DNA of 64,000 nucleotides from Owenia fusiformis. Taxonomy: Eukaryota. Positions 1 to 64,000 of the stretch are shown in pieces. Both the position numbers and the translations under genes were made by a program. The DNA lies in NCBI GenBank assembly GCA_903813345.2, contig CAIIXF020000001.1, positions 3,224,001 to 3,288,000 of the forward strand, given 5' to 3'. How positions within the stretch are numbered: the stretch's first letter is position 1; every line of letters starts with the position of its first letter. The notes below the pieces were generated by a model, which saw only the letters and a program-made list of their open reading frames with translations, searched no databases and was not told the DNA's origin.

Positions 1-3000
1 TTTTTTGGAGCAGTCAAAGGCTCACATTTCCACACTATAATGAAAAGATGGTTGTCGGAATGATGGCAATGTCTAATAAAGATGCAGATTATACTTTATA
101 TACCCAACAGGGATAACTGAGGTGATCATTGGAATATGAGGGAGCTCTTTCAATTTTACATCAAAAAGTGCATTTTGTGCCTTTTTGGCATACACATTAA
201 ATATCAATGAAGGTGTACTTTTTTCATAATACATGCTACATGTTGTATTATCTATAACATACCACATTTATTTTGTTCACACGTATTCCCTTGGGGTTTT
301 GAGCAGTCACTGTCAAGTTCACATCCTGTATCTTCTGTTGGCACTCCTTTAGTTTTTGCTGGTTTTGATACCTTGTTTGAACATTTGCAATTTGAGCATG
401 TACCAATGGCACAATCAGAGTCTTGAATACAAGCATCACCTTCAATACCAAATGAATATGATTTAAACTTGTGTATGACAATTTAATAAAGTATTACAAC
501 ACATGCAAAATAAAGCCAGATTATTCTTGATTTGTAAATTTCTTCTGTAAGTTGATTTTATAGAAGGTGATGAAAAGTAAAAATGTTTACCTTTAGGTTC
601 ACATGTTGCAATTATTTGTTTATTCCAGGATCCATTTGATCTGCATTTCAGTTTTGAAGATCCTTTTGCAACATAACATTCATTACATTCAACAACTGCT
701 CTGCAATCAGGCTCATAGCAATCCACTACTACTTTTCCGTTGCTCGGATTTTCTAAGAGAGGACATGTTTCTGAAAAGAAGAAAACAACAACCTATAAAA
801 ATCAATAAAAATGAGCAATAAGGATTTTTTGTTTAAAAATAAGTACATCAGATACACTTGATGGATCAACAGGCTCAATGAAAAGACATACATACATTCA
901 TTATAATTACAACCATGAAATACCATTCAGGAGAGCACGAAGAAAAACCCCATTTCAAGTTTACATATGTAGAGCAGCAATCTATACTGGTGATAACTTA
1001 AATAATACGGAATATTGTCAATATATAAATCATCTATGGTTAATCTCACAATACATCTACTATGACATCTATCTGCATTATAAGGTAGATCTTGAACAAA
1101 ATCAATATGCATATTTTTGCTGCCATCTTTATGATGAAAATATTGCATATCAAAGCTTAAATTGAAATAAAGTATTGCTTGTAATGTCAACACTATAAAA
1201 AACAGCAACTCTATCATCATTTTGAACAGATTGCAATATACCCATAAAGCTGGACAAAATCAAATGAATGATTTTTGAGTTACCAAGAATTATGCTTTTC
1301 CTAAAAAACATAAACAGCAGCCATTTTGAACTTAGTAGCCATATTGAAAATAGGTAACTGCCTGAATCAAATCCAACAACTTGTATTTGAGTGATCATCT
1401 GGACAGACAGATGTATGGACAAATAGATGGATGAATGAATGAACAGACAATTAAACAGCATGTGGCATTTGTATATCCCTCATGAAAAAACTCTTAACTC
1501 TTCAAACTGGTTACAAAAATGGATTTGTTTCGATAATAAAATTGTGCAGTCTTTGAGGCACACATTTTCTTTTTCCATGATTTGTCGCAAACGTGTGTCG
1601 GCAGAAAAATTTTGAAACCCCGAGAGAGTGGGTTCACAACCAGGCATAATCTCTTTTTTCATTTTATAACTGCCAATAATACATTTTCTTGATCTCTCTT
1701 TACATACCACACTCATGTTGATCTATCAAGACACTGTCAATAATACATTTTCTAGATCTCTCTTTACATACCACACTCATGTTGATCTATCAAGACACTT
1801 TTTGGCTATATAAGTCATTATATACAATGGAATAATAATATTTTCCTACTGATTCATAATAATATTAAAAATTATTTTATTTTTTCTCAAGATCTGGACG
1901 GTGAATTTTCATAAATGTTATTTCAAATACTTTCGTATTTCTATAATAATCACAATTTTTTAGAAGCAAAACTGAATTTTGCAATTTTTAAAAAAAATAT
2001 TGAGAGCAATGTTTTAGAAATAACTAAACATTCAATATTTCTTATTTTAACATATTTTGTTATACATCAGTATATAGTTCACCTAGATTTTTTCAAGAAA
2101 ATCTGAATTGTAGAAAAAAAGTTAGCCGACATTGAAGTTCTGTCTTAAGTAAGAAAAGTGAGGAATTATATCAATGATTTTGGCATCTCTTAAACCATTC
2201 ATTTGCAAATGCTTAGCATATATTATTTATTACCAGCCTGAAGAGTTCCTCCACAATGACTGTTGAATGTCAATATTTTAAACGTCTAAGATATATACAT
2301 CATTTGAAACAATTGACCTTTTGTCGTCATATAAAAATGACATTAGACATGATGGAGGGACAAAATGGAGGACACATGGCAGTTTTGATCTGTTAATATT
2401 ATTGTTTCTTTTATGAAAGCAATGGGTCAGATATTTATCAGGTATGCTGATTTGACTAGATCATGAGTTTATCTTTATATGTGTGAAGTTTCGGTGAAAT
2501 TCATACTAAACATCGATGCCTATAAGCGCCCCCCATTTTTATCAAATTCGGGGGCGCTTAACTGCTATCTAAATCATGTCAGTAGGATCTTAAACTTGAC
2601 ATGTGCTTGATCTAGTCAAATCTCTTTTCACTTTTGTGAAAAATAAATCAATAAAGCATGAAACATAGAAGATAATCTCTCAAAATCAAACATCTAAAGC
2701 TGAGTGGCCTAATTGTATGTCACTACAAGATAGAATCCATTGGGTGATCACAAATCATCAATCGATTAAAATTTGCAGTACTCAGAACAAAAACACATAA
2801 GTTGACATACGATTGGCTAATGTATTTAAATTGAGAATTCAATAAGGATGTCTGTGCAGACAAACCCTTAACATGACTTGAAACCCTAAACAGCTCAATA
2901 TTATGGTTGACAAGATGAATATACCAAAACATCCACTTGTATATCTACCATTAAATATCTAAGCACAAGTGCCAAAGGGAAAGGACCAAAAGTTGTAATG

Positions 3001-3774
3001 GAACTTAGCAAGAAAAAAGCAAACTCTCTCTGTATACCAGTCAATAAAAACAAACCCCATATATCCCAAAATCATGATCTAACATGAAAAGAAACATATA
3101 GATTATCAAAATTTATAAAAATATAGATTATCTTTAACAATTAAATGCATAGGTCCATGGACATCTGAATCAACCAACAACCAACCAACCAACAACTTTT
3201 TTTACACAAATAATTGTTCAAGAATCATCGTATATTACTACTAACATATAAAGTATCCAATCCATTGCATAACACTTCTCCTTTGGCACTTCAGCTTATA
3301 AATACACATCAGAAAGTTGAACAGTTATAACATATTGGTCAAAAGAGCAAGCCAAAAGACTCAAATACTCAACTCCAAAATAAAGATTAATTTAACTTGA
3401 TTGATTTATACAATATTTATTATGTTTTGTCATTTAAATTGTGTTTAGCCTTTATATTAGTTACATTGTCAATGACCAGGCAATTTATTCTGTACATTAA
3501 ACTAATTTGGAGAATAAATTGATTATTGCTATTAACAAAAGGGTAAATTATGTATATTGTTAACCATAGAGCATTCAACTGCACATCTCCATAACATTTT
3601 AAAACTGAAATCATATCTTACTTACACATAAAAATTCCACCATCATGGATGGCATTAACTATTTTAACATCAGATTTCAAGATGTTGTCTTTATTCTTTT
3701 TAATGAAACTTGACAAAATAAATAACAGAAAGCAAACCTTCTGCCTGTCTTTTATATCGTAGATTTGATTCAGC
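1..3774 (-). CDS. Partial sushi/CCP and Cys-rich repeat extracellular protein (gene A), continuing off the window start; 5' exons uncertain
   Basis: Phase-compatible GT-AG exons: 3774-3738 (AESNLRYKRQAE, furin-like RYKR), 770-591 (TCPLLENPSNG...CNECY...CRSNGSWNK...TCEPK, sushi with 7 Cys) and 439-263 (GDACIQDSDCAIGTCSNCKC...GCELDSDCSKPQGNTCEQNKC). A further sushi-like start (CEPLTAPK) lies near 1-30. Possible upstream exons at about 4633-4589 and 8686-8651. Confidence 0.65.
1449..2149. mobile_element. Dispersed repeat or non-autonomous element, related to 19535-19845
   Basis: 2079-2118 (TCACCTAGATTTTTTCAAGAAAATCTGAATTGTAGAAAAA) matches the reverse complement of 19536-19575. 1604-1673 resembles the reverse complement of 19680-19745 (B-box-like GGTTCGAATCC). 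Internal ~64-bp direct duplication at 1677-1798. Confidence 0.5.
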
Positions 3775-5620
3775 CTGAAAGAAAAAATTTATAATAAAAA
3801 TCTCATTTCATCCTAGATTGCTCAAACACATGATAACTATGGATTAAGATATTGGTTTAAATTATTTATTAATTGATTTTAAGTAGTACACATACAATTA
3901 CCATAATCCCAAACCAAATATTATCAATAGATAGATTGATTATTTGTAAATGCTATCTTTATCTTATAAACAACTATCTACTAGAAAACCTGTAAAATGA
4001 TAATATGGTTAAATAAAAACATCCATACACATTATTTTATAATAGGATGTTATGAATTGATAAATTGAAAAGCTCTATGGCTACATGAATTTAATTCTAG
4101 ATAAATAAGGAAGTATTGCAACATAGATTTGAACAGTGACATCTTTGAATCCCATTTACAATGATCAGCAGCTTAAAAATAGTAGATGCTCACATATCTT
4201 CATGAACAACTATATACCAGAAAACCTGTACAAATTTGTACTTTAGTTAAATAATTTGTATACCTTAATTTATTGTGGGGTGTTGTGAATTGATAAGTTG
4301 ATGAAAAGCACTAGGGTTATATGGATTTAACTCTTGATGAGAAATGAGGAAGAATTGCATCATAGATTATAAGGTGGTGGATTGAAGATATGTAAACATT
4401 GAAGTGATTAGTTATACTTACACTATATAAATTATGATCTCCAAAAGTGACATTAAACAAAAAATTGATGAGTAACAATACAGAAGAATTGAAAAACGTC
4501 CATTTTAACTCCATATGGAATGTTGTGTGTGATCCTTAGTAATTGCTGCAAAACTACTATCCTCAGTACTATTTTCAGTGTCTGCTACCTTGGTAATATA
4601 CTTGTAGTAACAATTCCCTTGTGTTAAATAAATCTGAAAAAGAAAGGCGAGTATAATAGTAATGTTTGATGAGTAGTAACTGTGATTGACATTATCTTAT
4701 TATTTAGATTTACATATTTTTGCAATTTTATTTCTCATAATTCATGTAATTGCAACAAAAATATGGAATGAATAGTGAGCATATTCATGAGTTATGAATA
4801 CATACAGTGACTATTATACCAAGAATAAGAATATTTAAACACAAATGCCAAAGTGAAAAGACCAAAAACTCTTGAGAAACCTAGCAAGAAAAGCAAACTC
4901 TTAGTGTAAACCTGTCATAAGAAAAAATAGACCCTATGCATACCCAAGTAGCAATGTGCCCCCCTCCCAATCCACAGTATAAACTAGGAAATGTACACAA
5001 ACATAATATATACCATTGGAAAGAGTATTTAATGGTTGTTAAAGCAGGGGCTTCATTAGCAGCAAGCAACAAGCGATTTTCACTTGTAATTTTCACAAAA
5101 TCGCTTGTTGTTTTTATGGTCTTTTCAACTTTTCCATAAATTAAATTTATGATTTCCATTAATTTTGCATGTTGTTTTCATTTATTTAGTCTGCTGTGAG
5201 AAATTCTAGTGAAACCCCTGTAAAGTGAGAAATTATGACGATGAATTTGGCATTTGAGCTTCTTGTGCAGGGCATCTTAAAAAGTCGCTCCATTATCCAT
5301 TAATACGGGCTCCCTGTGTTATGTTAAAAAAAGTCCATGCAGGAGAGCACCATACTAGTACATTTGAAATGCATGTGAAACTCTGTAACAATATCTGGCC
5401 TTGGTCATCTAGGATTTATGTTATCCGGAATTGAATGAATGCACTTTCCAAAGACATATAGAATGTATAGGTACTTCTCTTAGCTTGTGTTTTTAGCACC
5501 CTGTATAAGCCAAAACCCAATAGTTAATGCTCACTTAATTAATCTTCATGAACAACTATACTAGAAAACCTGTACAAAGGAGGAGGGAAAGTAGTGCAAC
5601 AGATTCCGGACAGTCATATG

Positions 5621-6143
5621 TTAGATTTTGGCTATTTTCTGAGGATTTAAACAGGTGCATATATTAGACCAATGCATTCTCTCCAGGAAAAGCATTCATA
5701 GAGATGATGAAATAATTTTGACTTTGAGACAGGGGAGATGCAAACAACCCAAGAGAATAAGAAACTCCTTCAGGGGTTTTAAAGATATCCATTATGGGTG
5801 ACCAAAATTAGATAAAAGCAATGGATCGCATGCAGTTTTCCTATGGGAAAATAACATGGGAAATATTGTTTTCCAATTTATCAAAGAGGAGTTACTTATT
5901 CCTTTACATGGGTTAACTGTGTCTTAAAATGCAACATTTTGATGCAACAAAAATTGAAAAAGCAGGGGTGGAAGGGGTTGAAAATCAAGACAACATTTTA
6001 GAAAAAATGTGGGTACTGGGTTGTTTGCATCTTTCCTGTCTCAAAGTCAAAATTATTCATCATCTCTAAGAGTGCTTTTCCTGGAGATAATGCATTGGCC
6101 TAACATATGCACCTGTTTAAATCCTCAGAAAATAGACAAAATC
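5621..6143. mobile_element. MITE with long (~130 bp) terminal inverted repeats
   Basis: 5621-5751 (GATTTTGGCTATTTTCTGAGGATTTAAACAGGTGCATAT...TGCAAACAACCCA) is nearly the reverse complement of 6017-6143. Confidence 0.75.
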
Positions 6144-9100
6144 CATATCAACCTTATGCAGCAATCTCTAAAACATATGAATACTAATTACAATTTATTA
6201 AGAACTTTTCAAATTAAACACTATATTTCCAATATAACTAACACTTATGAGTAGTTCACTGTATTTCATATGCTAACACAAGGGCAACGTGTAAATAATG
6301 TATAAACATATTGCAAAATTCTGTGTATGTGACTATGGAAGAATTATTTATGAAAAAAATCCATTTTTACATCAGGACAAACATTAAAGTAAATATACCT
6401 TATGTTTAATGTGTTTAATCATTGCTGAAGAAAAATCAGTTATGGCAAAAACGTGATTCAAAGTATTGACAGAACATTCTAGAGCTGTATCTTTATGTTT
6501 TTGTTTTCATCATTCGATTTGAACTTTGTTGTTATAATTGCATTCATTAACTTTTGCTATACTTCATTGCAAAAACAATATAAGTTAGTAATCATTGTTA
6601 AATTATTTAGAAATAATCATTATGGATGTTTTTCTATTTTACACATATCTCTTACACACAAATGGGATAGTAATCAGTCTCTATGCCAACATATTATTTG
6701 TCAATATTTTATGTCATTAATTAAAATGATCTTAGCATAATCATAGCACATTAAATCAATATAATATATTTCATCCACTTAACTAGGTTTGCTATCACTT
6801 GAATCAGAGACAGAGAATATAATAGAACTTCTAAAGTATGTGATCAAGAGCAACTAAAACAGGCACATTCCTCTTTGGACCAAGATAACTGATATTCCTA
6901 GTTCTACCAGGTTATCAGTCTCCTGAAACACTCATTCTTTGGTCAGTGTAACTTTAAAACAAGCTTTAGCTCCTCACTATTTTTTGTTCTCGCTATCTGT
7001 TATAAGTTATGTCCTACTCATAGTGTCCAACAGCATGCATTTAGTTATGCATACGATACACAATTAAATAGACCATATGGGCTTAGTTTGTTTGTATTAG
7101 TTTCATTACTGTATGTAATTGATAGCAGGTAACCAATATCACTAATGTTTCTGTATCATATTATTTGCTCTTCTCTTACCTTTGTAAAAACAATGTACAT
7201 ATGCTGTGTTATCTGCATATGATCATGTTTTAAAAATATAGTGAACAGAACCGACCATGTGAACATGTTAACATTTAATGATGAGTGAACAGAACTGAAC
7301 ATGTATGGCTATTACAAATTGGTGGTTGGGTTTCACAGAAATTCAAAATGGCAATTCACATAAAGGGTGGGTAAAAATGTCAACTTTAGAGATCTGGTAC
7401 TAAACAATTGATAAACTTTAAAGTTGATCTACATTATTAAGAGAGGGTGCTTATTTCTGAGGGATTTTCCCTAGGTGTTGCAGTTGGGGATTGTATTTAT
7501 TTAGAATTTTACCAAGTAGAAGAAATGAAGATGAAACCTGGCTATGGCTTTAAGTTCAACAATATTTCACAGAAATATGAACAATTCTGCCATGTTTAAG
7601 GTTTAGTAAAAAAAAGATTTTAAGGTGGGTATGAAACACTTAAAACTAATGTGATTGGTGTATCCCTACTGGAGTGGACCGACACCAACCCAGTAAGGAT
7701 TTTATTCTGTGTTTTCATTAACTAATACTTCTGTTCTTCATCTAATTACTTTGACATATGTCAAAGTAACAAAAAGGAGAAACTCCCTTTGTTTGAGTTC
7801 AGTAAGAGTCATCTCTTGATTAAAGTTAATAAGAAGTATTTTGAACTTGTAGTGAACCTTACTTGACAATATTCACAGTTTGAGATGTTGGAAGCTTAGT
7901 TTTACTGGTTATGTTATCAGGTGTTTCTTTTTACTGTTTCACTGTGTTATGTTATGATTTTGGTTTTCAGACCTGGATGTGTTTGTTATAATCCAACAAT
8001 TAGTTATAGATTTTCTATTCAAGAGAGATCCCTGAAACTTTCAAATCCATTCCTGAAGCATTTCCCTGCAAAAGGGATATTGGGATAAGGCATTAAAAAT
8101 GGTCATCTTAAAATCCACCGTGCCAGTATAGCTAACCAGCCCTCTGGTTGCATACAAAGACACATCCCTAAAATTCAGATCAATCCCTCTAATGGTTAGC
8201 CTGAAATGAATAGACAATACTATACAAGAAAGATTGTGGAATAGCCTCCCAATTACGTGACATACTCAAAACAATCATAATTTAAAGTTTGACACAATAA
8301 AACATCAGTCAATAGAAACATTCAGTTAAAACTCTGCTGTTTCACCTATTGTCTTTGGAGATATTGTTGCTGGGTAATAAAAAGGATTATAGAACCAACA
8401 AATAACATCATCTTTGTTCCTGAACATTTTTGGCAATTTGAATGGTTTGACAAAACAATGAAATTAAAGTAAGAGTTTATAAACTCAATCTATTCAAACG
8501 TGTAAAATGCTGTTCACTTTTTATTATGATGCAATAATGATCATGATAATTAATGAATGATCTAAAAGCTGATTAAACAAATCGAAAACATCTATCATAA
8601 AATAGTCTTCTAATTAAAATATTGAAAAATTAAGAATTATGTCCACTTACCTTACTTTGTACTTTGAGTACTTTGTTTTGTTCTACCTGAAATGGAAAAT
8701 GCCCTAGTAATCTGCAAAGCACCACAAACTTGATTATATTGATGTGCGGTTTTCACATAAACAAGTTGCTATTTATCTTTATCTTTTATTTACTTCCATG
8801 CAGCATGATTGCCTTTTATTAATTTACTGGAAGAAATTAGTTTTAGTACCAGATAGCAAATAAGATGAATCAACAAGATCCTCAGTTTGTTTCAACAAAT
8901 GGATTTTTCAAATGTATTTATCATTAAACACAACAATTATACTTACCTAAAAATCCTAAAATGTATAATTTTTAAGACAATACATATTTCCAAAAAGTAT
9001 AAAATTCAAAATGGCGTCAACATATGTACAAAATGGCTGCCTAGAAAAATCTTTAGTTTAAGGTTATAACAATTAACACTACAATTAATCAGTGTTTATA

Positions 9101-10257
9101 GGAGTTCATGACAAAAACTGATATTTATGAAGTCATGCATAACACTGTTGTAGTTTATATTCAGCTTATGGAGATAATCCACCTTTGCAAAATCATCATG
9201 AATGTGTTATTACAATTGTTTAATTTAGTGAGACGTATATGACTTCATTAAGGTGGCCCCAAAGGCAAATCTACATACAACATAACATATATGTATGCAT
9301 GTACATCTAAAATTGATTTTTATTTCCATAAAATGGCACATCAAATGACAGACTGACATAATAAGTGAGAGATGCAAATCAAAGACTACAAATGTAAGAT
9401 TTTAAGGTGCTTTAAAATATTTTTTAATAATGATTTTAGAAGAAGATGAAACTAATAGTTGAAATGTTTTTCATTATATACACCACATCATTTTTATCAA
9501 TTATATTTCAAATGAACTTCAAATATGCATCTCAAAAGAACAGTAAATACAAATGAATCATTTTGAATAAAACACAATTTTGAAAACGCTGTTCAGTAGA
9601 TATTCTACTCATATAAAATTTGAACATTTGAAAAATCCATCAAGTGGTATCCTTTATAGAAGTCAACATTTCTCAATAAAAAATTCTTGAATAAAAATGG
9701 AACGCAGAGCAAAACCAATAATAAGAAGAGTAACCCATTTATGGTCTATTTGAAGTGCATAGATGTTAGTATATTATAATAAAAAATAATTAATTATTCA
9801 AATAAGTTTATAAAGGAATATTGAGAAGTCATTGTCCAGTCACTTGTTAACATGACTATGTGCAAATACCATAAAGACCACAACTCTGTTTGAAGTTCAG
9901 TAGCCCCCAAAGTGGAACATGCTTTTCCTTTTCAAGTTTTTAATGGCACAATATTGTGGATAGCAACATGCATTTTCATCAAATTCAAATGTTGCCTGAA
10001 GTTGTGGGGTTCTTTTAATTATTTTAACAAATCAAGGAAACCCAGTTTAAAATTAGCTATTTACTTTGCATGATGTTTCAACATTGGTTAGGCTCTGATG
10101 AACATGCATTAAAGTGCCGATTTTCATGTAACGGAAGTTTTAATCGATAATTAATTGAATATTGTCCACTAAACAAATATTCCCCTATTCATGACCATAA
10201 AACCATTCTGTTTACAAGCAGTTTATTCCAATAGTGTATGCAAATACATTGTACATG

Positions 10258-11634
10258 TTAGTTGATCGGAGTTCTACAGTCTTCATCTGGGTGAGATGCA
10301 TTTCTCTTCACACAAAATTTCTGGTATGGAAGAGAGCATATATTTATGTCATCCCACCAAACTGTACCTCCAGGACACATATTATAGGTGATGATACCAT
10401 CTGGGAGACACCTGAAGAACCCCTGGCAGTCGCATGGGTCAGCCATATACCCTTTCTTCACATTGCAACCCCTGGCAACTACGAAAAATTGATTTTATTT
10501 GTGTGTACTTCTAAACTATTGTAATATGATTTAGAAATTGAGTAAAAACAAGAGAACATTAATAAGAAAGCAGGAGCAGGTTGCTTTAAAATTTGACAAC
10601 TGCAATATACCTATTAAGGTACATTTTCAATGTCACTTGATTGAAAAACCAGCTAATATACTAATACCTTCAAATGCTTTGGACAGTGGAATTTTTTTAC
10701 ATTTTGGTTTGCCTCGAGGACGCCATTTTCCTTTTCTGCAAAGCTTTTGCTTTGGTCCAACTAAGAGAAAACCTTCATCACAGGAATATGCAATTGCAAT
10801 ATTCTCCTTTACTCTCCCTCTTCCTATGATAGTCACTCTAAGAGGTGGCTCAGGTTCAGAAACATCAATCCTGCATTCTTTGATACCCATGTAATATAAA
10901 AATGATAATAGATAAACTAAGATTCCTTCCCTGAACAATTAGGATAAGATAACAAAATATTTCATAATAGATAGCAAACATGCAAAAGATTTTGAGGCAA
11001 AATGCAATCTTATACAACAGCTGAGTGTACTGTAGACATACAAGCAAGAGATGAGCAAAAGGAGAATGAGCTTACATCATCATCATTTGAAATGTAATGT
11101 TAGCATCTACAACTAGTTTTGGAAGTATGGTTTTACTTTTCTTAATATGGAATGCATAACTGCCAAAACTTAATGATTGGATAATCATTATTGTTCACTT
11201 CATGAAAATGTAAACTTACCCTTTTTCTCTTTGCTATCATCTTTCTCTTTACCATCATCCTGCTCTTTACTATCATTCTCTTCACTGTCATCTTTCTCTT
11301 TGCCGTCTTCCTCTTCACTGTCATCATTTTCTTTACTATAATCCTCTTCACTGCCATCCCTTTGTTTACTATCATCATTCTCTTTACTATAATCTTTCTC
11401 ATCACTATCATCTTTCCTTTTGCTATCATCTTTTTCTTCACTTCTTTCTCTCTCTATGCTATCATCTTTTTCTTTGCTAATATCTTTTTCTTTACTATCA
11501 ATATCTTCTTTGCTGTCAACTAATTCACTGGTTTCATCATCTCCTACTAACCCTGGTTGTTGGGCATGGCCCAGAAAAACAACAAAAGATCCTGTTAAAA
11601 TGAAAAACAACCAAATGTTCTCTGAAATCGCCAT
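10258..11634 (-). CDS. Secreted acidic-repeat + sushi + chitin-binding (CBM14-like) protein (gene B)
   Basis: Exon 11634-11220: signal-peptide-like MAISENIWLFFILTGSFVVFLGHA, then (KEKDDS)-type repeats. Sushi exon from 10877 (or 10930) to 10668 (CRIDVSEP...YSCDEGFLLVG...CRKGKW...PKC). Last exon 10478-10258 (GCNVKKGYMADPCDCQGFFRC...CPGGTVWWDDINIC..., ChtBD2-like pattern). A possible 31-nt exon at 11107-11077 makes the internal structure ambiguous. Confidence 0.75.
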
Positions 11635-12307
11635 AATTAAAGACAGATTTCAATAATGATGAAATCAAGCTTCAAACTTATATTACCTTTCCAACAATCT
11701 ACAGTAAAATAATTAATTCCATCAAAATTGTTTAGGTAACATATTCCTAGATTGAAGGTATATTTTTGAAATGTTTATTTGTTCCATTGATAACTTGGAA
11801 AACATTCATAAATGGAATATATATTTTCTCGACAGTTTCTTGATATGATTTTTTTTAAATCAAAAATTACATGTGATAAAAACAAAGCAGTTTACAATAT
11901 ATATATAACCATACTTACAACATGGAAGCCTCTAATTTGATTGACATTTATTTCAAATAAACATTCCTTTGGATACATTGGACATAAAAAATGCTTGACA
12001 CAAATTGGCTGGTACATAGCTTTATATGCTAAGAATACAAAATAACCAATAAGTCAAAATAAACAATACATCAACAAAATTCAATATAAAAACAGGTTAT
12101 TAGGGCATGGTAGGAGGTATAAATAAAAGAGCATTTTGTGAGCTTAAATAGATAAAGGATTGGCATAGATATGGCAAACTGAATTGAACACACGTTTCTC
12201 TTAAACCAGTCATCAAAAAATTCTGAAAATGTACATAATCAATCTAATGATCATCTTTTGAATGGTAACAGGAAAATTAACCCTAACCCTAATGATTTGA
12301 AAAAAAT

Positions 12308-12778
12308 ACTGTACTCCCAATAATATTTGACGCTATTATATTTCGCGTTTTTGGCATTTTGAAATTTTGTGGCTATTATATTTCGCTAATTTTTGGTTTT
12401 TTAAATTTTCGCAGCTATTAATCTCCGGGGGTTTGTCATACAGGATCACTCTTTCAACTTTGATATCAGCCATGGTTGGTCCTTCACCCAATGATTTTGG
12501 CTTATAAGAATGTTTTTATAATACAGTAATAATGATCTTTCTTCTAATTTCTCTTTTTCAAAACTCAAAATGTCATGTTTTTACCTATTATCGCCCATCA
12601 CTGGACGAAAATATTGTCAACATTGAAATCCCTGGGAATTTCCTTGGAATTTCGCGACTTTCAAATTTCGCGAATTAAAACTGGGGGAATGTCGCAGCTA
12701 TTATGTTTCACGAATTTTCCAAAACTCGCTAAAAGCGCGAAATATAGTAGCACGCAAAAATTACCGGGAGTACAATAT
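12308..12778. mobile_element. MITE-like element
   Basis: Imperfect TIRs TACTGTACTCCC...TATTATATTTCGCG and CGCGAAATATAGTAG...GGGAGTACAATA, with subterminal GCTATTATATTTCGC repeats. Confidence 0.6.
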
Positions 12779-12939
12779 GTACTTTTCTCTATATTGTTTT
12801 AGAAAACACATCAGACACTTCTTTCGTTTTTTGGCATCATATGTTCTGAATGAGACCAAACATCTATCCCAGCCTCATTGGAACATAACAACATAAACAT
12901 AATGTGTAGCAGACCCAATAAAATGCTAAATACCTGTAT

Positions 12940-13430
12940 AATGTTAGTTTGACCTTGACTGATTCTTGAATTGAGGTGAACGTGTCCAAAGGCTTGAAAT
13001 GCCAAAACCTAGATGTTCACCTTTGATCTTGAGATGACCTTGGCCAATTAACATTGACCTCAGGTCACCTAATTATGAGTCACCAAGGATCACAGCCCCC
13101 AGAGTCTTAAAACTAAAAATACCTAGATATTTTATACTGACCTTTGACCTTGGAATGACCTTGACCTGAGGTCACCTAAAGGACATAGCAGCCCCAAAAG
13201 TCCTTAAAACGCTAAATACACAAATATTGACCTTTGACCTTGAGATGACCTTGACCTATAAACATTGACCTTGACCCCAGGTCACCAAATCATTGGTTGC
13301 CAGGGGTCACAGCAACCCCAAGGACCTTTAATCACTAAATACTTAGATATTTACCTTTGACATAGGAATGACCTTGTCCTAATAATGTGTTGCCAAGAGT
13401 CACAACATCCCCCAAATGCAATAAAACACA
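12940..13430. repeat. TGACCTTGA-rich dispersed repeat with internal degenerate ~110-bp units
   Basis: Recurrent TGACCTTTGACCTTG, AGGTCACC and CACAGCCCC blocks. Confidence 0.6.
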
Positions 13431-13462
13431 AAATTTGCTCTCCAAATTGGAGAAAATAAAGA

Positions 13463-13514
13463 ACCATACCATACCATACCATACCATACCATACCATACC
13501 ATACCATACCATAC
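13463..13514. repeat. (ACCAT)n microsatellite
   Basis: About 10 perfect ACCAT units. Confidence 0.95.
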
Positions 13515-13971
13515 AAAAGAAAGTAAAAATGTTTTGGAGGATGTGTTTTTTGTATAAATTATTTCTTTCGTATTTGCATTTGAAAATGTTTCAATTCTAG
13601 TATATTTGATGCCAATAATTTATTTGGGCTCTCATAAGGACAGGTTATCAAGGTTTAATAATATATGTGGCCGAGTTTCTTCAGACTTTCTCCCTGACTT
13701 AGCCTTTACGGCTGTTGGTTGATATTCAGAGGATAGTCTAGGTTGCATTTTTATTGAGTCACCCTGTAGTTTACTTATGAAATATGATATCCTATATGCT
13801 ATCTCTTGTGAATGAAACTTTTTCTAGTGCATTATCATTGATTTTCAAGGTTTGTAAAGTAAAATAACAGTGCTTATAACCATAGTCACATTAATCATAC
13901 TAGCACTGTAAACAAATATATATGTATAGATATGTTAATATTATTACAATCTATATTTCTTTTACTGATAA

Positions 13972-16900
13972 TCATGTACAATCTGAATCCGGATTAGTTG
14001 CATTTCTTGTTCGACAAAATGTTTGCAGTGGTTGACTACACATTGTTATATCTTTATTCCATTGTGTGCCTGGAGGGCATGACTTCTGGAATATTGAGTC
14101 CCTACTGCAGTGCAAGAATGCTGAACAGTCACATGGATCTTCAGAGAAGTTGTCAAACACAGTTGGATTTTGTTTGGTGCTGGGACAGTCAAATTCTGTA
14201 AATCAAGATAATAATATAATTTTAGCCTCTTACAGTTAATGAAGTATTTTGGTTTACAAATGTAGCAACAGTAGCATACCTTTAATTTATTTCTATAGAG
14301 ACAAAGGGTCTGTGAGAAAAGACATGTTTATCCTATTAAGTGATATTATATAGTGGTGATGTAAAAAAGGATTAATAAACATACTGAATCCTGGTGGCAT
14401 TTTGAGACACTTTGGACTCTGCCCACTCCAAAATCCATTTGCTTGACAAACTCTGAATTTAGAGTTTACAATAAGATAGCCATCATCACAAATGTAAGTT
14501 GTAACACTTCCCAAGTCACCTCTTCCATTAATTACTTTTCCATTTACTGGAGCTTCTAGTACATCTTTACAAACATGAACAAATCCTGAAAGGGGAAAAA
14601 CAATTTTCTCTCACATACTCGTATACTATGTACTTACTGGACAATACGGTACTGTTCTATACGTTACTCAATTTCAAAATGCTTGACCACAAAACATGCC
14701 ATATGTATGTTACTGTAAAGGGACTAAACTTACTAAAGTCACAGTTTGTTCCTGCCCAGTCATCTGCACAACTACAAGTGTAGCTATTATATCCATCAAT
14801 ACATGTTCCATTATTAGCACAAGGATTGCTCAAGCACTGGTCAAGTTCTTATAAGACAGAAATATTGAATGTTTTAATTGATCTTGGTTACTGGTATGGT
14901 AATATGTTACTTTATGAAGAGTTTATCTTTGTGTCAGATCACAATATGTCCACATATACATACTCATTGTTAATTTGTACATGGTATTAATTGTTAGTCT
15001 ACAAAGCAAATGTATGAAATATGTTGAGAAAGGCATCTAAAAGTGCTTCTTGTTTATAGTATTGCAATGTCACAATAACCCATAAAATAACATAAAGGGT
15101 CTTAAAATGTTAACTATCACTTAATGTTTTTATTTCTTAGATTGCTAAGTCATTATGTAAATAGATACTTTGATGTTTGTAGTAATTGCAACAATAAAAA
15201 AATTAAAATTATGAAACACAATAAATCCGAGCATAAATATTGACATACACAACTTCATATGATTCATTTCTAAATATAAATCTCAAATAATATTGAATCT
15301 ATCACTTATTGTAGATTGTATTGATTCAATCCAATCCCTTACCAGAAAGATCAATATTTGGATCAGGCGTTGGTGATGGACAAGTGACATCACAGACAGG
15401 ACAATCAACTGTTGTAGTAACTGTGGTACCCTCCTCTTCATTCTAAATAATCAATAGGCCTTATCAAATCCTTTTACCACATTATGCAACATTATTCTTA
15501 TCATACATGTTATTTTCAAAACTCATTTTATTTTTCGTAGTTTTAATAGTTTAACAGAATAGCTTAGATATCATTTTCAGAAGAAAGATAAGCAACAACA
15601 AAATTTTGTACATTCACTTTAGAAACAAAAATGGAGTTTATTTACTTATCTACTTAGCTCATGAGAATAATTGGTTGTGATATTGAATATGTACTTACAA
15701 TAGCACAGTTTTCTCCATTTGCATCACATGCCTGACATACACATTCAACACAAAATGGTCGTTTATCTGTGACCTTGTTATATTTATTTGCGCAGAATGA
15801 ATCATCTGAACACCCATCTCCTGTAAAATAATGTTTAATATTAAAAACAGATAACCAACCATATGATTATACTACATAAACTAGATTCAAGGTCTCACAA
15901 TGACAATAGGCAAACTTACAAAAAAATGTTCAAAAGTAGTTTTAATAGTTTAGTATAGAGTTCTAACATCCACAACTAATAAAACTTATACACAAAGGTT
16001 CCAACTATTCAAATGATGCATTCAGCACAGTAATTTTAAAACAGGATTGTATTTGTTTAAAAGCAGAATAAGCACACTACATGTATTTGCTCATGATGTT
16101 CTGCATAATTGAAACACAGAATACATTCATTCCAAGCAGTAAACATCTATTTCCATTTCAAATTAATACCCATAGGTTAAACACTAGTAGAGATATAGAT
16201 GACGGGGGGGGGCATCAGAGGCCTAACAACAAAATGAAATACTCAGTGGGTTTACCTTGGATTATGCAAACTCCTTCCTCATTTGTCCATTTAGGTTTCG
16301 ACTCTGAACATGCTCTTTTTGTGCTGCCTTCCAAATTTGAGCATACATTTGTTTTGCAAGAATAATTTGCGAGGCACTTTTTCTTTTTTTTACTGCATCG
16401 TATAGACAATTCAGTGTTATCTGGAGTGGGTAGGTCTGGACATCCAAACTTGGCAGACACCATGACAACTTCTTTTGGGGCTTCTGTCGTAGTAACAGTC
16501 TGGAGGCATGATTATTACAATATTACAAGACTTATAAACCACTCTCTATAAAGTCTCACATTTGATGCTGACCACTTTAATATGCTATTTATCATTACAA
16601 TTTACTCTACATGTCTGAAAATAATTAAACCAGGCCTTAATGATTTGGTAAGATCATGAAAATTCTCAAATAATAGAGTAATTATGCTAGTACCTCGTGG
16701 CAAACCTTACTTATTAATGCAATGAAACTACTCCTTTGTTTTGAAAACCAGATATGTTACAAGGTCTATTATAGCATGTTGAGACATTTAAGCATGTTAG
16801 ATGCTTTTCAGGAAAAAAAAGATAAATAAATTGCATTGCACTTTTAGCTTCTTAAAAAGATGAACCCTCAAATGTACAAAGAGAAATTTCATTTGAGGAA

Positions 16901-19900
16901 CAACAATTATCTAAATCTGTTTTCACCTTTTTCCCCTTTGGTGCCTGTGCGTACATATTTACTTACAGTTGTTTCGACAGTGGTACCTTCTGTGGTTGTG
17001 GTTATCTCTGGATCACAGTCACCTAAAGGATCTTCACATGTCTGGCATGTACAGTTAACACAGAATGGGGCAGTGCTTCTACAAGGGGCACTATCAGAGC
17101 AACCATCTCCTAGAATTAATATGGTTTGACATCAATGCATGACTAGAATGTAAAGGAGTGACAAACCCTCATAGCAGACCCTAATGCTTTTTGCCAAACT
17201 AAAAATATAGTTTGGCTGTGTATAATAGCCAAACAAGGAAATAAAAATTGCAGAATAACTACTAAAAATAAACCATATAACCAAAAAAGAAACTACTAAT
17301 ACATGTACAATCTACATGCTAATAAATGATCGTAATTACTCTTCAAAACCAACCTATTAACATAAAAGCGAAAATGAAACAGTTTTATATAACCGTTCAG
17401 TTTATTAATGTAAATGTACCTTGTATATCACAAACAGGAGGCGATTTGTTCCAAGACCCTTCTTTGCACCTTTGACTTACTGCCCCATTCAATGTGAAAC
17501 ATTCATTACATGCATAATCAGCAACACAAACTTGATTTTTCACATTACTACAATCAAAAGATACACTTCCACCTTCAGGAGCTGGAAGTGATGGACAGTT
17601 GAACTCTAACGGTTCCATTGTTGTTGTTGACTCTGTTGTTGTTGATTTTGTTGTACTTGGTTCTGTCACTGTACCTTCACATTTACCCTCTGGATCATCA
17701 CATGTTTGACAAACACAGTTCACACAAAATGGTGCAGAACTAGCACATGGATTCAATGTTGAGCAACCATCTCCTTTTAAAAGCATAAGATTAAACAAAT
17801 TTAAAAAACAAAAACAAAATAATTAAAAAGTACAAAGGCCAAGTACAATATTGAACAGACTGAATAAGCACAAAAAAAAGAAATATGTATTTAACTAATC
17901 AAATAAGCACAAAATTCAATGAACTAAAAATGCACAGTGTGTAACAGATGCATGACACAACATTTGACTGATTTATCTGCACAATATTCAACATGTTGCA
18001 AACAACAAAGCAAAATCAGTGGACTTGACAGCAATACCAGATTCATATAAATGACTCATCAAGCAAACTGACACTTTAAAATCCATACAACCATTGAAAT
18101 TTTATACTTCATTGTCTGCAGAATCGCCACAATAACTACCTTACCTTGTATATCACAGACTGGAGGTGATTTGTTCCAAGTACCATCTTTGCATCTTTGT
18201 CTGTCTGTCCCATTCAAGGTGAAACATTCATTACATGCATAATCAGCAACACAAACTTGATTTTTCACATTACTACAATCAAAAGATACACTTCCAAATT
18301 CAGGAGATGGAAGTGATAGACAGTTGAACTCTAAAGGCTGCAATGTTGTTGTTTTCGGTTCTGTTGTTACTGGCTCTGTCACAGTATCTGGTTCTTCTCC
18401 ACATTTACCCTCTGGGTCATCACATGTTTGACATGTACAATTCACGCAAAATGGAGCAGAACTTCCACATGGATTCAATGTTGAGCAACCGTCTCCTTTT
18501 AAAAGCATATTGTTTAATTCATCAAAGTATGCAAAAGCAAAATAATAAGACCAGAACAGTAGAGCACTGAGCAAAATATATTGAATTAGTACAAAACCAA
18601 GCACGTGTATTCCACATTCAAATAAGCACAATATCAAAACTGCATTTGCATTACTTTTCATGCTTTTACTCTAATGCCTTCTAAGCACATTTAAGCACAA
18701 CATCTCTAAAAATAAATTTTTACATAACAAAATTTAAATAACAAAATTCACCCGTAAAAAGTGTATGGAAAAATAAAATTGAAATCCTTTTTTAAATCAT
18801 ACTCGTAAAAAACATGAATCATAATTGAAATGTTTGATTGAATTCCTTTCATTGTAACATTCAAATCTAAATTTTTCTAATTGGGCAGCCTTCTTGAATA
18901 TTTCATGATGTCACTTTGCAATGATCTCAAAACTCATTTTGGCTGAGACATTTAGCAGAAAGATCATATGATGTTGATGATCTAGTCTTCAATATCTATA
19001 AATTAAATACAATAAAGAAAAAGAATACTGTGGAGAGATTTCTAAGCCATTTTGAAAAAGTATACATCTTAACACTTAACAAAAGTTAATTGTTATAATT
19101 AAGTTATTCACCAAATGGACATACTTCATGAAAATAGGCCAAAAATACCTTGGATTACACAAACTGGGGGCGATTTATTCCAAACTCCCTTTTTGCATTT
19201 CCTTTGACTAGTTCCATCCAACGTAAAACATGTATTACAAGTGTAGTCTGCTGCACAAATCTTCTTTGTTGTGTCACTGCAATCAAATGTAACTTCTCCA
19301 TCAGTAGGTGCAGGTAAGGATTCACAACCAAAGTCTAAAGGTTGTTCTGTGGGAGCTTCTGTGGGTTCTGTTACTGCTTCTGTTACAGAATCTGTGACAT
19401 TTGCCTCTGTAGATGTACCTTCTGTTGGAGAAACTGAAGTACAATTTTCTGGAAAACATCATTGATTTACTTCACTAACTCATTGATCAATGTGGTAAAG
19501 TTTACAAATGTTAGTTACATCAATACTAGTTAAGGTTTTTCTACAATTCAGATTTTCTTGAAAAAATCTAGGTGAAAGGTATACTGATTTATTCCATTGT
19601 ATGTAATGACTCATATTGATAAAATATGTCTTGATAGATCAACGAGTGTGTCATATAAAAAGAGATGAAGAAAATATATTGTGGACAGTTAAAAATGAAA
19701 AAAGGATTCGAACCAAATCTCTCGGGCTCAAAAACTTTCATTCCCAGTCTAAGACCCATGTGGCATTTGATCAAAAAGGTGAATTTTTAGGGATTAGAGA
19801 TGCACAAACTGACTGCCAAATGAACACTGAAGTTCTACCTTGAGTGACACTAAAGGTGCACTATGCACTTCTATATTCCAGATCATTATTTGCAATGTAA

Positions 19901-21288
19901 AGGATATATACAACATATGCAGGATATCTTATACCTTGCAGTTGACATTCTGGAGCCTTCTTTGTGTACGTCCCAGATCCTGCTAGGCAATTACGTTTGT
20001 CATTATTAAGCAATGTGTAACATTCATTACATGTATAGACTGCTTGACATTTTTTATCGTTACATGTTACAACAACATTTCCATTTTCAAGGATCTCTTC
20101 GGGACACCCCAAAGCCTCTGGTGAAGACACGCCTCTCTTTCTTCTGGTATTGATCATACGGCAATTATACTCATCTGAAAATGATTAAATTGTGCAACTA
20201 ACAAAAGTGCCATTCTTAATAGTTAATCAACTCAATTTGCATCCACATAAACAATTAGATTACATGTCTTAATTCACGATTGAATCCTGATTTGCATGTG
20301 TAGTTTGTTGACTGAAAATTTCATAACATAATATTAATATAAATGACTTGCAAACTAGACATGATGCAAATGTAAATTGTGTTTTTGTTTATTATTTGCT
20401 CGTCAATGAGACAAGGTGATATGTAAAAATATGTACTTACCACCTTCCGATGTCAACATCCTCTTTACCCTGCTGTTGCTACTGCTCAATTTGACCTTGA
20501 AAGTTTGATGATTTGAAAAATAAGTTAGAGAATATAATTTTTGGTGTAGGCTAATGAAATTAAAGGATCAAACAAGAAAAACAGCAACTACATAGTATAG
20601 CGAATCACAACAAACAGAACTTATTTTATCACAAGTCATATCTCTCCACTTAGTGATCAGTTTTTCCACATCCCTCAACAATTTTACCCCATGTTTATCA
20701 AATAATTAACAAGCATGTAGAGCACTGCTACAAAATAAGAAATGAATAAAATGTAATTTTTACGAAAAATGGGAGATATTTTGAATTGATTGCCAAAATT
20801 TGGAAATTTGAGCATAAGTCCTCTGCCTCTAAGACATCAGTCAATGAAATTTTAACAAAATCCATGGATTTGAGTTATTGACAGACAAACAGATTCTCTA
20901 CATTCAAATTCAAACTTCCTTTTATTGTGTGATAACAATTTCGATTTATGATTTTTGTCCCACATACAAAATATTTTACTTATTTCTCTCTCAAGAAATT
21001 ACTCTCTCAAAGCTTTAACCCACGTCACATTTGATGACTTATCTTTCCTGTTTAATGACACGCAGAGATTAAATTCAAAGAAAAATCAATAAATTCTTTT
21101 AAGCATTTAGACAGGATCTATTTAAAGACTATTTCTAAATGATAAATAATCAAAATAAATTACTACAGAATATCCTGAAAAGTAAAATTTCTTACCTGAT
21201 ATGGTTCATAATTCAAGATAATCTCTGTAAACAAACCATCAAAACTACACAAAATAAAACACAAAAATACTATTGATTTGTCAGCCAT
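13972..21288 (-). CDS. Secreted multidomain protein (gene C): signal peptide, two furin sites, five variant sushi domains with Cys-rich and Thr-rich spacers, Ca-EGF, canonical sushi, C-terminal chitin-binding CBM14-like domain
   Basis: 13 phase-compatible GT-AG exons: 21288-21196 (MADKSIVFLCFILCSF..), 20495-20441 (RVKR), 20174-19935 (RRKR + sushi), 19448-19149, 18495-18145, 17773-17420, 17109-16967, 16499-16256, 15820-15699, 15442-15343, 14847-14734 (LDQCLSNPCANNGTCIDGYNSYTCSCADDWAGTNC, EGF), 14585-14385 (sushi), 14195-13972 (DPCDCSAFLHC...CPPGTQWNKDITMC, ChtBD2-like). Confidence 0.85.
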
Positions 21289-21857
21289 ATTTTTTGAAGT
21301 TGAAAAAAGTAGGTAAGGGTTGATATTATTTTTTCATATCAAATTAATTATATGCTCAATGAAGCAAGTTATTTTATAAATAATATGTGATTATGTTTTC
21401 AGCAAATTCCTATTACACTTTTTCTCATATTAATCAATATATTGATTTTTGAATAAAAACACAAGTATTTCCATTTTACCCCCTCAAAATGATTCTCATG
21501 ATTTTTATGTAAGTTCCCATAACAAAGTGTTATAAATCCTCTTATGGTAAGTTTATAGAGTTTTTAGGTCTCGATTAGTTCCCCTAATTGACGTTCATTA
21601 TGATAAAGAATCATTAACAACAAGTGAATGAAATCAATCACTTGAGTTCAAATGAGAGTGAGCCTTGTCAGTTCCAAATCGTATGTGTCAAGTAGGATTC
21701 TTTGAAATATTTGGATCAACAAGACTTTCTACCTTTTGACATGCTACTATATTTTCTACAACTGTTTAAATAAAATACTACGTAGCTATGATCAAAAACT
21801 TGATGAATTTGGAAAAAATGCAAAGGCATCTTGCAAATATTTTTTATGGTACAGTAT

Positions 21858-22300
21858 ACAATTGTTGACCTCTCCAGAGGTCAACCGGCAAAATTGTATA
21901 CCGAGACTGTAAACCGAGAAGCTACTGTTGACAGAGACCGAAGGTCGAGGTCAACAGTGTTTCAAGGTTTACAGTCGAGGTATATGATTTTGACGGTTAA
22001 CCGAATGGAGAGGTCTACAATTGTTTTGTTAGTCAGAAGAAACTAATAATACTCATATATACGACAGTCATCAATCATGGCTTCATTTCACAATCTTTTC
22101 TATGAACCACGCCAGCAATAATTTACCATGTTTTTTCTGTAAACATTGTGACGTCATATTTCCCATAATTCACAAGTGTAGTACAGTAACATACGCGGTC
22201 AATAATATGATATCCCATGATGCACAAGTGAGGTACAGGCAAAAATGTTGACCGCTAATTGACCAATCAGATGCGAGTATTTACACTGAGGTACTAACAA
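21858..22300. mobile_element. Palindrome-centred non-autonomous element
   Basis: 21858-22025 is an imperfect ~170-bp hairpin (ACAATTGTTGACCTCTCC...GACCGAAGGTC...GGAGAGGTCTACAATTGT), followed by TGACGTCA and GACCAATCAGA motifs. Confidence 0.55.
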
Positions 22301-22606
22301 TATTACATATTTTTCATTTGACTTCTGTCTTGTCACTTAATTTTTCATATAATATTTAGTTCAATCAACTTACAATATACCAACAATGCCTGGAAGTGAA
22401 ATATTTGAATGAATATCTCTAATCTTTTTGAGAAATTATATTTTAAAACAATATTTATAATAGCTGGGATGAATAAGTACTTTTGTAATTTTCCACATTA
22501 GGAGAGTGATATTCCACTAAACCAATTACATGGGGTTCATGTATCCAGCTCATTAAATTAGCAGGACACCCTGTAGTTGTGAAAGAGGTCTATCAAATGA
22601 AAAATG

Positions 22607-23007
22607 CAGATGCGAGTAAGTAGTTACCAGTTTCACCACCAGGTGGCTCGTTCGGGTCAGATAGTATGGCGGGTATAGTAGAAACTTCCCTTTAGCTTAA
22701 ATTACATCTATTTTAGTGGTTCAATTTTCATATAACCCTTATGTATCTAATTGTTATGTAAATTAAAAAATGTCCAGTAAAAGAAAATGTTATCTGTCCA
22801 ATACAAGAAAAGATATTTCACTTTTTGTGATTTTGTAACATGGGGTCTATGGGGAATCAACCCGAACTAGAAGTTCAAAGTTAATAAACAATTTTTGAAA
22901 CCATATTTCTAAATGTACTTTTACATGTAGATTTCAAATATGACATCACTTTGACTGAATTTTGAATATTAAATGACGTAAATCAAGATTATTTCTACTC
23001 GCATCTA
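22607..23007. mobile_element. Short-TIR MITE candidate
   Basis: CAGATGCGAGTA at 22607 and TACTCGCATCTA at 22996-23007. No clear TSD. Confidence 0.4.
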
Positions 23008-23847
23008 GTCTATTCATACATTCCTATTGCACATATTGAAAGGATATACATAAAAAATCACTGATTTCAAGAGATATCTCTTTTAATTTTATCTACCAAT
23101 TGTTATGAATAGCTGCTTGATAAATGCCAATTTTATATCATGGAATGGTTGAAATGATATGACAAAAATCATAAGGTGTCCTTTTAATTCCATAGTTCAT
23201 CTATTTAATCAAACGATGGATTTCACATTTCATAGCATTTAGCATGTGACATACATGACTTGAATCATGTCATCATCAATCAAGTCAATGTGTCTAGGTT
23301 TATAAAAAGTAATAATTTATGTGAACTGTTTTCATTATTACAGGTAGTATTATCATTTTTGCGACACATTCCAAAAATATCATTGATATAATTGGGAAAC
23401 GCTATGAAGCAAAATACTAGCCTGGTATGAGCAAAAAAGGTTTAAGCAACTACTGAAGGCAGGAAATGTAAAACAGGCTTGTGTGTACTCATATGTGAGT
23501 ATGTTAATACAATGAAACGGATCATATGTTTATTCATAGCCAATTTGTTTGATTAAAAATTGAGTTGGAGCTATGGTACAACAGAAAGCGTGATATTAAG
23601 CACTTATTAAAGTGATTAGCTTCACTTGAATGAACAAACATCAAGCAATCCTTCAACTATAAATCATAATTGGATTGTTGTGTTAAAATCATCAATAATT
23701 AAAATAATTATTTGATTGAAATTAACATTTGATATGTCATACTCGTGATATGTACTCTTCTGGATACGTCTATTGATTCTCAATACTCTATACTTTTTAT
23801 CCTTAACTGGAGTTTTCAAAGGTTTATATTGTCAGTCTGCTTTTAGG

Positions 23848-24318
23848 AAGTGTTGTCGCGATTAATCGATACATCGCGATATACATCGCCAAAGCTGATT
23901 CTGGCGATGCATCGATGTCTGAAACAAAACATCGATGTTTTAAAAAAAAAATTAATTTGCTAAAAATCACCCTTTCTTATCTTATTTTGACGCAGATCGC
24001 TTACCTTTCTCATGACTTATTTCATTTTCCAATGTTTTCTGATATTCTTTCGCTTTAAAACTGCTTTAGCTAGTTGAAATGAACCATTAATGTAAAAAAA
24101 TTACTTTTACTTACATTTCACCGTTACTAGAAGTTCCCGGATGTACCAGCGTACTCTTATTAATTTGTTCTGTTCGGTATTTTAGTGCATTAGCATTCGG
24201 TATTTCAGTGCACTTTTCTCGGACTTTTTCTCGATGTACATCGCGATGTGCATCGATGTTTACTCCTGAAAATTGCCGATGCATCGATGTACGATTATGG
24301 CACATCGCGACAACACTA
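23848..24318. mobile_element. Non-autonomous hAT-type transposon
   Basis: TIRs (A/T)AGTGTTGTCGCGAT. Perfect 8-bp target duplication CTTTTAGG at 23840-23847 and 24319-24326. Subterminal ATCGAT/ATCGCGAT repeats. Confidence 0.85.
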
Positions 24319-24953
24319 CTTTTAGGGGTGATCAAGAAACAACATTTGTGTGACACCTATGTACAGATGCATGTATACACACGGAGGCACCATGTCAGCA
24401 CAAAAGATTACAGTATAGCACTTTGGAAGATGCGATAAAATAAGGTTAACCCATGGTACATATCTGTTTTGAAACGAACTATTTTTTACAGTATTATATG
24501 AATGACATCTATATTTATTTTTAATATTCACAATCAAGCTTTCACAAAAGTGATTCATATTTGATCTAATTAATTCATCAAATGGTAATACTTCAAAGAA
24601 CAGCTAGAACCACAGCCTACATTGTCTATGTTCATGTCACTTTGAATGTTTTAACTCAAGACTGCATACACAGTTCATGTACTGTAAACTATACTATATA
24701 TGATGGTGTAAAGTAAATGTATATGGAGGTGCCATTCAGATCATCACTTCTGCTAAGGTACTAGTGACTTTTAACAATATTATAATATGATTTCTAGCTT
24801 ATATACAACACTGAATAAGTAATATCACATGTTTTACTATTGGATGAAGAATCCAATATTTCTCATCTGTTTTGATATTGTTTTTGAAAACAAGTGATCC
24901 ATGAAAATGTATTATTTACAAATGTTTCACTGCTCCATATAATGCATGCTTTG

Positions 24954-27900
24954 CTATAATCCAGGCATCACATAAGCAATATTGTCCAAGATTTCAGATA
25001 ATTGTTCTTCAGAACATCCATTGGTTTCATGCAGTTGTTTTGTGAGACAAGTGAGAGGTCCTAATGCAGATATTAAAGAGTCCAATAGTACAGAAAGACT
25101 GCCTTGTACTGCTATGAAACCCTGCAATGTGAATGATATGGTGTATGTAGTGTACAAATATTTAAGAGTCCAATAGTACAGAGAGACTGCCTTGTACTTC
25201 TATGAAACCCTGCAATGTGAATGATATGGTGTGTGTAGTGTACAGATATTAAAGAGTCCAATAGTACAGAGAGACTGCCTTGTACTTCTATGAAACCCTG
25301 CAATGTGAATGATATGGTGTGTGTAGTGTACAGATATTAAAGAGTCCAATAGTACAGAGAGACTGCCTTGTACTGCTATGAAACCCTGCAATGTGAATGA
25401 TATGGTGTGTGTAGTGTACAGATATTGAAGAGTCCAATAGTACAGAAAGACTGCCTTGTACTGCTATGAGACCCTGCAATGTGAATGATATGGTGTATGT
25501 AGCGTACAGATATTAAAGAGTCCAATAGTACAGAAAGACTGCCTTGTACTTCTATGAAACCCTGCAATGTGAATGATATGGTGTGTGTAGTGTACAGATA
25601 TTAAAGACTCCAATAGTACAGAGAGACTGCCTTGTACTGCTATGAGACCCTGCAATGTGAATGATATGGTGTATGTAGCGTACAGATATTAAAGAGTCCA
25701 ATAGTACAGAAAGACTGCCTTGTACTGCTATGAAACCCTGCAATGTGGATGATATGGTGTGTGTAGTGTACAGATATTAAAGACTCCAATAGTACAGAAA
25801 GACTGCCTTGTACTGCTATGAAACCCTGCAATGTGAATGATATGGTGTATGTAGTGTACAGATATTGAAGTGTCCAATAGTACAGAAAGACTGCCTTGTA
25901 CTGCTATGAAACCCTGCAATGTGAATGATATGGTGTATGTTGTCTACAGATATTAAAGAGTCCAATAGTACAGAAAGACTGCCTTGTACTGCTATGAAAC
26001 CCTGCAATGTGAATGATATGGTGTATGTAGTGTACATATATTAAAGAGTCCAATAGTACAGAAAGACTGCCTTGTACTGCTATGAAACCCTGCAATGTGA
26101 ATGATATGGTGTATGTTGTGTACAGATATTAAAGAGTCCAATAGTACAGAAAGACTGCCTTGTACTTCTATGAAACCCTGCAATGTGAATGATATGGTGT
26201 GTGTAGTGTACAGATATTAAAGACTCCAATAGTACAGAGAGACTGTCTTGTACTGCTATGAAACCCTGCAATGTGAATGATATGGTGTATGTAGTGTACA
26301 GATATTGAAGAGTCCAATAGTACAGAAAGACTGCCTTGTACTGCTATGAAACCCTGCAATGTGAATGACATGGTGTATGTAGTGTACAGATATTAAAGAG
26401 TCCAATAGTACAGAAAGACTGCCTTGTACTGCTATGAAACCCTGCAATGTGAATGATATGGTGTATGTAGTGTACAGATATTGAAGAGTCCAATAGTACA
26501 GAAAGACTGCCTTGTACTGCTATGAGACCCTGCAATGTGAATGATATGGTGTATGTAGTGTACAGATATTAAAGAGTCCAATAGTACAGAAAGACTGCCT
26601 TGTACTGCTATGAGACCCTGCAATGTGAATGATATGGTGTATGTAGTTGCAGATATTAAAGAGTCCAATAGTACAGAAAGACTGCCTTGTACTGCTATGA
26701 GACCCTGCAATGTGAATGATATGGTGTATGTAGTGTACAGATATTAAAGAGTCCAATAGTACAGAAAGACTGCCTTGTACTGCTATGAAACCCTGCAATG
26801 TGAATGATATGGTGTGTGTAGTGTACAGATATTAAAAAGTCCAATAATACAGAAAGACTGCCTTGTACTGCTATGAAACCCTGCAATGTGAATGATATGG
26901 TGTATGTAGTGTACAGATATTGAAGAGTCCAATAGTACAGAAAGACTGCCTTGTACTGCTATGAGACCCTGCAATGTGAATGATATGGTGTATGTAGTGT
27001 ACAGATATTAAAGAGTCCAATAGTACAGAGAGACTGCCTTGTACTTCTATGAAACCCTGCAATGTGAATGATATGGTGTATGTAGTGTACAGATATTAAA
27101 GAGTCCAATAATACAGAAAGACTGCCTTGTACTGCTATGAAACCCTGCAATGTGAATGATATGGTGTATGTAGTGTACAGATATTAAAGAGTCCAATAGT
27201 ACAGAGAGACTGCCTTGTACTGCTATGAAACCCTGCAATGTGAATGATATGGTGTGTGTAGTGTACAGATATTAAAGAGTCCAATAGTACAGAGAGACTG
27301 CCTTGTACTTCTATGAAACCCTGCAATGTGAATGATATGGTGTATGTAGTGTACAGATATTAAAGAGTCAAATAGTACAGAAAGACTGCCTTGTACTGCT
27401 ATGAGACCCTGCAATGTGAATGATATGGTGTATGTAGTGTACAGATATTAAAGAGTCCAATAGTACAGAAAGACTGCCTTGTGCTGCTATGAGACCCTGC
27501 AATGTGAATGATATGGTGTATGTAGTGTACAGATATGAAAGAGTCCAATAGTACAGAAAGACTGCCTTGTACTCCTATGAAACCCTGCAATGTGAATGAT
27601 ATGGTGTGTGTAGTGTACAGATATTAAAAAGTCCAATAATACAGAAAGACTGCCTTGTACTGCTATGAAACCCTGCAATGTGAATGATATGGTGTATGTA
27701 GTGTACAGATATTGAAGAGTCCAATAGTACAGAAAGACTGCCTTGTACTGCTATGAGACCCTGCAATGTGAATGATATGGTGTATGTAGTGTACAGATAT
27801 TAAAGAGTCCAATAGTACAGAGAGACTGCCTTGTACTTCTATGAAACCCTGCAATGTGAATGATATGGTGTATGTAGTGTACAGATATTAAAGAGTCCAA

Positions 27901-30900
27901 TAATACAGAAAGACTGCCTTGTACTGCTATGAAACCCTGCAATGTGAATGATATGGTGTATGTAGTGTACAGATATTAAAGAGTCCAATAGTACAGAGAG
28001 ACTGCCTTGTACTGCTATGAAACCCTGCAATGTGAATGATATGGTGTGTGTAGTGTACAGATATTAAAGAGTCCAATAGTACAGAGAGACTGCCTTGTAC
28101 TTCTATGAAACCCTGCAATGTGAATGATATGGTGTGTGTAGTGTACAGATATTAAAGAGTCCAATAGTACAGAGAGACTGCCTTGTACTGCTATGAAACC
28201 CTGCAATGTGAATGATATGGTGTATGTAGTGTACAGATATTAAAGAGTCCAATAGTACAGAAAGACTGCCTTGTACTGCTATGAGACCCTGCAATGTGAA
28301 TGATATGGTGTATGTAGTGTATAGGTTTACACAAAATATGCAACCCTTTAATTTCCGAAACACTCTCTCAGTTATGGTAGAATCTTCTTGATTTTTTTTG
28401 TGGAGAAAATGTGTTCATTGGAATAGTGAGTTCCATAGCATCAATAACTTTGAGACTTCAAGTTCTGTTGTGTGAAAGAGATGTTGTATGAGAGAGACTG
28501 TATTGTAATACTGTCTTTGAAGGCATATAATGTATACTGTATCCTCTTTACAAAATAAATAAATATTCTCACTAACTAACTTATATTTTAGTTATTTACA
28601 AATAATTTGAACTACATCCTTTCAGAAAAGCTGATTTTGAATAACATATGAATCTTATTAAGGTTAACCTCAGTCTTAACTATCTTAACTAATAAGTTTG
28701 GATACAATGTTGAAAGCATGTGTGTGGAATGTTATAGTGTAGCAGGCTTACCTTGTGGTCAATCAGCCTTGTACCAATCAGGGTCAGCGAGTCTCCGAGA
28801 AGTTTTAGATGGGCAGCGCCATCTACAGGGTTTGTACTGGTTGTCTGGAATGTATTATGATGCATTGTGAACAATCAAAATCTATGTACAATCAAAATTG
28901 AATTTCTAGATTTTCAACAAAATCTGCTATGTACCCGTACAATGGAATATAATGATTCACAGTTTGCAGTGTTAAAATTTATGGGGTGAATCAAATAAAA
29001 TGGAAAAAACTGAACTCATATATGTAGATTTTATTCTTCCACACCACTGACATATACATTGTGCATTAGAAAAATCACAGGTGTATACAGTCCCTAAACA
29101 TAATCAAATTAAACAGGCTTGACTGTATTATTGTGCAGTTGCCCCAAACACAATATTAAACATTCAAATATTGAAATAGTTTATGTCAAAATTACATTTA
29201 CAAAAGACATACCTTAGACATTGATGCACCCAGTTCTAGGGCTCCAGATACATTTGATGCCATACCCTTTATATGGCCTGTCATTTGTCGCTTAGTCATT
29301 GTACCGTATCTTTTCCCTTGTGCTTTGATGTACTGATTCTCATTGCTTTTCTTTACCACCTGCTGCATATTTTGTTCCATTGTCTTTTTACAAATCCTTT
29401 TAGCCTTTCTCTTCCAATTCTGAAATATTGATTGGGTTATAAAATCAGCCTTTCATTACCAATATTTTGGCAGGGGTTTCTCTAAGGACTCATTAATGTA
29501 AAATGTTATATAGGGTAAAAAATATGTACAACAAGCAATTGTTTTTTTTTATTTTGGTGATCCCTAAGTAATATCTCATGCAGTGGTATATTAGACAATT
29601 TTGTTTGGATCTTTAAAGGGTGACGCATATCGTTTAGCAAATCGAACGCTCGTTTCTGGTGTTGCTCACCATTTAGTATAAAAGGCTCGATCCCGGAATA
29701 ATACTCAAGGGTTCAAAGGCTCGAGGTCGTTGTGTCAACACCTCAAACTTTTATATAACATTGGTACAGTATAGATCGTCACATATTTATAAAAGGGAGA
29801 TTTTCATTTTGACAAATCAATTCCACATTTATGGGTGAAGTTTCAGGATCTTCTATTTGTGTATAATAAGGAAAATTGGCATCTAAAGGACGATTCTCGG
29901 TTTGGAGAACGAAGTTCATCAATCTAAATGAGCATTATCCCTGCTTCGGACAAATTTGATTTTTTTACATAATATAGATTCGAATGTCTTCTTTTGAATA
30001 GTCATAATTTAATTTGGGTAATATTTCTAGATTTTTCGCAAAAAAATATTAGCGCAGTACACTGATGAACTTCTTTCCCCAAATCGAGACGTTGTATTTT
30101 ATTGAATCGGTCTAATTGAGCGTTATCCCTGCTTCTGACCAATTTGTTATTTTTACATCTTGTAGATTTAAATGTCCTCTTTTGAATATTCATAGTTTAA
30201 TTTGGGTAATATTTTTATATTTTTCATGAAAAAAATTATTAGCCCAGGAGACTGTTCTCCAAACCGAGAATCGTCCTTTCCCCATAACGTAATAGCACAC
30301 AGCTTGGCATATAGAAATATCCTACAAATGAAACAAAGCAAGACAAACCTGTTTCTAATACAAGGATTTATATTGGCTGTTGTACATGTATTCTTTGAAC
30401 GCAATCACTCTTTGGATAACGTTTTCAAAATCATTATAAACGGATTACTTTATCTCAAAGACAATTTCAATAAACTGGATTTTACAGAACTCCCCTTATT
30501 TCTTAAAAATGGACTGATCCAGTTGATTCGCCTGGAGCCGCCATATTGTTTTCATACGGGATGCTAATCGGAACCCTTTAATTAACATTGCATTAGACTC
30601 AGTTATTAAAGTTGATTATGGATAAAATCAAAGAAAATTAAGAAAATCAAAATTTGGCACAACTCAGCAGATCAAACAAGATGACCTTTTTTATATTATT
30701 ATTAGCCATCAAATCAATACGTATTTTGTACTATTTTGTTTTTTCACATCAAAATGAAATTTCAAAGTCACATGTTACTTAACCCTTTCCCGACGTGAAT
30801 ATAAGAGAAAAATGTTGGCCCTGGTGACGGATATGTAAGAGCGGTTTTTAAGGGAAAACTGAAAATCACCTATGCCCCGGGACCTATACCCTGAATTTTA

Positions 30901-33900
30901 TTACTGAAATACAATTTTTAGTAAGGATTATCGCATTAGAACAACTTGTCAAAATTTGGTGTAAAAATACTGAATAGAACTTGAAATATTATCATTTAAT
31001 CAATGTATATAAATAAAAACAATGGTGCCAAAAGGAGCCTATCGTCCTGAAGGGTATTACATAATAGGGCTCCATATGGAGCCCATCGTTGTGAAAGGGT
31101 TAAAGGATCATGATTTTAATCGGAGGTTTCATAATATAGATTAAGTATTCCACTTTTTGGGATAATTACTCACCATTTTCTCTTTTTCTGGGAGGCCATG
31201 CCATCTTTCACCAAGCATTTTACTCGTTGTAGCAAAATCTAAATTAAAGAAATAATTTGAATGAATGACAATCACAAATAAAAATGGTGGCTACAACGAC
31301 ATGTCACCCCTTCTTGGTGGTGACAAGAAAACAGTTGTATTCCCAGAATAGCAATGATTTATTCTAATCCCAATGTTGCATACGATCAGCATTCTCAAAT
31401 CCATATGAAAGAGTATTTATATGAATACCGTATTATCTCTAATAGATGCACACACTCCACTGTGCGTTTATTGGAGAGAATCGGTAGTGCAGTTATCTTA
31501 CAACTGATTAGTGCTGCTATTTCAAATTGTCTTACTGATAATAGGGGGTCTTACCAAGGTCAGGTTTCTGTTCTTGAATACGACCTCTGATGGACTTACA
31601 GTACAACATATAAGCTGTAGGCCCTGAACGCCTCCTTCTCTTCTTCTGAAAATAAATACAATACACTTTAACAAAACGGTAAGTCTACTTTTTGTAGCTG
31701 ATGCTGTAAATTTTTTTAATAAACTTTTAATTTTTGAAAATGTAGTTTACACAACTTGAAGATTATCCAGAATAAAAGATTCTAGTTTCATGTAAATCAT
31801 CATACATGTGATATCATTAACTCATCATACATGTGATATTATTAACTCCTCATACATGTGATATCATTAACTCATCATACATGTGATATTATTAACTCCT
31901 CATACATGTGATATTATTAACTCCTCATACATGTGATATCATTAACTCATCATACATGTGATATTATTAACTCCTCATACATGTGATATTATTAACTCCT
32001 CATACATGTGATATTATTAACTCCTCATACATGTGATATTATTAACTCATCAAATATGTGATATTATTAACTCATCATACATGTGATATTATTAACTCCT
32101 CATACATGTGATATTATTAACTCATCAAATATGTGATATTATTAACTCATCAAATATGTGATTTTATTAACTCATCATACATGTGATATTATTAACTCAT
32201 CAAATATGTGATATTATTAACTCATCAAATATGTGATTTTATTAACTCATCATACATGTGATATTATTAACTCATCAAATATGTAATATTATTAACTCAT
32301 CATACATATGATATTATTAACTCATCATACAAATGATATTATTAACTCATCAAATATGTGATATTATTCATAATGTGTATACCTTTGATGCAGATTGGTG
32401 CTTCCCTTTGCGTTTCACAACTTCACCAGACTTCAGGCATTCAAATTGCTGTGGGGAATCCTGGGAAAGCATCTCCTCTGATGATCCTGGCAATAATTCC
32501 CCGCCATCTGGAGAGAGTAAAATAAAATCAGTCTCTGCTTGCAATGAAATCATAAAGTTTAAATATTCACAATTAATTTAATTAATGCATGAAAACTACA
32601 CTAGGAATGAATTAAAAGTAGAAAATATATTATGAATGATATGATGTTCCATTATAAGTGAATTAAAATTAGAAAATATTTATGATCATCTATTTGGAAG
32701 GAGTCAACATGCAATGTACAAATATGTATTTATCAAAACACAGATATGTTAATATGTACAGATTTTCTTTTTCAAAAACTATAAACACTTTATAATGAGA
32801 TAATATATAACACATTCCATCTGACTTTCAACTTTACCTTCCCCTATTTTCACTTTCTTATTCACTTTCGGAACTTTTTGAGTTTTTGCCTTCTTTGGTT
32901 TTGGTTCCTTTGGGAGTTTAAATGTTGGCTTAACCTCTGTTGATCCCCCTAGGAATGACCCCTCAGATTCATCTTCAATTGGCTCATTTTCAACAGTTTC
33001 TACTGTCGTTTCAATTGTTTCTAGAAGCAGATGCATGCAGGCACTAAATAAACACATGGAACAACTAACAGAACAATGATACACGTAGCAACTTAGCCTG
33101 GTAGCAATTTAGCAATTAAAACTAACAAAATATTATAATTAACATGTTAGTACAAACCAGTCTTAAAGTAGAACCATCATTTGTAAAGAAAATTGTTGGT
33201 ATTGCGATGAATTGCTCATAATGTTCTCTGTAATCTTCAAATAACTTACATTTGAAAGCGTCAAATGCTCCAGATTTTGAAAACAAGGTTTGCACCCATT
33301 TGATATTTTGAAAACAAGGCTTGCATCCACTTAAGATTTTGAAAAAATGCTTGGACCCGCATGAATCCATTTGCACAAACTTAAAAGTGAGAAAAATCAT
33401 GAAGGCTGGTTTATCTGGACCAATTTTGAATATTAATTTGTGTTTCTCTGAAATTTCCCATACTGCAGAAACCTTGTACACTACCCCATTAATTACTAAG
33501 CACAATATTCTATCTTCGACAAAGGGAACAGAACAGATATTTTCTTTTATATATACTTTAATTGATATGAACAAACTGAATAAAACAACTCGACTAGACA
33601 ATGGCAACTCCAGGCGCAGCAATTCTCACCATACGCACTAGTTATGCGCTTTTAAAGCAAATCAAGTCAAAAGAATCCCAGATACTGTCCCTTCAGAAAT
33701 GAGGATGGCAGTTTTCAATGTCCATTTTTGAATCATAAATTCGTGAAAACTAAGTAACTAAAATATTTATTATATATGAGATATCTTTATCCGGACAGAC
33801 ACATAGATGGATAAACATATGATGGACATTTTCTATATCCCATTTGAATCTCAGTTAGAGGAATAAAAATATGTTAAATTATTGAACTGTAACAAAGCAA

Positions 33901-36900
33901 ACATAATTTCCTAGTAAAACAAAAACAGCCAAATGTCAATTTTCTTTGAAATAATTACCCGATTCATCCTCATCATGCAACATAGATGGCAGCACTACCT
34001 CATGGACAGGTATTTCATCTTCGGGCTCATCAAAACATCGCTCTACTGTAATTGACTCCATTTCTGATGCTATACTCTTTTTCGGTTTCTTTGGAGCTTT
34101 TGGTTTCTTAACTTTAGGGGTTTTTGCAGTCTTAACTGGAGAGGGTGCCTCTGAGGCAAACACAGAACCTCCTAACTAAAATGATAGATGCTGATTATAC
34201 AGCGTGCCAAATATCAGGGGCCAAATATATACAAGGTGTCAAATAAATATGTTCACCTCCTTGATTTCAAGAGTATGAACATATTTGCATAAAAGTGCAT
34301 CTAGTTGAGCTAGTCAAATGAAACTTCTAGTAGAGTTGCTTCATGAAGCCAAGTTTTAAGGTGCTAAAGAACAATTCAAATATCATACAGACAAAAAAGA
34401 CAGAAACATTTTGTGGATGATAAAGTTGAGGGGAAACATATTTGTTTGACACCCTGTATATATCAATATGTTCTCTCCCCTTATCTTCAAAAGTATCCAT
34501 TATTGTAGAAGAGAAAACAAATATCAAAGCTGTACCAATTAGTATGCAATATTCTCAGTCATACAAAAATGATGTATAAATAGAATATTCTCAGTCATAC
34601 AAAAATGATGTATAAATAGAATATCCTAAGTCATACAAAAATGATGTTTAAAGAGAATATTCTCAGTCATACAAAAATGATGTTTAAATAGAATATTCTC
34701 AGTCATACAAAAATGATGTATAAATAGAATATCCTAAGTCATACAAAAATGATGTTTAAAGAGAATATTCTCAGTCATACAAAAATGATGTTTAAATAGA
34801 ATATTCTCAGTAATACAAAAATGATGTTTAAATAGAATATTCTCAGTCATACAAAAATGATGTTTAAATATAATATTCTCAGTCATATAAAAGTGATATA
34901 TAAATAGAATATCCTAAGTCATACAAAAATGATGTTTAAATAGAATATTTTCATTCATACAAAAATGATGTTTATATAGAATATTCTCAGTCATACAAAA
35001 ATGATGTTTAAATAGAATATTCTCAGTCATAAAAAATGATGTTTAAATAGAATATTTTCAGTCATACAAAAATGATGTTTAAATAGAATATTCTCAGTCA
35101 TACAAAAATGATGTTTAATAGAATATTCCCAGTCATACAAAAATGATGTTTAAATAGAATATTCTCAGTCATACAAAAATGATGTTTAAATAGAATATTC
35201 TCAGTCATACAAAAATGATGTTTAAATAGAATATTTTCATTCATACAAAAATGATGTTTAAATAGAATATTCTCAGTCATACAAAAATGATGTTTAATAG
35301 AATATATTCTCAGTCATACAAAAATGATGTTTAAATAGAATATTTTCATTCATACAAAAATGATGTTTATTAAATAGAATATTCTCAGTCATACAAAAAT
35401 GATGTTTAATAGAATATTCTCAGTCATACAAAAATGATGTATAAATAGAATATTCTCAGTCATACAAAAATGATATATGAATAGAATATTCTCAGTCATA
35501 CAAAAATGATGTTTAAATAGAATATTCTCAGTCATACAAAAATGATATATAAATTGAATATTCTCAGTCATACAAAAATGATGTTTAAATAGAATATTCT
35601 CAGTCATACAAAAATGATATATAAATTGAATATTCTCAGTCATACAAAAATGATGTTTAAATAGAATATTCTCAGGCATACAAAAATGATATATAAATTG
35701 AATATTCTCAGTCATACAAAAATGATATACAAATAGAATATGTACTCACTTCCAGTTCTGATTCTTCAGATTCAAACTTTATTTCCTTTTTGGGAATTTT
35801 AGGTGTTTTGGGAATTTTTGGTTTAGCTGGCTTCTTTGCAGATTTTGGTGGGGGAGTAGCTACCACAAGTGGGTCATCCATTGGTTCAATAGCCATACCA
35901 GGGTTAGTTTCAACTTCAGCTGTTACATCCTTCTTCTTTTTGGGAGTTTTCTTGGGTGCCTTTTTGGGTTTCTGCTCAGATGAGGCAACGACTGTCTCAA
36001 CACCAGGGTCAGATCCCAAATGAATCTTTAACTTTAGCGCACTTGTATTATCACTTTGTGTTTCAACATCTTGTGGCTTTAATGAATAAAGTAAATGTAT
36101 GAAAAATCAATGCATGTACATTTAAATGTAGTTAGTTAATAATGGAGTACAGTATTTTGCAAGTAACGATTTGAGAATATTGACAAAGATATAATCTGTT
36201 GACTTTTAGATTAAAAATATGAAATCGCATAAACTGACTATCTAGAGTCAAGTAAATGTGTAAACTGTAGTGCTATGTCACATAGGTTAGCTGACAAATG
36301 TTAGGAAATGATACTCTGACATCTCTTATCAATAGTGACTCATAAACAAAGTCAACGAAAGTAAATACCTGCATCACTTCTTCAAGTTGAACAGATTTAC
36401 TCTTCTTTGTGGTAGACTTGGTTGCAGCATCTGTGTCCAATGTAGCTACACTGGGGGCAGGGGAGGTAAGTAGGAGTTTAATCATGCTCTCATCATCCTT
36501 ACCAGGTGAAGCCTCTTGTACCACTGGAGCACTTTTAGATTTCTTGGGACTCTTGGCAGTTACAGGGGAATCTTTTGGACTTCCCATACTAGCTAAAGGA
36601 GATGTTGGCTCTGATTTCATGGACTTTTTCTATGGATATAAAGAAAGTGAAGTTGGTTAACGCATTAGTTTTTACATGAGTGCTACTATTTTTGAATTAA
36701 TGATTATGCATCTCCTCATAATTTGTATGTACAGTGTATTGATCACAAATTGACACTGATCTCACTTAAAACTTACAGATGAGGATGAGATATGGCAACA
36801 ATCCACATGATACTTACTTTTGATGCATTCACATTTGTTTTGTGGTCCTCTAACTGCTCCAATTCTTCTGCATCCGCCATAGCATCTTCTTCCATTTCTC

Positions 36901-38132
36901 GTAGCTTTGATGATTTCTTCCTTATCCTCCCAGTGGATCGAGATACAACTGGTTGCGTGTCTGCAAGAATGACAGATGTTGTGATTGTTCGATACAATTT
37001 ATGCAAACGACCAGAAAACATATCCAAAATTGTTCAATGGTAGATATTTAATTATGGACAAAATTCTTAAAATCACGAACCAACTTTTATAAAGCTTTTG
37101 ACACCTGTTTTTTAAGATGTCTGGAGTTGGTAAGAAACTGGTTAATTTGACTTGATCTTTGAACTGGCTACTCAAGAAGTAAAGTCCTGGGAAAATCTTA
37201 TATCCTACATCCCTGTTAAGTTCCATTTATTAATATGGATGGCTTCTTTCATCTTCTGTCAAAATCAATGATTCTGCACTCCCAGCTTATCCTGGGTGCT
37301 TCACCAAATGAATGTTGAGTGATTACAGATTTGTCTGTGTTTATGTTCTTTTATTCTAGCTGATCCCTATTATTCTGCCTGTTAGCCTATATCCTGTATA
37401 TTTCTTGGTTAGTATTTTGAAGAATTTTATAATTATTAAAAATAAATTTCTCTATCAAGTGGGTGCAAAATACACTTGAACCTCAATACATCTTTTTTTA
37501 ATTGTCTGTTCAATTTGAAGAATCAAAAAAATGGCAAACTTGATATTGAACTTATCTTTTTTATTTCTGTTGAGAATATTTGAAATCCTCTTGCAACAGC
37601 CTAATCTGGCAGATTACATTGTACCCCTGTTCTGTTTTCCTCTATACCCACCACCGATTAACCCCTATCCCATACTCCAATATTTTTCCATCACTGCTAT
37701 ACACTGTAATCCCCTTGTGATGAAAAGCACTTGAAGATACTACTCTTACATTTACTGAATTGATGTAACTGTATATCTCTCATCATAAAATAACAAATTA
37801 AGAGGGTGGTTTCCTAAAGTCGATGGATGAGTGTGCATCATTTCCGCGCATCTCACTTTTGGTTTCAGTTTCGATGCTGTAATTTGATTATTGACTGTAT
37901 ATTACTTGAACAAATAAACTGCTGCACATGATCTAAATTGTATATTACAGTTGAATGAAAATAATTCAAAGATGAGAATCAATGATCACATACATTTAAA
38001 TGGTGATCCATTGGCAGCATCATCCTCATCTTCATCAACTGCATCCTTCGTCTTCTTAGGTTTTGTTAAATAATCTTCAGCATCACCATCATCCTTGCTT
38101 GATGCCTTTCTCTTCCTTGGTTTGCTAGCCAT
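24954..38132 (-). CDS. HMGXB4: HMG box-containing protein 4-like
   Basis: Exons: 38132-37994, 36960-36818, 36629-36369, 36076-35750, 34175-33959, 33020-32838, ~32537(or 32507)-32383, 31645-31555 and 31238-31174 (HMG box: [12 protein letters not shown]...[26 protein letters not shown]), 29419-29213, 28844-28752 ([15 protein letters not shown]), 25121-24954 ([21 protein letters not shown]...[11 protein letters not shown]). The C-terminus matches the HMGXB4 end as I recall it (...LDNIAYIMPGL). Confidence 0.9.
25067..28323. repeat. 88-bp minisatellite, about 37 copies; unit is the intron 3' end plus the first ~55 nt of the HMGXB4 last exon
   Basis: Minus-strand unit TACACTACATACACCATATCATTCACATTGCAG|GGTTTCATAGCAGTACAAGGCAGTCTTTCTGTACTATTGGACTCTTTAATATCTG. 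Exon-start positions run from 28288 to 25121, a span of 36x88 minus 1. Confidence 0.97.
29617..30577. mobile_element. Kolobok-like non-autonomous element candidate
   Basis: TTAA|AGGGT...ACCCT|TTAA ends. Internal inverted GACGATTCTCGGTTTGGAGAAC (29891 and 30254) and an internal direct repeat. TIR match is weak. Confidence 0.45.
30783..31099. mobile_element. piggyBac-like MITE
   Basis: TTAA|CCCTTTCCCGACG...CGTTGTGAAAGGG|TTAA: TTAA TSD with CCC/GGG termini. Confidence 0.75.
31798..32370. repeat. 25-bp minisatellite, about 23 copies, intronic and abutting the donor at 32382
   Basis: Unit CATACATGTGATATTATTAACTC(A/C)T. Confidence 0.95.
34547..35741. repeat. 36-bp minisatellite, about 33 copies, intronic and abutting the donor at 35749
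   Basis: Unit AGAATATTCTCAGTCATACAAAAATGATGTTTAAAT. Confidence 0.95.
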
Positions 38133-38869
38133 ACCGTCCTCTATCACTTCACAAGTTCACATACACCTGGAACAATCATGAAACAGATACTACAAGCATT
38201 GTACAGTTTCTTTGATAATAACTTAAAAATTGAAATTTGAAAATTTCATTTAGCTAACAAAGCTGTTTTTGTTTTAACACAAATTATTCGGGGCTACATT
38301 GGTGCACTTTTCACCTAACTATCTGAAATATACAAAAGTTAGGCCCTGTGCATATGTTTCTATTTTTCGTATACTGTTGCAATATGGTCATTTGACTGCT
38401 TATCTTTTAAATTCAAAGTATTTCTTGTACTCAATAAAATTTGGAATCAGACTACGATAAATGAAATGCGAACTGTATATTTCGGAACTAGAACTATCTG
38501 CACTGTTACAGATGGCGAACACCAACCACAAACACAGAAACCACTTTTGATGGTGATATAAAAAACTTTAAAAAATTAGAAAATATACATTTTATATAAT
38601 CATGATATCGGAGAATAAGCACGAAAGGAAGGATTAGCCAGAAAACATGTCAATCATATGTCAGATGAGCATAGGAACAGGCGATACTAAGAAGTGCACT
38701 GAAAAGATTGCTTGGAGACTAAATATACTGAGTCTGAATCCCGGGATCTAATCCTCATAATGGCTAATTAGACATCAGTTTATATAAATGCCTTTAGCTT
38801 ACCAAAAATGGCACAGTCAGAGAGAATGTTTCTGGCGAAATTCTGGGACTTCAAATACTTTTAAGTTGG

Positions 38870-40297
38870 GAAACCGGAAGTGCTTACCTTTTTTAATTCC
38901 CGAATCTCTCCGAAATTAGCTCATCTTGGTGACTGTAAATTGCACAGCTGTATTCAATGGAGTCTTGTCATATTCGATCAGCCTCAATTTTAAAGTGTAT
39001 ATTTTATTTTTAACGTGATTTCATCGTTTTTTGTCGACTGGTAACAATCCGCGGGGCTAATGGCAAGATGGATGACTTTTGACCTGACCTTGACCGATGG
39101 TGATCACGTCATCAATATTACCAAGATGGCGGTTTCAAAATTTTCTAAAATCGCTTCAAATAATATTATGTTAATTCCTAGCGAGTTAAGATATCTCTTA
39201 GTTTGCTATTTCACAATAAGATAACAAAATGTGTAAGGAATTCGTATTTATCAATTAAAACATCACATCGACATTTGGTATTCGTAAACTAGACGATGAA
39301 GATAACGACCTCGAAATAAAACAAAAGAGCGAGGACGGGATTCGAACCCGGGCCTCCAGCGTGCTAAGCGAGGATTCTCCCCCTAGACCACCGATATGTT
39401 ACATATGGTATTGGGATTTAAACGCTACTTATTTTGAATGCTACGATTCGGAAGTGACGTCACGTTCTTCACGTTTTGTTTGAGAGCGAGAACGAGACGT
39501 GTCAGAAGCCCGGCTTTTTTGTCAGTCGACCTGTTCAAAGTACATTTAGTTATAATTATCGCTTTCCAGAACAATTTAGGAAACAATATTTTCTATCTAC
39601 GTCGATTACAAAGCATCTAAGGTACGTAAATTTATATGAACAACTGAGTCAATAGGGATAAATAGCCCAACGAGAGTCGGCGGTCTTAAAAAATACTTGG
39701 ATCTGGATGCCAGTCCTGGTATAAATATAGTTCCAGGGCAATTCGAAGAACGTATTAGATGTCCGTGAAAAATGGTGGGAAACACCAACTTTTACTCTGG
39801 TTTACAAAGACCAATTTGAACAAATCTCTCACTCAAATTCGAATTCAAGAACACAAAATAGATCTTTTAGAATAACATTTTATTATTTAAACACGTTTCA
39901 AATGATTTATATTTTGCAAATACGGAATAAAACCGAAATTATTTACCTGATTTTGAACTGTTGTTTTCGAATGGGCGATAATGGAGAACTAAATTTGAGA
40001 ACAAACCAAGTAAATATCTTCTACCACTTCTGTTTTCAATTTCATATTGGATCAGATTATGAAATTAGAAATAATCAATCATCTGAATTTTGAAATAGTA
40101 TATAATACGAATGTGCAGTTATAGTATCTAAACAGATCACAAACCTTTTGGCGACGTTGACATCCGTATATTTTCCCTCACATTTAAAACTTCCGGTTCA
40201 AGAAAAATTTCACGACTTTTGTTTTCGTAACATAAACATCATTTAGTGTCATAAACGCCTGTAATTTGGTATACTGTTTAGATCGAATTATAGAACT
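38870..40297. promoter_or_regulatory. Divergent promoter region of HMGXB4 and UBE3C
   Basis: Probable HMGXB4 non-coding first exon with donor at ~38887 and acceptor at ~38167. ETS-like CCGGAAGT (38874) and ACTTCCGG (~40189), YY1-like CAAGATGGCGG (39122), CRE TGACGTCA (39455). Locally CpG-rich. Confidence 0.6.
39327..39398 (-). pseudogene. tRNA-derived sequence (tRNA-Pro-like body), pseudo-tRNA or SINE head
   Basis: Minus strand TCGGTGGTCTAGGGGGAGAATCCTCGCTTAGCACGCTGGAGGCCCGGGTTCGAATCCCG has A and B boxes and a T-arm, followed by TTTT. The acceptor stem does not pair. Confidence 0.6.
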
Positions 40298-43200
40298 ATG
40301 TATAGTTTTGAAGGGCAATATAAAAGAAAACCTATCCAAGCCCTGGGTGGAGCTAGTAAGAAGGTAAGAAGATATTTGAGTTTTTATGACATTTTTTATT
40401 TTTTTATTTTCAAGTCCTTGTATATACAGGCCTACGGGTCGCTTATTCAGTGATTCAGTGAACTGATGCTGTCCTCCGAGTTATTATGTAACTTGGTATT
40501 TAAGAAAATTGAGACTGATAAACACTTCATAATATTATTGGTGACAGACCAGTTTGATTTTTCATTATTTCTTTCAATGACACAATGAGTCAACAGAATT
40601 GCTTTCATTCTGGACATTCTAGAAATTGCTATTTTATTATCATATCCAAACTACTATAAAATTTGTTTCATAAAAAAATTGAAAAGTCCAACTCATCAGA
40701 GCCGTGGCAGGCTGTAAGTTTGGGGCATACTAAACAGACAAAATTGAAGTCTTGATAAATTCCTAACTAAATGTCCCTTGCCTTCATTTTAGAGGTAATA
40801 CAAACCTTGATTATTATCAAAACAAAATGATTGCGTTATTCTTACAGGAACAAAAAGATGTACTGTTAGAGAATGCACGAGCTGAGAGACAAAAGCGTGA
40901 GGTAAACTGAAGTCTGCAATTCGCATCATGATATTTAACCAATCATGAACCAAAGAGAATTTTTCAACTTGCAATTGTCTCACTCTTCTTAAATCAAACC
41001 CTGAAATAATACATGTAATTTCCATTAAGGTTCAGCTGGAAAGTAACATTTTGGTAAAAAATTGCTATACCTGCACATGTTATTTTCTGGTACAAAATTA
41101 AGTATGAAGGCATGTGTGTATTTCCTTGCTTTTTTCAGAAAAGTATCATTACACTGTCTACTTTTAGTAAACCTGGAAACAGGCCAATGGTAGCACCTGT
41201 GTTGTCTGGAAACTTTGAAAGAAAATTTGGAAAAATAGAAAGTGTGAAATATCAGAATTTCCTGCATTTCCCATTGAACTCCTACTAGATATTCTTAAAG
41301 AAGACAATGTAATGATACTTTCCTGAAAAAAGCAAGGCAATTGACACAAGTCTTCATACTTTATTTTGTACCAGAAAATAACATATGCTGGTATAGCAAT
41401 TTTTTACCAAAATGTTACTTTCCAGCTGTACCTTAAACAGACTCAGAGAATACAATACATGATACAATTAAATAAATATTTGCACTTGCACAGCCTCCAT
41501 TATTTTTGCTAAGGGTTAGGTTCTCTTTGTTCACTTTTAACGTAACTTTCCATACTTCTACATTTTGGTTATTAGTCAAGTATTTTGCTTGAAAATGTGG
41601 TTGATATTTGAAAAATGCTTTCCATAGGATAGCCGCAAACAGACACAAGCTGCTATAAAGATACAGTCATATATCAGAGGCTCTTGGGCCAGAAAGAACA
41701 AGGTGAGTGGTTAACCCTAAAAGAAGTAATACTTTTATTTATATATGGAGGAGGTCATTCAGGACCAGAAACCTCTGCACTCTCTGCAAGTGTACCAAAG
41801 AAGGAGTTACTCTTTTTCAAATCTCCAATATAAGAATTGATGTCACAATAACTAGTTATGGTGACATATATACGAGTTGTTCATAAAGTCTCTTTACACA
41901 GACTATATGAATGGTAGAGACACTCTGTATATTTAAAAAATATGTGTTATACTGTTATGTAAATTAAATGCACAAAAATCTCTTGTTGCAGAGAGAAGCA
42001 TGTAGATTACAATATGATGGAAATCTTGGCCAACTATCAAGCAACAGAGCCACACAAGAACAATTGGTTTTCCTTATCAGAAACCTAGTTTACTGCTACA
42101 GAACTGAATTAGACCAGCAAAGATTGGTAAGTAGTAGATACAAATTGTAAATATGTGTAATCAGTTCAGAAATGTATGTTTGATTCAAAGCCTTCACATG
42201 TCATTTTGTTATGCCTGTACACTGTTCTAGGAAAATTTAACTAAATTCGTTTTTAAAAGCTGGGATTACCATATTTTCTCAAAAAGAAGGTATTCTAGTA
42301 GTATTCATAGTTTTACACTGCGCCTTTTGACATTTTGTAATGCTCTTTGTAGGTTAGTCTTTGCCAGATATGTTTGAAACAGAAAGACATGGTGGCATCT
42401 ATGGTTTGTGAAGGAAGGTTGCCTCAATGGGGATCCATACTGGCCATGTGTTGTGGGTAAGAATAAAACACTTTTGTCATAATGGGAGCAATGTTTCACA
42501 AATCTAGCCCATCTATAACAACTGTCTTTGAGTAATTTTAAACTGGGATAAATTCGATTTCGATATTGCAAGATTGCAAGCATTTATATCCTGAACTCCA
42601 TTAAGTTAACTGAAAGGTCAAATACAAAATAAAAGGTCAGATATAGGAAATTATAACACGAATGTCTCAAATCTGGAACATTCACAAGATGAATTTATAG
42701 ATATGAACTTCAGTTAATGGTCCTCTTCTATAGTCCAGAATTTTGAAAAGCTCAAACAACAGAATTTATGATTAAAGTTTTCACCTTCTTATGTCTTTTG
42801 GGGCTCATTACTTTTACATTATTACAATTTTAATAGTGTACTTGTTTTGATTTTCACTTTTAGCCACCTAGCAAATATTGCAAATGAAGCCAGTCAGAAC
42901 ATTACAGTTCCATTGAGGGTTGTAGAGATATTTACAAGCAGTAAGACATATATAGAGTCTGGCCTTGATCGCTCTAGGGAAGTACAGTTTATGACACATC
43001 TCCATGGAAACCTAGTTGAAAGAGGTGAGTCTCTTTCTTGGCAATCGGTTATTATATCTTTCTGAATACATTTTGACCTAGTTTGCCAGATATTGATAAT
43101 ATGTAGAAATGTGTATAAACTAATATGTTGTTTCTTAGACAAGTGTGTGTATCTACCTTTGTTTTTATAAAATTAGGTGTACATGTACATGTATCTCTAT

Positions 43201-46200
43201 TTTTACAGGATATTTCAAGTGTATGTATGCACTAATTAACGGTAGAGTACCTGACAGTATAGAGAACTCCCCAACTCCCCCTACACCTATGGCAGCTAGT
43301 GTATATGAACTCTTGGTGAAACCTCTAGCAGTTGTCAACTATAAACATGTTACAGATAATACAAAGTAGGTCAATATATTACATGTACACTGAAATGGTA
43401 TCCCTAAAGTTTCGAATATGAATGGTATATGTATGTATGAATTGATGAATTCAACCACTCGTATCTTAATATCTTAAGCTGTGAACACCTATCCAGCCCC
43501 TTCCTACTTCACCCCAGCCTATGGGGCTTTCATTATAGTCATATCACTATTATTTCACTATCATTTTTTTTATTTGATATTCCAGACAGACGATTTTGGA
43601 GGCTTTATGTAGAGAAGTGTTCTGTGTTGAGTACTCAATACAAGCCAACAATTTTATCATACCAGCCTTGGTATATGGGAATTCCAAATTCCCATTTGCC
43701 GATATGTTGCATGCATTATTACCCAACGAGAAGACCCAACATGTCAAAGATGACGATTATAAGAGAATGATATTGACTGTGCCACAGACCCCTTGGTTAC
43801 TTGGAGTTCTATTGAAGTTATCAGAAAAATATTTAGGTAAGGTACAATTTATAACTTTATTTGAATCAGAGCCATCTGATACCATTTGTAAATACCTGGT
43901 AAGTAGTAAGTAAATGATGTTATTTGTGGGAAACTAAAGTTATGTTTATGTAGTCCAAGAATTAATTTTCAGAACTTTGTATTTGGTCAGGAAGTGAAAA
44001 CCATTTTTAAAGTTGGTAGAGAGGGGAGACAAATGAACTGTGACAGAGATATGGCATTGTACAATATTTGCTAAGCCCCAGAGATAAGGCTTAACACAGT
44101 AATGTTTCATACATCATTCTTGTTCTTGATATGTTTACAGGCTCAGTGTCGCAACAAGATCTCCTCTGTTACCTAGAAATTTTACAAGCATTGATACCAT
44201 GTCTTCCGACCCCCAAAGATCTAGGGACGTTACAACAAGAAGACTCTGATTCTGAGGATGATGATGCCATGTGTATTGAGGTTTGTATAGTTTAGAAAAT
44301 ACAGATGTTATTGTGTACACTGCTGTACATACAGTCTGTACTTATGCATATGGGACATGGATTGAACTTAATCGTGAAAATGTAAGATGACTACTGGCCA
44401 ATCCTTGTCAAAATAGAGGACATCTATTGCATTTTAAATTGAATTAAAAGAATCAGTTTAATACAGTACACTGTATGTATTTTACATTTAGATTGAACCT
44501 TACCTGAGATTCAATTTAAGTCATGTGCATGGTTATATGTTTATCAGTTTTACTGACTATCAAATCATGCACAATTTTTAGTACTGTACATGTACATATA
44601 TTTGGACATATTTTACATGCATGTATTTTTCCTTTCAGGTTGACAGTAAGCTAACAGAGCTTAAAGATGATTGCATTACAAAGATAGACGCACCCTCCCA
44701 CATAGCATGTATCATATCCACAGTACAAGACAATCCAGATGAGGCGACCATAACTGCAGTCTGCACACTTTGCCATGCTCTCATGTCAGATCAAAAAATT
44801 AGTGTGCATAAATCGGGGTAATTGAAAAACCTAATAGATCACGCCACCTATTGGTATGATGTGTTTCTTACTGTTTCATGGCTGAAATTGGATTACTGTA
44901 TTGAACTAATGGTGATGGTCTTAATACGTGTATATGCTACTTTATGGTTTAAGTTAGAATTAGATTTTAAATATAAGACCTCAGAAAGATTGATAATACT
45001 GTATCTTCATGAAGAAATACTTAAATTCTTGAATTTTTTTTTGAACATTAATATATCTTTTTGTTTAAAAGTATAATATTTGTGTGATATTATGTGTATT
45101 AAAAATTGGTGCATATTTTGTTTTATTAGATTACTGAATTCACTAGCTTACAATAGTCAATTGGTGCAATACATGTGGAAATGCTGTACTGCTGTATCTA
45201 GTCTCTCAATTACAAAGTAAGTATGTTATACAATACATCATGAAATTACTGCCTTTTAGGGTAAAACATTTTGAGTTAAGATAATTAAATATTTTGATTT
45301 TCTCCAACAGTTTAAAAGTACTATTTTCCCACTTACACCAAACTGATATGTTTTCATGACACAACTTCCTAGATTCACTTATAATTTTTCAGGATTTTGA
45401 CACAAAGACAAACTGAGTACCAAATGATTACCCTATATTATATATACTAGATGTATTACAGTTTGATTCATATGTATTTTTTCAGAAAACGGGTCCCTTT
45501 ACTGCAGCAGCTATCACGAGGGTTAGAAATATCACGGGAGAATCTTGATCAAATCGTCTCACTTTTAGCCACCTTTTGTTCTCTATTCAGTCACTCAATT
45601 ACTACCCTCCATGATTCTGAATTCCACGGTGATGAAGGTTAGTTTAAGAAATGTCATTTGTTCCGCATAGTCAAATATAATGTTTGTAATTATCCCACCG
45701 AACGAAGTTCGAGGGGGATATAGAAAAGCTGTCCGTCCATCCGTCCGTTCGTCCGTTCGTGGGTCCGGGCAATAACTCAAATACCGGTTGACAGATTTCA
45801 TTCAAATTTTATAGGCTTATGCCTTATGGGTGTAGGACCTCTGCTCGAAAAGGAATTTTCAATATGGCCGCTTAATTCAAAATGGCGGCCATTTTTCTGA
45901 GAAAATGTAATCTTTAATAACTCAAATACTAGTGGATGGATTTGGTTCAAATTTTATATACTGTTGCCTTGGTACAAAGCAGCCTTGCTAAAGAAGACAT
46001 TTTCAAGATGGCTACCAAATTTCAAAATGGCGGGCATTTTTCGTAAAAAAACTGTTATCTTTGATAACTCAAAGACCATTGAATGGATTTGGTTCAAATT
46101 TTAGATGCTGATGCCTATGGACATAGGAGCTCTGCTCGAGAAAGGATTTTCAAGATGGCAGCTAAATTTCAAAATGGCGGCCATTTTTCGTAAAAAAATG

Positions 46201-49200
46201 TTATCTTTGATAACTCAAATACCATCGAATGGATTTGGTTTAAATTTTAGATGCTGATGCCTAGGGACATAGGAGCTCTGCTCAAAAAAGGATTTTCAAG
46301 ATGGCAGCTAAATTTCAAAATGGCGGCCATTTTTCATAAAAAAACATTATCTTTGATAGCTCAATTACCCTTGAATGGATTTGGTTCAAATTTTACATGA
46401 TGATGCCAAGGGACATAGGAGCTCTGCTCGAGAAGGGATTTTCAAGGTGGTGGCTAAATTTCAAAATGGCCGCCATTTTTCATAAAAGAACGTAACCTTT
46501 GATAACTCAAATACCAGTTGACGGATTTCGTTTAAATTCTATATGCTGATGCCTAGAGACAAAGAAGTTCTGCTCAAAAATAAATATTCAAGATGGCCAC
46601 TGAATTTCAAAATGGCCGCCATTTTTCCATAAAAAACGTAATTAATGATAACTCAAATACTAGTGGATGGATTTGGTTCCAATTTTATATGCTGATGTTT
46701 AGGGAAAAAGGAGATCTGCTTCAGAAGAAATTTCAAAGGCGATAGCTGAATTTCAAAATGGCTGCCATTTTTCATTAAAAAAGTAATCTTTGATAACCCA
46801 GATACCATTGGAAGGACATTCTCTGCTAAAGAAGAAATCTAAAGATGACAACTGAATTTCAAAATGACAACCATGTTTCATAAAGACATAATCTTTGATA
46901 ATTCAAATACCAGTGGATGAATTTGGCTCAATTTTTTTTATCAAAACATGTTTTGTTCGGTGGGATTTGCCACTCCGTTGAGTTGCTGTTTTTCTAGTAT
47001 TAGTATTTTTATTTGTTGTATGATGTGTATTCATTTTTTTAATTCAATTGTTGATTTATCAGGGGCTAGTTTCGTATCTCTCGTGTTACTTGTAATTATG
47101 ATCTAAATGCCAAATGAAATATGCCATTTAAATATTGTTTGTTACTTTCAACAGGAGGTTCACATATGCCATTTAAAGTATCAGAACTTGTACCTATGAG
47201 TTTGGAATTAAGAAATGCCTGCCTTGGTATAATAGAACTGGCCCATCCTGACACCAAACCAACACTTAGGGAGGATTATAGAAAAGCATTCCAGAGTGTA
47301 GGAGTCAACCTGCTTGACACTCTGTCCAAAGAACAGCTAGAGTATAAGAGAAAGACTTGGGCTCATCTTTTCAAGGTATAAATAGAGTTACTAGACTAAA
47401 GTATATTTAACATAAATATGTCAGCACCATAAGTGGTAGCATATTGTTATATAGTCTCCAACTTTTTATATATCATGTTTGGCAGTTGGTGTTTTGCTGT
47501 TGGCAATCTGCATCTGTAACAAATGGCAGGTGGTGATATATTGCATGTTAATGCCTTGTTTCTTATATCAACACAACCATTTCAACTTTGAAGACTGACT
47601 TTGATTTGATATTTGTACATAACAGCACGGTTATTATTTATTGCGCTACTCTGCCTTCATATATTTAGTCACAATTTCAATTTAAAGGTAAATGAAAATG
47701 ATTCAAGAAAATGAAGTGTTGAGTATTTTGTGTTTGATGATATTGTATTTGTAATCAATACGTATAAATAAGCGTATTATATTGGAGTATATCTCCAGTT
47801 ATTCCCAGCTATCTATGTATTGAAGCAACTGCATTTAAAAGACATTTAATCTCATTTAGGTAATAAGCCATCTAGTGAAGCAGTTACATGCGAGGGACAC
47901 TAGGAGACCTTTCTGTTCCTTTGGGCATTGGTTGGCCCCTCAAGTGAACATACAGGCTGACAAGGTAGACTTACTCCAACAATCACATGCAACATTATTC
48001 ACAATATTATGTTGTCAGTTTCAAATAAATATACTTCTTTAAAGTGTAGTGTTAGATAATGCATAGTATGATACAGACGCATTCTTCTGCATTGCTGTAT
48101 TAATGATTAGAAAATATTTTCTTTTTCCTTTCCAGCCATCCCAGATTTTCACATCTCTAGAGCAGTTTGTGAGGAAACCATTTGGTGCAAAAAGTATTCT
48201 GAACACAGATAGATATGGTAAGTGATTTGACTGAATTGATATTAGATCATAGACCTATCCATTGATCCAAGCAAAAACACTTAGGCAAATTGGCCTACAT
48301 ATGACATTGGTTTTGAGCAATGGGGTTTATAGTGTAATTCGACACACTCAATTAAAAAAAGCCACCATTTTTCATAAAAAGTGTAATCTTTGATAACTCA
48401 AATACTAGTGGTTAGATTTGGTTCAGATTTTATATGTTATTTTTGATTTGAACCTAAATAATCTTTAATCTTTGATAACTCAAATACTACTGGTCAGATT
48501 TGGTTCAAATTTTATATCTAATTTTTTATTTGAACCTAAATTTTATCATTTCTGAGTAGGAGTTTCCGATACCTACATGTTTATGGGTCCCCTACAGGGA
48601 ACTAACGTCAATTTCAATCGAGGTCTTTTGGTCAAATCCAGGCTTGGCTGAAAGAGTAATTAGCATTTATGCTTTCTTATGATAATTTGGCTAGTGAGTG
48701 GCTATTTTGAAAATTGTGACCAAGGCTGTTCAATGGGATTTGCTACTTTTTGGTGTTGCTGTTATCTTGTTTGATGTAATAGCCTTTTGACTGCCAAGTT
48801 TTTGGAAACTGTTTGTGGGGACATTGCTCAGGAAAGCTGCTTGCTTTTTCTTTCCTATGAATAATTTGAATAATCATATATTACATATTGAAATCTGCTA
48901 ATCATTGAGTTGCCATTTTTCTTTTTTCTAATTAGCATTCCATTTGAAATTCTGATATTGATTTGTCCTAAGCTTCTTAGTTCAGGGACCTATATAAGAT
49001 AACAACAAGGTTTTAAAAAACATATTTACAATTTATACATAGAACATCATTAAATACACTTGAGCATAATAAACATTTAAAAATATACAAAAATTGACTG
49101 ATGCTGTTTTAGTTATTGTCTCTATCTAGCATCTTTTCTTGAAAGTACTACATTGTTCCATATAGCAAGGTTGATACAATAGGCATATATTCTCCGTCAC

Positions 49201-52200
49201 ACCTGGAGAACTAGATCATAAGGCCATATCAGCTGTTTGATGGTCAGTAATTAGTTGGCTTTAAAATAATGTAAACCCAGAGTCATCCTTTATGTTCTGC
49301 TCGGAACCTTTGTCTTGGTTGTCCAACTTCTCTGATTTTTTTGGCAATGTCAATGCAGCAGAAACAGCATATCTGGCCTCTCTAGCCTGGAAACAAAATT
49401 ATTTGGTTTAATGTTGTTGTCAATATAGCAAAGGTTTTATGTTTGTCATTTTATTTGTCAAATGGTATTCTTTATTATTCAACAAATACATGACATGTTT
49501 GCCATTCATTGATATCATGGTTTTCACTACATTTTTAGGAATATTCTAAGTTGCAACATGACACTTACTCTCTTTTCAATTCTATGCAGAGCTCTTTGAA
49601 GGAGGGAACGTTTGTCTTTTTCTTGTTGAGATTGTGAAAACTTTGGGTCATAAAGTGGAGACATCATCAGGATAGTTTCCATTGTGCAGTCAGCCTTTGT
49701 ATAAAAGCCGTTTTTGCCAAATTTTGAAAAGTCTATCTCTGGCCATTCATATACATGTATCTCATTCAGATCTATCACCATTGTGACCTCTTCTACTTTC
49801 TCCTCATCTTCAGCATCATTGAATGGAACAATACGATTACTTCTCCTCCATACCTGTCTCGTTTCTTTGGATTTCCAAATAGCAGTCTTGCTCATGGCAC
49901 TTCTAATCCTATGACTTCTAGTTGGTTGTTTTGCCATATTCAAGTATTTGCGTAATTCGTGTCTTTGCAGATCAACTTACAAGAATTTATCTATCAGTTT
50001 TGGTCTTGCAATCTTTTTGTTTGTGCTTACCATAGAAACAATAATTCTGTTACCAAGTAATTCTTATTGTGTTGTATGACATCACATGTCTTGTTGCTAT
50101 TAAGGATAAAGCCTATAGAAACCACTGCATTAATTGCTATGTGACATCACAATAACATTTTTAGAGCCTTATTGTAAATTCATTTAATACATTTATGACA
50201 TCACAGTAGAATAAGATTATTTAGTTGTGATGTCATATTTCAGTTTCATTCATAGAAGTGAGTGTCATGGTAACATTTATAGTTTTAGGTTTGTTTTATT
50301 TTATGTGTATCCCTTCAAATTTAGATTTTTTCTAAATTTTCATTTTTGCAATAAAACAATCTGTAATGTGTGGTTTATTGTCCACATCAGCCTTTTTGGG
50401 ATTAGGATCTCTACTTGAGTAGAAATTCTGAATGTGGGAATATTTGAAAAAAATATAATCTATGATAACTCAAATACTATTTCAGTTCAAATCTCATATG
50501 CTGATACCTGAGGGGCAAAGAAGCTATATATTTTCAAGATGGCTACTGAATTCAAAATGGCTGCCATTTTCATAAAAAATGTTATTTTTCATAACTCATA
50601 TACCAGATAACAGATTTAGTTCAAGAAGGAATTTTCAAGATGCCTGCTGAATTCCAAATGATTGCCACTGTCTAGGAAAAATATTTTTTAAGGCGCAAAT
50701 ACTGGTATAATTTTTTGTTCACAATTTTATAGGCGAATGCCTCATGGTTGTAGGACCCTCTTCCCAAAAAGAATTTATGACATAAAACCATGTCACACCA
50801 TGGGTGTAGATTTTGCCAAAAGGAGATATTTAATAATGTTATCATGTTATTTTTTATTATAAATTAGCAACTGTAACAATGAAATATTATTTTTGTAATA
50901 TTTTGGATTACCCCTAAATCTGCCTCTAATCAATTACCAAATTTCTGTTTCAGCTGAAGAAGAGGAAGGTCCCCCACTCTCCACAATGGAGGTGAAAAAT
51001 CTCACAATTCTCACTGAGTTGCCATTTGTGTTGCCATTCCAGGAGCGAGTTAAGGTTTGTTTAAGCTATTATACAAAAATATTGCCTTATACATAGGGAG
51101 GGAATGTTCAATGTGCATTTCTGACCAGGGAATGATCTTTTTATTACATGATCACTATGCTATTCAATGCATAATAAAACATAAACGACATTCTATTAAA
51201 AAATGAAATAAATATAAAAAATAGAATTGAAAATATTATATGAGCATAATTCATGGGGATTATCAGCTGATTCGAACATGACTGTATTCACGCCTTCTAA
51301 TAAACTGAACAAAGTCAATATTTCAACAGGGTTATTTTCGCGAACAATACCCCTGGTAATATGAGTAATGTGTGACGTCATAACAGCGGCCCCTAGTAAT
51401 GGCGGACCATAATGAATATTTAAAACAGTTTTCATCGAATCCTAATATAGACCCCAAAGCAGGTGTAATATCGTTGAATACACCCCTTAGTGGTAGGCAC
51501 AAAGGCTTTGGTTGTGCGGGGTGCAGAAAGCGTTTGTGTCTAGCCCTGCAGGGTGTATTCGACAATATTACCCCTACTCTTCGGTCTATATTTTTTAAAT
51601 ATGTAATACAATTCTCTAAGATATTTGTCATGCATAACATTGTACAACAACACATGTATGCTATATATTTAATTGCTAGATATTCCACAAGCTGATTCAG
51701 CGAGAAAAGACAGAACACCAAGACGACAGAGGAGGCTTTATGTTGGGTCCCGCAATTAGTGTCATGATTAGACGCAACTATATTTATGAAGATGCCTTTG
51801 ATAAACTTTCCCCTGAAAATGGTAAGTTATTATTATGGTATGCTAAATGTTGGTCAAGCTGATCTTAAAATACCAGTAGAAATGAGATTTTCCATAGTCC
51901 CGTTTTATTACATTTTGCTTGTTGCAAAAATATACGATTGACAGAATTGAAGAATTCATAGTCCTACAACTCATTCCAGAACCCAACATGAAACTGCGAA
52001 TGCGGGTCCAGTTGGTGAATGCAGCGGGTCTTGATGAAGCTGGAATAGATGGCGGTGGCATCTTCAGAGAATTCCTCAGTGTACTCCTTAAAACTGGTTT
52101 TGATCCAAATCGAGGATTCTTTAAGTCTACAAGTGATAAACTGCTGTATCCCAACTGTCAGGCCCATCTATTGGTGGATAACTACACTAAACATTTCTAC

Positions 52201-54660
52201 TTTCTTGGTAGAATGCTGGGAAAGGTGCAAACAATTTTTAATTATAATTACAAAATAATATAAATATTATGCAATTGTCTAATTGGAATAATCTCAATTA
52301 ATGTGAACTTCACAAGTATTTTTATTGATTTGTGAATTTTCTTTTATCAATAACAACTTTTGTAATTTCAGGCTTTGTATGAAAATCTGATGGTTGAGTT
52401 ACCATTTGCAAGTTTCTTTTTGTCAAAGATCTTAAGTCGACATGATAATATAGACATTGATAATCTGGCATCACTCGACCCTGACCTCTACAAGTAAGTC
52501 TTTGTTCTTTTTCTGACCTAAAAATATTGGGCTTCTTCAATTCATCATAAGGCATTTGTTTTTAACAGTCTAGTTATCCCACAAATGGTAAATCTTGTAA
52601 ATTAATGTTCATCAAGTTTTTAGAAAAAAAATCTCTTGATGAAAAAAAAATCAAGTTTTTAGACTCTACCAACATAAAATGTGGATAATCCTTTGATCAA
52701 GCTGCGAATCTAAGTAAGAGGTTTTAAGTATTAAAAAACCTTTTCATACTAGATTTTTAATTTTCTATATTTGCAGGAATTTGCTGTTTGTCAGAAACTA
52801 CGATGGAGATGTGAGTGAGCTAGGTTTAGATTTCACTGTGGGTAATGATGCATTGGGTGAGATGGAAATAGAAGAACTGAAGCCAGGTGGTCGTGACATT
52901 GCAGTTACCAAGGATAACAGGATTGAGTACATCCATCTCATGGCTCACTACAGACTGAACAAACAGGTAGGAAACAGTTTTGATGTCACTACCAACAAGT
53001 GGTGACATATTGTTATGCCACTATTTTGTGAGTGGCATTCCAAATATTCATCAGCATTTGGCTTCTTTAACACTTTTCACTGTAACCCTAATCGTTTTCT
53101 AAATTGAAATTATTTTGAACAAGTAAAAACTTGATGTACAGTATAGACAATCTGTACATGTTACATTAAAATGACATAACCGGTATAAGAAATGGCTTAT
53201 CTAGTAAGAAATGACATACTTTCATGCTTCAGCATTTACATAAGCCTTGTTTTTAAGGAGATTCATATGTACTGTTGGTATAGAGTAACAGTTGGAAATG
53301 ACTGAATTCCGTTTTATGTTCCAGATTAGACCCCACTGCTATGCATTCAGACAGGGACTGGCTGATGTTGTCAACCTGGAGTGGCTGAGAATGTTTGACC
53401 AGCATGAACTTCAAGTGCTGACATCTGGTGCTCAAGTGCCTGTTGATCTGGAAGATCTCAAAAATCATACAAATTATTCAGGTATGTACTTATCTGTATT
53501 ACATACCTAGCGAAGCATTTGTATGGAAGTCAATGGGAAAGTTAGCGAGCTATATCCACCGATATTGCCCGATTACCCCGATATAGCCCGCTTACCTCGT
53601 TTTGATATTAGATTTCTTTAATAACCATGATAATATCATGACGTCACGTCATTGATACAAAGTAACCATGGGAACAAAGGCATGTAATACATCAGTTATG
53701 TCACTATGACGTGAAATATGCCTTCGTTCTTGCCCAAATATAGAGCCTCCCAAGGTCGGCCTATATTAGGAGAACTCAGGCATATTTCACGTCATAGTGA
53801 CATAACCTCTAAGTGTTGTCCCGAACCTATAGATATCATGCTTCATTTATTCAAGTACTATAATAACTTTTTATGATTTGATGAATACAATACAAAATGC
53901 TACTGCTTTAGCATGAAAACACAAAAATTTAGTCATGTTTCAAGTCTCTCGATCCCCCTCTACTTCACCATCTTGTGAGGGTCTGTAGTTGGGGGTGGGT
54001 CCCAAAGGCCTGTATGTAGCTTGACTAACAAAGATTTTATTTTCCAGGTGGATACACATCTGACCATCCAGTTATCAAAGCTTTCTGGCAGACAGTTGCA
54101 GAATTCTCAGATAATCAGAAGCGTTACTTGCTAAAGTTTGTCACCAGTTGCTCTCGGCCGCCATTGTTAGGATTCAAGGTGAGGAAAATAAACATGCAGA
54201 TTTAAATGTTTTTAAAGTAACCTTGAATCATATTTGTCTGTACGCAGGATCTAATTCTGTATTTTCATTAACCAGTATCTTGAATGATAGGTCTTCTCTA
54301 CAATGTTTAAGGATCTTTTAGGGAGATCATAGTCTCTTACTATTTCATATTCATTTGAGACTGTACCTTATAAAAAACCAATAGGATTTTCTCAAGCTTA
54401 TAACTGAGCTGTCTTATGCATAAGTTCAAATCTGAACAGTCTTTCAGGTTTGTTTGCAGCACTATTAAGTTTATTGTTTTTTGTTGCAGGATCTATTCCC
54501 TGTGTTCTGTATCCACTGTGCCGGAAATGAGGCAGACAGATTACCAACCGCCAGTACATGTATGAACTTACTCAAGCTCCCTGAGTTCAAAGATGCTCAG
54601 ACATTGAAGACCAAACTACTCTATGCAATAGAATCACATGCAGGATTTGAACTAAGTTAA
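40298..54660 (+). CDS. UBE3C: Ubiquitin-protein ligase E3C (IQ + HECT)
   Basis: Starts [22 protein letters not shown] (40298-40363). IQ-like [11 protein letters not shown] exon 41628-41702. About 23 exons in all. HECT motifs [68 protein letters not shown] (catalytic Cys) and GFELS* ending at 54660. Confidence 0.93.
41029..41432. mobile_element. Kolobok-like MITE with long TIRs
   Basis: TTAA|GGTTCAGCTGGAAAGTAACATTTTGG... and ...CCAAAATGTTACTTTCCAGCTGTACC|TTAA; inverted match of more than 100 bp. Confidence 0.8.
45689..46998 (+). mobile_element. Helentron-associated non-autonomous element (HINE/DINE-like) with an internal ~140-bp tandem array
   Basis: Subterminal inverted repeat TCCCACCGAAC / GTTCGGTGGGA, (GTCC)n microsatellite near the 5' end, about 8 units containing GATAACTCAAATAC...CAAAATGGCGGCCATTTT, and a 3' end ...CTAGT. 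Degenerate relatives at ~48350-48770 and ~50455-50830. Confidence 0.75.
49261..49937 (-). CDS. Candidate nested antisense two-exon gene, ~164 aa, unknown function
   Basis: Exon 49937-49569 ([10 protein letters not shown]...RIEKR, donor AGA|GTAAGT, phase 0) and exon 49386-49261 (acceptor [21 protein letters not shown]...GFTLF*). Lies inside the UBE3C intron ~48218-50953. Confidence 0.6.
51455..51575. repeat. Imperfect hairpin within a probable dispersed element
   Basis: GGTGTAATATCGTTGAATACACCC ... GGGTGTATTCGACAATATTACCCC. Confidence 0.55.
53693..53807. repeat. Hairpin with 26-bp perfect arms within a probable dispersed element
   Basis: GTTATGTCACTATGACGTGAAATATGCC ... GGCATATTTCACGTCATAGTGACATAAC. 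Confidence 0.7.
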
Positions 54661-55288
54661 TGCTCAAATGAACTGCCATATTTTCCCTTGTATGTTTCAG
54701 TTTGAAGACGATACAATGATATCATTTGAGCAATATAGTGATATAGTCAATATATATCAACATTGTTGATAATGTTGATAGTCTTGTTGCAGATGAGGAT
54801 TGGTTGTGTAAATACTAAATATGATACTAAACACCATGAATGTTTCTTATAAAATTGAAACTCTTGGGTAAAGTCAATGGATCAGGTTCTAATAAGAAAA
54901 TCAGAAATTATTGTGCAATTTTTATGTCTGGCATTTGATTTTTTAAAAACAATTCTAAAATTGAAATCCACTAGAAATTTTTTTAACAAAAATGCCATTT
55001 TGATTTCCATAAGCTTTAAGGGGAGGGTCTAATTCTTGAACAAATCACCTTGTAGCTTTGTTTTCATTAGCAGACTTGACTTTCTCTAGAGCATGCTTGA
55101 TTTTGTTTTAGCCAGTGACTTTACATCATATTTTTATATCACTTTTCCCAGGTCTATAATCTTCTGCTTATATATATAAGGGAGAATGTGGCTTTGTTGT
55201 TCAAAGGCAGACAGGTGTAATTGTTGTATGAGAACGCATATGTGTATTTTGTACAGGACATTAAAACAAATGTGAAAACCAATTGAGA

Positions 55289-55302
55289 AATAAAACTTTA
55301 TT
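55289..55302. terminator. Back-to-back polyadenylation signals for convergent UBE3C (+) and dioxygenase (-)
   Basis: AATAAA-AC-TTTATT. Confidence 0.5.
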
Positions 55303-55948
55303 CAAGCAATAAGCTTTAGCTGCAGGTTGACACAGATTACATGTAACTGTACAAAGGATATTCTTAAATATTTATGAATTAATAAAACCATTATATTATT
55401 AAGCATTATTTTGTCTGAATAAATATCATGATTACTTATTAAGTAATAATAATTTAATGGCTGGTGTTTTGAAAATAGTCCTATCACAGACAAGTACATC
55501 AATATTTGGCAATACACATACATACAAGAACAGTAATAAATCTAGTATTGTCATCAAGTATAACTTTAATATAAAATAGGGCCACTTTCCTCAAGGTCCT
55601 ACAGTTTTGCATGTAACCCAATTCTCATCCACAAATATAAACCAGTACGTTTTACGAGGACTTTTATAAGTCCAATCAATGTCGCTCAATTCACAGTCCT
55701 ATCACAGACAAGCACATCAATATTTGGCACTACTTGTATAAAGACGAATATATTGAGATATGAGAAAAGTAGGAAATAAAGCTTTGTCTTTAAGTAAAAT
55801 AGGTTCACTTTCCTATAGTGTTAAATGTAAACCAATTCCACACCAATACTATCAGTACATTTTACGAGGACTATAGAAGTTTCTGTCATTCCAGTAGGCC
55901 TTTATGTATCAATTTAAAGCAAGCTAAGGTATGTGATATACCAAGGTT

Positions 55949-58900
55949 CTAACACATGTCTCCCTTGCTATGACAAACATTGCTTTTAGCAGGAATAACT
56001 GTCCCCTTCACGGTTGTCCTATGCAGGACTCTGAGTCCTACTTCACTTACTGGAAACTGAGTCTGTTCACTAGCCTCATGTCCCAAAGCTAAGTTGTCGG
56101 ATATAATAAAGTCTCCAGGCTCCCACTGAAATAAAAGGTTATAGTTATTATAAAATGTGATAGAATGATTTAATAATTTCTTTCAAATATCCAAGATGTA
56201 ATATCAAATCATCTCAGTCAAAGTCTTCAGATTTAATAAGGTGAAATACAAAGTAAAATAAAATGATAAACATCAAGAGAGAAATGTAAATGATTGTGTC
56301 CAAGAAGATGTTCATCTGTTCATGTTGATAGACCGTACTCAGTACATATTTGAATCATATGTGGAAAATTAGTGGAAAAGTCCATAGATTTGCATGTTAA
56401 TCATGTTTATGTGTGAGTGGTATGAAACTTACCTTGCGTGAATGAGGTTAAACTCACCTTGTGTGAATGGTGTTAAACTCACCTTGTGTGAATGGTATTA
56501 AACTCACCCTGTGTGACGGTGTTAAATTCAACTTGTGTCAACAGTATCAAACTCACCTTGCTTGAATGGTGTTAAACTCGCCTTGTGTGAATGGTGTTTA
56601 ACTCACCTTGTGTGAGATGGTGTTAAACTTACCTTGTGTGAATGGTGTTTAACATAATGTCTGAGATGGTGTTAAATTACCTTATGTGAATGGTGTAAAA
56701 CTCACCTTGTGTGAATTGTGTTAAACTCACTTTGCGGAATAGTGTTAAACTCCCCTTGTGTGAATGGTGTAAAACTCACCTTGCGGAATAGTGTTAAACT
56801 CCCCTTGTGTGAATGGTGTTAAACTCACCTTGCGTGAATGATGTTAAACTCACCTTGTGTGAATGGTGTTAAACTCACCTTGTGTGAATGGTATTAAACT
56901 CAACCTGTGTGATGCTGTTAAATTCAACTTGTGTCAACAGTATCAAACTCACCTTGCTTGAATGGTGTTAAAATCACCTTGTGTGAATGGTGTTAAACTC
57001 GCCTTGTGTGAATGGTGTTAAACTCACCTTGTGTGAATGGTGTTTAACTCACCTTGTGTGAATGGTGTTAAATTACCTTGTGTGAATGGTGTATAACTCA
57101 CCTGGCATAATAATGTTAAACTCACCTTGTGAGAATACTGTGTTTCTGGTTTGTTGCAAATTCCTTCTTTATTTCCTTCAGAATCTCTAAGGTCTCTTGA
57201 AAGTTTGTAATCTTTTGTTTTTCTGTACCATAACCTTGTGTGAATGATGTTAAACTCACCTTGCGGAATAGTGTTAAACTCCCCTTGTGTGAATGGTGTT
57301 AAACTCACCTTGTGTGAATGGTGTTTAACTCACCTTGTGTGAATGGTATAAAACTCACCTTGTGTGAATGGTGTAAAACTCACCTTGTGTGAATGGTGTT
57401 AAACTCACCTTGCGGAATAATGTTAAACTCACCTTGTGTGAATACTGTAAGTGTTTCTGGTTTGTTGCAAATTCCTTCTTTATTTCCTTCAGAATCTCTA
57501 AGGTCTCTTGAAAGTTTGTAATCTTTTGTTTTTCTGTACCATAATCCCAAATAAACGCATCAGTCATTCCCAAATGGACACACATTGTCTACAAAATAAG
57601 TTATTCATTGAGGAATTGAAAAGTGATGATGATAGATATAAGTACATATATTGACCAGCCCATATAGTTTCTGTTAGGAGTGGTTAGTTTAGTCTAGGTA
57701 ACTTTGATGGTTATTTTGATATAAATTGAACACATGCCCATTTACGATTAAACACATACCATAATGAGGGCTTGGTTAAATATGACAGGAACACTGTACA
57801 ACAATCAATATGGTAAAGATTACTAACAGTATTAAGGCTACAATAATTGAATCTGACGTTTCGGTTTGGAGATGTACATGTAAGTGGAGTGGATGAAGCT
57901 TTATATTCCCACTTCCTCAAAGGGCTAATTATGTACATAAAACACATATTTCTGGAACAGTACAATACAGTAGAATCACAAACATTTTCCATAAATGACT
58001 GATGAACCATAATTTTTGCACAGTTTGCAGTGGACTCAGAGAAGTGCTTAATATTATATTTGTTTCCCGCAAGCTTAGTTCACACCAACGGCACTTTGAT
58101 AGCGCTTTAAAGCAGATATGCATGCCGCTTTAAAGCACTATCAAAGCGCTGTTTGTGTGAACTTAGCTTTAGCTCATATAAGAATGTACTATTTTTACCA
58201 GTTCTCCAGTTGATGGGTGTGAATATACCAGGGGGTGATACAATTGCCCTCTCCTGTCGCTGACCATCCACAGTCTGTCCCATCTTGCAAACTGTTCTTT
58301 GGACAGATTTTTCAAAAGCTCATTAAGGGGAATGAACACTGAAAATAAAAAATACAAGGCATATAACATACTTTAGGCTTTAGGCCAATATAAAGCTGGC
58401 AACACAACTGCAGTAACCTTGCAATACTGAGTGAGATGGGCAGACTACACAGGGAGATATGCTGAGTACTAAAATAGTACTCATGGCATTTTAGCACTAA
58501 TTGAGTACTCATTTCAGTAAATATTTGTACTAAATGAGCACTCATGACATGAGTACTGATTTATTGCATGTTTTAGTACTAAATGAGTACTCATGTGATG
58601 AGTGATAAAATAGCGCTAATTTCATTGATTTTTCATTACTCAATGAGCGCTCATGATATGATCACTAATTAATTGCATGTTTTAGTACTAAATGAGTACT
58701 GATATGATGAGTGATAAAATAGCGCTAATTCCATTGATTTTTCATTACTCAATGAGCGCTCATATTATGAGTACTAATATATTGCTCATGTTTCACGAGT
58801 GATAGAATAGTACTCAAAGATTAAAATGTTGATAGATTTTTTTTAATTGATGAAGTAAAATATAGGATACCTAATAAATTACATTTTGATTATTCGAAAA

Positions 58901-60875
58901 CATGGATAAATATATCATGAAGCTTTTCCAAAAATTCTCATTCCTGTAGCTATTTCATGTAATGGGTTGAAGCTAGGAAACAAAATGACAGACACCATAC
59001 TGTTCCATTCTTGAGAAAAGTGCATATATATACACATAGATTTGTTACTTGGAACAAGTGAAAGATGAGGTAAGTTGTATTAAATGAGAAGTTACTAAAA
59101 TTACATGGTAAGTTAGTTCTATGTGTGTTACAATTATAAGCTGATATACACTGGTGATCCACTCGATTACGCTGGTTACCAAAACGAACCGTTTTGGTAA
59201 CAAAATGTCGGAACGCCGAAGGCACAATTTTTCTTTTTCCCTTATTTCACGCGTTGTAGGCAGAATCCCCACGACGTTTTTTCTCACAACGTGCATCAGT
59301 ATCATATGTTTTAGAAAATGTACATGTTTGCGATAAAATAGCTCAGAGGACAACAGAATCGTCGATTTACTTCCTCACTTAAGTTACATAAACGGTTTTT
59401 CGAAAAACAGTTAAGATCTGCACTTTTAACCCAAACCGTTCATGTAACTTAAGTGAGGAAGTAAATCGACGATTCTGTTGTCTTCTGAACTATTTGTTCG
59501 CAAATATGTACACTTTCTTAAACATATGATACTGATACACGTTTGTGTTAAAAAATATCGTGGGAATAATCCCTACAACGTGTAAAATAAGGAAACGGGA
59601 AAATTGTACCTTCCGGATGTTCCGACATTTTGTTACCAAAACGAAACGTTTTGGTAACCAGCGTAATCGAGTGGATCACCAGTGATATAGGAGTAAGTCC
59701 AAATAACAAAATTGAAGGTAGCATGTGAATTGTATCCCACCTAGAATGATACCTACTGAGTGCTTATTATTTAGTAAATGAACAATATTTTAGTGCTAAA
59801 TGAGCAATTTTTTAGTACTAAAATAGCACTCAATTAGTACTAAATCATTACTTAAAATGTTGTTACTAAAAGGGTACTAAAATAAACCCTTATTTTTCAC
59901 AAAATAGTAAAATAGCACTCAAGTAGTAATAAATTAGCACACTGGCAAAAGTGCACTCATGAGTACTCATGGCACGAGTGCTAATTTAGTACTAATTTTG
60001 TACTAATTTAGTACTCGGCATATCTCCCTGTGTTCTTCTTTGCATTCTTTTCTATAGAACATCAGTGCACTCATTGTGCAAAAGTGAAAGATGTACACAC
60101 TGTGGGGAAGGAGTGATTCAAATTTGAAATATAACATGTGACTCAATTGAGGAATGCAGAAAAATTCCGAACATGCACCCTGACCTTAATAAAATTTTGA
60201 ATTCTATAAAGTTGGGAGCAGTACTGTATATGTAGTAGAATTTGTTTTCTATCGCTCTTTAGCCTACATGATGCAACGTATATACTCATTACTCATCTAC
60301 TGAACACAGGGCTCCAATTTTATTGAAGGACACTGATATCAAAGGAAAACCAACAAATGACAGGATCACGAAGCACTGTAATGGAGAAACTAAGTCAATG
60401 CATTATAAGAGAGTACAGTGTATATACACTGTATCAGTAACAGATACACAGTTTCTCCAATAGATGACACTTCGGCTTCCTGTACAATAAACTTACCTGT
60501 GTCACCAGACTTTGGTATGGATACCATATGATAAAGAGAATATGCAAAGGGAGCTTCTTGAAAACTGCCATCTATATGCCATCCAGTGCGTCCTACATTA
60601 GTACAACCTTCCGCTTCATTGTTTGACACCCTGAACACATCAGGATGTGGTGACTTGTGATGCTTGTAAAATGTTGATTCAAGCTCACCGAACCACTTGC
60701 TTATTTCAACATGTCGTTGTCCACTAACAGTGCCTTGATCTTTAAAAATTAGTAGTCTGTATTTTGTCACATCATTTTTTATTTTTTCAATAATTTCGTC
60801 TGACACTTCATTTTTCAAATCTATGCCTTTCACCTCGGCACCTAACTTACATGGTTTAATGGAGTAAGAACTCAT
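55949..60875 (-). CDS. TauD/TfdA-family Fe(II)/2-oxoglutarate dioxygenase, ~283 aa
   Basis: Exons 60875-60497 (LGAEVKGIDL...LLIFKDQ...WHIDGSF...GDT), 58338-58199 (HPLVYSHPSTGE), 57588-57433, 56125-55949 (WEPGDFIISDNLALGH...RVLHRTTV). HxD...H triad and distal Arg are present. Confidence 0.9.
56424..57445. repeat. 25-bp minisatellite (~35 copies) containing the exon-3 donor site, interrupted by a partial exon duplicate
   Basis: Minus-strand unit ATTCACACAAG|GTGAGTTTAACACC. 57126-57233 duplicates 57433-57544 with a 4-bp deletion. Confidence 0.93.
58072..58167. mobile_element. ~95-bp hairpin MITE
   Basis: AGCTTAGTTCACAC...CTTTGATAGCGCTTTAAAGC / GCTTTAAAGCACTATCAAAG...GTGTGAACTTAGCT. Confidence 0.65.
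58447..60033. mobile_element. Non-autonomous TIR element with AGTACT-rich subterminal repeats
   Basis: TIR ACACAGGGAGATATGC(T/C)GAGTACTAAA at both ends, with many GAGTACTCA and TTAGTACTAA repeats. No clean TSD. Confidence 0.75.
59149..59684. mobile_element. Foldback element with CACTG termini (CACTA/CMC-like), nested in the previous element
   Basis: About 245-bp inverted arms (CACTGGTGATCCACTCGATTACGCTGGTTACCAAAACG...) around a ~45-bp spacer. ATATA flanks both sides. Confidence 0.85.
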
Positions 60876-60919
60876 GTTCCTTATAATGGACAAAACATTG
60901 AATATCAATGCTTGATTGA

Positions 60920-61140
60920 CGTAGAATTTAGAATTTACCAGAAATTTCATCAAAAATGAAATGTAAATTTTGCCGGAAGTGCTATTTAGTTTCGTCCAGG
61001 ACATGTAAACAAAGATGACGTCATATCTCGAAAATTCTACAAATGTCTGGAACAAACTATTTTTAGTAGGCCTGGAAAATGCTAGAAGAGAAGTCTCTAG
61101 AAATGTCTGGAATATATTTCTACAATTATATATATACCCA
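60920..61140. promoter_or_regulatory. Shared divergent promoter with heat-shock elements, CRE, ETS site and TATA box
   Basis: GAAaaTTC at 61030; GAA at 10-bp spacing at 61090/61100/61110 and 61075/61085; GAAatTTC at ~60941; TGACGTCA 61016; CCGGAAGT 60973; TATATATA at ~61127. Confidence 0.75.
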
Positions 61141-61316
61141 GGTATCAGACGTCCATTCAAATCACAAGAAGAAACACGACGAACAAGATCTAAAGGAGAA
61201 AACAAGAAGTGAAGTGACTTGAGAAGATTTGCATTGGAGATTGGAATTGGAAAATAAGACAAAATTGGAATCTAGAACCACTATTGAAAGTAATAAAATA
61301 TACAGCAAAAAACAAG

Positions 61317-61757
61317 GTATGTAATCCTTCATTGATTATTTCTTTTTCTCTAGAACAATCAAAAAGTCATCTTTTAAACATGAGCCACTAAATAGGTGGG
61401 GTGGGGGATCAAGAATGTAAAAAGTTTTTCAAAGAGGCTAAGCTACTATTAGTATGTACATGTAATTTAGTTGGTACAATATGTTTATTCCAGATGCATG
61501 TATGCTAAGATTGATAATGATTAGTTAAAGGTTAACTTAACTTATTTTATAGTTTATACTTGGCAATGTAGAGCTTCAGTGACATCTACATGTACAATAC
61601 ATCTACATGTACATTGTAGGTACATGTATCAAATAATCTTTATCACCTTTATCAGTTGGAGTTATTTTATGCTAGACAAGATATTGTTTCATCATATATA
61701 GTTTATCAATCGACATAAAGCAATTTTTGCTAATGGTTTATTGATTTTTATTTTCAG
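61317..61757 (+). other. Intron in the HSP70 5' UTR
   Basis: Donor CAAG|GTATGT at 61317; acceptor TTTTATTTTCAG ending at 61757, 9 nt before the ATG. Confidence 0.7.
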
Positions 61758-61766
61758 AAATACAGT

Positions 61767-63674
61767 ATGTCTGGCAAAGCACCTGTTATCGGTATTGACC
61801 TGGGGACGACCTTCTCTTGTGTAGGTGTCTTCCAGCATGGGAAAGTGGAGATTATAGCCAATGATCAGGGAAACCGAACAACACCAAGCTATGTTGCGTT
61901 TAATGACTCTGAAAGACTCATTGGAGATGCCGCCAAGAACCAAGTAGCGATGAACCCTCGAAACACAGTCTTCGATGCCAAACGTTTGATTGGTCGAAAG
62001 TTTGGAGATTCTGTGGTACAGTCTGATATGAAACAATGGCCGTTTAAAGTTACAAACGATGGGGGTAAACCTAAAATTGAGGTGGACTATAAAAATGAAC
62101 TTAAAAAATTTACCCCTGAGGAAATCAGTTCAATGGTTTTGACAAAAATGAAGGAAACCGCAGAAGCATACTTGGGTCAAAAGGTCACTGAAGCAGTAAT
62201 CACTGTCCCTGCTTATTTCAATGACTCTCAGAGACAGGCTACTAAGGATGCTGGCCACATTGCAGGGCTGAACGTCAAGCGTATTGTAAACGAGCCAACT
62301 GCTGCAGCCCTTGCATATGGACTTGATAAAAATATGCGGGGAGAAAAGAATGTACTGATATTCGATCTTGGTGGTGGCACTTTTGATGTGTCAATCTTAA
62401 CTATCGATGAGGGTTCAATGTTTGAAGTTCGAGCCACTGCAGGTGATACACATCTTGGTGGGGAAGACTTTGATATGAGAATGGTAAACCACTTTGTACA
62501 AGAATTCAAACGCAAAAACAAGAAGGACATTTCCAACAACCCAAGGGCTATGAGACGTCTCCGAACAGCATGTGAGAGGGCAAAGCGCACATTGTCAAGT
62601 AGTTCACAGGCAAGCATTGAAATAGACTCCCTATTTGAAGGCATCGACTTCTATACTTCAATCACAAGAGCAAGGTTTGAAGAACTCTGTGCTGATCTAT
62701 TCCGTCAAACCTTAGAACCAGTTGAAAAAGCATTACAGGACGCCAAACTTGATAAATCACGTATTGATGATGTCGTATTGGTTGGTGGCTCTACAAGAGT
62801 GCCAAAAATACAGAAATTATTGCAAGATTTCATGGGTGGGAAAGAACTCAATAAATCTATCAATCCAGATGAAGCAGTTGCATACGGTGCTGCAATCCAG
62901 GCAGCCATCTTATCTGGGGTGAAGGATGAGAAAGTTCAGGATCTCTTGTTGGTTGACGTTGCACCACTCTCCATGGGAATCGAAACCGCTGGTGGTGTCA
63001 TGACAAAAATAATTGAAAGAAACACTCGCATCCCAACAAAGAATGCTCAAACTTTTACCACATATTCCGACAACCAGCCAGGAGTTAGTATCCAAGTGTT
63101 TGAGGGAGAGCGTGCAATGACGAAGGACAACAATCTTCTTGGACAATTTGAACTGTCTGGTATACCTCCAGCTCCGAGGGGTGTTCCAAAAATAGAAGTC
63201 ACATTTGACATTGACGCCAATGGAATTCTCCATGTAACAGCCAAAGATGAAAGCACAGGTAAATCAAACAATATCCGTATCACAAACGACAAAGGCAGGC
63301 TCTCCAAAGAGGACATTGAAAAAATGGTTAATGATGCCAAAAAATATGAAAATGAGGACAATAAACAACGAGAGCGCGTAGCGGCAAGAAACAACTTGGA
63401 GGGTATGGCTTTCAACTATAAAACTGCTGCAACTGAAAATGAGGCCAAAATATCAGCTGATAATAAAGACATTGTATTGAATAAGTGTAAAGACATACTT
63501 TCTTGGATAGACAACAACAGTCTGGCAGAGAAAGAAGAATATGATGATAAATTAGAAGATCTCACTAAAACATGTTCTCCTGTAATGGCCAAGTTACATG
63601 GAGGAGCACCTAACCATGGTCAACAGGGAGGATCTTCTCATGCTGGCGGGCCAACTGTTGAAGAAGTTGATTAA
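61767..63674 (+). CDS. HSP70: Cytosolic heat shock protein 70, inducible type
   Basis: 635-aa uninterrupted ORF with [37 protein letters not shown] and C-terminal GPTVEEVD. No GGMP repeats. Upstream HSEs. Confidence 0.98.
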
Positions 63675-64000
63675 TCAAACAATATTGACTGAATGTGAAT
63701 TGATATTGTTATTAGACTATTCATTTTTAAGTATCCGTCAAAATATGGATATAGTCCAATTAAACATAGCATAGCTAGATATACTCCATATCACATTTAT
63801 TGTTTAATATTCATGTAAAATATTTATCCTGTATATTATTTAAAACAGATTATTGTATCATATAGAGATGTAGATTGTAATAATAAAAATTATGTAGGCT
63901 ATGATAGGAAATTATTTTATGTTTATAGTACAGTCTTTATAAGGATCAATGCCCAGACCCAGATTTGAGGACTCATTAATTAATTATTCAGAATGAAATG

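Follow-up and report, generated by a model that had tools for sequence, protein, structure and literature searches.

The last intron of a gene identified from its sequence as the annelid HMGXB4 orthologue contains an array of 37 copies of an 88-bp unit spanning the intron/exon boundary, in a 64,000-nucleotide stretch of the Owenia fusiformis genome (the window; contig CAIIXF020000001.1, positions 3,224,001 to 3,288,000). This array is probably a "mirage" minisatellite with silent decoys, in which only the acceptor at 25121 is spliced and which does not act as an isoform regulator. In three RNA-seq runs, the other 36 copies behave as silent decoys at steady state, if the sampled animals carry the array.

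An exon model of 12 GT-AG exons on the minus strand (38132..24954) yields a translation identical to the public protein model P0001 at 672/672 residues. Exons 1-10 lie within 29213..38132 (38132-37994, 36960-36818, 36629-36369, 36076-35750, 34175-33959, 33020-32838, 32507-32383, 31645-31555, 31238-31174, and 29419-29213), while exon 11 (28752..28844, 93 nt), placed by the gene model and by RNA joints, ends in ...LIDHK in phase 0 at the donor AAG/GTAAGC. The earlier note on this DNA had placed this donor correctly, with 28752 as the last exon base and the GT at 28751-28750. Intron 11, the last, measures 3630 nt including the array, and its unique part (28322..28751) runs from the donor GT to the first unit. 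The authentic 3' splice site region (25122..25154, …CATTCACATTGCAG), with its AG at 25123-25122, is defined by the exact match of the exon model to P0001 and by the continuation of RNA reads. The coding part of the terminal exon 12 (24954..25121) comprises 55 codons and the stop codon TAG (24956-24954) and encodes the conserved HMGXB4 C-terminus, as judged from gene model and homology; the first candidate poly(A) signals, motif matches to ATTAAA and AATAAA (24519..24530), lie 431 and 437 nt downstream of this stop.

P0001 combines an HMG box (PF00505, E = 8e-13, residues 474-534) with the conserved C-terminus (...AAHLKLLG(D/E)SL...LDNIAY.MPGL), and the 55 aa of the last exon share 67-76% identity with HMGXB4 proteins from insects, a brachiopod, molluscs and vertebrates. 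PF13775, which is N-terminal in vertebrate HMGXB4 proteins, is absent from the P0001 domain listing, and Pfam searches with single exons returned sub-threshold chance matches only. With these sequence features the gene is confirmed as the annelid HMGXB4 orthologue, the identity proposed for it earlier, which the agreement with P0001 and the C-terminal identity both uphold.

Tandem Repeats Finder reports a single array at 25067-28321 (period 88, 37.0 copies, 96% matches, 0% indels, score 5992), and unit-by-unit alignment on the minus strand agrees with it, as both do with the earlier description of about 37 tandem 88-bp units of intron end plus exon. Each unit consists of 33 nt of intron end (…TTGCAG) and 55 nt that are the same or almost the same as the beginning of the last coding exon. 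The alignment locates TGCAG/GGT 37 times, with first exon-like bases from 28288 to 25121 and an acceptor spacing of 88 nt throughout, save one of 87, and the longer TTGCAG/GGT is intact in 37/37 units. Each of the 36 decoy acceptors upstream (28288, 28200, ... 25209; 25209..28288) closely resembles the authentic site between -33 and +55, and two are exact matches; units 22, 27, and 37 are identical across the full 88 nt. Only after the 25121 copy does the sequence continue into ALGPLTCLT...YVMPGL*, so that the earlier claim that the conserved C-terminus can be reached from this acceptor alone agrees with both sequence and P0001 model.

Between units, differences average 3.4 of 88 positions in pairwise comparison. 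The 55-nt block occurs in 18 distinct variants, the sole indel in the array is one of 1 nt, and there is a higher-order recurrence, in which units 4-8 equal units 13-17 and 5 of 28 pairs are identical at a shift of nine units. This pattern of recurrent substitutions, block variants, a single indel and higher-order repetition looks like a real array and unlike consensus errors, which makes an assembly artefact, be it a false expansion or a miscounted copy number, extremely unlikely. The published O. fusiformis genome, which may not be the assembly of the window, also speaks against an artefact, since the available text of its description gives PacBio reads with an N50 of 25-30 kb, which greatly exceeds 3.3 kb (PMC9977687). 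On the other side, an index of sequencing runs listed no RNA run as a match, and sampled-word shares of 0.70 and 0.52 in DNA-like runs and 0.31 in RNA-like runs are attainable with or without array words, non-array words making up 0.70 of distinct words and 0.38 of positions. In the sole raw DNA run compared (X24), whose sequence is 90-95% alike, depth was 0 on the unit vs 2-4x on the exons; the copy number is thus that of the assembled sequence, and the array may be variable or lineage-specific.

Acceptor choice was read from three raw stranded RNA-seq runs of bulk RNA from unspecified stages or tissues, of which about 6-12% each was read, with reads placed on 28201-29500, a stretch that holds one full unit plus 33 nt. 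Array-internal reads could match at most 121 nt of it, whereas about 75 matching nt sufficed for a read to be placed; as only one full unit is present, reads from any of the 36 decoys should collect there, so that even rare array RNA would be visible. Splicing between the donor and a unit acceptor (28287/8 to 28751/2) is seen in 14, 16, and 18 reads (total 48), and the control joint of intron 10 (28844 to 29213) in 13, 17, and 33 reads of the same runs. Where the 55-nt block ends, 28/28, 19/20, and 23/25 reads (70/73) run on into unique exon-12 sequence: the consensus of these 70 loose ends at 28234, with an agreement of 0.99, reads in reverse complement CATTAGGACCTCTCACTTGTCTCACAAAAC, a sequence found after the 25121 copy only. 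Joining to a decoy would instead read through the block into the array-specific continuation, TACACTAC..., for which not one base of 28201-28233 was covered in the three runs. Mean depths in the bin 28201-28244 (7, 4.91, and 6.25) are explained in full by depths of 28x, 20x, and 25x over 11 exon-like bases, and thus leave the 33 array-specific bases at 0. Position 28285 points the same way, as all informative reads (12/12, 6/6, and 6/6; 24/24 together) carry the T of the last unit and not the C of the first.

Alternative 3' splice sites that give isoforms require at least two acceptors joined to one donor, and the 25121 continuation is the only one seen. The heading of the earlier note, which called the copies functional, is thus at odds with the three runs, in which no use of an upstream copy was seen. 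Of the two readings it offered, selection of the last site accords with the reads, the part assigned to terminal-exon definition being inferential, whereas tuning of an isoform ratio by copy number finds no support, with 0 bases on the array continuation vs 70 reads into the unique exon. The reads in fact match the outcome that the note itself had named as refuting its proposal, namely use of the 25121 acceptor alone beside a neutral repeat.

These reads bear on the array only insofar as the sampled animals carry it, and it could be a length-variable or private allele missing from them, in which case carriers might use upstream acceptors and copy number might set the isoform ratio. Array carriage would be invisible in the RNA, as the unique intron (28333-28684) has a depth of 0 in all three runs and no pre-mRNA is visible. 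The RNA runs also differ from the window by fixed SNPs, such as 29311 T>G in 43/43, 23/23, and 37/37 reads; three alleles at 28797 in run X23 suggest that animals were pooled. The zero unit depth in the divergent X24 DNA fits a missing allele as well, and mirages are described as length-unstable in the portion of the literature at hand (PMC3087553). We nevertheless regard a missing allele as unlikely, since P0001 uses the distal acceptor, and the strong conservation of the C-terminus across animals implies that a mis-splicing allele would be costly. Moreover, the exon-adjacent site dominates in those mirage and donor-side cases that the sources examined describe, and the O. fusiformis genome paper, in the part available, describes an annotation based on RNA-seq, although P0001 and the window may stem from other work (PMC9977687).

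Translation from all 36 upstream acceptors predicts tails of 61 aa in 32 cases, 90 aa in two, 42 aa in one and 15 aa in one, the 61-aa tail comprising 18 residues followed by a His-rich stretch, VHY(I/T)HHIIHIAG..., in agreement with the alternative tail predicted before. A search of the protein collection for such a protein, with the whole array ORF at near lengths and with the tail alone in longer proteins, gave no candidate, which is weak evidence. Upstream acceptors might still be used appreciably and their products degraded, and hence unseen at steady state: the predicted products stop prematurely, 15-90 codons past the junction, and their 3' UTR would be longer by as much as about 3.3 kb, and long 3' UTRs can trigger decay. 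Decay usually cuts such isoforms several-fold, however, and not to nothing, and the three runs show zero array-specific coverage on a unit where reads of any of the 36 decoys should collect, so that we hold this to be very unlikely.

Rules of proximity and first-AG scanning predict that the nearest acceptor wins, and thus count against a distal choice; as the decoys lie nearer to the donor, are transcribed first and are none of them seen to be used, the HMGXB4 array argues against such simple expectations. It favours acceptor selection by exon context, which here would be terminal-exon definition. According to the mechanism that we propose, an 88-bp segment across the last intron/exon boundary of HMGXB4 was duplicated in tandem and the array grew to about 37 copies, probably via unequal exchange, and the last intron would thereby have acquired 36 decoy 3' splice sites that are all near-perfect. 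In the mature mRNA, exon 11 (28752) would be joined to the most distal acceptor (25121) only, so that the conserved C-terminus is kept. The likeliest reason is that exon context decides: the other 113 nt of coding exon, the 3' UTR and the poly(A) signal are next to the last copy alone, and hence only this copy could be defined as a terminal exon. After 55 nt, each decoy is followed by another intron-like stretch that offers neither a usable 5' splice site nor a poly(A) signal; a scan of the sequence after the decoys found no 5' splice site stronger than TCT/GTACAC, GCA/GTACAA or similar, and no AATAAA or ATTAAA was found within the array on the minus strand. Most likely, the array is a passenger that is neutral or carries a slight cost.

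The last acceptor could also win through its private upstream context instead of exon definition. Two substitutions are private to unit 36 (columns 80 T>A and 86 C>T); relative to the true 3' splice site they lie at about -42 and -36, a region in which one would expect a branch point. In our own reading of the 33-nt intron part, TTCAC at -9 is the sole motif resembling yUnAy, the branch-point motif, and the functional branch point for an acceptor is probably located in the preceding unit, which lends this explanation some weight. The change in unit 36, however, destroys a match to TTAAT that other units have and creates none, and the array must have grown while the distal site already worked; a decisive private context is therefore distinctly unlikely.

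Three further candidates were rejected. Masking of the decoys by RNA structure is not indicated, as shuffled sequences fold just as well as the three 150-nt contexts examined (z = +0.56, +0.89, and +0.93) and the last copy is no different. Re-splicing after an initial joining to a decoy would find no regenerated GT donor at the junction AAG/GGTTTC, and the sole in-register AG/G(C) pair that we read, CAAG/GCAGTC, is without GT and without a pyrimidine tract. Decoys as in-frame 54-nt mini-exons would depend on the poor donor TCT/GTACAC and leave a 34-nt intron as the gap, and no back-joints were listed among the RNA reads.

The kind of structure is one already described, in amphioxus mirages and in the donor-side minisatellites of F7, IFI6 and CBS, and the literature examples of boundary-spanning minisatellites found here come from amphioxus and human only, which does not show their absence elsewhere. 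Amphioxus mirages (Adh3, troponin C, the globins BflGb6 and BflGb9, and PGBD5) are presented, in the text available, as minisatellite-like boundary duplications that leave splicing undisturbed (PMC3087553, PMC3902484). As far as these sources go, the HMGXB4 array shares with them tandem units across an intron/exon boundary and reiterated splice signals, and BflGb6 duplicates an intron's 3' end along with the 5' portion of the following exon, in exactly the way seen here, with 3-6 copies vs 37 (PMC3087553, PMC3902484). Like a mirage, the HMGXB4 array consists of head-to-tail units of minisatellite size that each contain intron, exon and splice signal, its last unit runs into exon 12, and regular splicing is kept while the repeated sites stay silent in the three RNA runs, provided that the sampled animals carry the array. 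Unlike amphioxus mirages, the array has an annelid host and lies at the boundary of a terminal coding exon, so that a decoy could be used without any donor further downstream. It also resembles NAGNAG-type tandem acceptors, in which several AGs spaced a few nt apart compete for one donor and both are used; use of a second site was looked for in HMGXB4 and was not seen.

Human donor-side boundary minisatellites include the 37-bp VNTR of F7 IVS7, IFI6 (6-16), CBS IVS13, LMNB2, and PDGF intron 4, according to the portion of the source at hand (PMC1557585). There, as in HMGXB4, the monomer spans the exon/intron boundary and the authentic exon-adjacent site is solely or mainly used; in F7 the exon-adjacent copy of the repeated donors is reported as the only one used, whereas in IFI6 and CBS one or two pseudo-sites are used as well (PMC1557585); no such use was seen in the HMGXB4 array. 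The human arrays repeat 5' splice sites, of which the most upstream wins, and 5'-to-3' scanning is invoked to explain this (PMC1557585), whereas HMGXB4 repeats 3' sites, of which the most downstream wins, a choice that 5'-to-3' scanning cannot explain. Taken together, the human and HMGXB4 cases fit a rule that favours whichever site is next to the real exon.

As a gene feature the array is ordinary, in that the repeat is intronic and the normal protein is made. It is highly improbable that it is non-neutral, with decoys that slow or switch the removal of the last intron in a copy-number-dependent way: as a brake they would soak up 3'-splice-site factors and slow the terminal splice, and as a switch they would be used in some stage, tissue or stress and yield HMGXB4 without the conserved C-terminus. 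HMGXB4 output would then be tuned by array length between individuals. As the passenger that we prefer, the array is a natural experiment on 3' splice-site choice, which mirrors the human F7 donor-side case, itself used to argue for scanning in the text available. Judged against the partial accounts of the amphioxus cases, mirages would extend beyond lancelets, with far more copies than the acceptor-side BflGb6.

The array lies on the minus strand, across the last intron/exon boundary of a gene whose 12 exons account for P0001, a 672-aa protein with an HMG box at residues 474-534, and a spliced GT-AG reconstruction from the window recovers 672/672 of its residues. When the 55-aa last exon was used as query, 541 proteins among 597 candidates matched at E ≤ 0.01, the best being P0001 itself (100% identical; entered in its source under Owenia fusiformis as an unnamed protein product), followed by HMGXB4 of termite, brachiopod, oysters and vertebrates with identities of 67-76%. 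The last intron is the longest of the gene (3630 nt), with 36 units of the array contained in it, and the pyrimidine content of its acceptor, 0.59, is unremarkable beside the 0.55-0.77 of the other acceptors.

Tandem Repeats Finder reports one array at 25067-28321 (period 88, 37.0 copies, 96% matches, score 5992), without indels. A unit is made up of 33 nt that end in CATTCACATTGCAG and of the 55 nt that begin the last coding exon, so that TGCAG|GGT occurs 37 times on the minus strand within the array; the exon-like parts start at positions from 28288 down to 25121, spaced 88 nt apart with a single exception of 87, and only the 25121 copy continues into the remainder of the last coding exon. 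The earlier note had described this anatomy, including the copy count, the unit make-up and the unique continuation, and was accurate in all details checked. Units diverge from one another at an average of 3.4 of 88 positions, nearly always by substitutions that recur; the series of units 4-8 is found again as units 13-17 (a nine-unit shift gives 5/28 identical pairs, against 0-2 at other shifts), and units 22, 27 and 37 share all 88 nt. Two substitutions are private to unit 36 (25155-25242), which lies directly upstream of the true acceptor, and one of them converts TTA to a TAA stop. It is on this internal variant pattern that we rely in taking the array to be probably real. The published genome of the species with which P0001 is labelled was built from PacBio reads with an N50 of 25-30 kb, and its annotation used RNA-seq evidence (PMC9977687).

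Which acceptor is used was examined in raw reads that carry the same species label, from three RNA-seq runs (X21-X23) and one DNA run (X24). Reads were placed on 28201-29500, which comprises exons 10 and 11, the unique part of the intron, the whole first unit and 33 nt of the next; whichever unit a read is spliced to, it falls on the first one, and the sequence after the 55-nt block reveals the unit of origin. All RNA reads had a single orientation. The joint from donor 28752 to a unit acceptor was crossed by 14, 16 and 18 reads in the three runs, and the control joint of intron 10 (28844 to 29213) by 13, 17 and 33; exon-11 sequence was also present in 14 further short-overhang loose ends. The 55-nt block ends at 28234, where 28, 19 and 23 reads became loose ends at adjacent depths of 28, 20 and 25; with an agreement of 0.99, their consensus corresponds in reverse complement to CATTAGGACCTCTCACTTGTCTCACAAAAC, which occurs after the 25121 acceptor and after no other unit's. 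Mean depth in the bin 28201-28244 (7, 4.91 and 6.25 over 44 positions) fully equals 11 exon-like bases at depths 28, 20 and 25, so that in none of the three runs is any of the 33 array-specific bases covered. First and last unit differ on the coding strand at 28285 (C and T, respectively), and T was found in 24/24 informative reads; a variant at 28243 (2/28, 0/20 and 9/25 reads) changes TTA to CTA synonymously and is absent among the array's variants. For array-internal reads, as much as 121 nt of the stretch was available for matching, and reads that matched over about 75 nt did get placed. As there is a single full unit in the stretch, reads of all 36 decoy units should collect there, and even rare array RNA should show; no array-containing RNA was seen over 28201-29500 in the three runs. 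At steady state, the distal acceptor at 25121 is used exclusively in these runs. The suggestion in the earlier note that copy number tunes the isoform ratio is hence unsupported, given zero array-specific coverage and the 25121 continuation as the only one in the three RNA runs.

The RNA-sampled animals differ from the assembled animal, as 29311 T>G is fixed in the runs (43/43, 23/23 and 37/37 reads; 103/103 in all), and the three alleles at 28797 in X23 (G, A and C) suggest pooled or highly polymorphic animals. In the RNA runs, depth is 0 over the unique part of the intron, which means no pre-mRNA signal, so that carriage of the array in these animals is invisible. The DNA reads of X24 are just 90-95% alike, exons included (likeness bands hold 0, 3, 13 and 0 reads), and their depth of 2-4x over exons and zero on the unit gives no check on copy number; at most, it hints at the absence of a similar array from this divergent lineage.

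By predicted translation, use of an upstream acceptor would in 32 of 36 cases yield a 61-aa tail with a frame-shifted, His-rich end, much as had been anticipated from the sequence; the others would give 90 aa (two), 42 aa (one) and, for acceptor 36, only 15 aa (because of its private TAA). Because decoys and true site match between -33 and +55, whatever distinguishes them must lie outside this interval. Downstream of the last copy alone are the other 113 nt of the coding exon, the 3' UTR and the poly(A) signals, the first candidates being ATTAAA 431 nt and AATAAA 437 nt past the stop, with neither motif found within the array, while each decoy is followed by another intron-like stretch. Terminal-exon definition predicts the choice of the copy with true terminal-exon context. 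It would here pick the last copy, the sole one adjoining the rest of the exon and the poly(A) signals. A minor alternative is that the two bases private to unit 36, about -42 and -36 relative to the real 3' splice site, set the distal choice, as these two substitutions are the only private feature upstream of the true acceptor. No credible donor was found after the decoys (the best candidates are TCT|GTACAC and GCA|GTACAA), and both a re-splicing model and a mini-exon model for the decoys fail for want of suitable donors. Local RNA structure was likewise rejected, folding being no better than that of shuffles (z = +0.56 to +0.93) and alike in last and internal copies.

Two other introns of the gene carry tandem arrays on the minus strand. 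In intron 4, a 36-bp unit is repeated 33.1 times at 34548-35741 (92% matches), starting 8 nt past the exon-4 donor (35750|35749), and includes CTGAGAATATTC, similar to the exon-4 donor region GTGAGTACATATTC; judged by this similarity, the array could be an old duplication of a donor-side boundary with lost GT, or the resemblance might be due to chance. In intron 7, a 25-bp unit is repeated 23 times at 31793-32368 (92% matches), about 15 nt past the exon-7 donor (32383|32382), with no exon sequence in the array. Together with the last intron, large minisatellites thus adjoin an exon boundary in 3/11 introns of the gene. The window is minisatellite-rich overall and low in G+C (0.28-0.39), with further large tandem arrays outside the gene at 45772-46810 (146 bp x 7.1) and 56410-57443 (25 bp x 41).

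Duplications of this kind are known from amphioxus as mirages. In BflGb6, an intron's 3' end and the 5' portion of the following exon are duplicated in 3-6 units of 150-160 bp, RT-PCR pointed to undisturbed splicing, and the length was reported to be unstable (PMC3087553); troponin C and PGBD5 are described as further cases (PMC3902484). The donor-side equivalent is human F7, listed alongside IFI6 (25 pseudo-sites), CBS, LMNB2 and PDGF, and in these the exon-adjacent site is described as used solely or mainly (PMC1557585). Compared with these human minisatellites, the Owenia array is an acceptor-side mirror image, located at a terminal exon, and it differs from the boundary duplications compared here in its higher copy number and its annelid host; a literature search of limited coverage found none outside amphioxus and human. 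The array is best filed as a further member of the mirage class, a known kind of structure, and its value is that of a natural model for 3' splice-site choice.

What the first reader, a model, noticed from the sequence alone, without database searches (positions are those of the whole stretch)
25067..57445. All four free-standing minisatellites in the window are anchored at exon-intron junctions
Seen: the 88-bp array spans an acceptor and the 25-bp array at 56.4-57.4 kb spans a donor. The 25-bp array at 31798-32370 starts about 12 nt into the intron from donor 32382, and the 36-bp array at 34547-35741 about 8 nt from donor 35749. The four units are unrelated to one another, each derives from local junction sequence, and each extends only into the intron. 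Three are in one gene. Inference: a mechanism or selective filter that seeds tandem amplification at splice junctions (for example R-loop- or nucleosome-edge-associated breaks with rolling-circle or slippage repair), acting as a route to intron expansion and new splice sites. Four cases is a small sample.
Basis: partly seen in the sequence, partly recalled or inferred. Interest (0 to 1): 0.75.

Follow-up and report, generated by a model that had tools for sequence, protein, structure and literature searches.

The report
Splice-junction minisatellites in an annelid
Four long DNA stutters in two genes of a marine worm sit at exon borders; two are copies of the splice site itself, a known repeat type called a "mirage", and a sample of the genome suggests that long repeats inside genes, but not short two-copy ones, cluster at such borders.

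Summary
The four arrays are real, each confined to its own locus, and lie at splice junctions of an HMGXB4 gene (A 88 bp x37, B 25 bp x23, C 36 bp x33) and a TauD-like gene (D 25 bp x41) of Owenia fusiformis. A and D carry the splice site in every unit: they are 'mirage' minisatellites, known from amphioxus and human F7. B and C only start 14 and 8 nt after a donor and do not resemble it. In 0.94 Mb sampled outside the window, with predicted exons, 12 of 34 locus-unique intragenic arrays touch a junction (6.0 expected, p=0.009); transposon-borne arrays 0 of 43. The excess lies in large arrays (6 of 9 with 8 or more copies, 1.7 expected). Two-copy seeds show none (1 of 24, 3.6 expected; window included). 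So the pattern extends beyond the window, but points to growth or survival at exon edges rather than seeding there. Samples are small and size cut-offs post hoc; no RNA evidence. This scan had already noted many mirages in this genome and in others.

The parts
24954..38132 (-). HMGXB4 orthologue, 12 coding exons, 672 aa; hosts arrays A, B, C
   Evidence: Open GT-AG model identical to P0001; last exon 67-76% identical to named HMG domain-containing protein 4; weak HMG-box hits on two exons
24954..25121 (-). Last coding exon of HMGXB4; its first 55 nt form the exon part of the 88-bp unit
25067..28321 (-). Array A: 88 bp x37, each unit = last 33 nt of the intron + first 55 nt of the exon; all 37 acceptors intact; the exon-side copy equals the consensus
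   Evidence: multi-copy in 4 of 4 runs laid
31793..32368 (-). Array B: 25 bp x23, wholly intronic, starts 14 nt after the donor; no splice site in the unit
32383..32507 (-). HMGXB4 exon 7, whose donor abuts B
34548..35741 (-). Array C: 36 bp x33, wholly intronic, starts 8 nt after the donor; no splice site in the unit
35750..36076 (-). HMGXB4 exon 4, whose donor abuts C
55949..60875 (-). TauD-family dioxygenase gene, 4 exons, 283 aa; hosts D
   Evidence: Pfam TauD E=4e-14 on exon 1 only, exons 2-4 had no hit alone
56409..57443 (-). Array D: 25 bp x about 41, unit = 11 nt exon + 14 nt intron; 28 AG|GT remain, 21 as AG|GTGAG
57126..57234 (-). 109-nt partial copy of TauD exon 3 inside D (311-bp higher-order duplication, 4-nt deletion, weak acceptor, strong donor)
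57433..57588 (-). TauD exon 3, whose donor is spanned by D
45772..46810 (.). Fifth long array (146 bp x7) inside a dispersed element in a UBE3C-like intron, 134 nt from a donor; not junction-anchored

Best explanation
These are locally born minisatellites of the mirage type (A, D) or donor-abutting arrays (B, C). (1) Short segments duplicate in tandem at places not clearly tied to junctions (partly shown by the seed count). (2) A duplication across a junction leaves one intact exon and puts the spare splice sites in the intron. It is tolerated because splice sites pair across the exon, so the copy joined to the exon body is used (inferred from F7 and amphioxus; here supported only by an annotated protein). 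(3) Arrays then grow by repeated unequal exchange or multi-unit slippage (shown by repeated variant blocks). (4) Arrays that touch an exon grow larger or last longer than mid-intron ones (size-dependent excess in a small sample). The likely reason is that the conserved exon shields one end from deletion and offers a homologous foothold for recombination between divergent haplotypes (inference, untested). The arrays are probably by-products with no regulatory role.
For: Outside the window, automatic count: 9 of 38 locus-unique arrays within 25 nt of a predicted junction versus 2.1 expected; transposon-borne 0 of 43 versus 3.4. With two coding repeats dropped: 7 of 15 intragenic versus 3.2 under the strictest (host-intron) null, p=0.013; 4 of 8 without the blocks next to the window, p=0.034. 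Blocks plus kinase loci, curated: 12 of 34 versus 6.0, p=0.009; 8 or more copies 6 of 9 versus 1.7, p=0.002; 3-7 copies 6 of 25 versus 4.2, p=0.24. Seeds 1 of 24 versus 3.6, against 1 chance seed in shuffled introns. Flanking exons backed by Pfam: PFK, Piwi, RING/B-box, UNC80, kinesin (weak), PDZ_5, and by a kinase profile. Repeated blocks: five units of A recur nine units apart; blocks recur in D. Papers: PMC1557585, PMC3087553, PMC3902484.
Against: Small numbers; exons outside the window are predicted (held-out test: 77 of 95 sites found, 77 of 84 calls right). Counting only the 4 Pfam-backed spans among 15 gives p=0.13. Size cut-offs were chosen after seeing the data. Most seeds have 14-30-bp units, and the excess also splits by unit length (40 bp or more: 8 of 10 versus 2.6; under 40 bp: 4 of 24 versus 3.4), so seeding of long units at junctions is not excluded. 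No exon-side polarity of turnover (4 of 10). Five long arrays outside predicted genes have no predicted junction; counted as misses the result is 6 of 11, p=0.019. The annotation-free splice-motif test was weak (12 of 36 versus about 6.8; transposon arrays 6 of 20 versus 3.8).
Confidence: 0.5

Rival explanations
1. One reading: breaks or slippage are seeded preferentially at exon-intron borders (R-loops, nucleosome edges), so duplications arise there.
For: The excess at junctions is real in the sample; long-unit arrays touch junctions in 8 of 10 cases even at 3-5 copies; L114 starts exactly at intron base +1; a low-copy donor duplication lies in L144.
Against: Two-copy seeds 1 of 24 near and 0 spanning versus 3.6 and 1.85 expected; breakpoints range from about 87 nt inside the exon to 21 nt inside the intron, with no fixed site.
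Confidence: 0.25
2. Geometry plus tolerance only: introns are short (median about 430 nt) and units long, so random duplications often cross a junction, and the excess is a small-sample or prediction effect.
For: Random contact is already 12-30% for units of 16-90 bp in genes; window spans alone p=0.2; Pfam-backed spans alone p=0.13.
Against: The host-intron null already allows for this and is exceeded (p=0.013); the kinase loci agree (4 of 7 non-coding arrays by eye; automatic 3 of 8 versus 0.67, p=0.022).
Confidence: 0.17
3. The spare splice sites are functional (tuning splicing or expression, or a route to new exons and introns) and are kept by selection.
For: All 37 acceptors of A are intact; D holds an exon-like cassette with a strong donor; PMC3087553 proposes intron gain from mirages as a model.
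Against: A's copies are 96% alike everywhere, so intact sites mean little; in D the GT changes in 8 of 36 aligned copies, about the average rate per position; a decoy acceptor in A would shift the frame and replace the conserved C-terminus; the D cassette is 109 nt, not a multiple of 3; B and C hold no site.
Confidence: 0.06
4. The arrays are inserted dispersed satellites or assembly artefacts.
For: One 69-72% match of B on C6.
Against: Units of A and D are exact copies of the host exon edge; A, C and D hit nowhere else; A's unit is multi-copy in four runs from three studies; copies carry structured variants.
Confidence: 0.02

Closest known systems
Amphioxus 'mirage' minisatellites (Adh3, globins BflGb6/BflGb9, troponin C, PGBD5): PMC3087553 and PMC3902484, passages read; the original Adh3 paper was not read
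   Same: The unit spans an exon-intron border (either side), spare splice sites sit in the intron, copies are homogenised, mechanism unknown; A and D fit.
   Different: Here an annelid, with 37-41 copies versus 2-7 in the globin and PGBD5 cases; B and C abut a donor without containing it; the passages read give single genes, no enrichment test.
Human F7 intron-7 37-bp VNTR, with IFI6 (6-16), CBS, lamin B2 and PDGF cited there: PMC1557585, abstract and passages read
   Same: Donor repeated in each unit; only the most upstream site is used in F7. D has the same layout.
   Different: Those are donor cases; A is an acceptor case with 36 spare sites upstream of the used one; human cases are isolated genes, here about 7 arrays per 194 predicted introns outside the window.
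Tandem-repeat-driven intron formation in human segmental duplications: PMC2812944, passages read
   Same: Variable repeats at exon-intron borders can create introns through cryptic sites.
   Different: No new intron or used cryptic site is shown here.

Membership tests
Mirage minisatellite | Repeat unit spans an exon-intron boundary (arrays A, D) | tested here: met
   A: 33 nt intron + 55 nt exon; D: 11 nt exon + 14 nt intron
Mirage minisatellite | Repeat unit spans an exon-intron boundary (arrays B, C) | tested here: not met
   Start 14 and 8 nt inside the intron; no significant likeness to the junction, no donor motif
Mirage minisatellite | Splice signals duplicated in the copies | tested here: met
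   37 of 37 acceptors in A; 28 AG|GT in D; not in B, C
Mirage minisatellite | Locus-specific origin from the host gene | tested here: met
   only own array; one weak extra hit for B
Mirage minisatellite | Normal splicing, spare sites silent | not testable with these tools
   No usable RNA data; public protein P0001 uses the exon-side acceptor, which is annotation, not a test
Mirage minisatellite | Length polymorphism between haplotypes | tested here: inconclusive
   Contigs show A multi-copy in four samples but give no copy number
Mirage minisatellite | Concerted turnover of copies | tested here: met
   Shared variants and repeated multi-unit blocks
Transposon-borne or dispersed satellite | Same unit and flanks at other loci | tested here: not met
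   Not for A-D; met by the 146-bp array

The most novel reading that the evidence does not exclude
In this genome most long locus-specific intragenic minisatellites are anchored at exon edges because an exon edge drives or protects array expansion (conserved-exon-primed recombination between divergent haplotypes, or repair coupled to splicing or exon chromatin). That would make exon borders a main engine of intron growth, with thousands of natural splice-site competition experiments. Sample: 6 of 6 intragenic arrays of 500 nt or more and 8 or more copies outside the window (1.3 expected), plus 4 of 4 in it.
Probability: 0.35. Interest if true: 0.7.

Novelty: new member of a known kind. Interest (0 to 1): 0.42.

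Why it matters
The structures are known, so the arrays themselves are new examples. What may be new is the measurement. The papers read treat mirages gene by gene, and my searches (open-access library only) found no genome-wide enrichment test. If the size-dependent excess holds, it makes the origin of mirages testable and separates seeding from growth. Array A is also a clean test of 3' splice-site choice: 36 near-identical acceptors precede the one that must be used.

Tried and rejected
RNA: no RNA holder listed. The two 'RNA?' runs laid covered the flank and a transposon like DNA, so nothing on splicing was learned. B and C as decayed mirages: by eye the gap to the donor resembles a partial unit, but the alignment test was not significant for B, C, C7 or L120. 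Exon-side polarity of turnover: none, 4 of 10. Selection against spare donors in D: none seen. Splice-motif content of units: weak and similar in transposon arrays. Protein atlas and PDB gave nothing for the exons; Pfam missed 9 of 12 window exons singly. The first gene-chain run merged genes and hid opposite-strand ones and was replaced. Rows dropped as coding: C1c 47547 (zinc knuckles), C9 4805, L117, L125; L145 left out because I picked it on purpose. Rows corrected by eye: L130 (non-coding donor array, 54 bp), L112 (91 bp x4), L144 (taken out as two-copy). Three likely hits were not counted: UNC80 140 bp, the PDZ_5-exon 52 bp array, and L120; nor was C4 7208 (probable donor of a start-codon exon). 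Passages of PMC9977687 (O. fusiformis genome) gave no heterozygosity figure and no mention of such arrays; its supplements were not read and could bear on both.

Full report
1. Observation. TRF finds the four arrays where stated. I built exon models for the window: a sushi/EGF mosaic gene (first 12 exons only), HMGXB4 (12 exons, minus), a UBE3C-like HECT ligase (23 exons, plus), a TauD-family gene (4 exons, minus) and HSP70 (Pfam; the UBE3C and HSP70 names are recalled, the HECT domain is). The HMGXB4 model is identical to a public 672-aa Owenia fusiformis protein on a contig of the same length as C1. A spans the last acceptor (25121) and D a donor (57433); B and C begin 14 and 8 nt after donors. 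Units are locus-specific at the sensitivity of the genome search. A's unit is multi-copy in all four runs laid. Two statements need trimming. B and C contain no junction sequence. A fifth long array is left out, fairly, since it is part of a dispersed element.

2. Chance in the window. Collapsed to one unit, the host introns are only 463, 186, 416 and 297 nt, so a random duplication would often touch a junction. Four of four within 25 nt compares with 1.5 expected in those introns (p=0.016) and 0.9 over genic positions (p=0.002); two spans versus 0.85 is not significant. The window was also picked for this pattern.

3. Test outside the window. I took 800 kb in 12 blocks on 10 contigs (250 kb flanking the window, one block chosen for B's weak hit, ten at round coordinates) and 48 kinase loci of about 145 kb (30 best matches; 17 taken as every third of a list of 60 small-exon matches, plus one picked on purpose and excluded). 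Exons were predicted by a chain model; trained without the window's exons in its last round, it found 77 of 95 window sites with 77 of 84 calls right. Automatic result: of 38 locus-unique arrays 9 lay within 25 nt of a junction (2.1 expected); of 43 transposon-borne arrays none (3.4 expected). Dropping two coding repeats: 7 of 15 intragenic versus 3.2 under the host-intron null, p=0.013; without the flanking blocks 4 of 8, p=0.034; only Pfam-backed spans 4 of 15, p=0.13. Pfam supports exons beside arrays in PFK, Piwi, RING/B-box, UNC80, kinesin (weak) and PDZ_5 genes; 4 of the 13 exons had no hit. In kinase loci, 4 of 7 non-coding unique arrays touch a junction: L112, L114, L128, L130. Pooled and curated: 12 of 34 versus 6.0, p=0.009. 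Donors and acceptors both occur; the near-but-not-spanning cases among arrays of 90 nt or more (B, C, C7 30249, L114, L120) are all at donors.

4. Dependence on size. The excess is concentrated in large arrays: 6 of 9 with 8 or more copies (1.7 expected), 6 of 25 with 3-7 copies (4.2 expected), 1 of 24 two-copy seeds (3.6 expected; blocks including the window). These cut-offs are post hoc, and unit length is confounded: units of 40 bp or more 8 of 10, shorter ones 4 of 24. So 'all' is not general, 'most long intragenic ones' is plausible, and seeding versus growth leans to growth but is not settled.

5. How it works. A duplication across a junction leaves one whole exon and spare sites on the intron side, so the one-sided extension is a logical result, not a clue. 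In A every copy keeps the acceptor; use of an upstream copy would shift the frame and replace the conserved C-terminus. The used site must be the one joined to the exon, as exon definition predicts (established knowledge; not tested here). For donors, F7 minigenes show that the most upstream site wins (PMC1557585, passages); amphioxus RT-PCR found no interference (PMC3087553, passages). Variant maps show multi-unit blocks copied within A and D, and a 311-bp duplication that carried 109 nt of TauD exon 3 into D: iterative unequal exchange or slippage, though an initial rolling-circle step is not excluded. Why exon-edge arrays become large is inference. One end cannot be deleted, and the exon may be the best-matched foothold for recombination: the listed differences between samples lie in the flank (up to 11 in 140 nt) and none in the coding part, but only 40 of 93 rows were shown. 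No exon-side polarity was found, which does not help this idea.

6. Known kinds. A and D meet the testable features of amphioxus mirages and match the human F7 type; B and C fail the defining feature and are junction-abutting minisatellites. I reached the mirage reading from papers before opening the scan's notes, which list many mirages in this genome and in others; those notes are unchecked and not independent support.

7. Verdict. New members of a known kind. The added value is a first, small, prediction-based measurement that long arrays in this genome favour exon edges while seeds do not. Interest 0.42; the bolder reading (exon edges drive or protect expansion genome-wide) has probability about 0.35 and would merit 0.7.

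Noticed in passing
L145:733-1067: GSK3-like kinase (name recalled) with two tandem, diverged copies of one catalytic-loop exon separated by only about 45 nt; looks like mutually exclusive exons.
   Followed up: no
window 23849-24318: High-copy MITE-like element that contigs of runs X1 and X2 skip: an insertion polymorphism downstream of HMGXB4.
   Followed up: partly
window 57126-57234: Partial copy of TauD exon 3 inside array D, between a weak acceptor and a strong donor; a frameshifted candidate pseudo-exon.
   Followed up: partly
L091:3174-4085: 114-bp x8 array that spans a predicted stop codon and runs into the 3' UTR, with no splice site: a coding-edge anchor without a junction.
   Followed up: partly
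L068:7208-9704: 88-bp x28.6 array whose unit holds an ATG and a donor; the phase fits the next predicted exon, so probably a mirage of the first coding exon; not counted.
   Followed up: partly
L130:243-948: MEK-like kinase (name recalled): a 54-bp donor-spanning unit that is in frame and open, so spare donors would add 18-residue repeats.
   Followed up: partly
window 11224-11500: Coding 18-bp repeat giving an acidic/basic low-complexity exon in the sushi/EGF mosaic gene; in-frame coding minisatellites were common in the sample.
   Followed up: no
window 17420-18495: Two adjacent near-duplicate exons of the mosaic gene, both with an unusual AAG acceptor.
   Followed up: no
window 49580-50040: Coding-like stretch inside a long UBE3C-like intron, possibly a transposon remnant.
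   Followed up: no
window 39330-39400: tRNA-like or SINE-like sequence between the divergent HMGXB4 and UBE3C-like genes (by eye).
   Followed up: no
L054/L055 boundary, G000:C6:30544951-30545507: AT-rich array sharing a short core with unit B at 69-72%; chance or a distant relative.
   Followed up: partly
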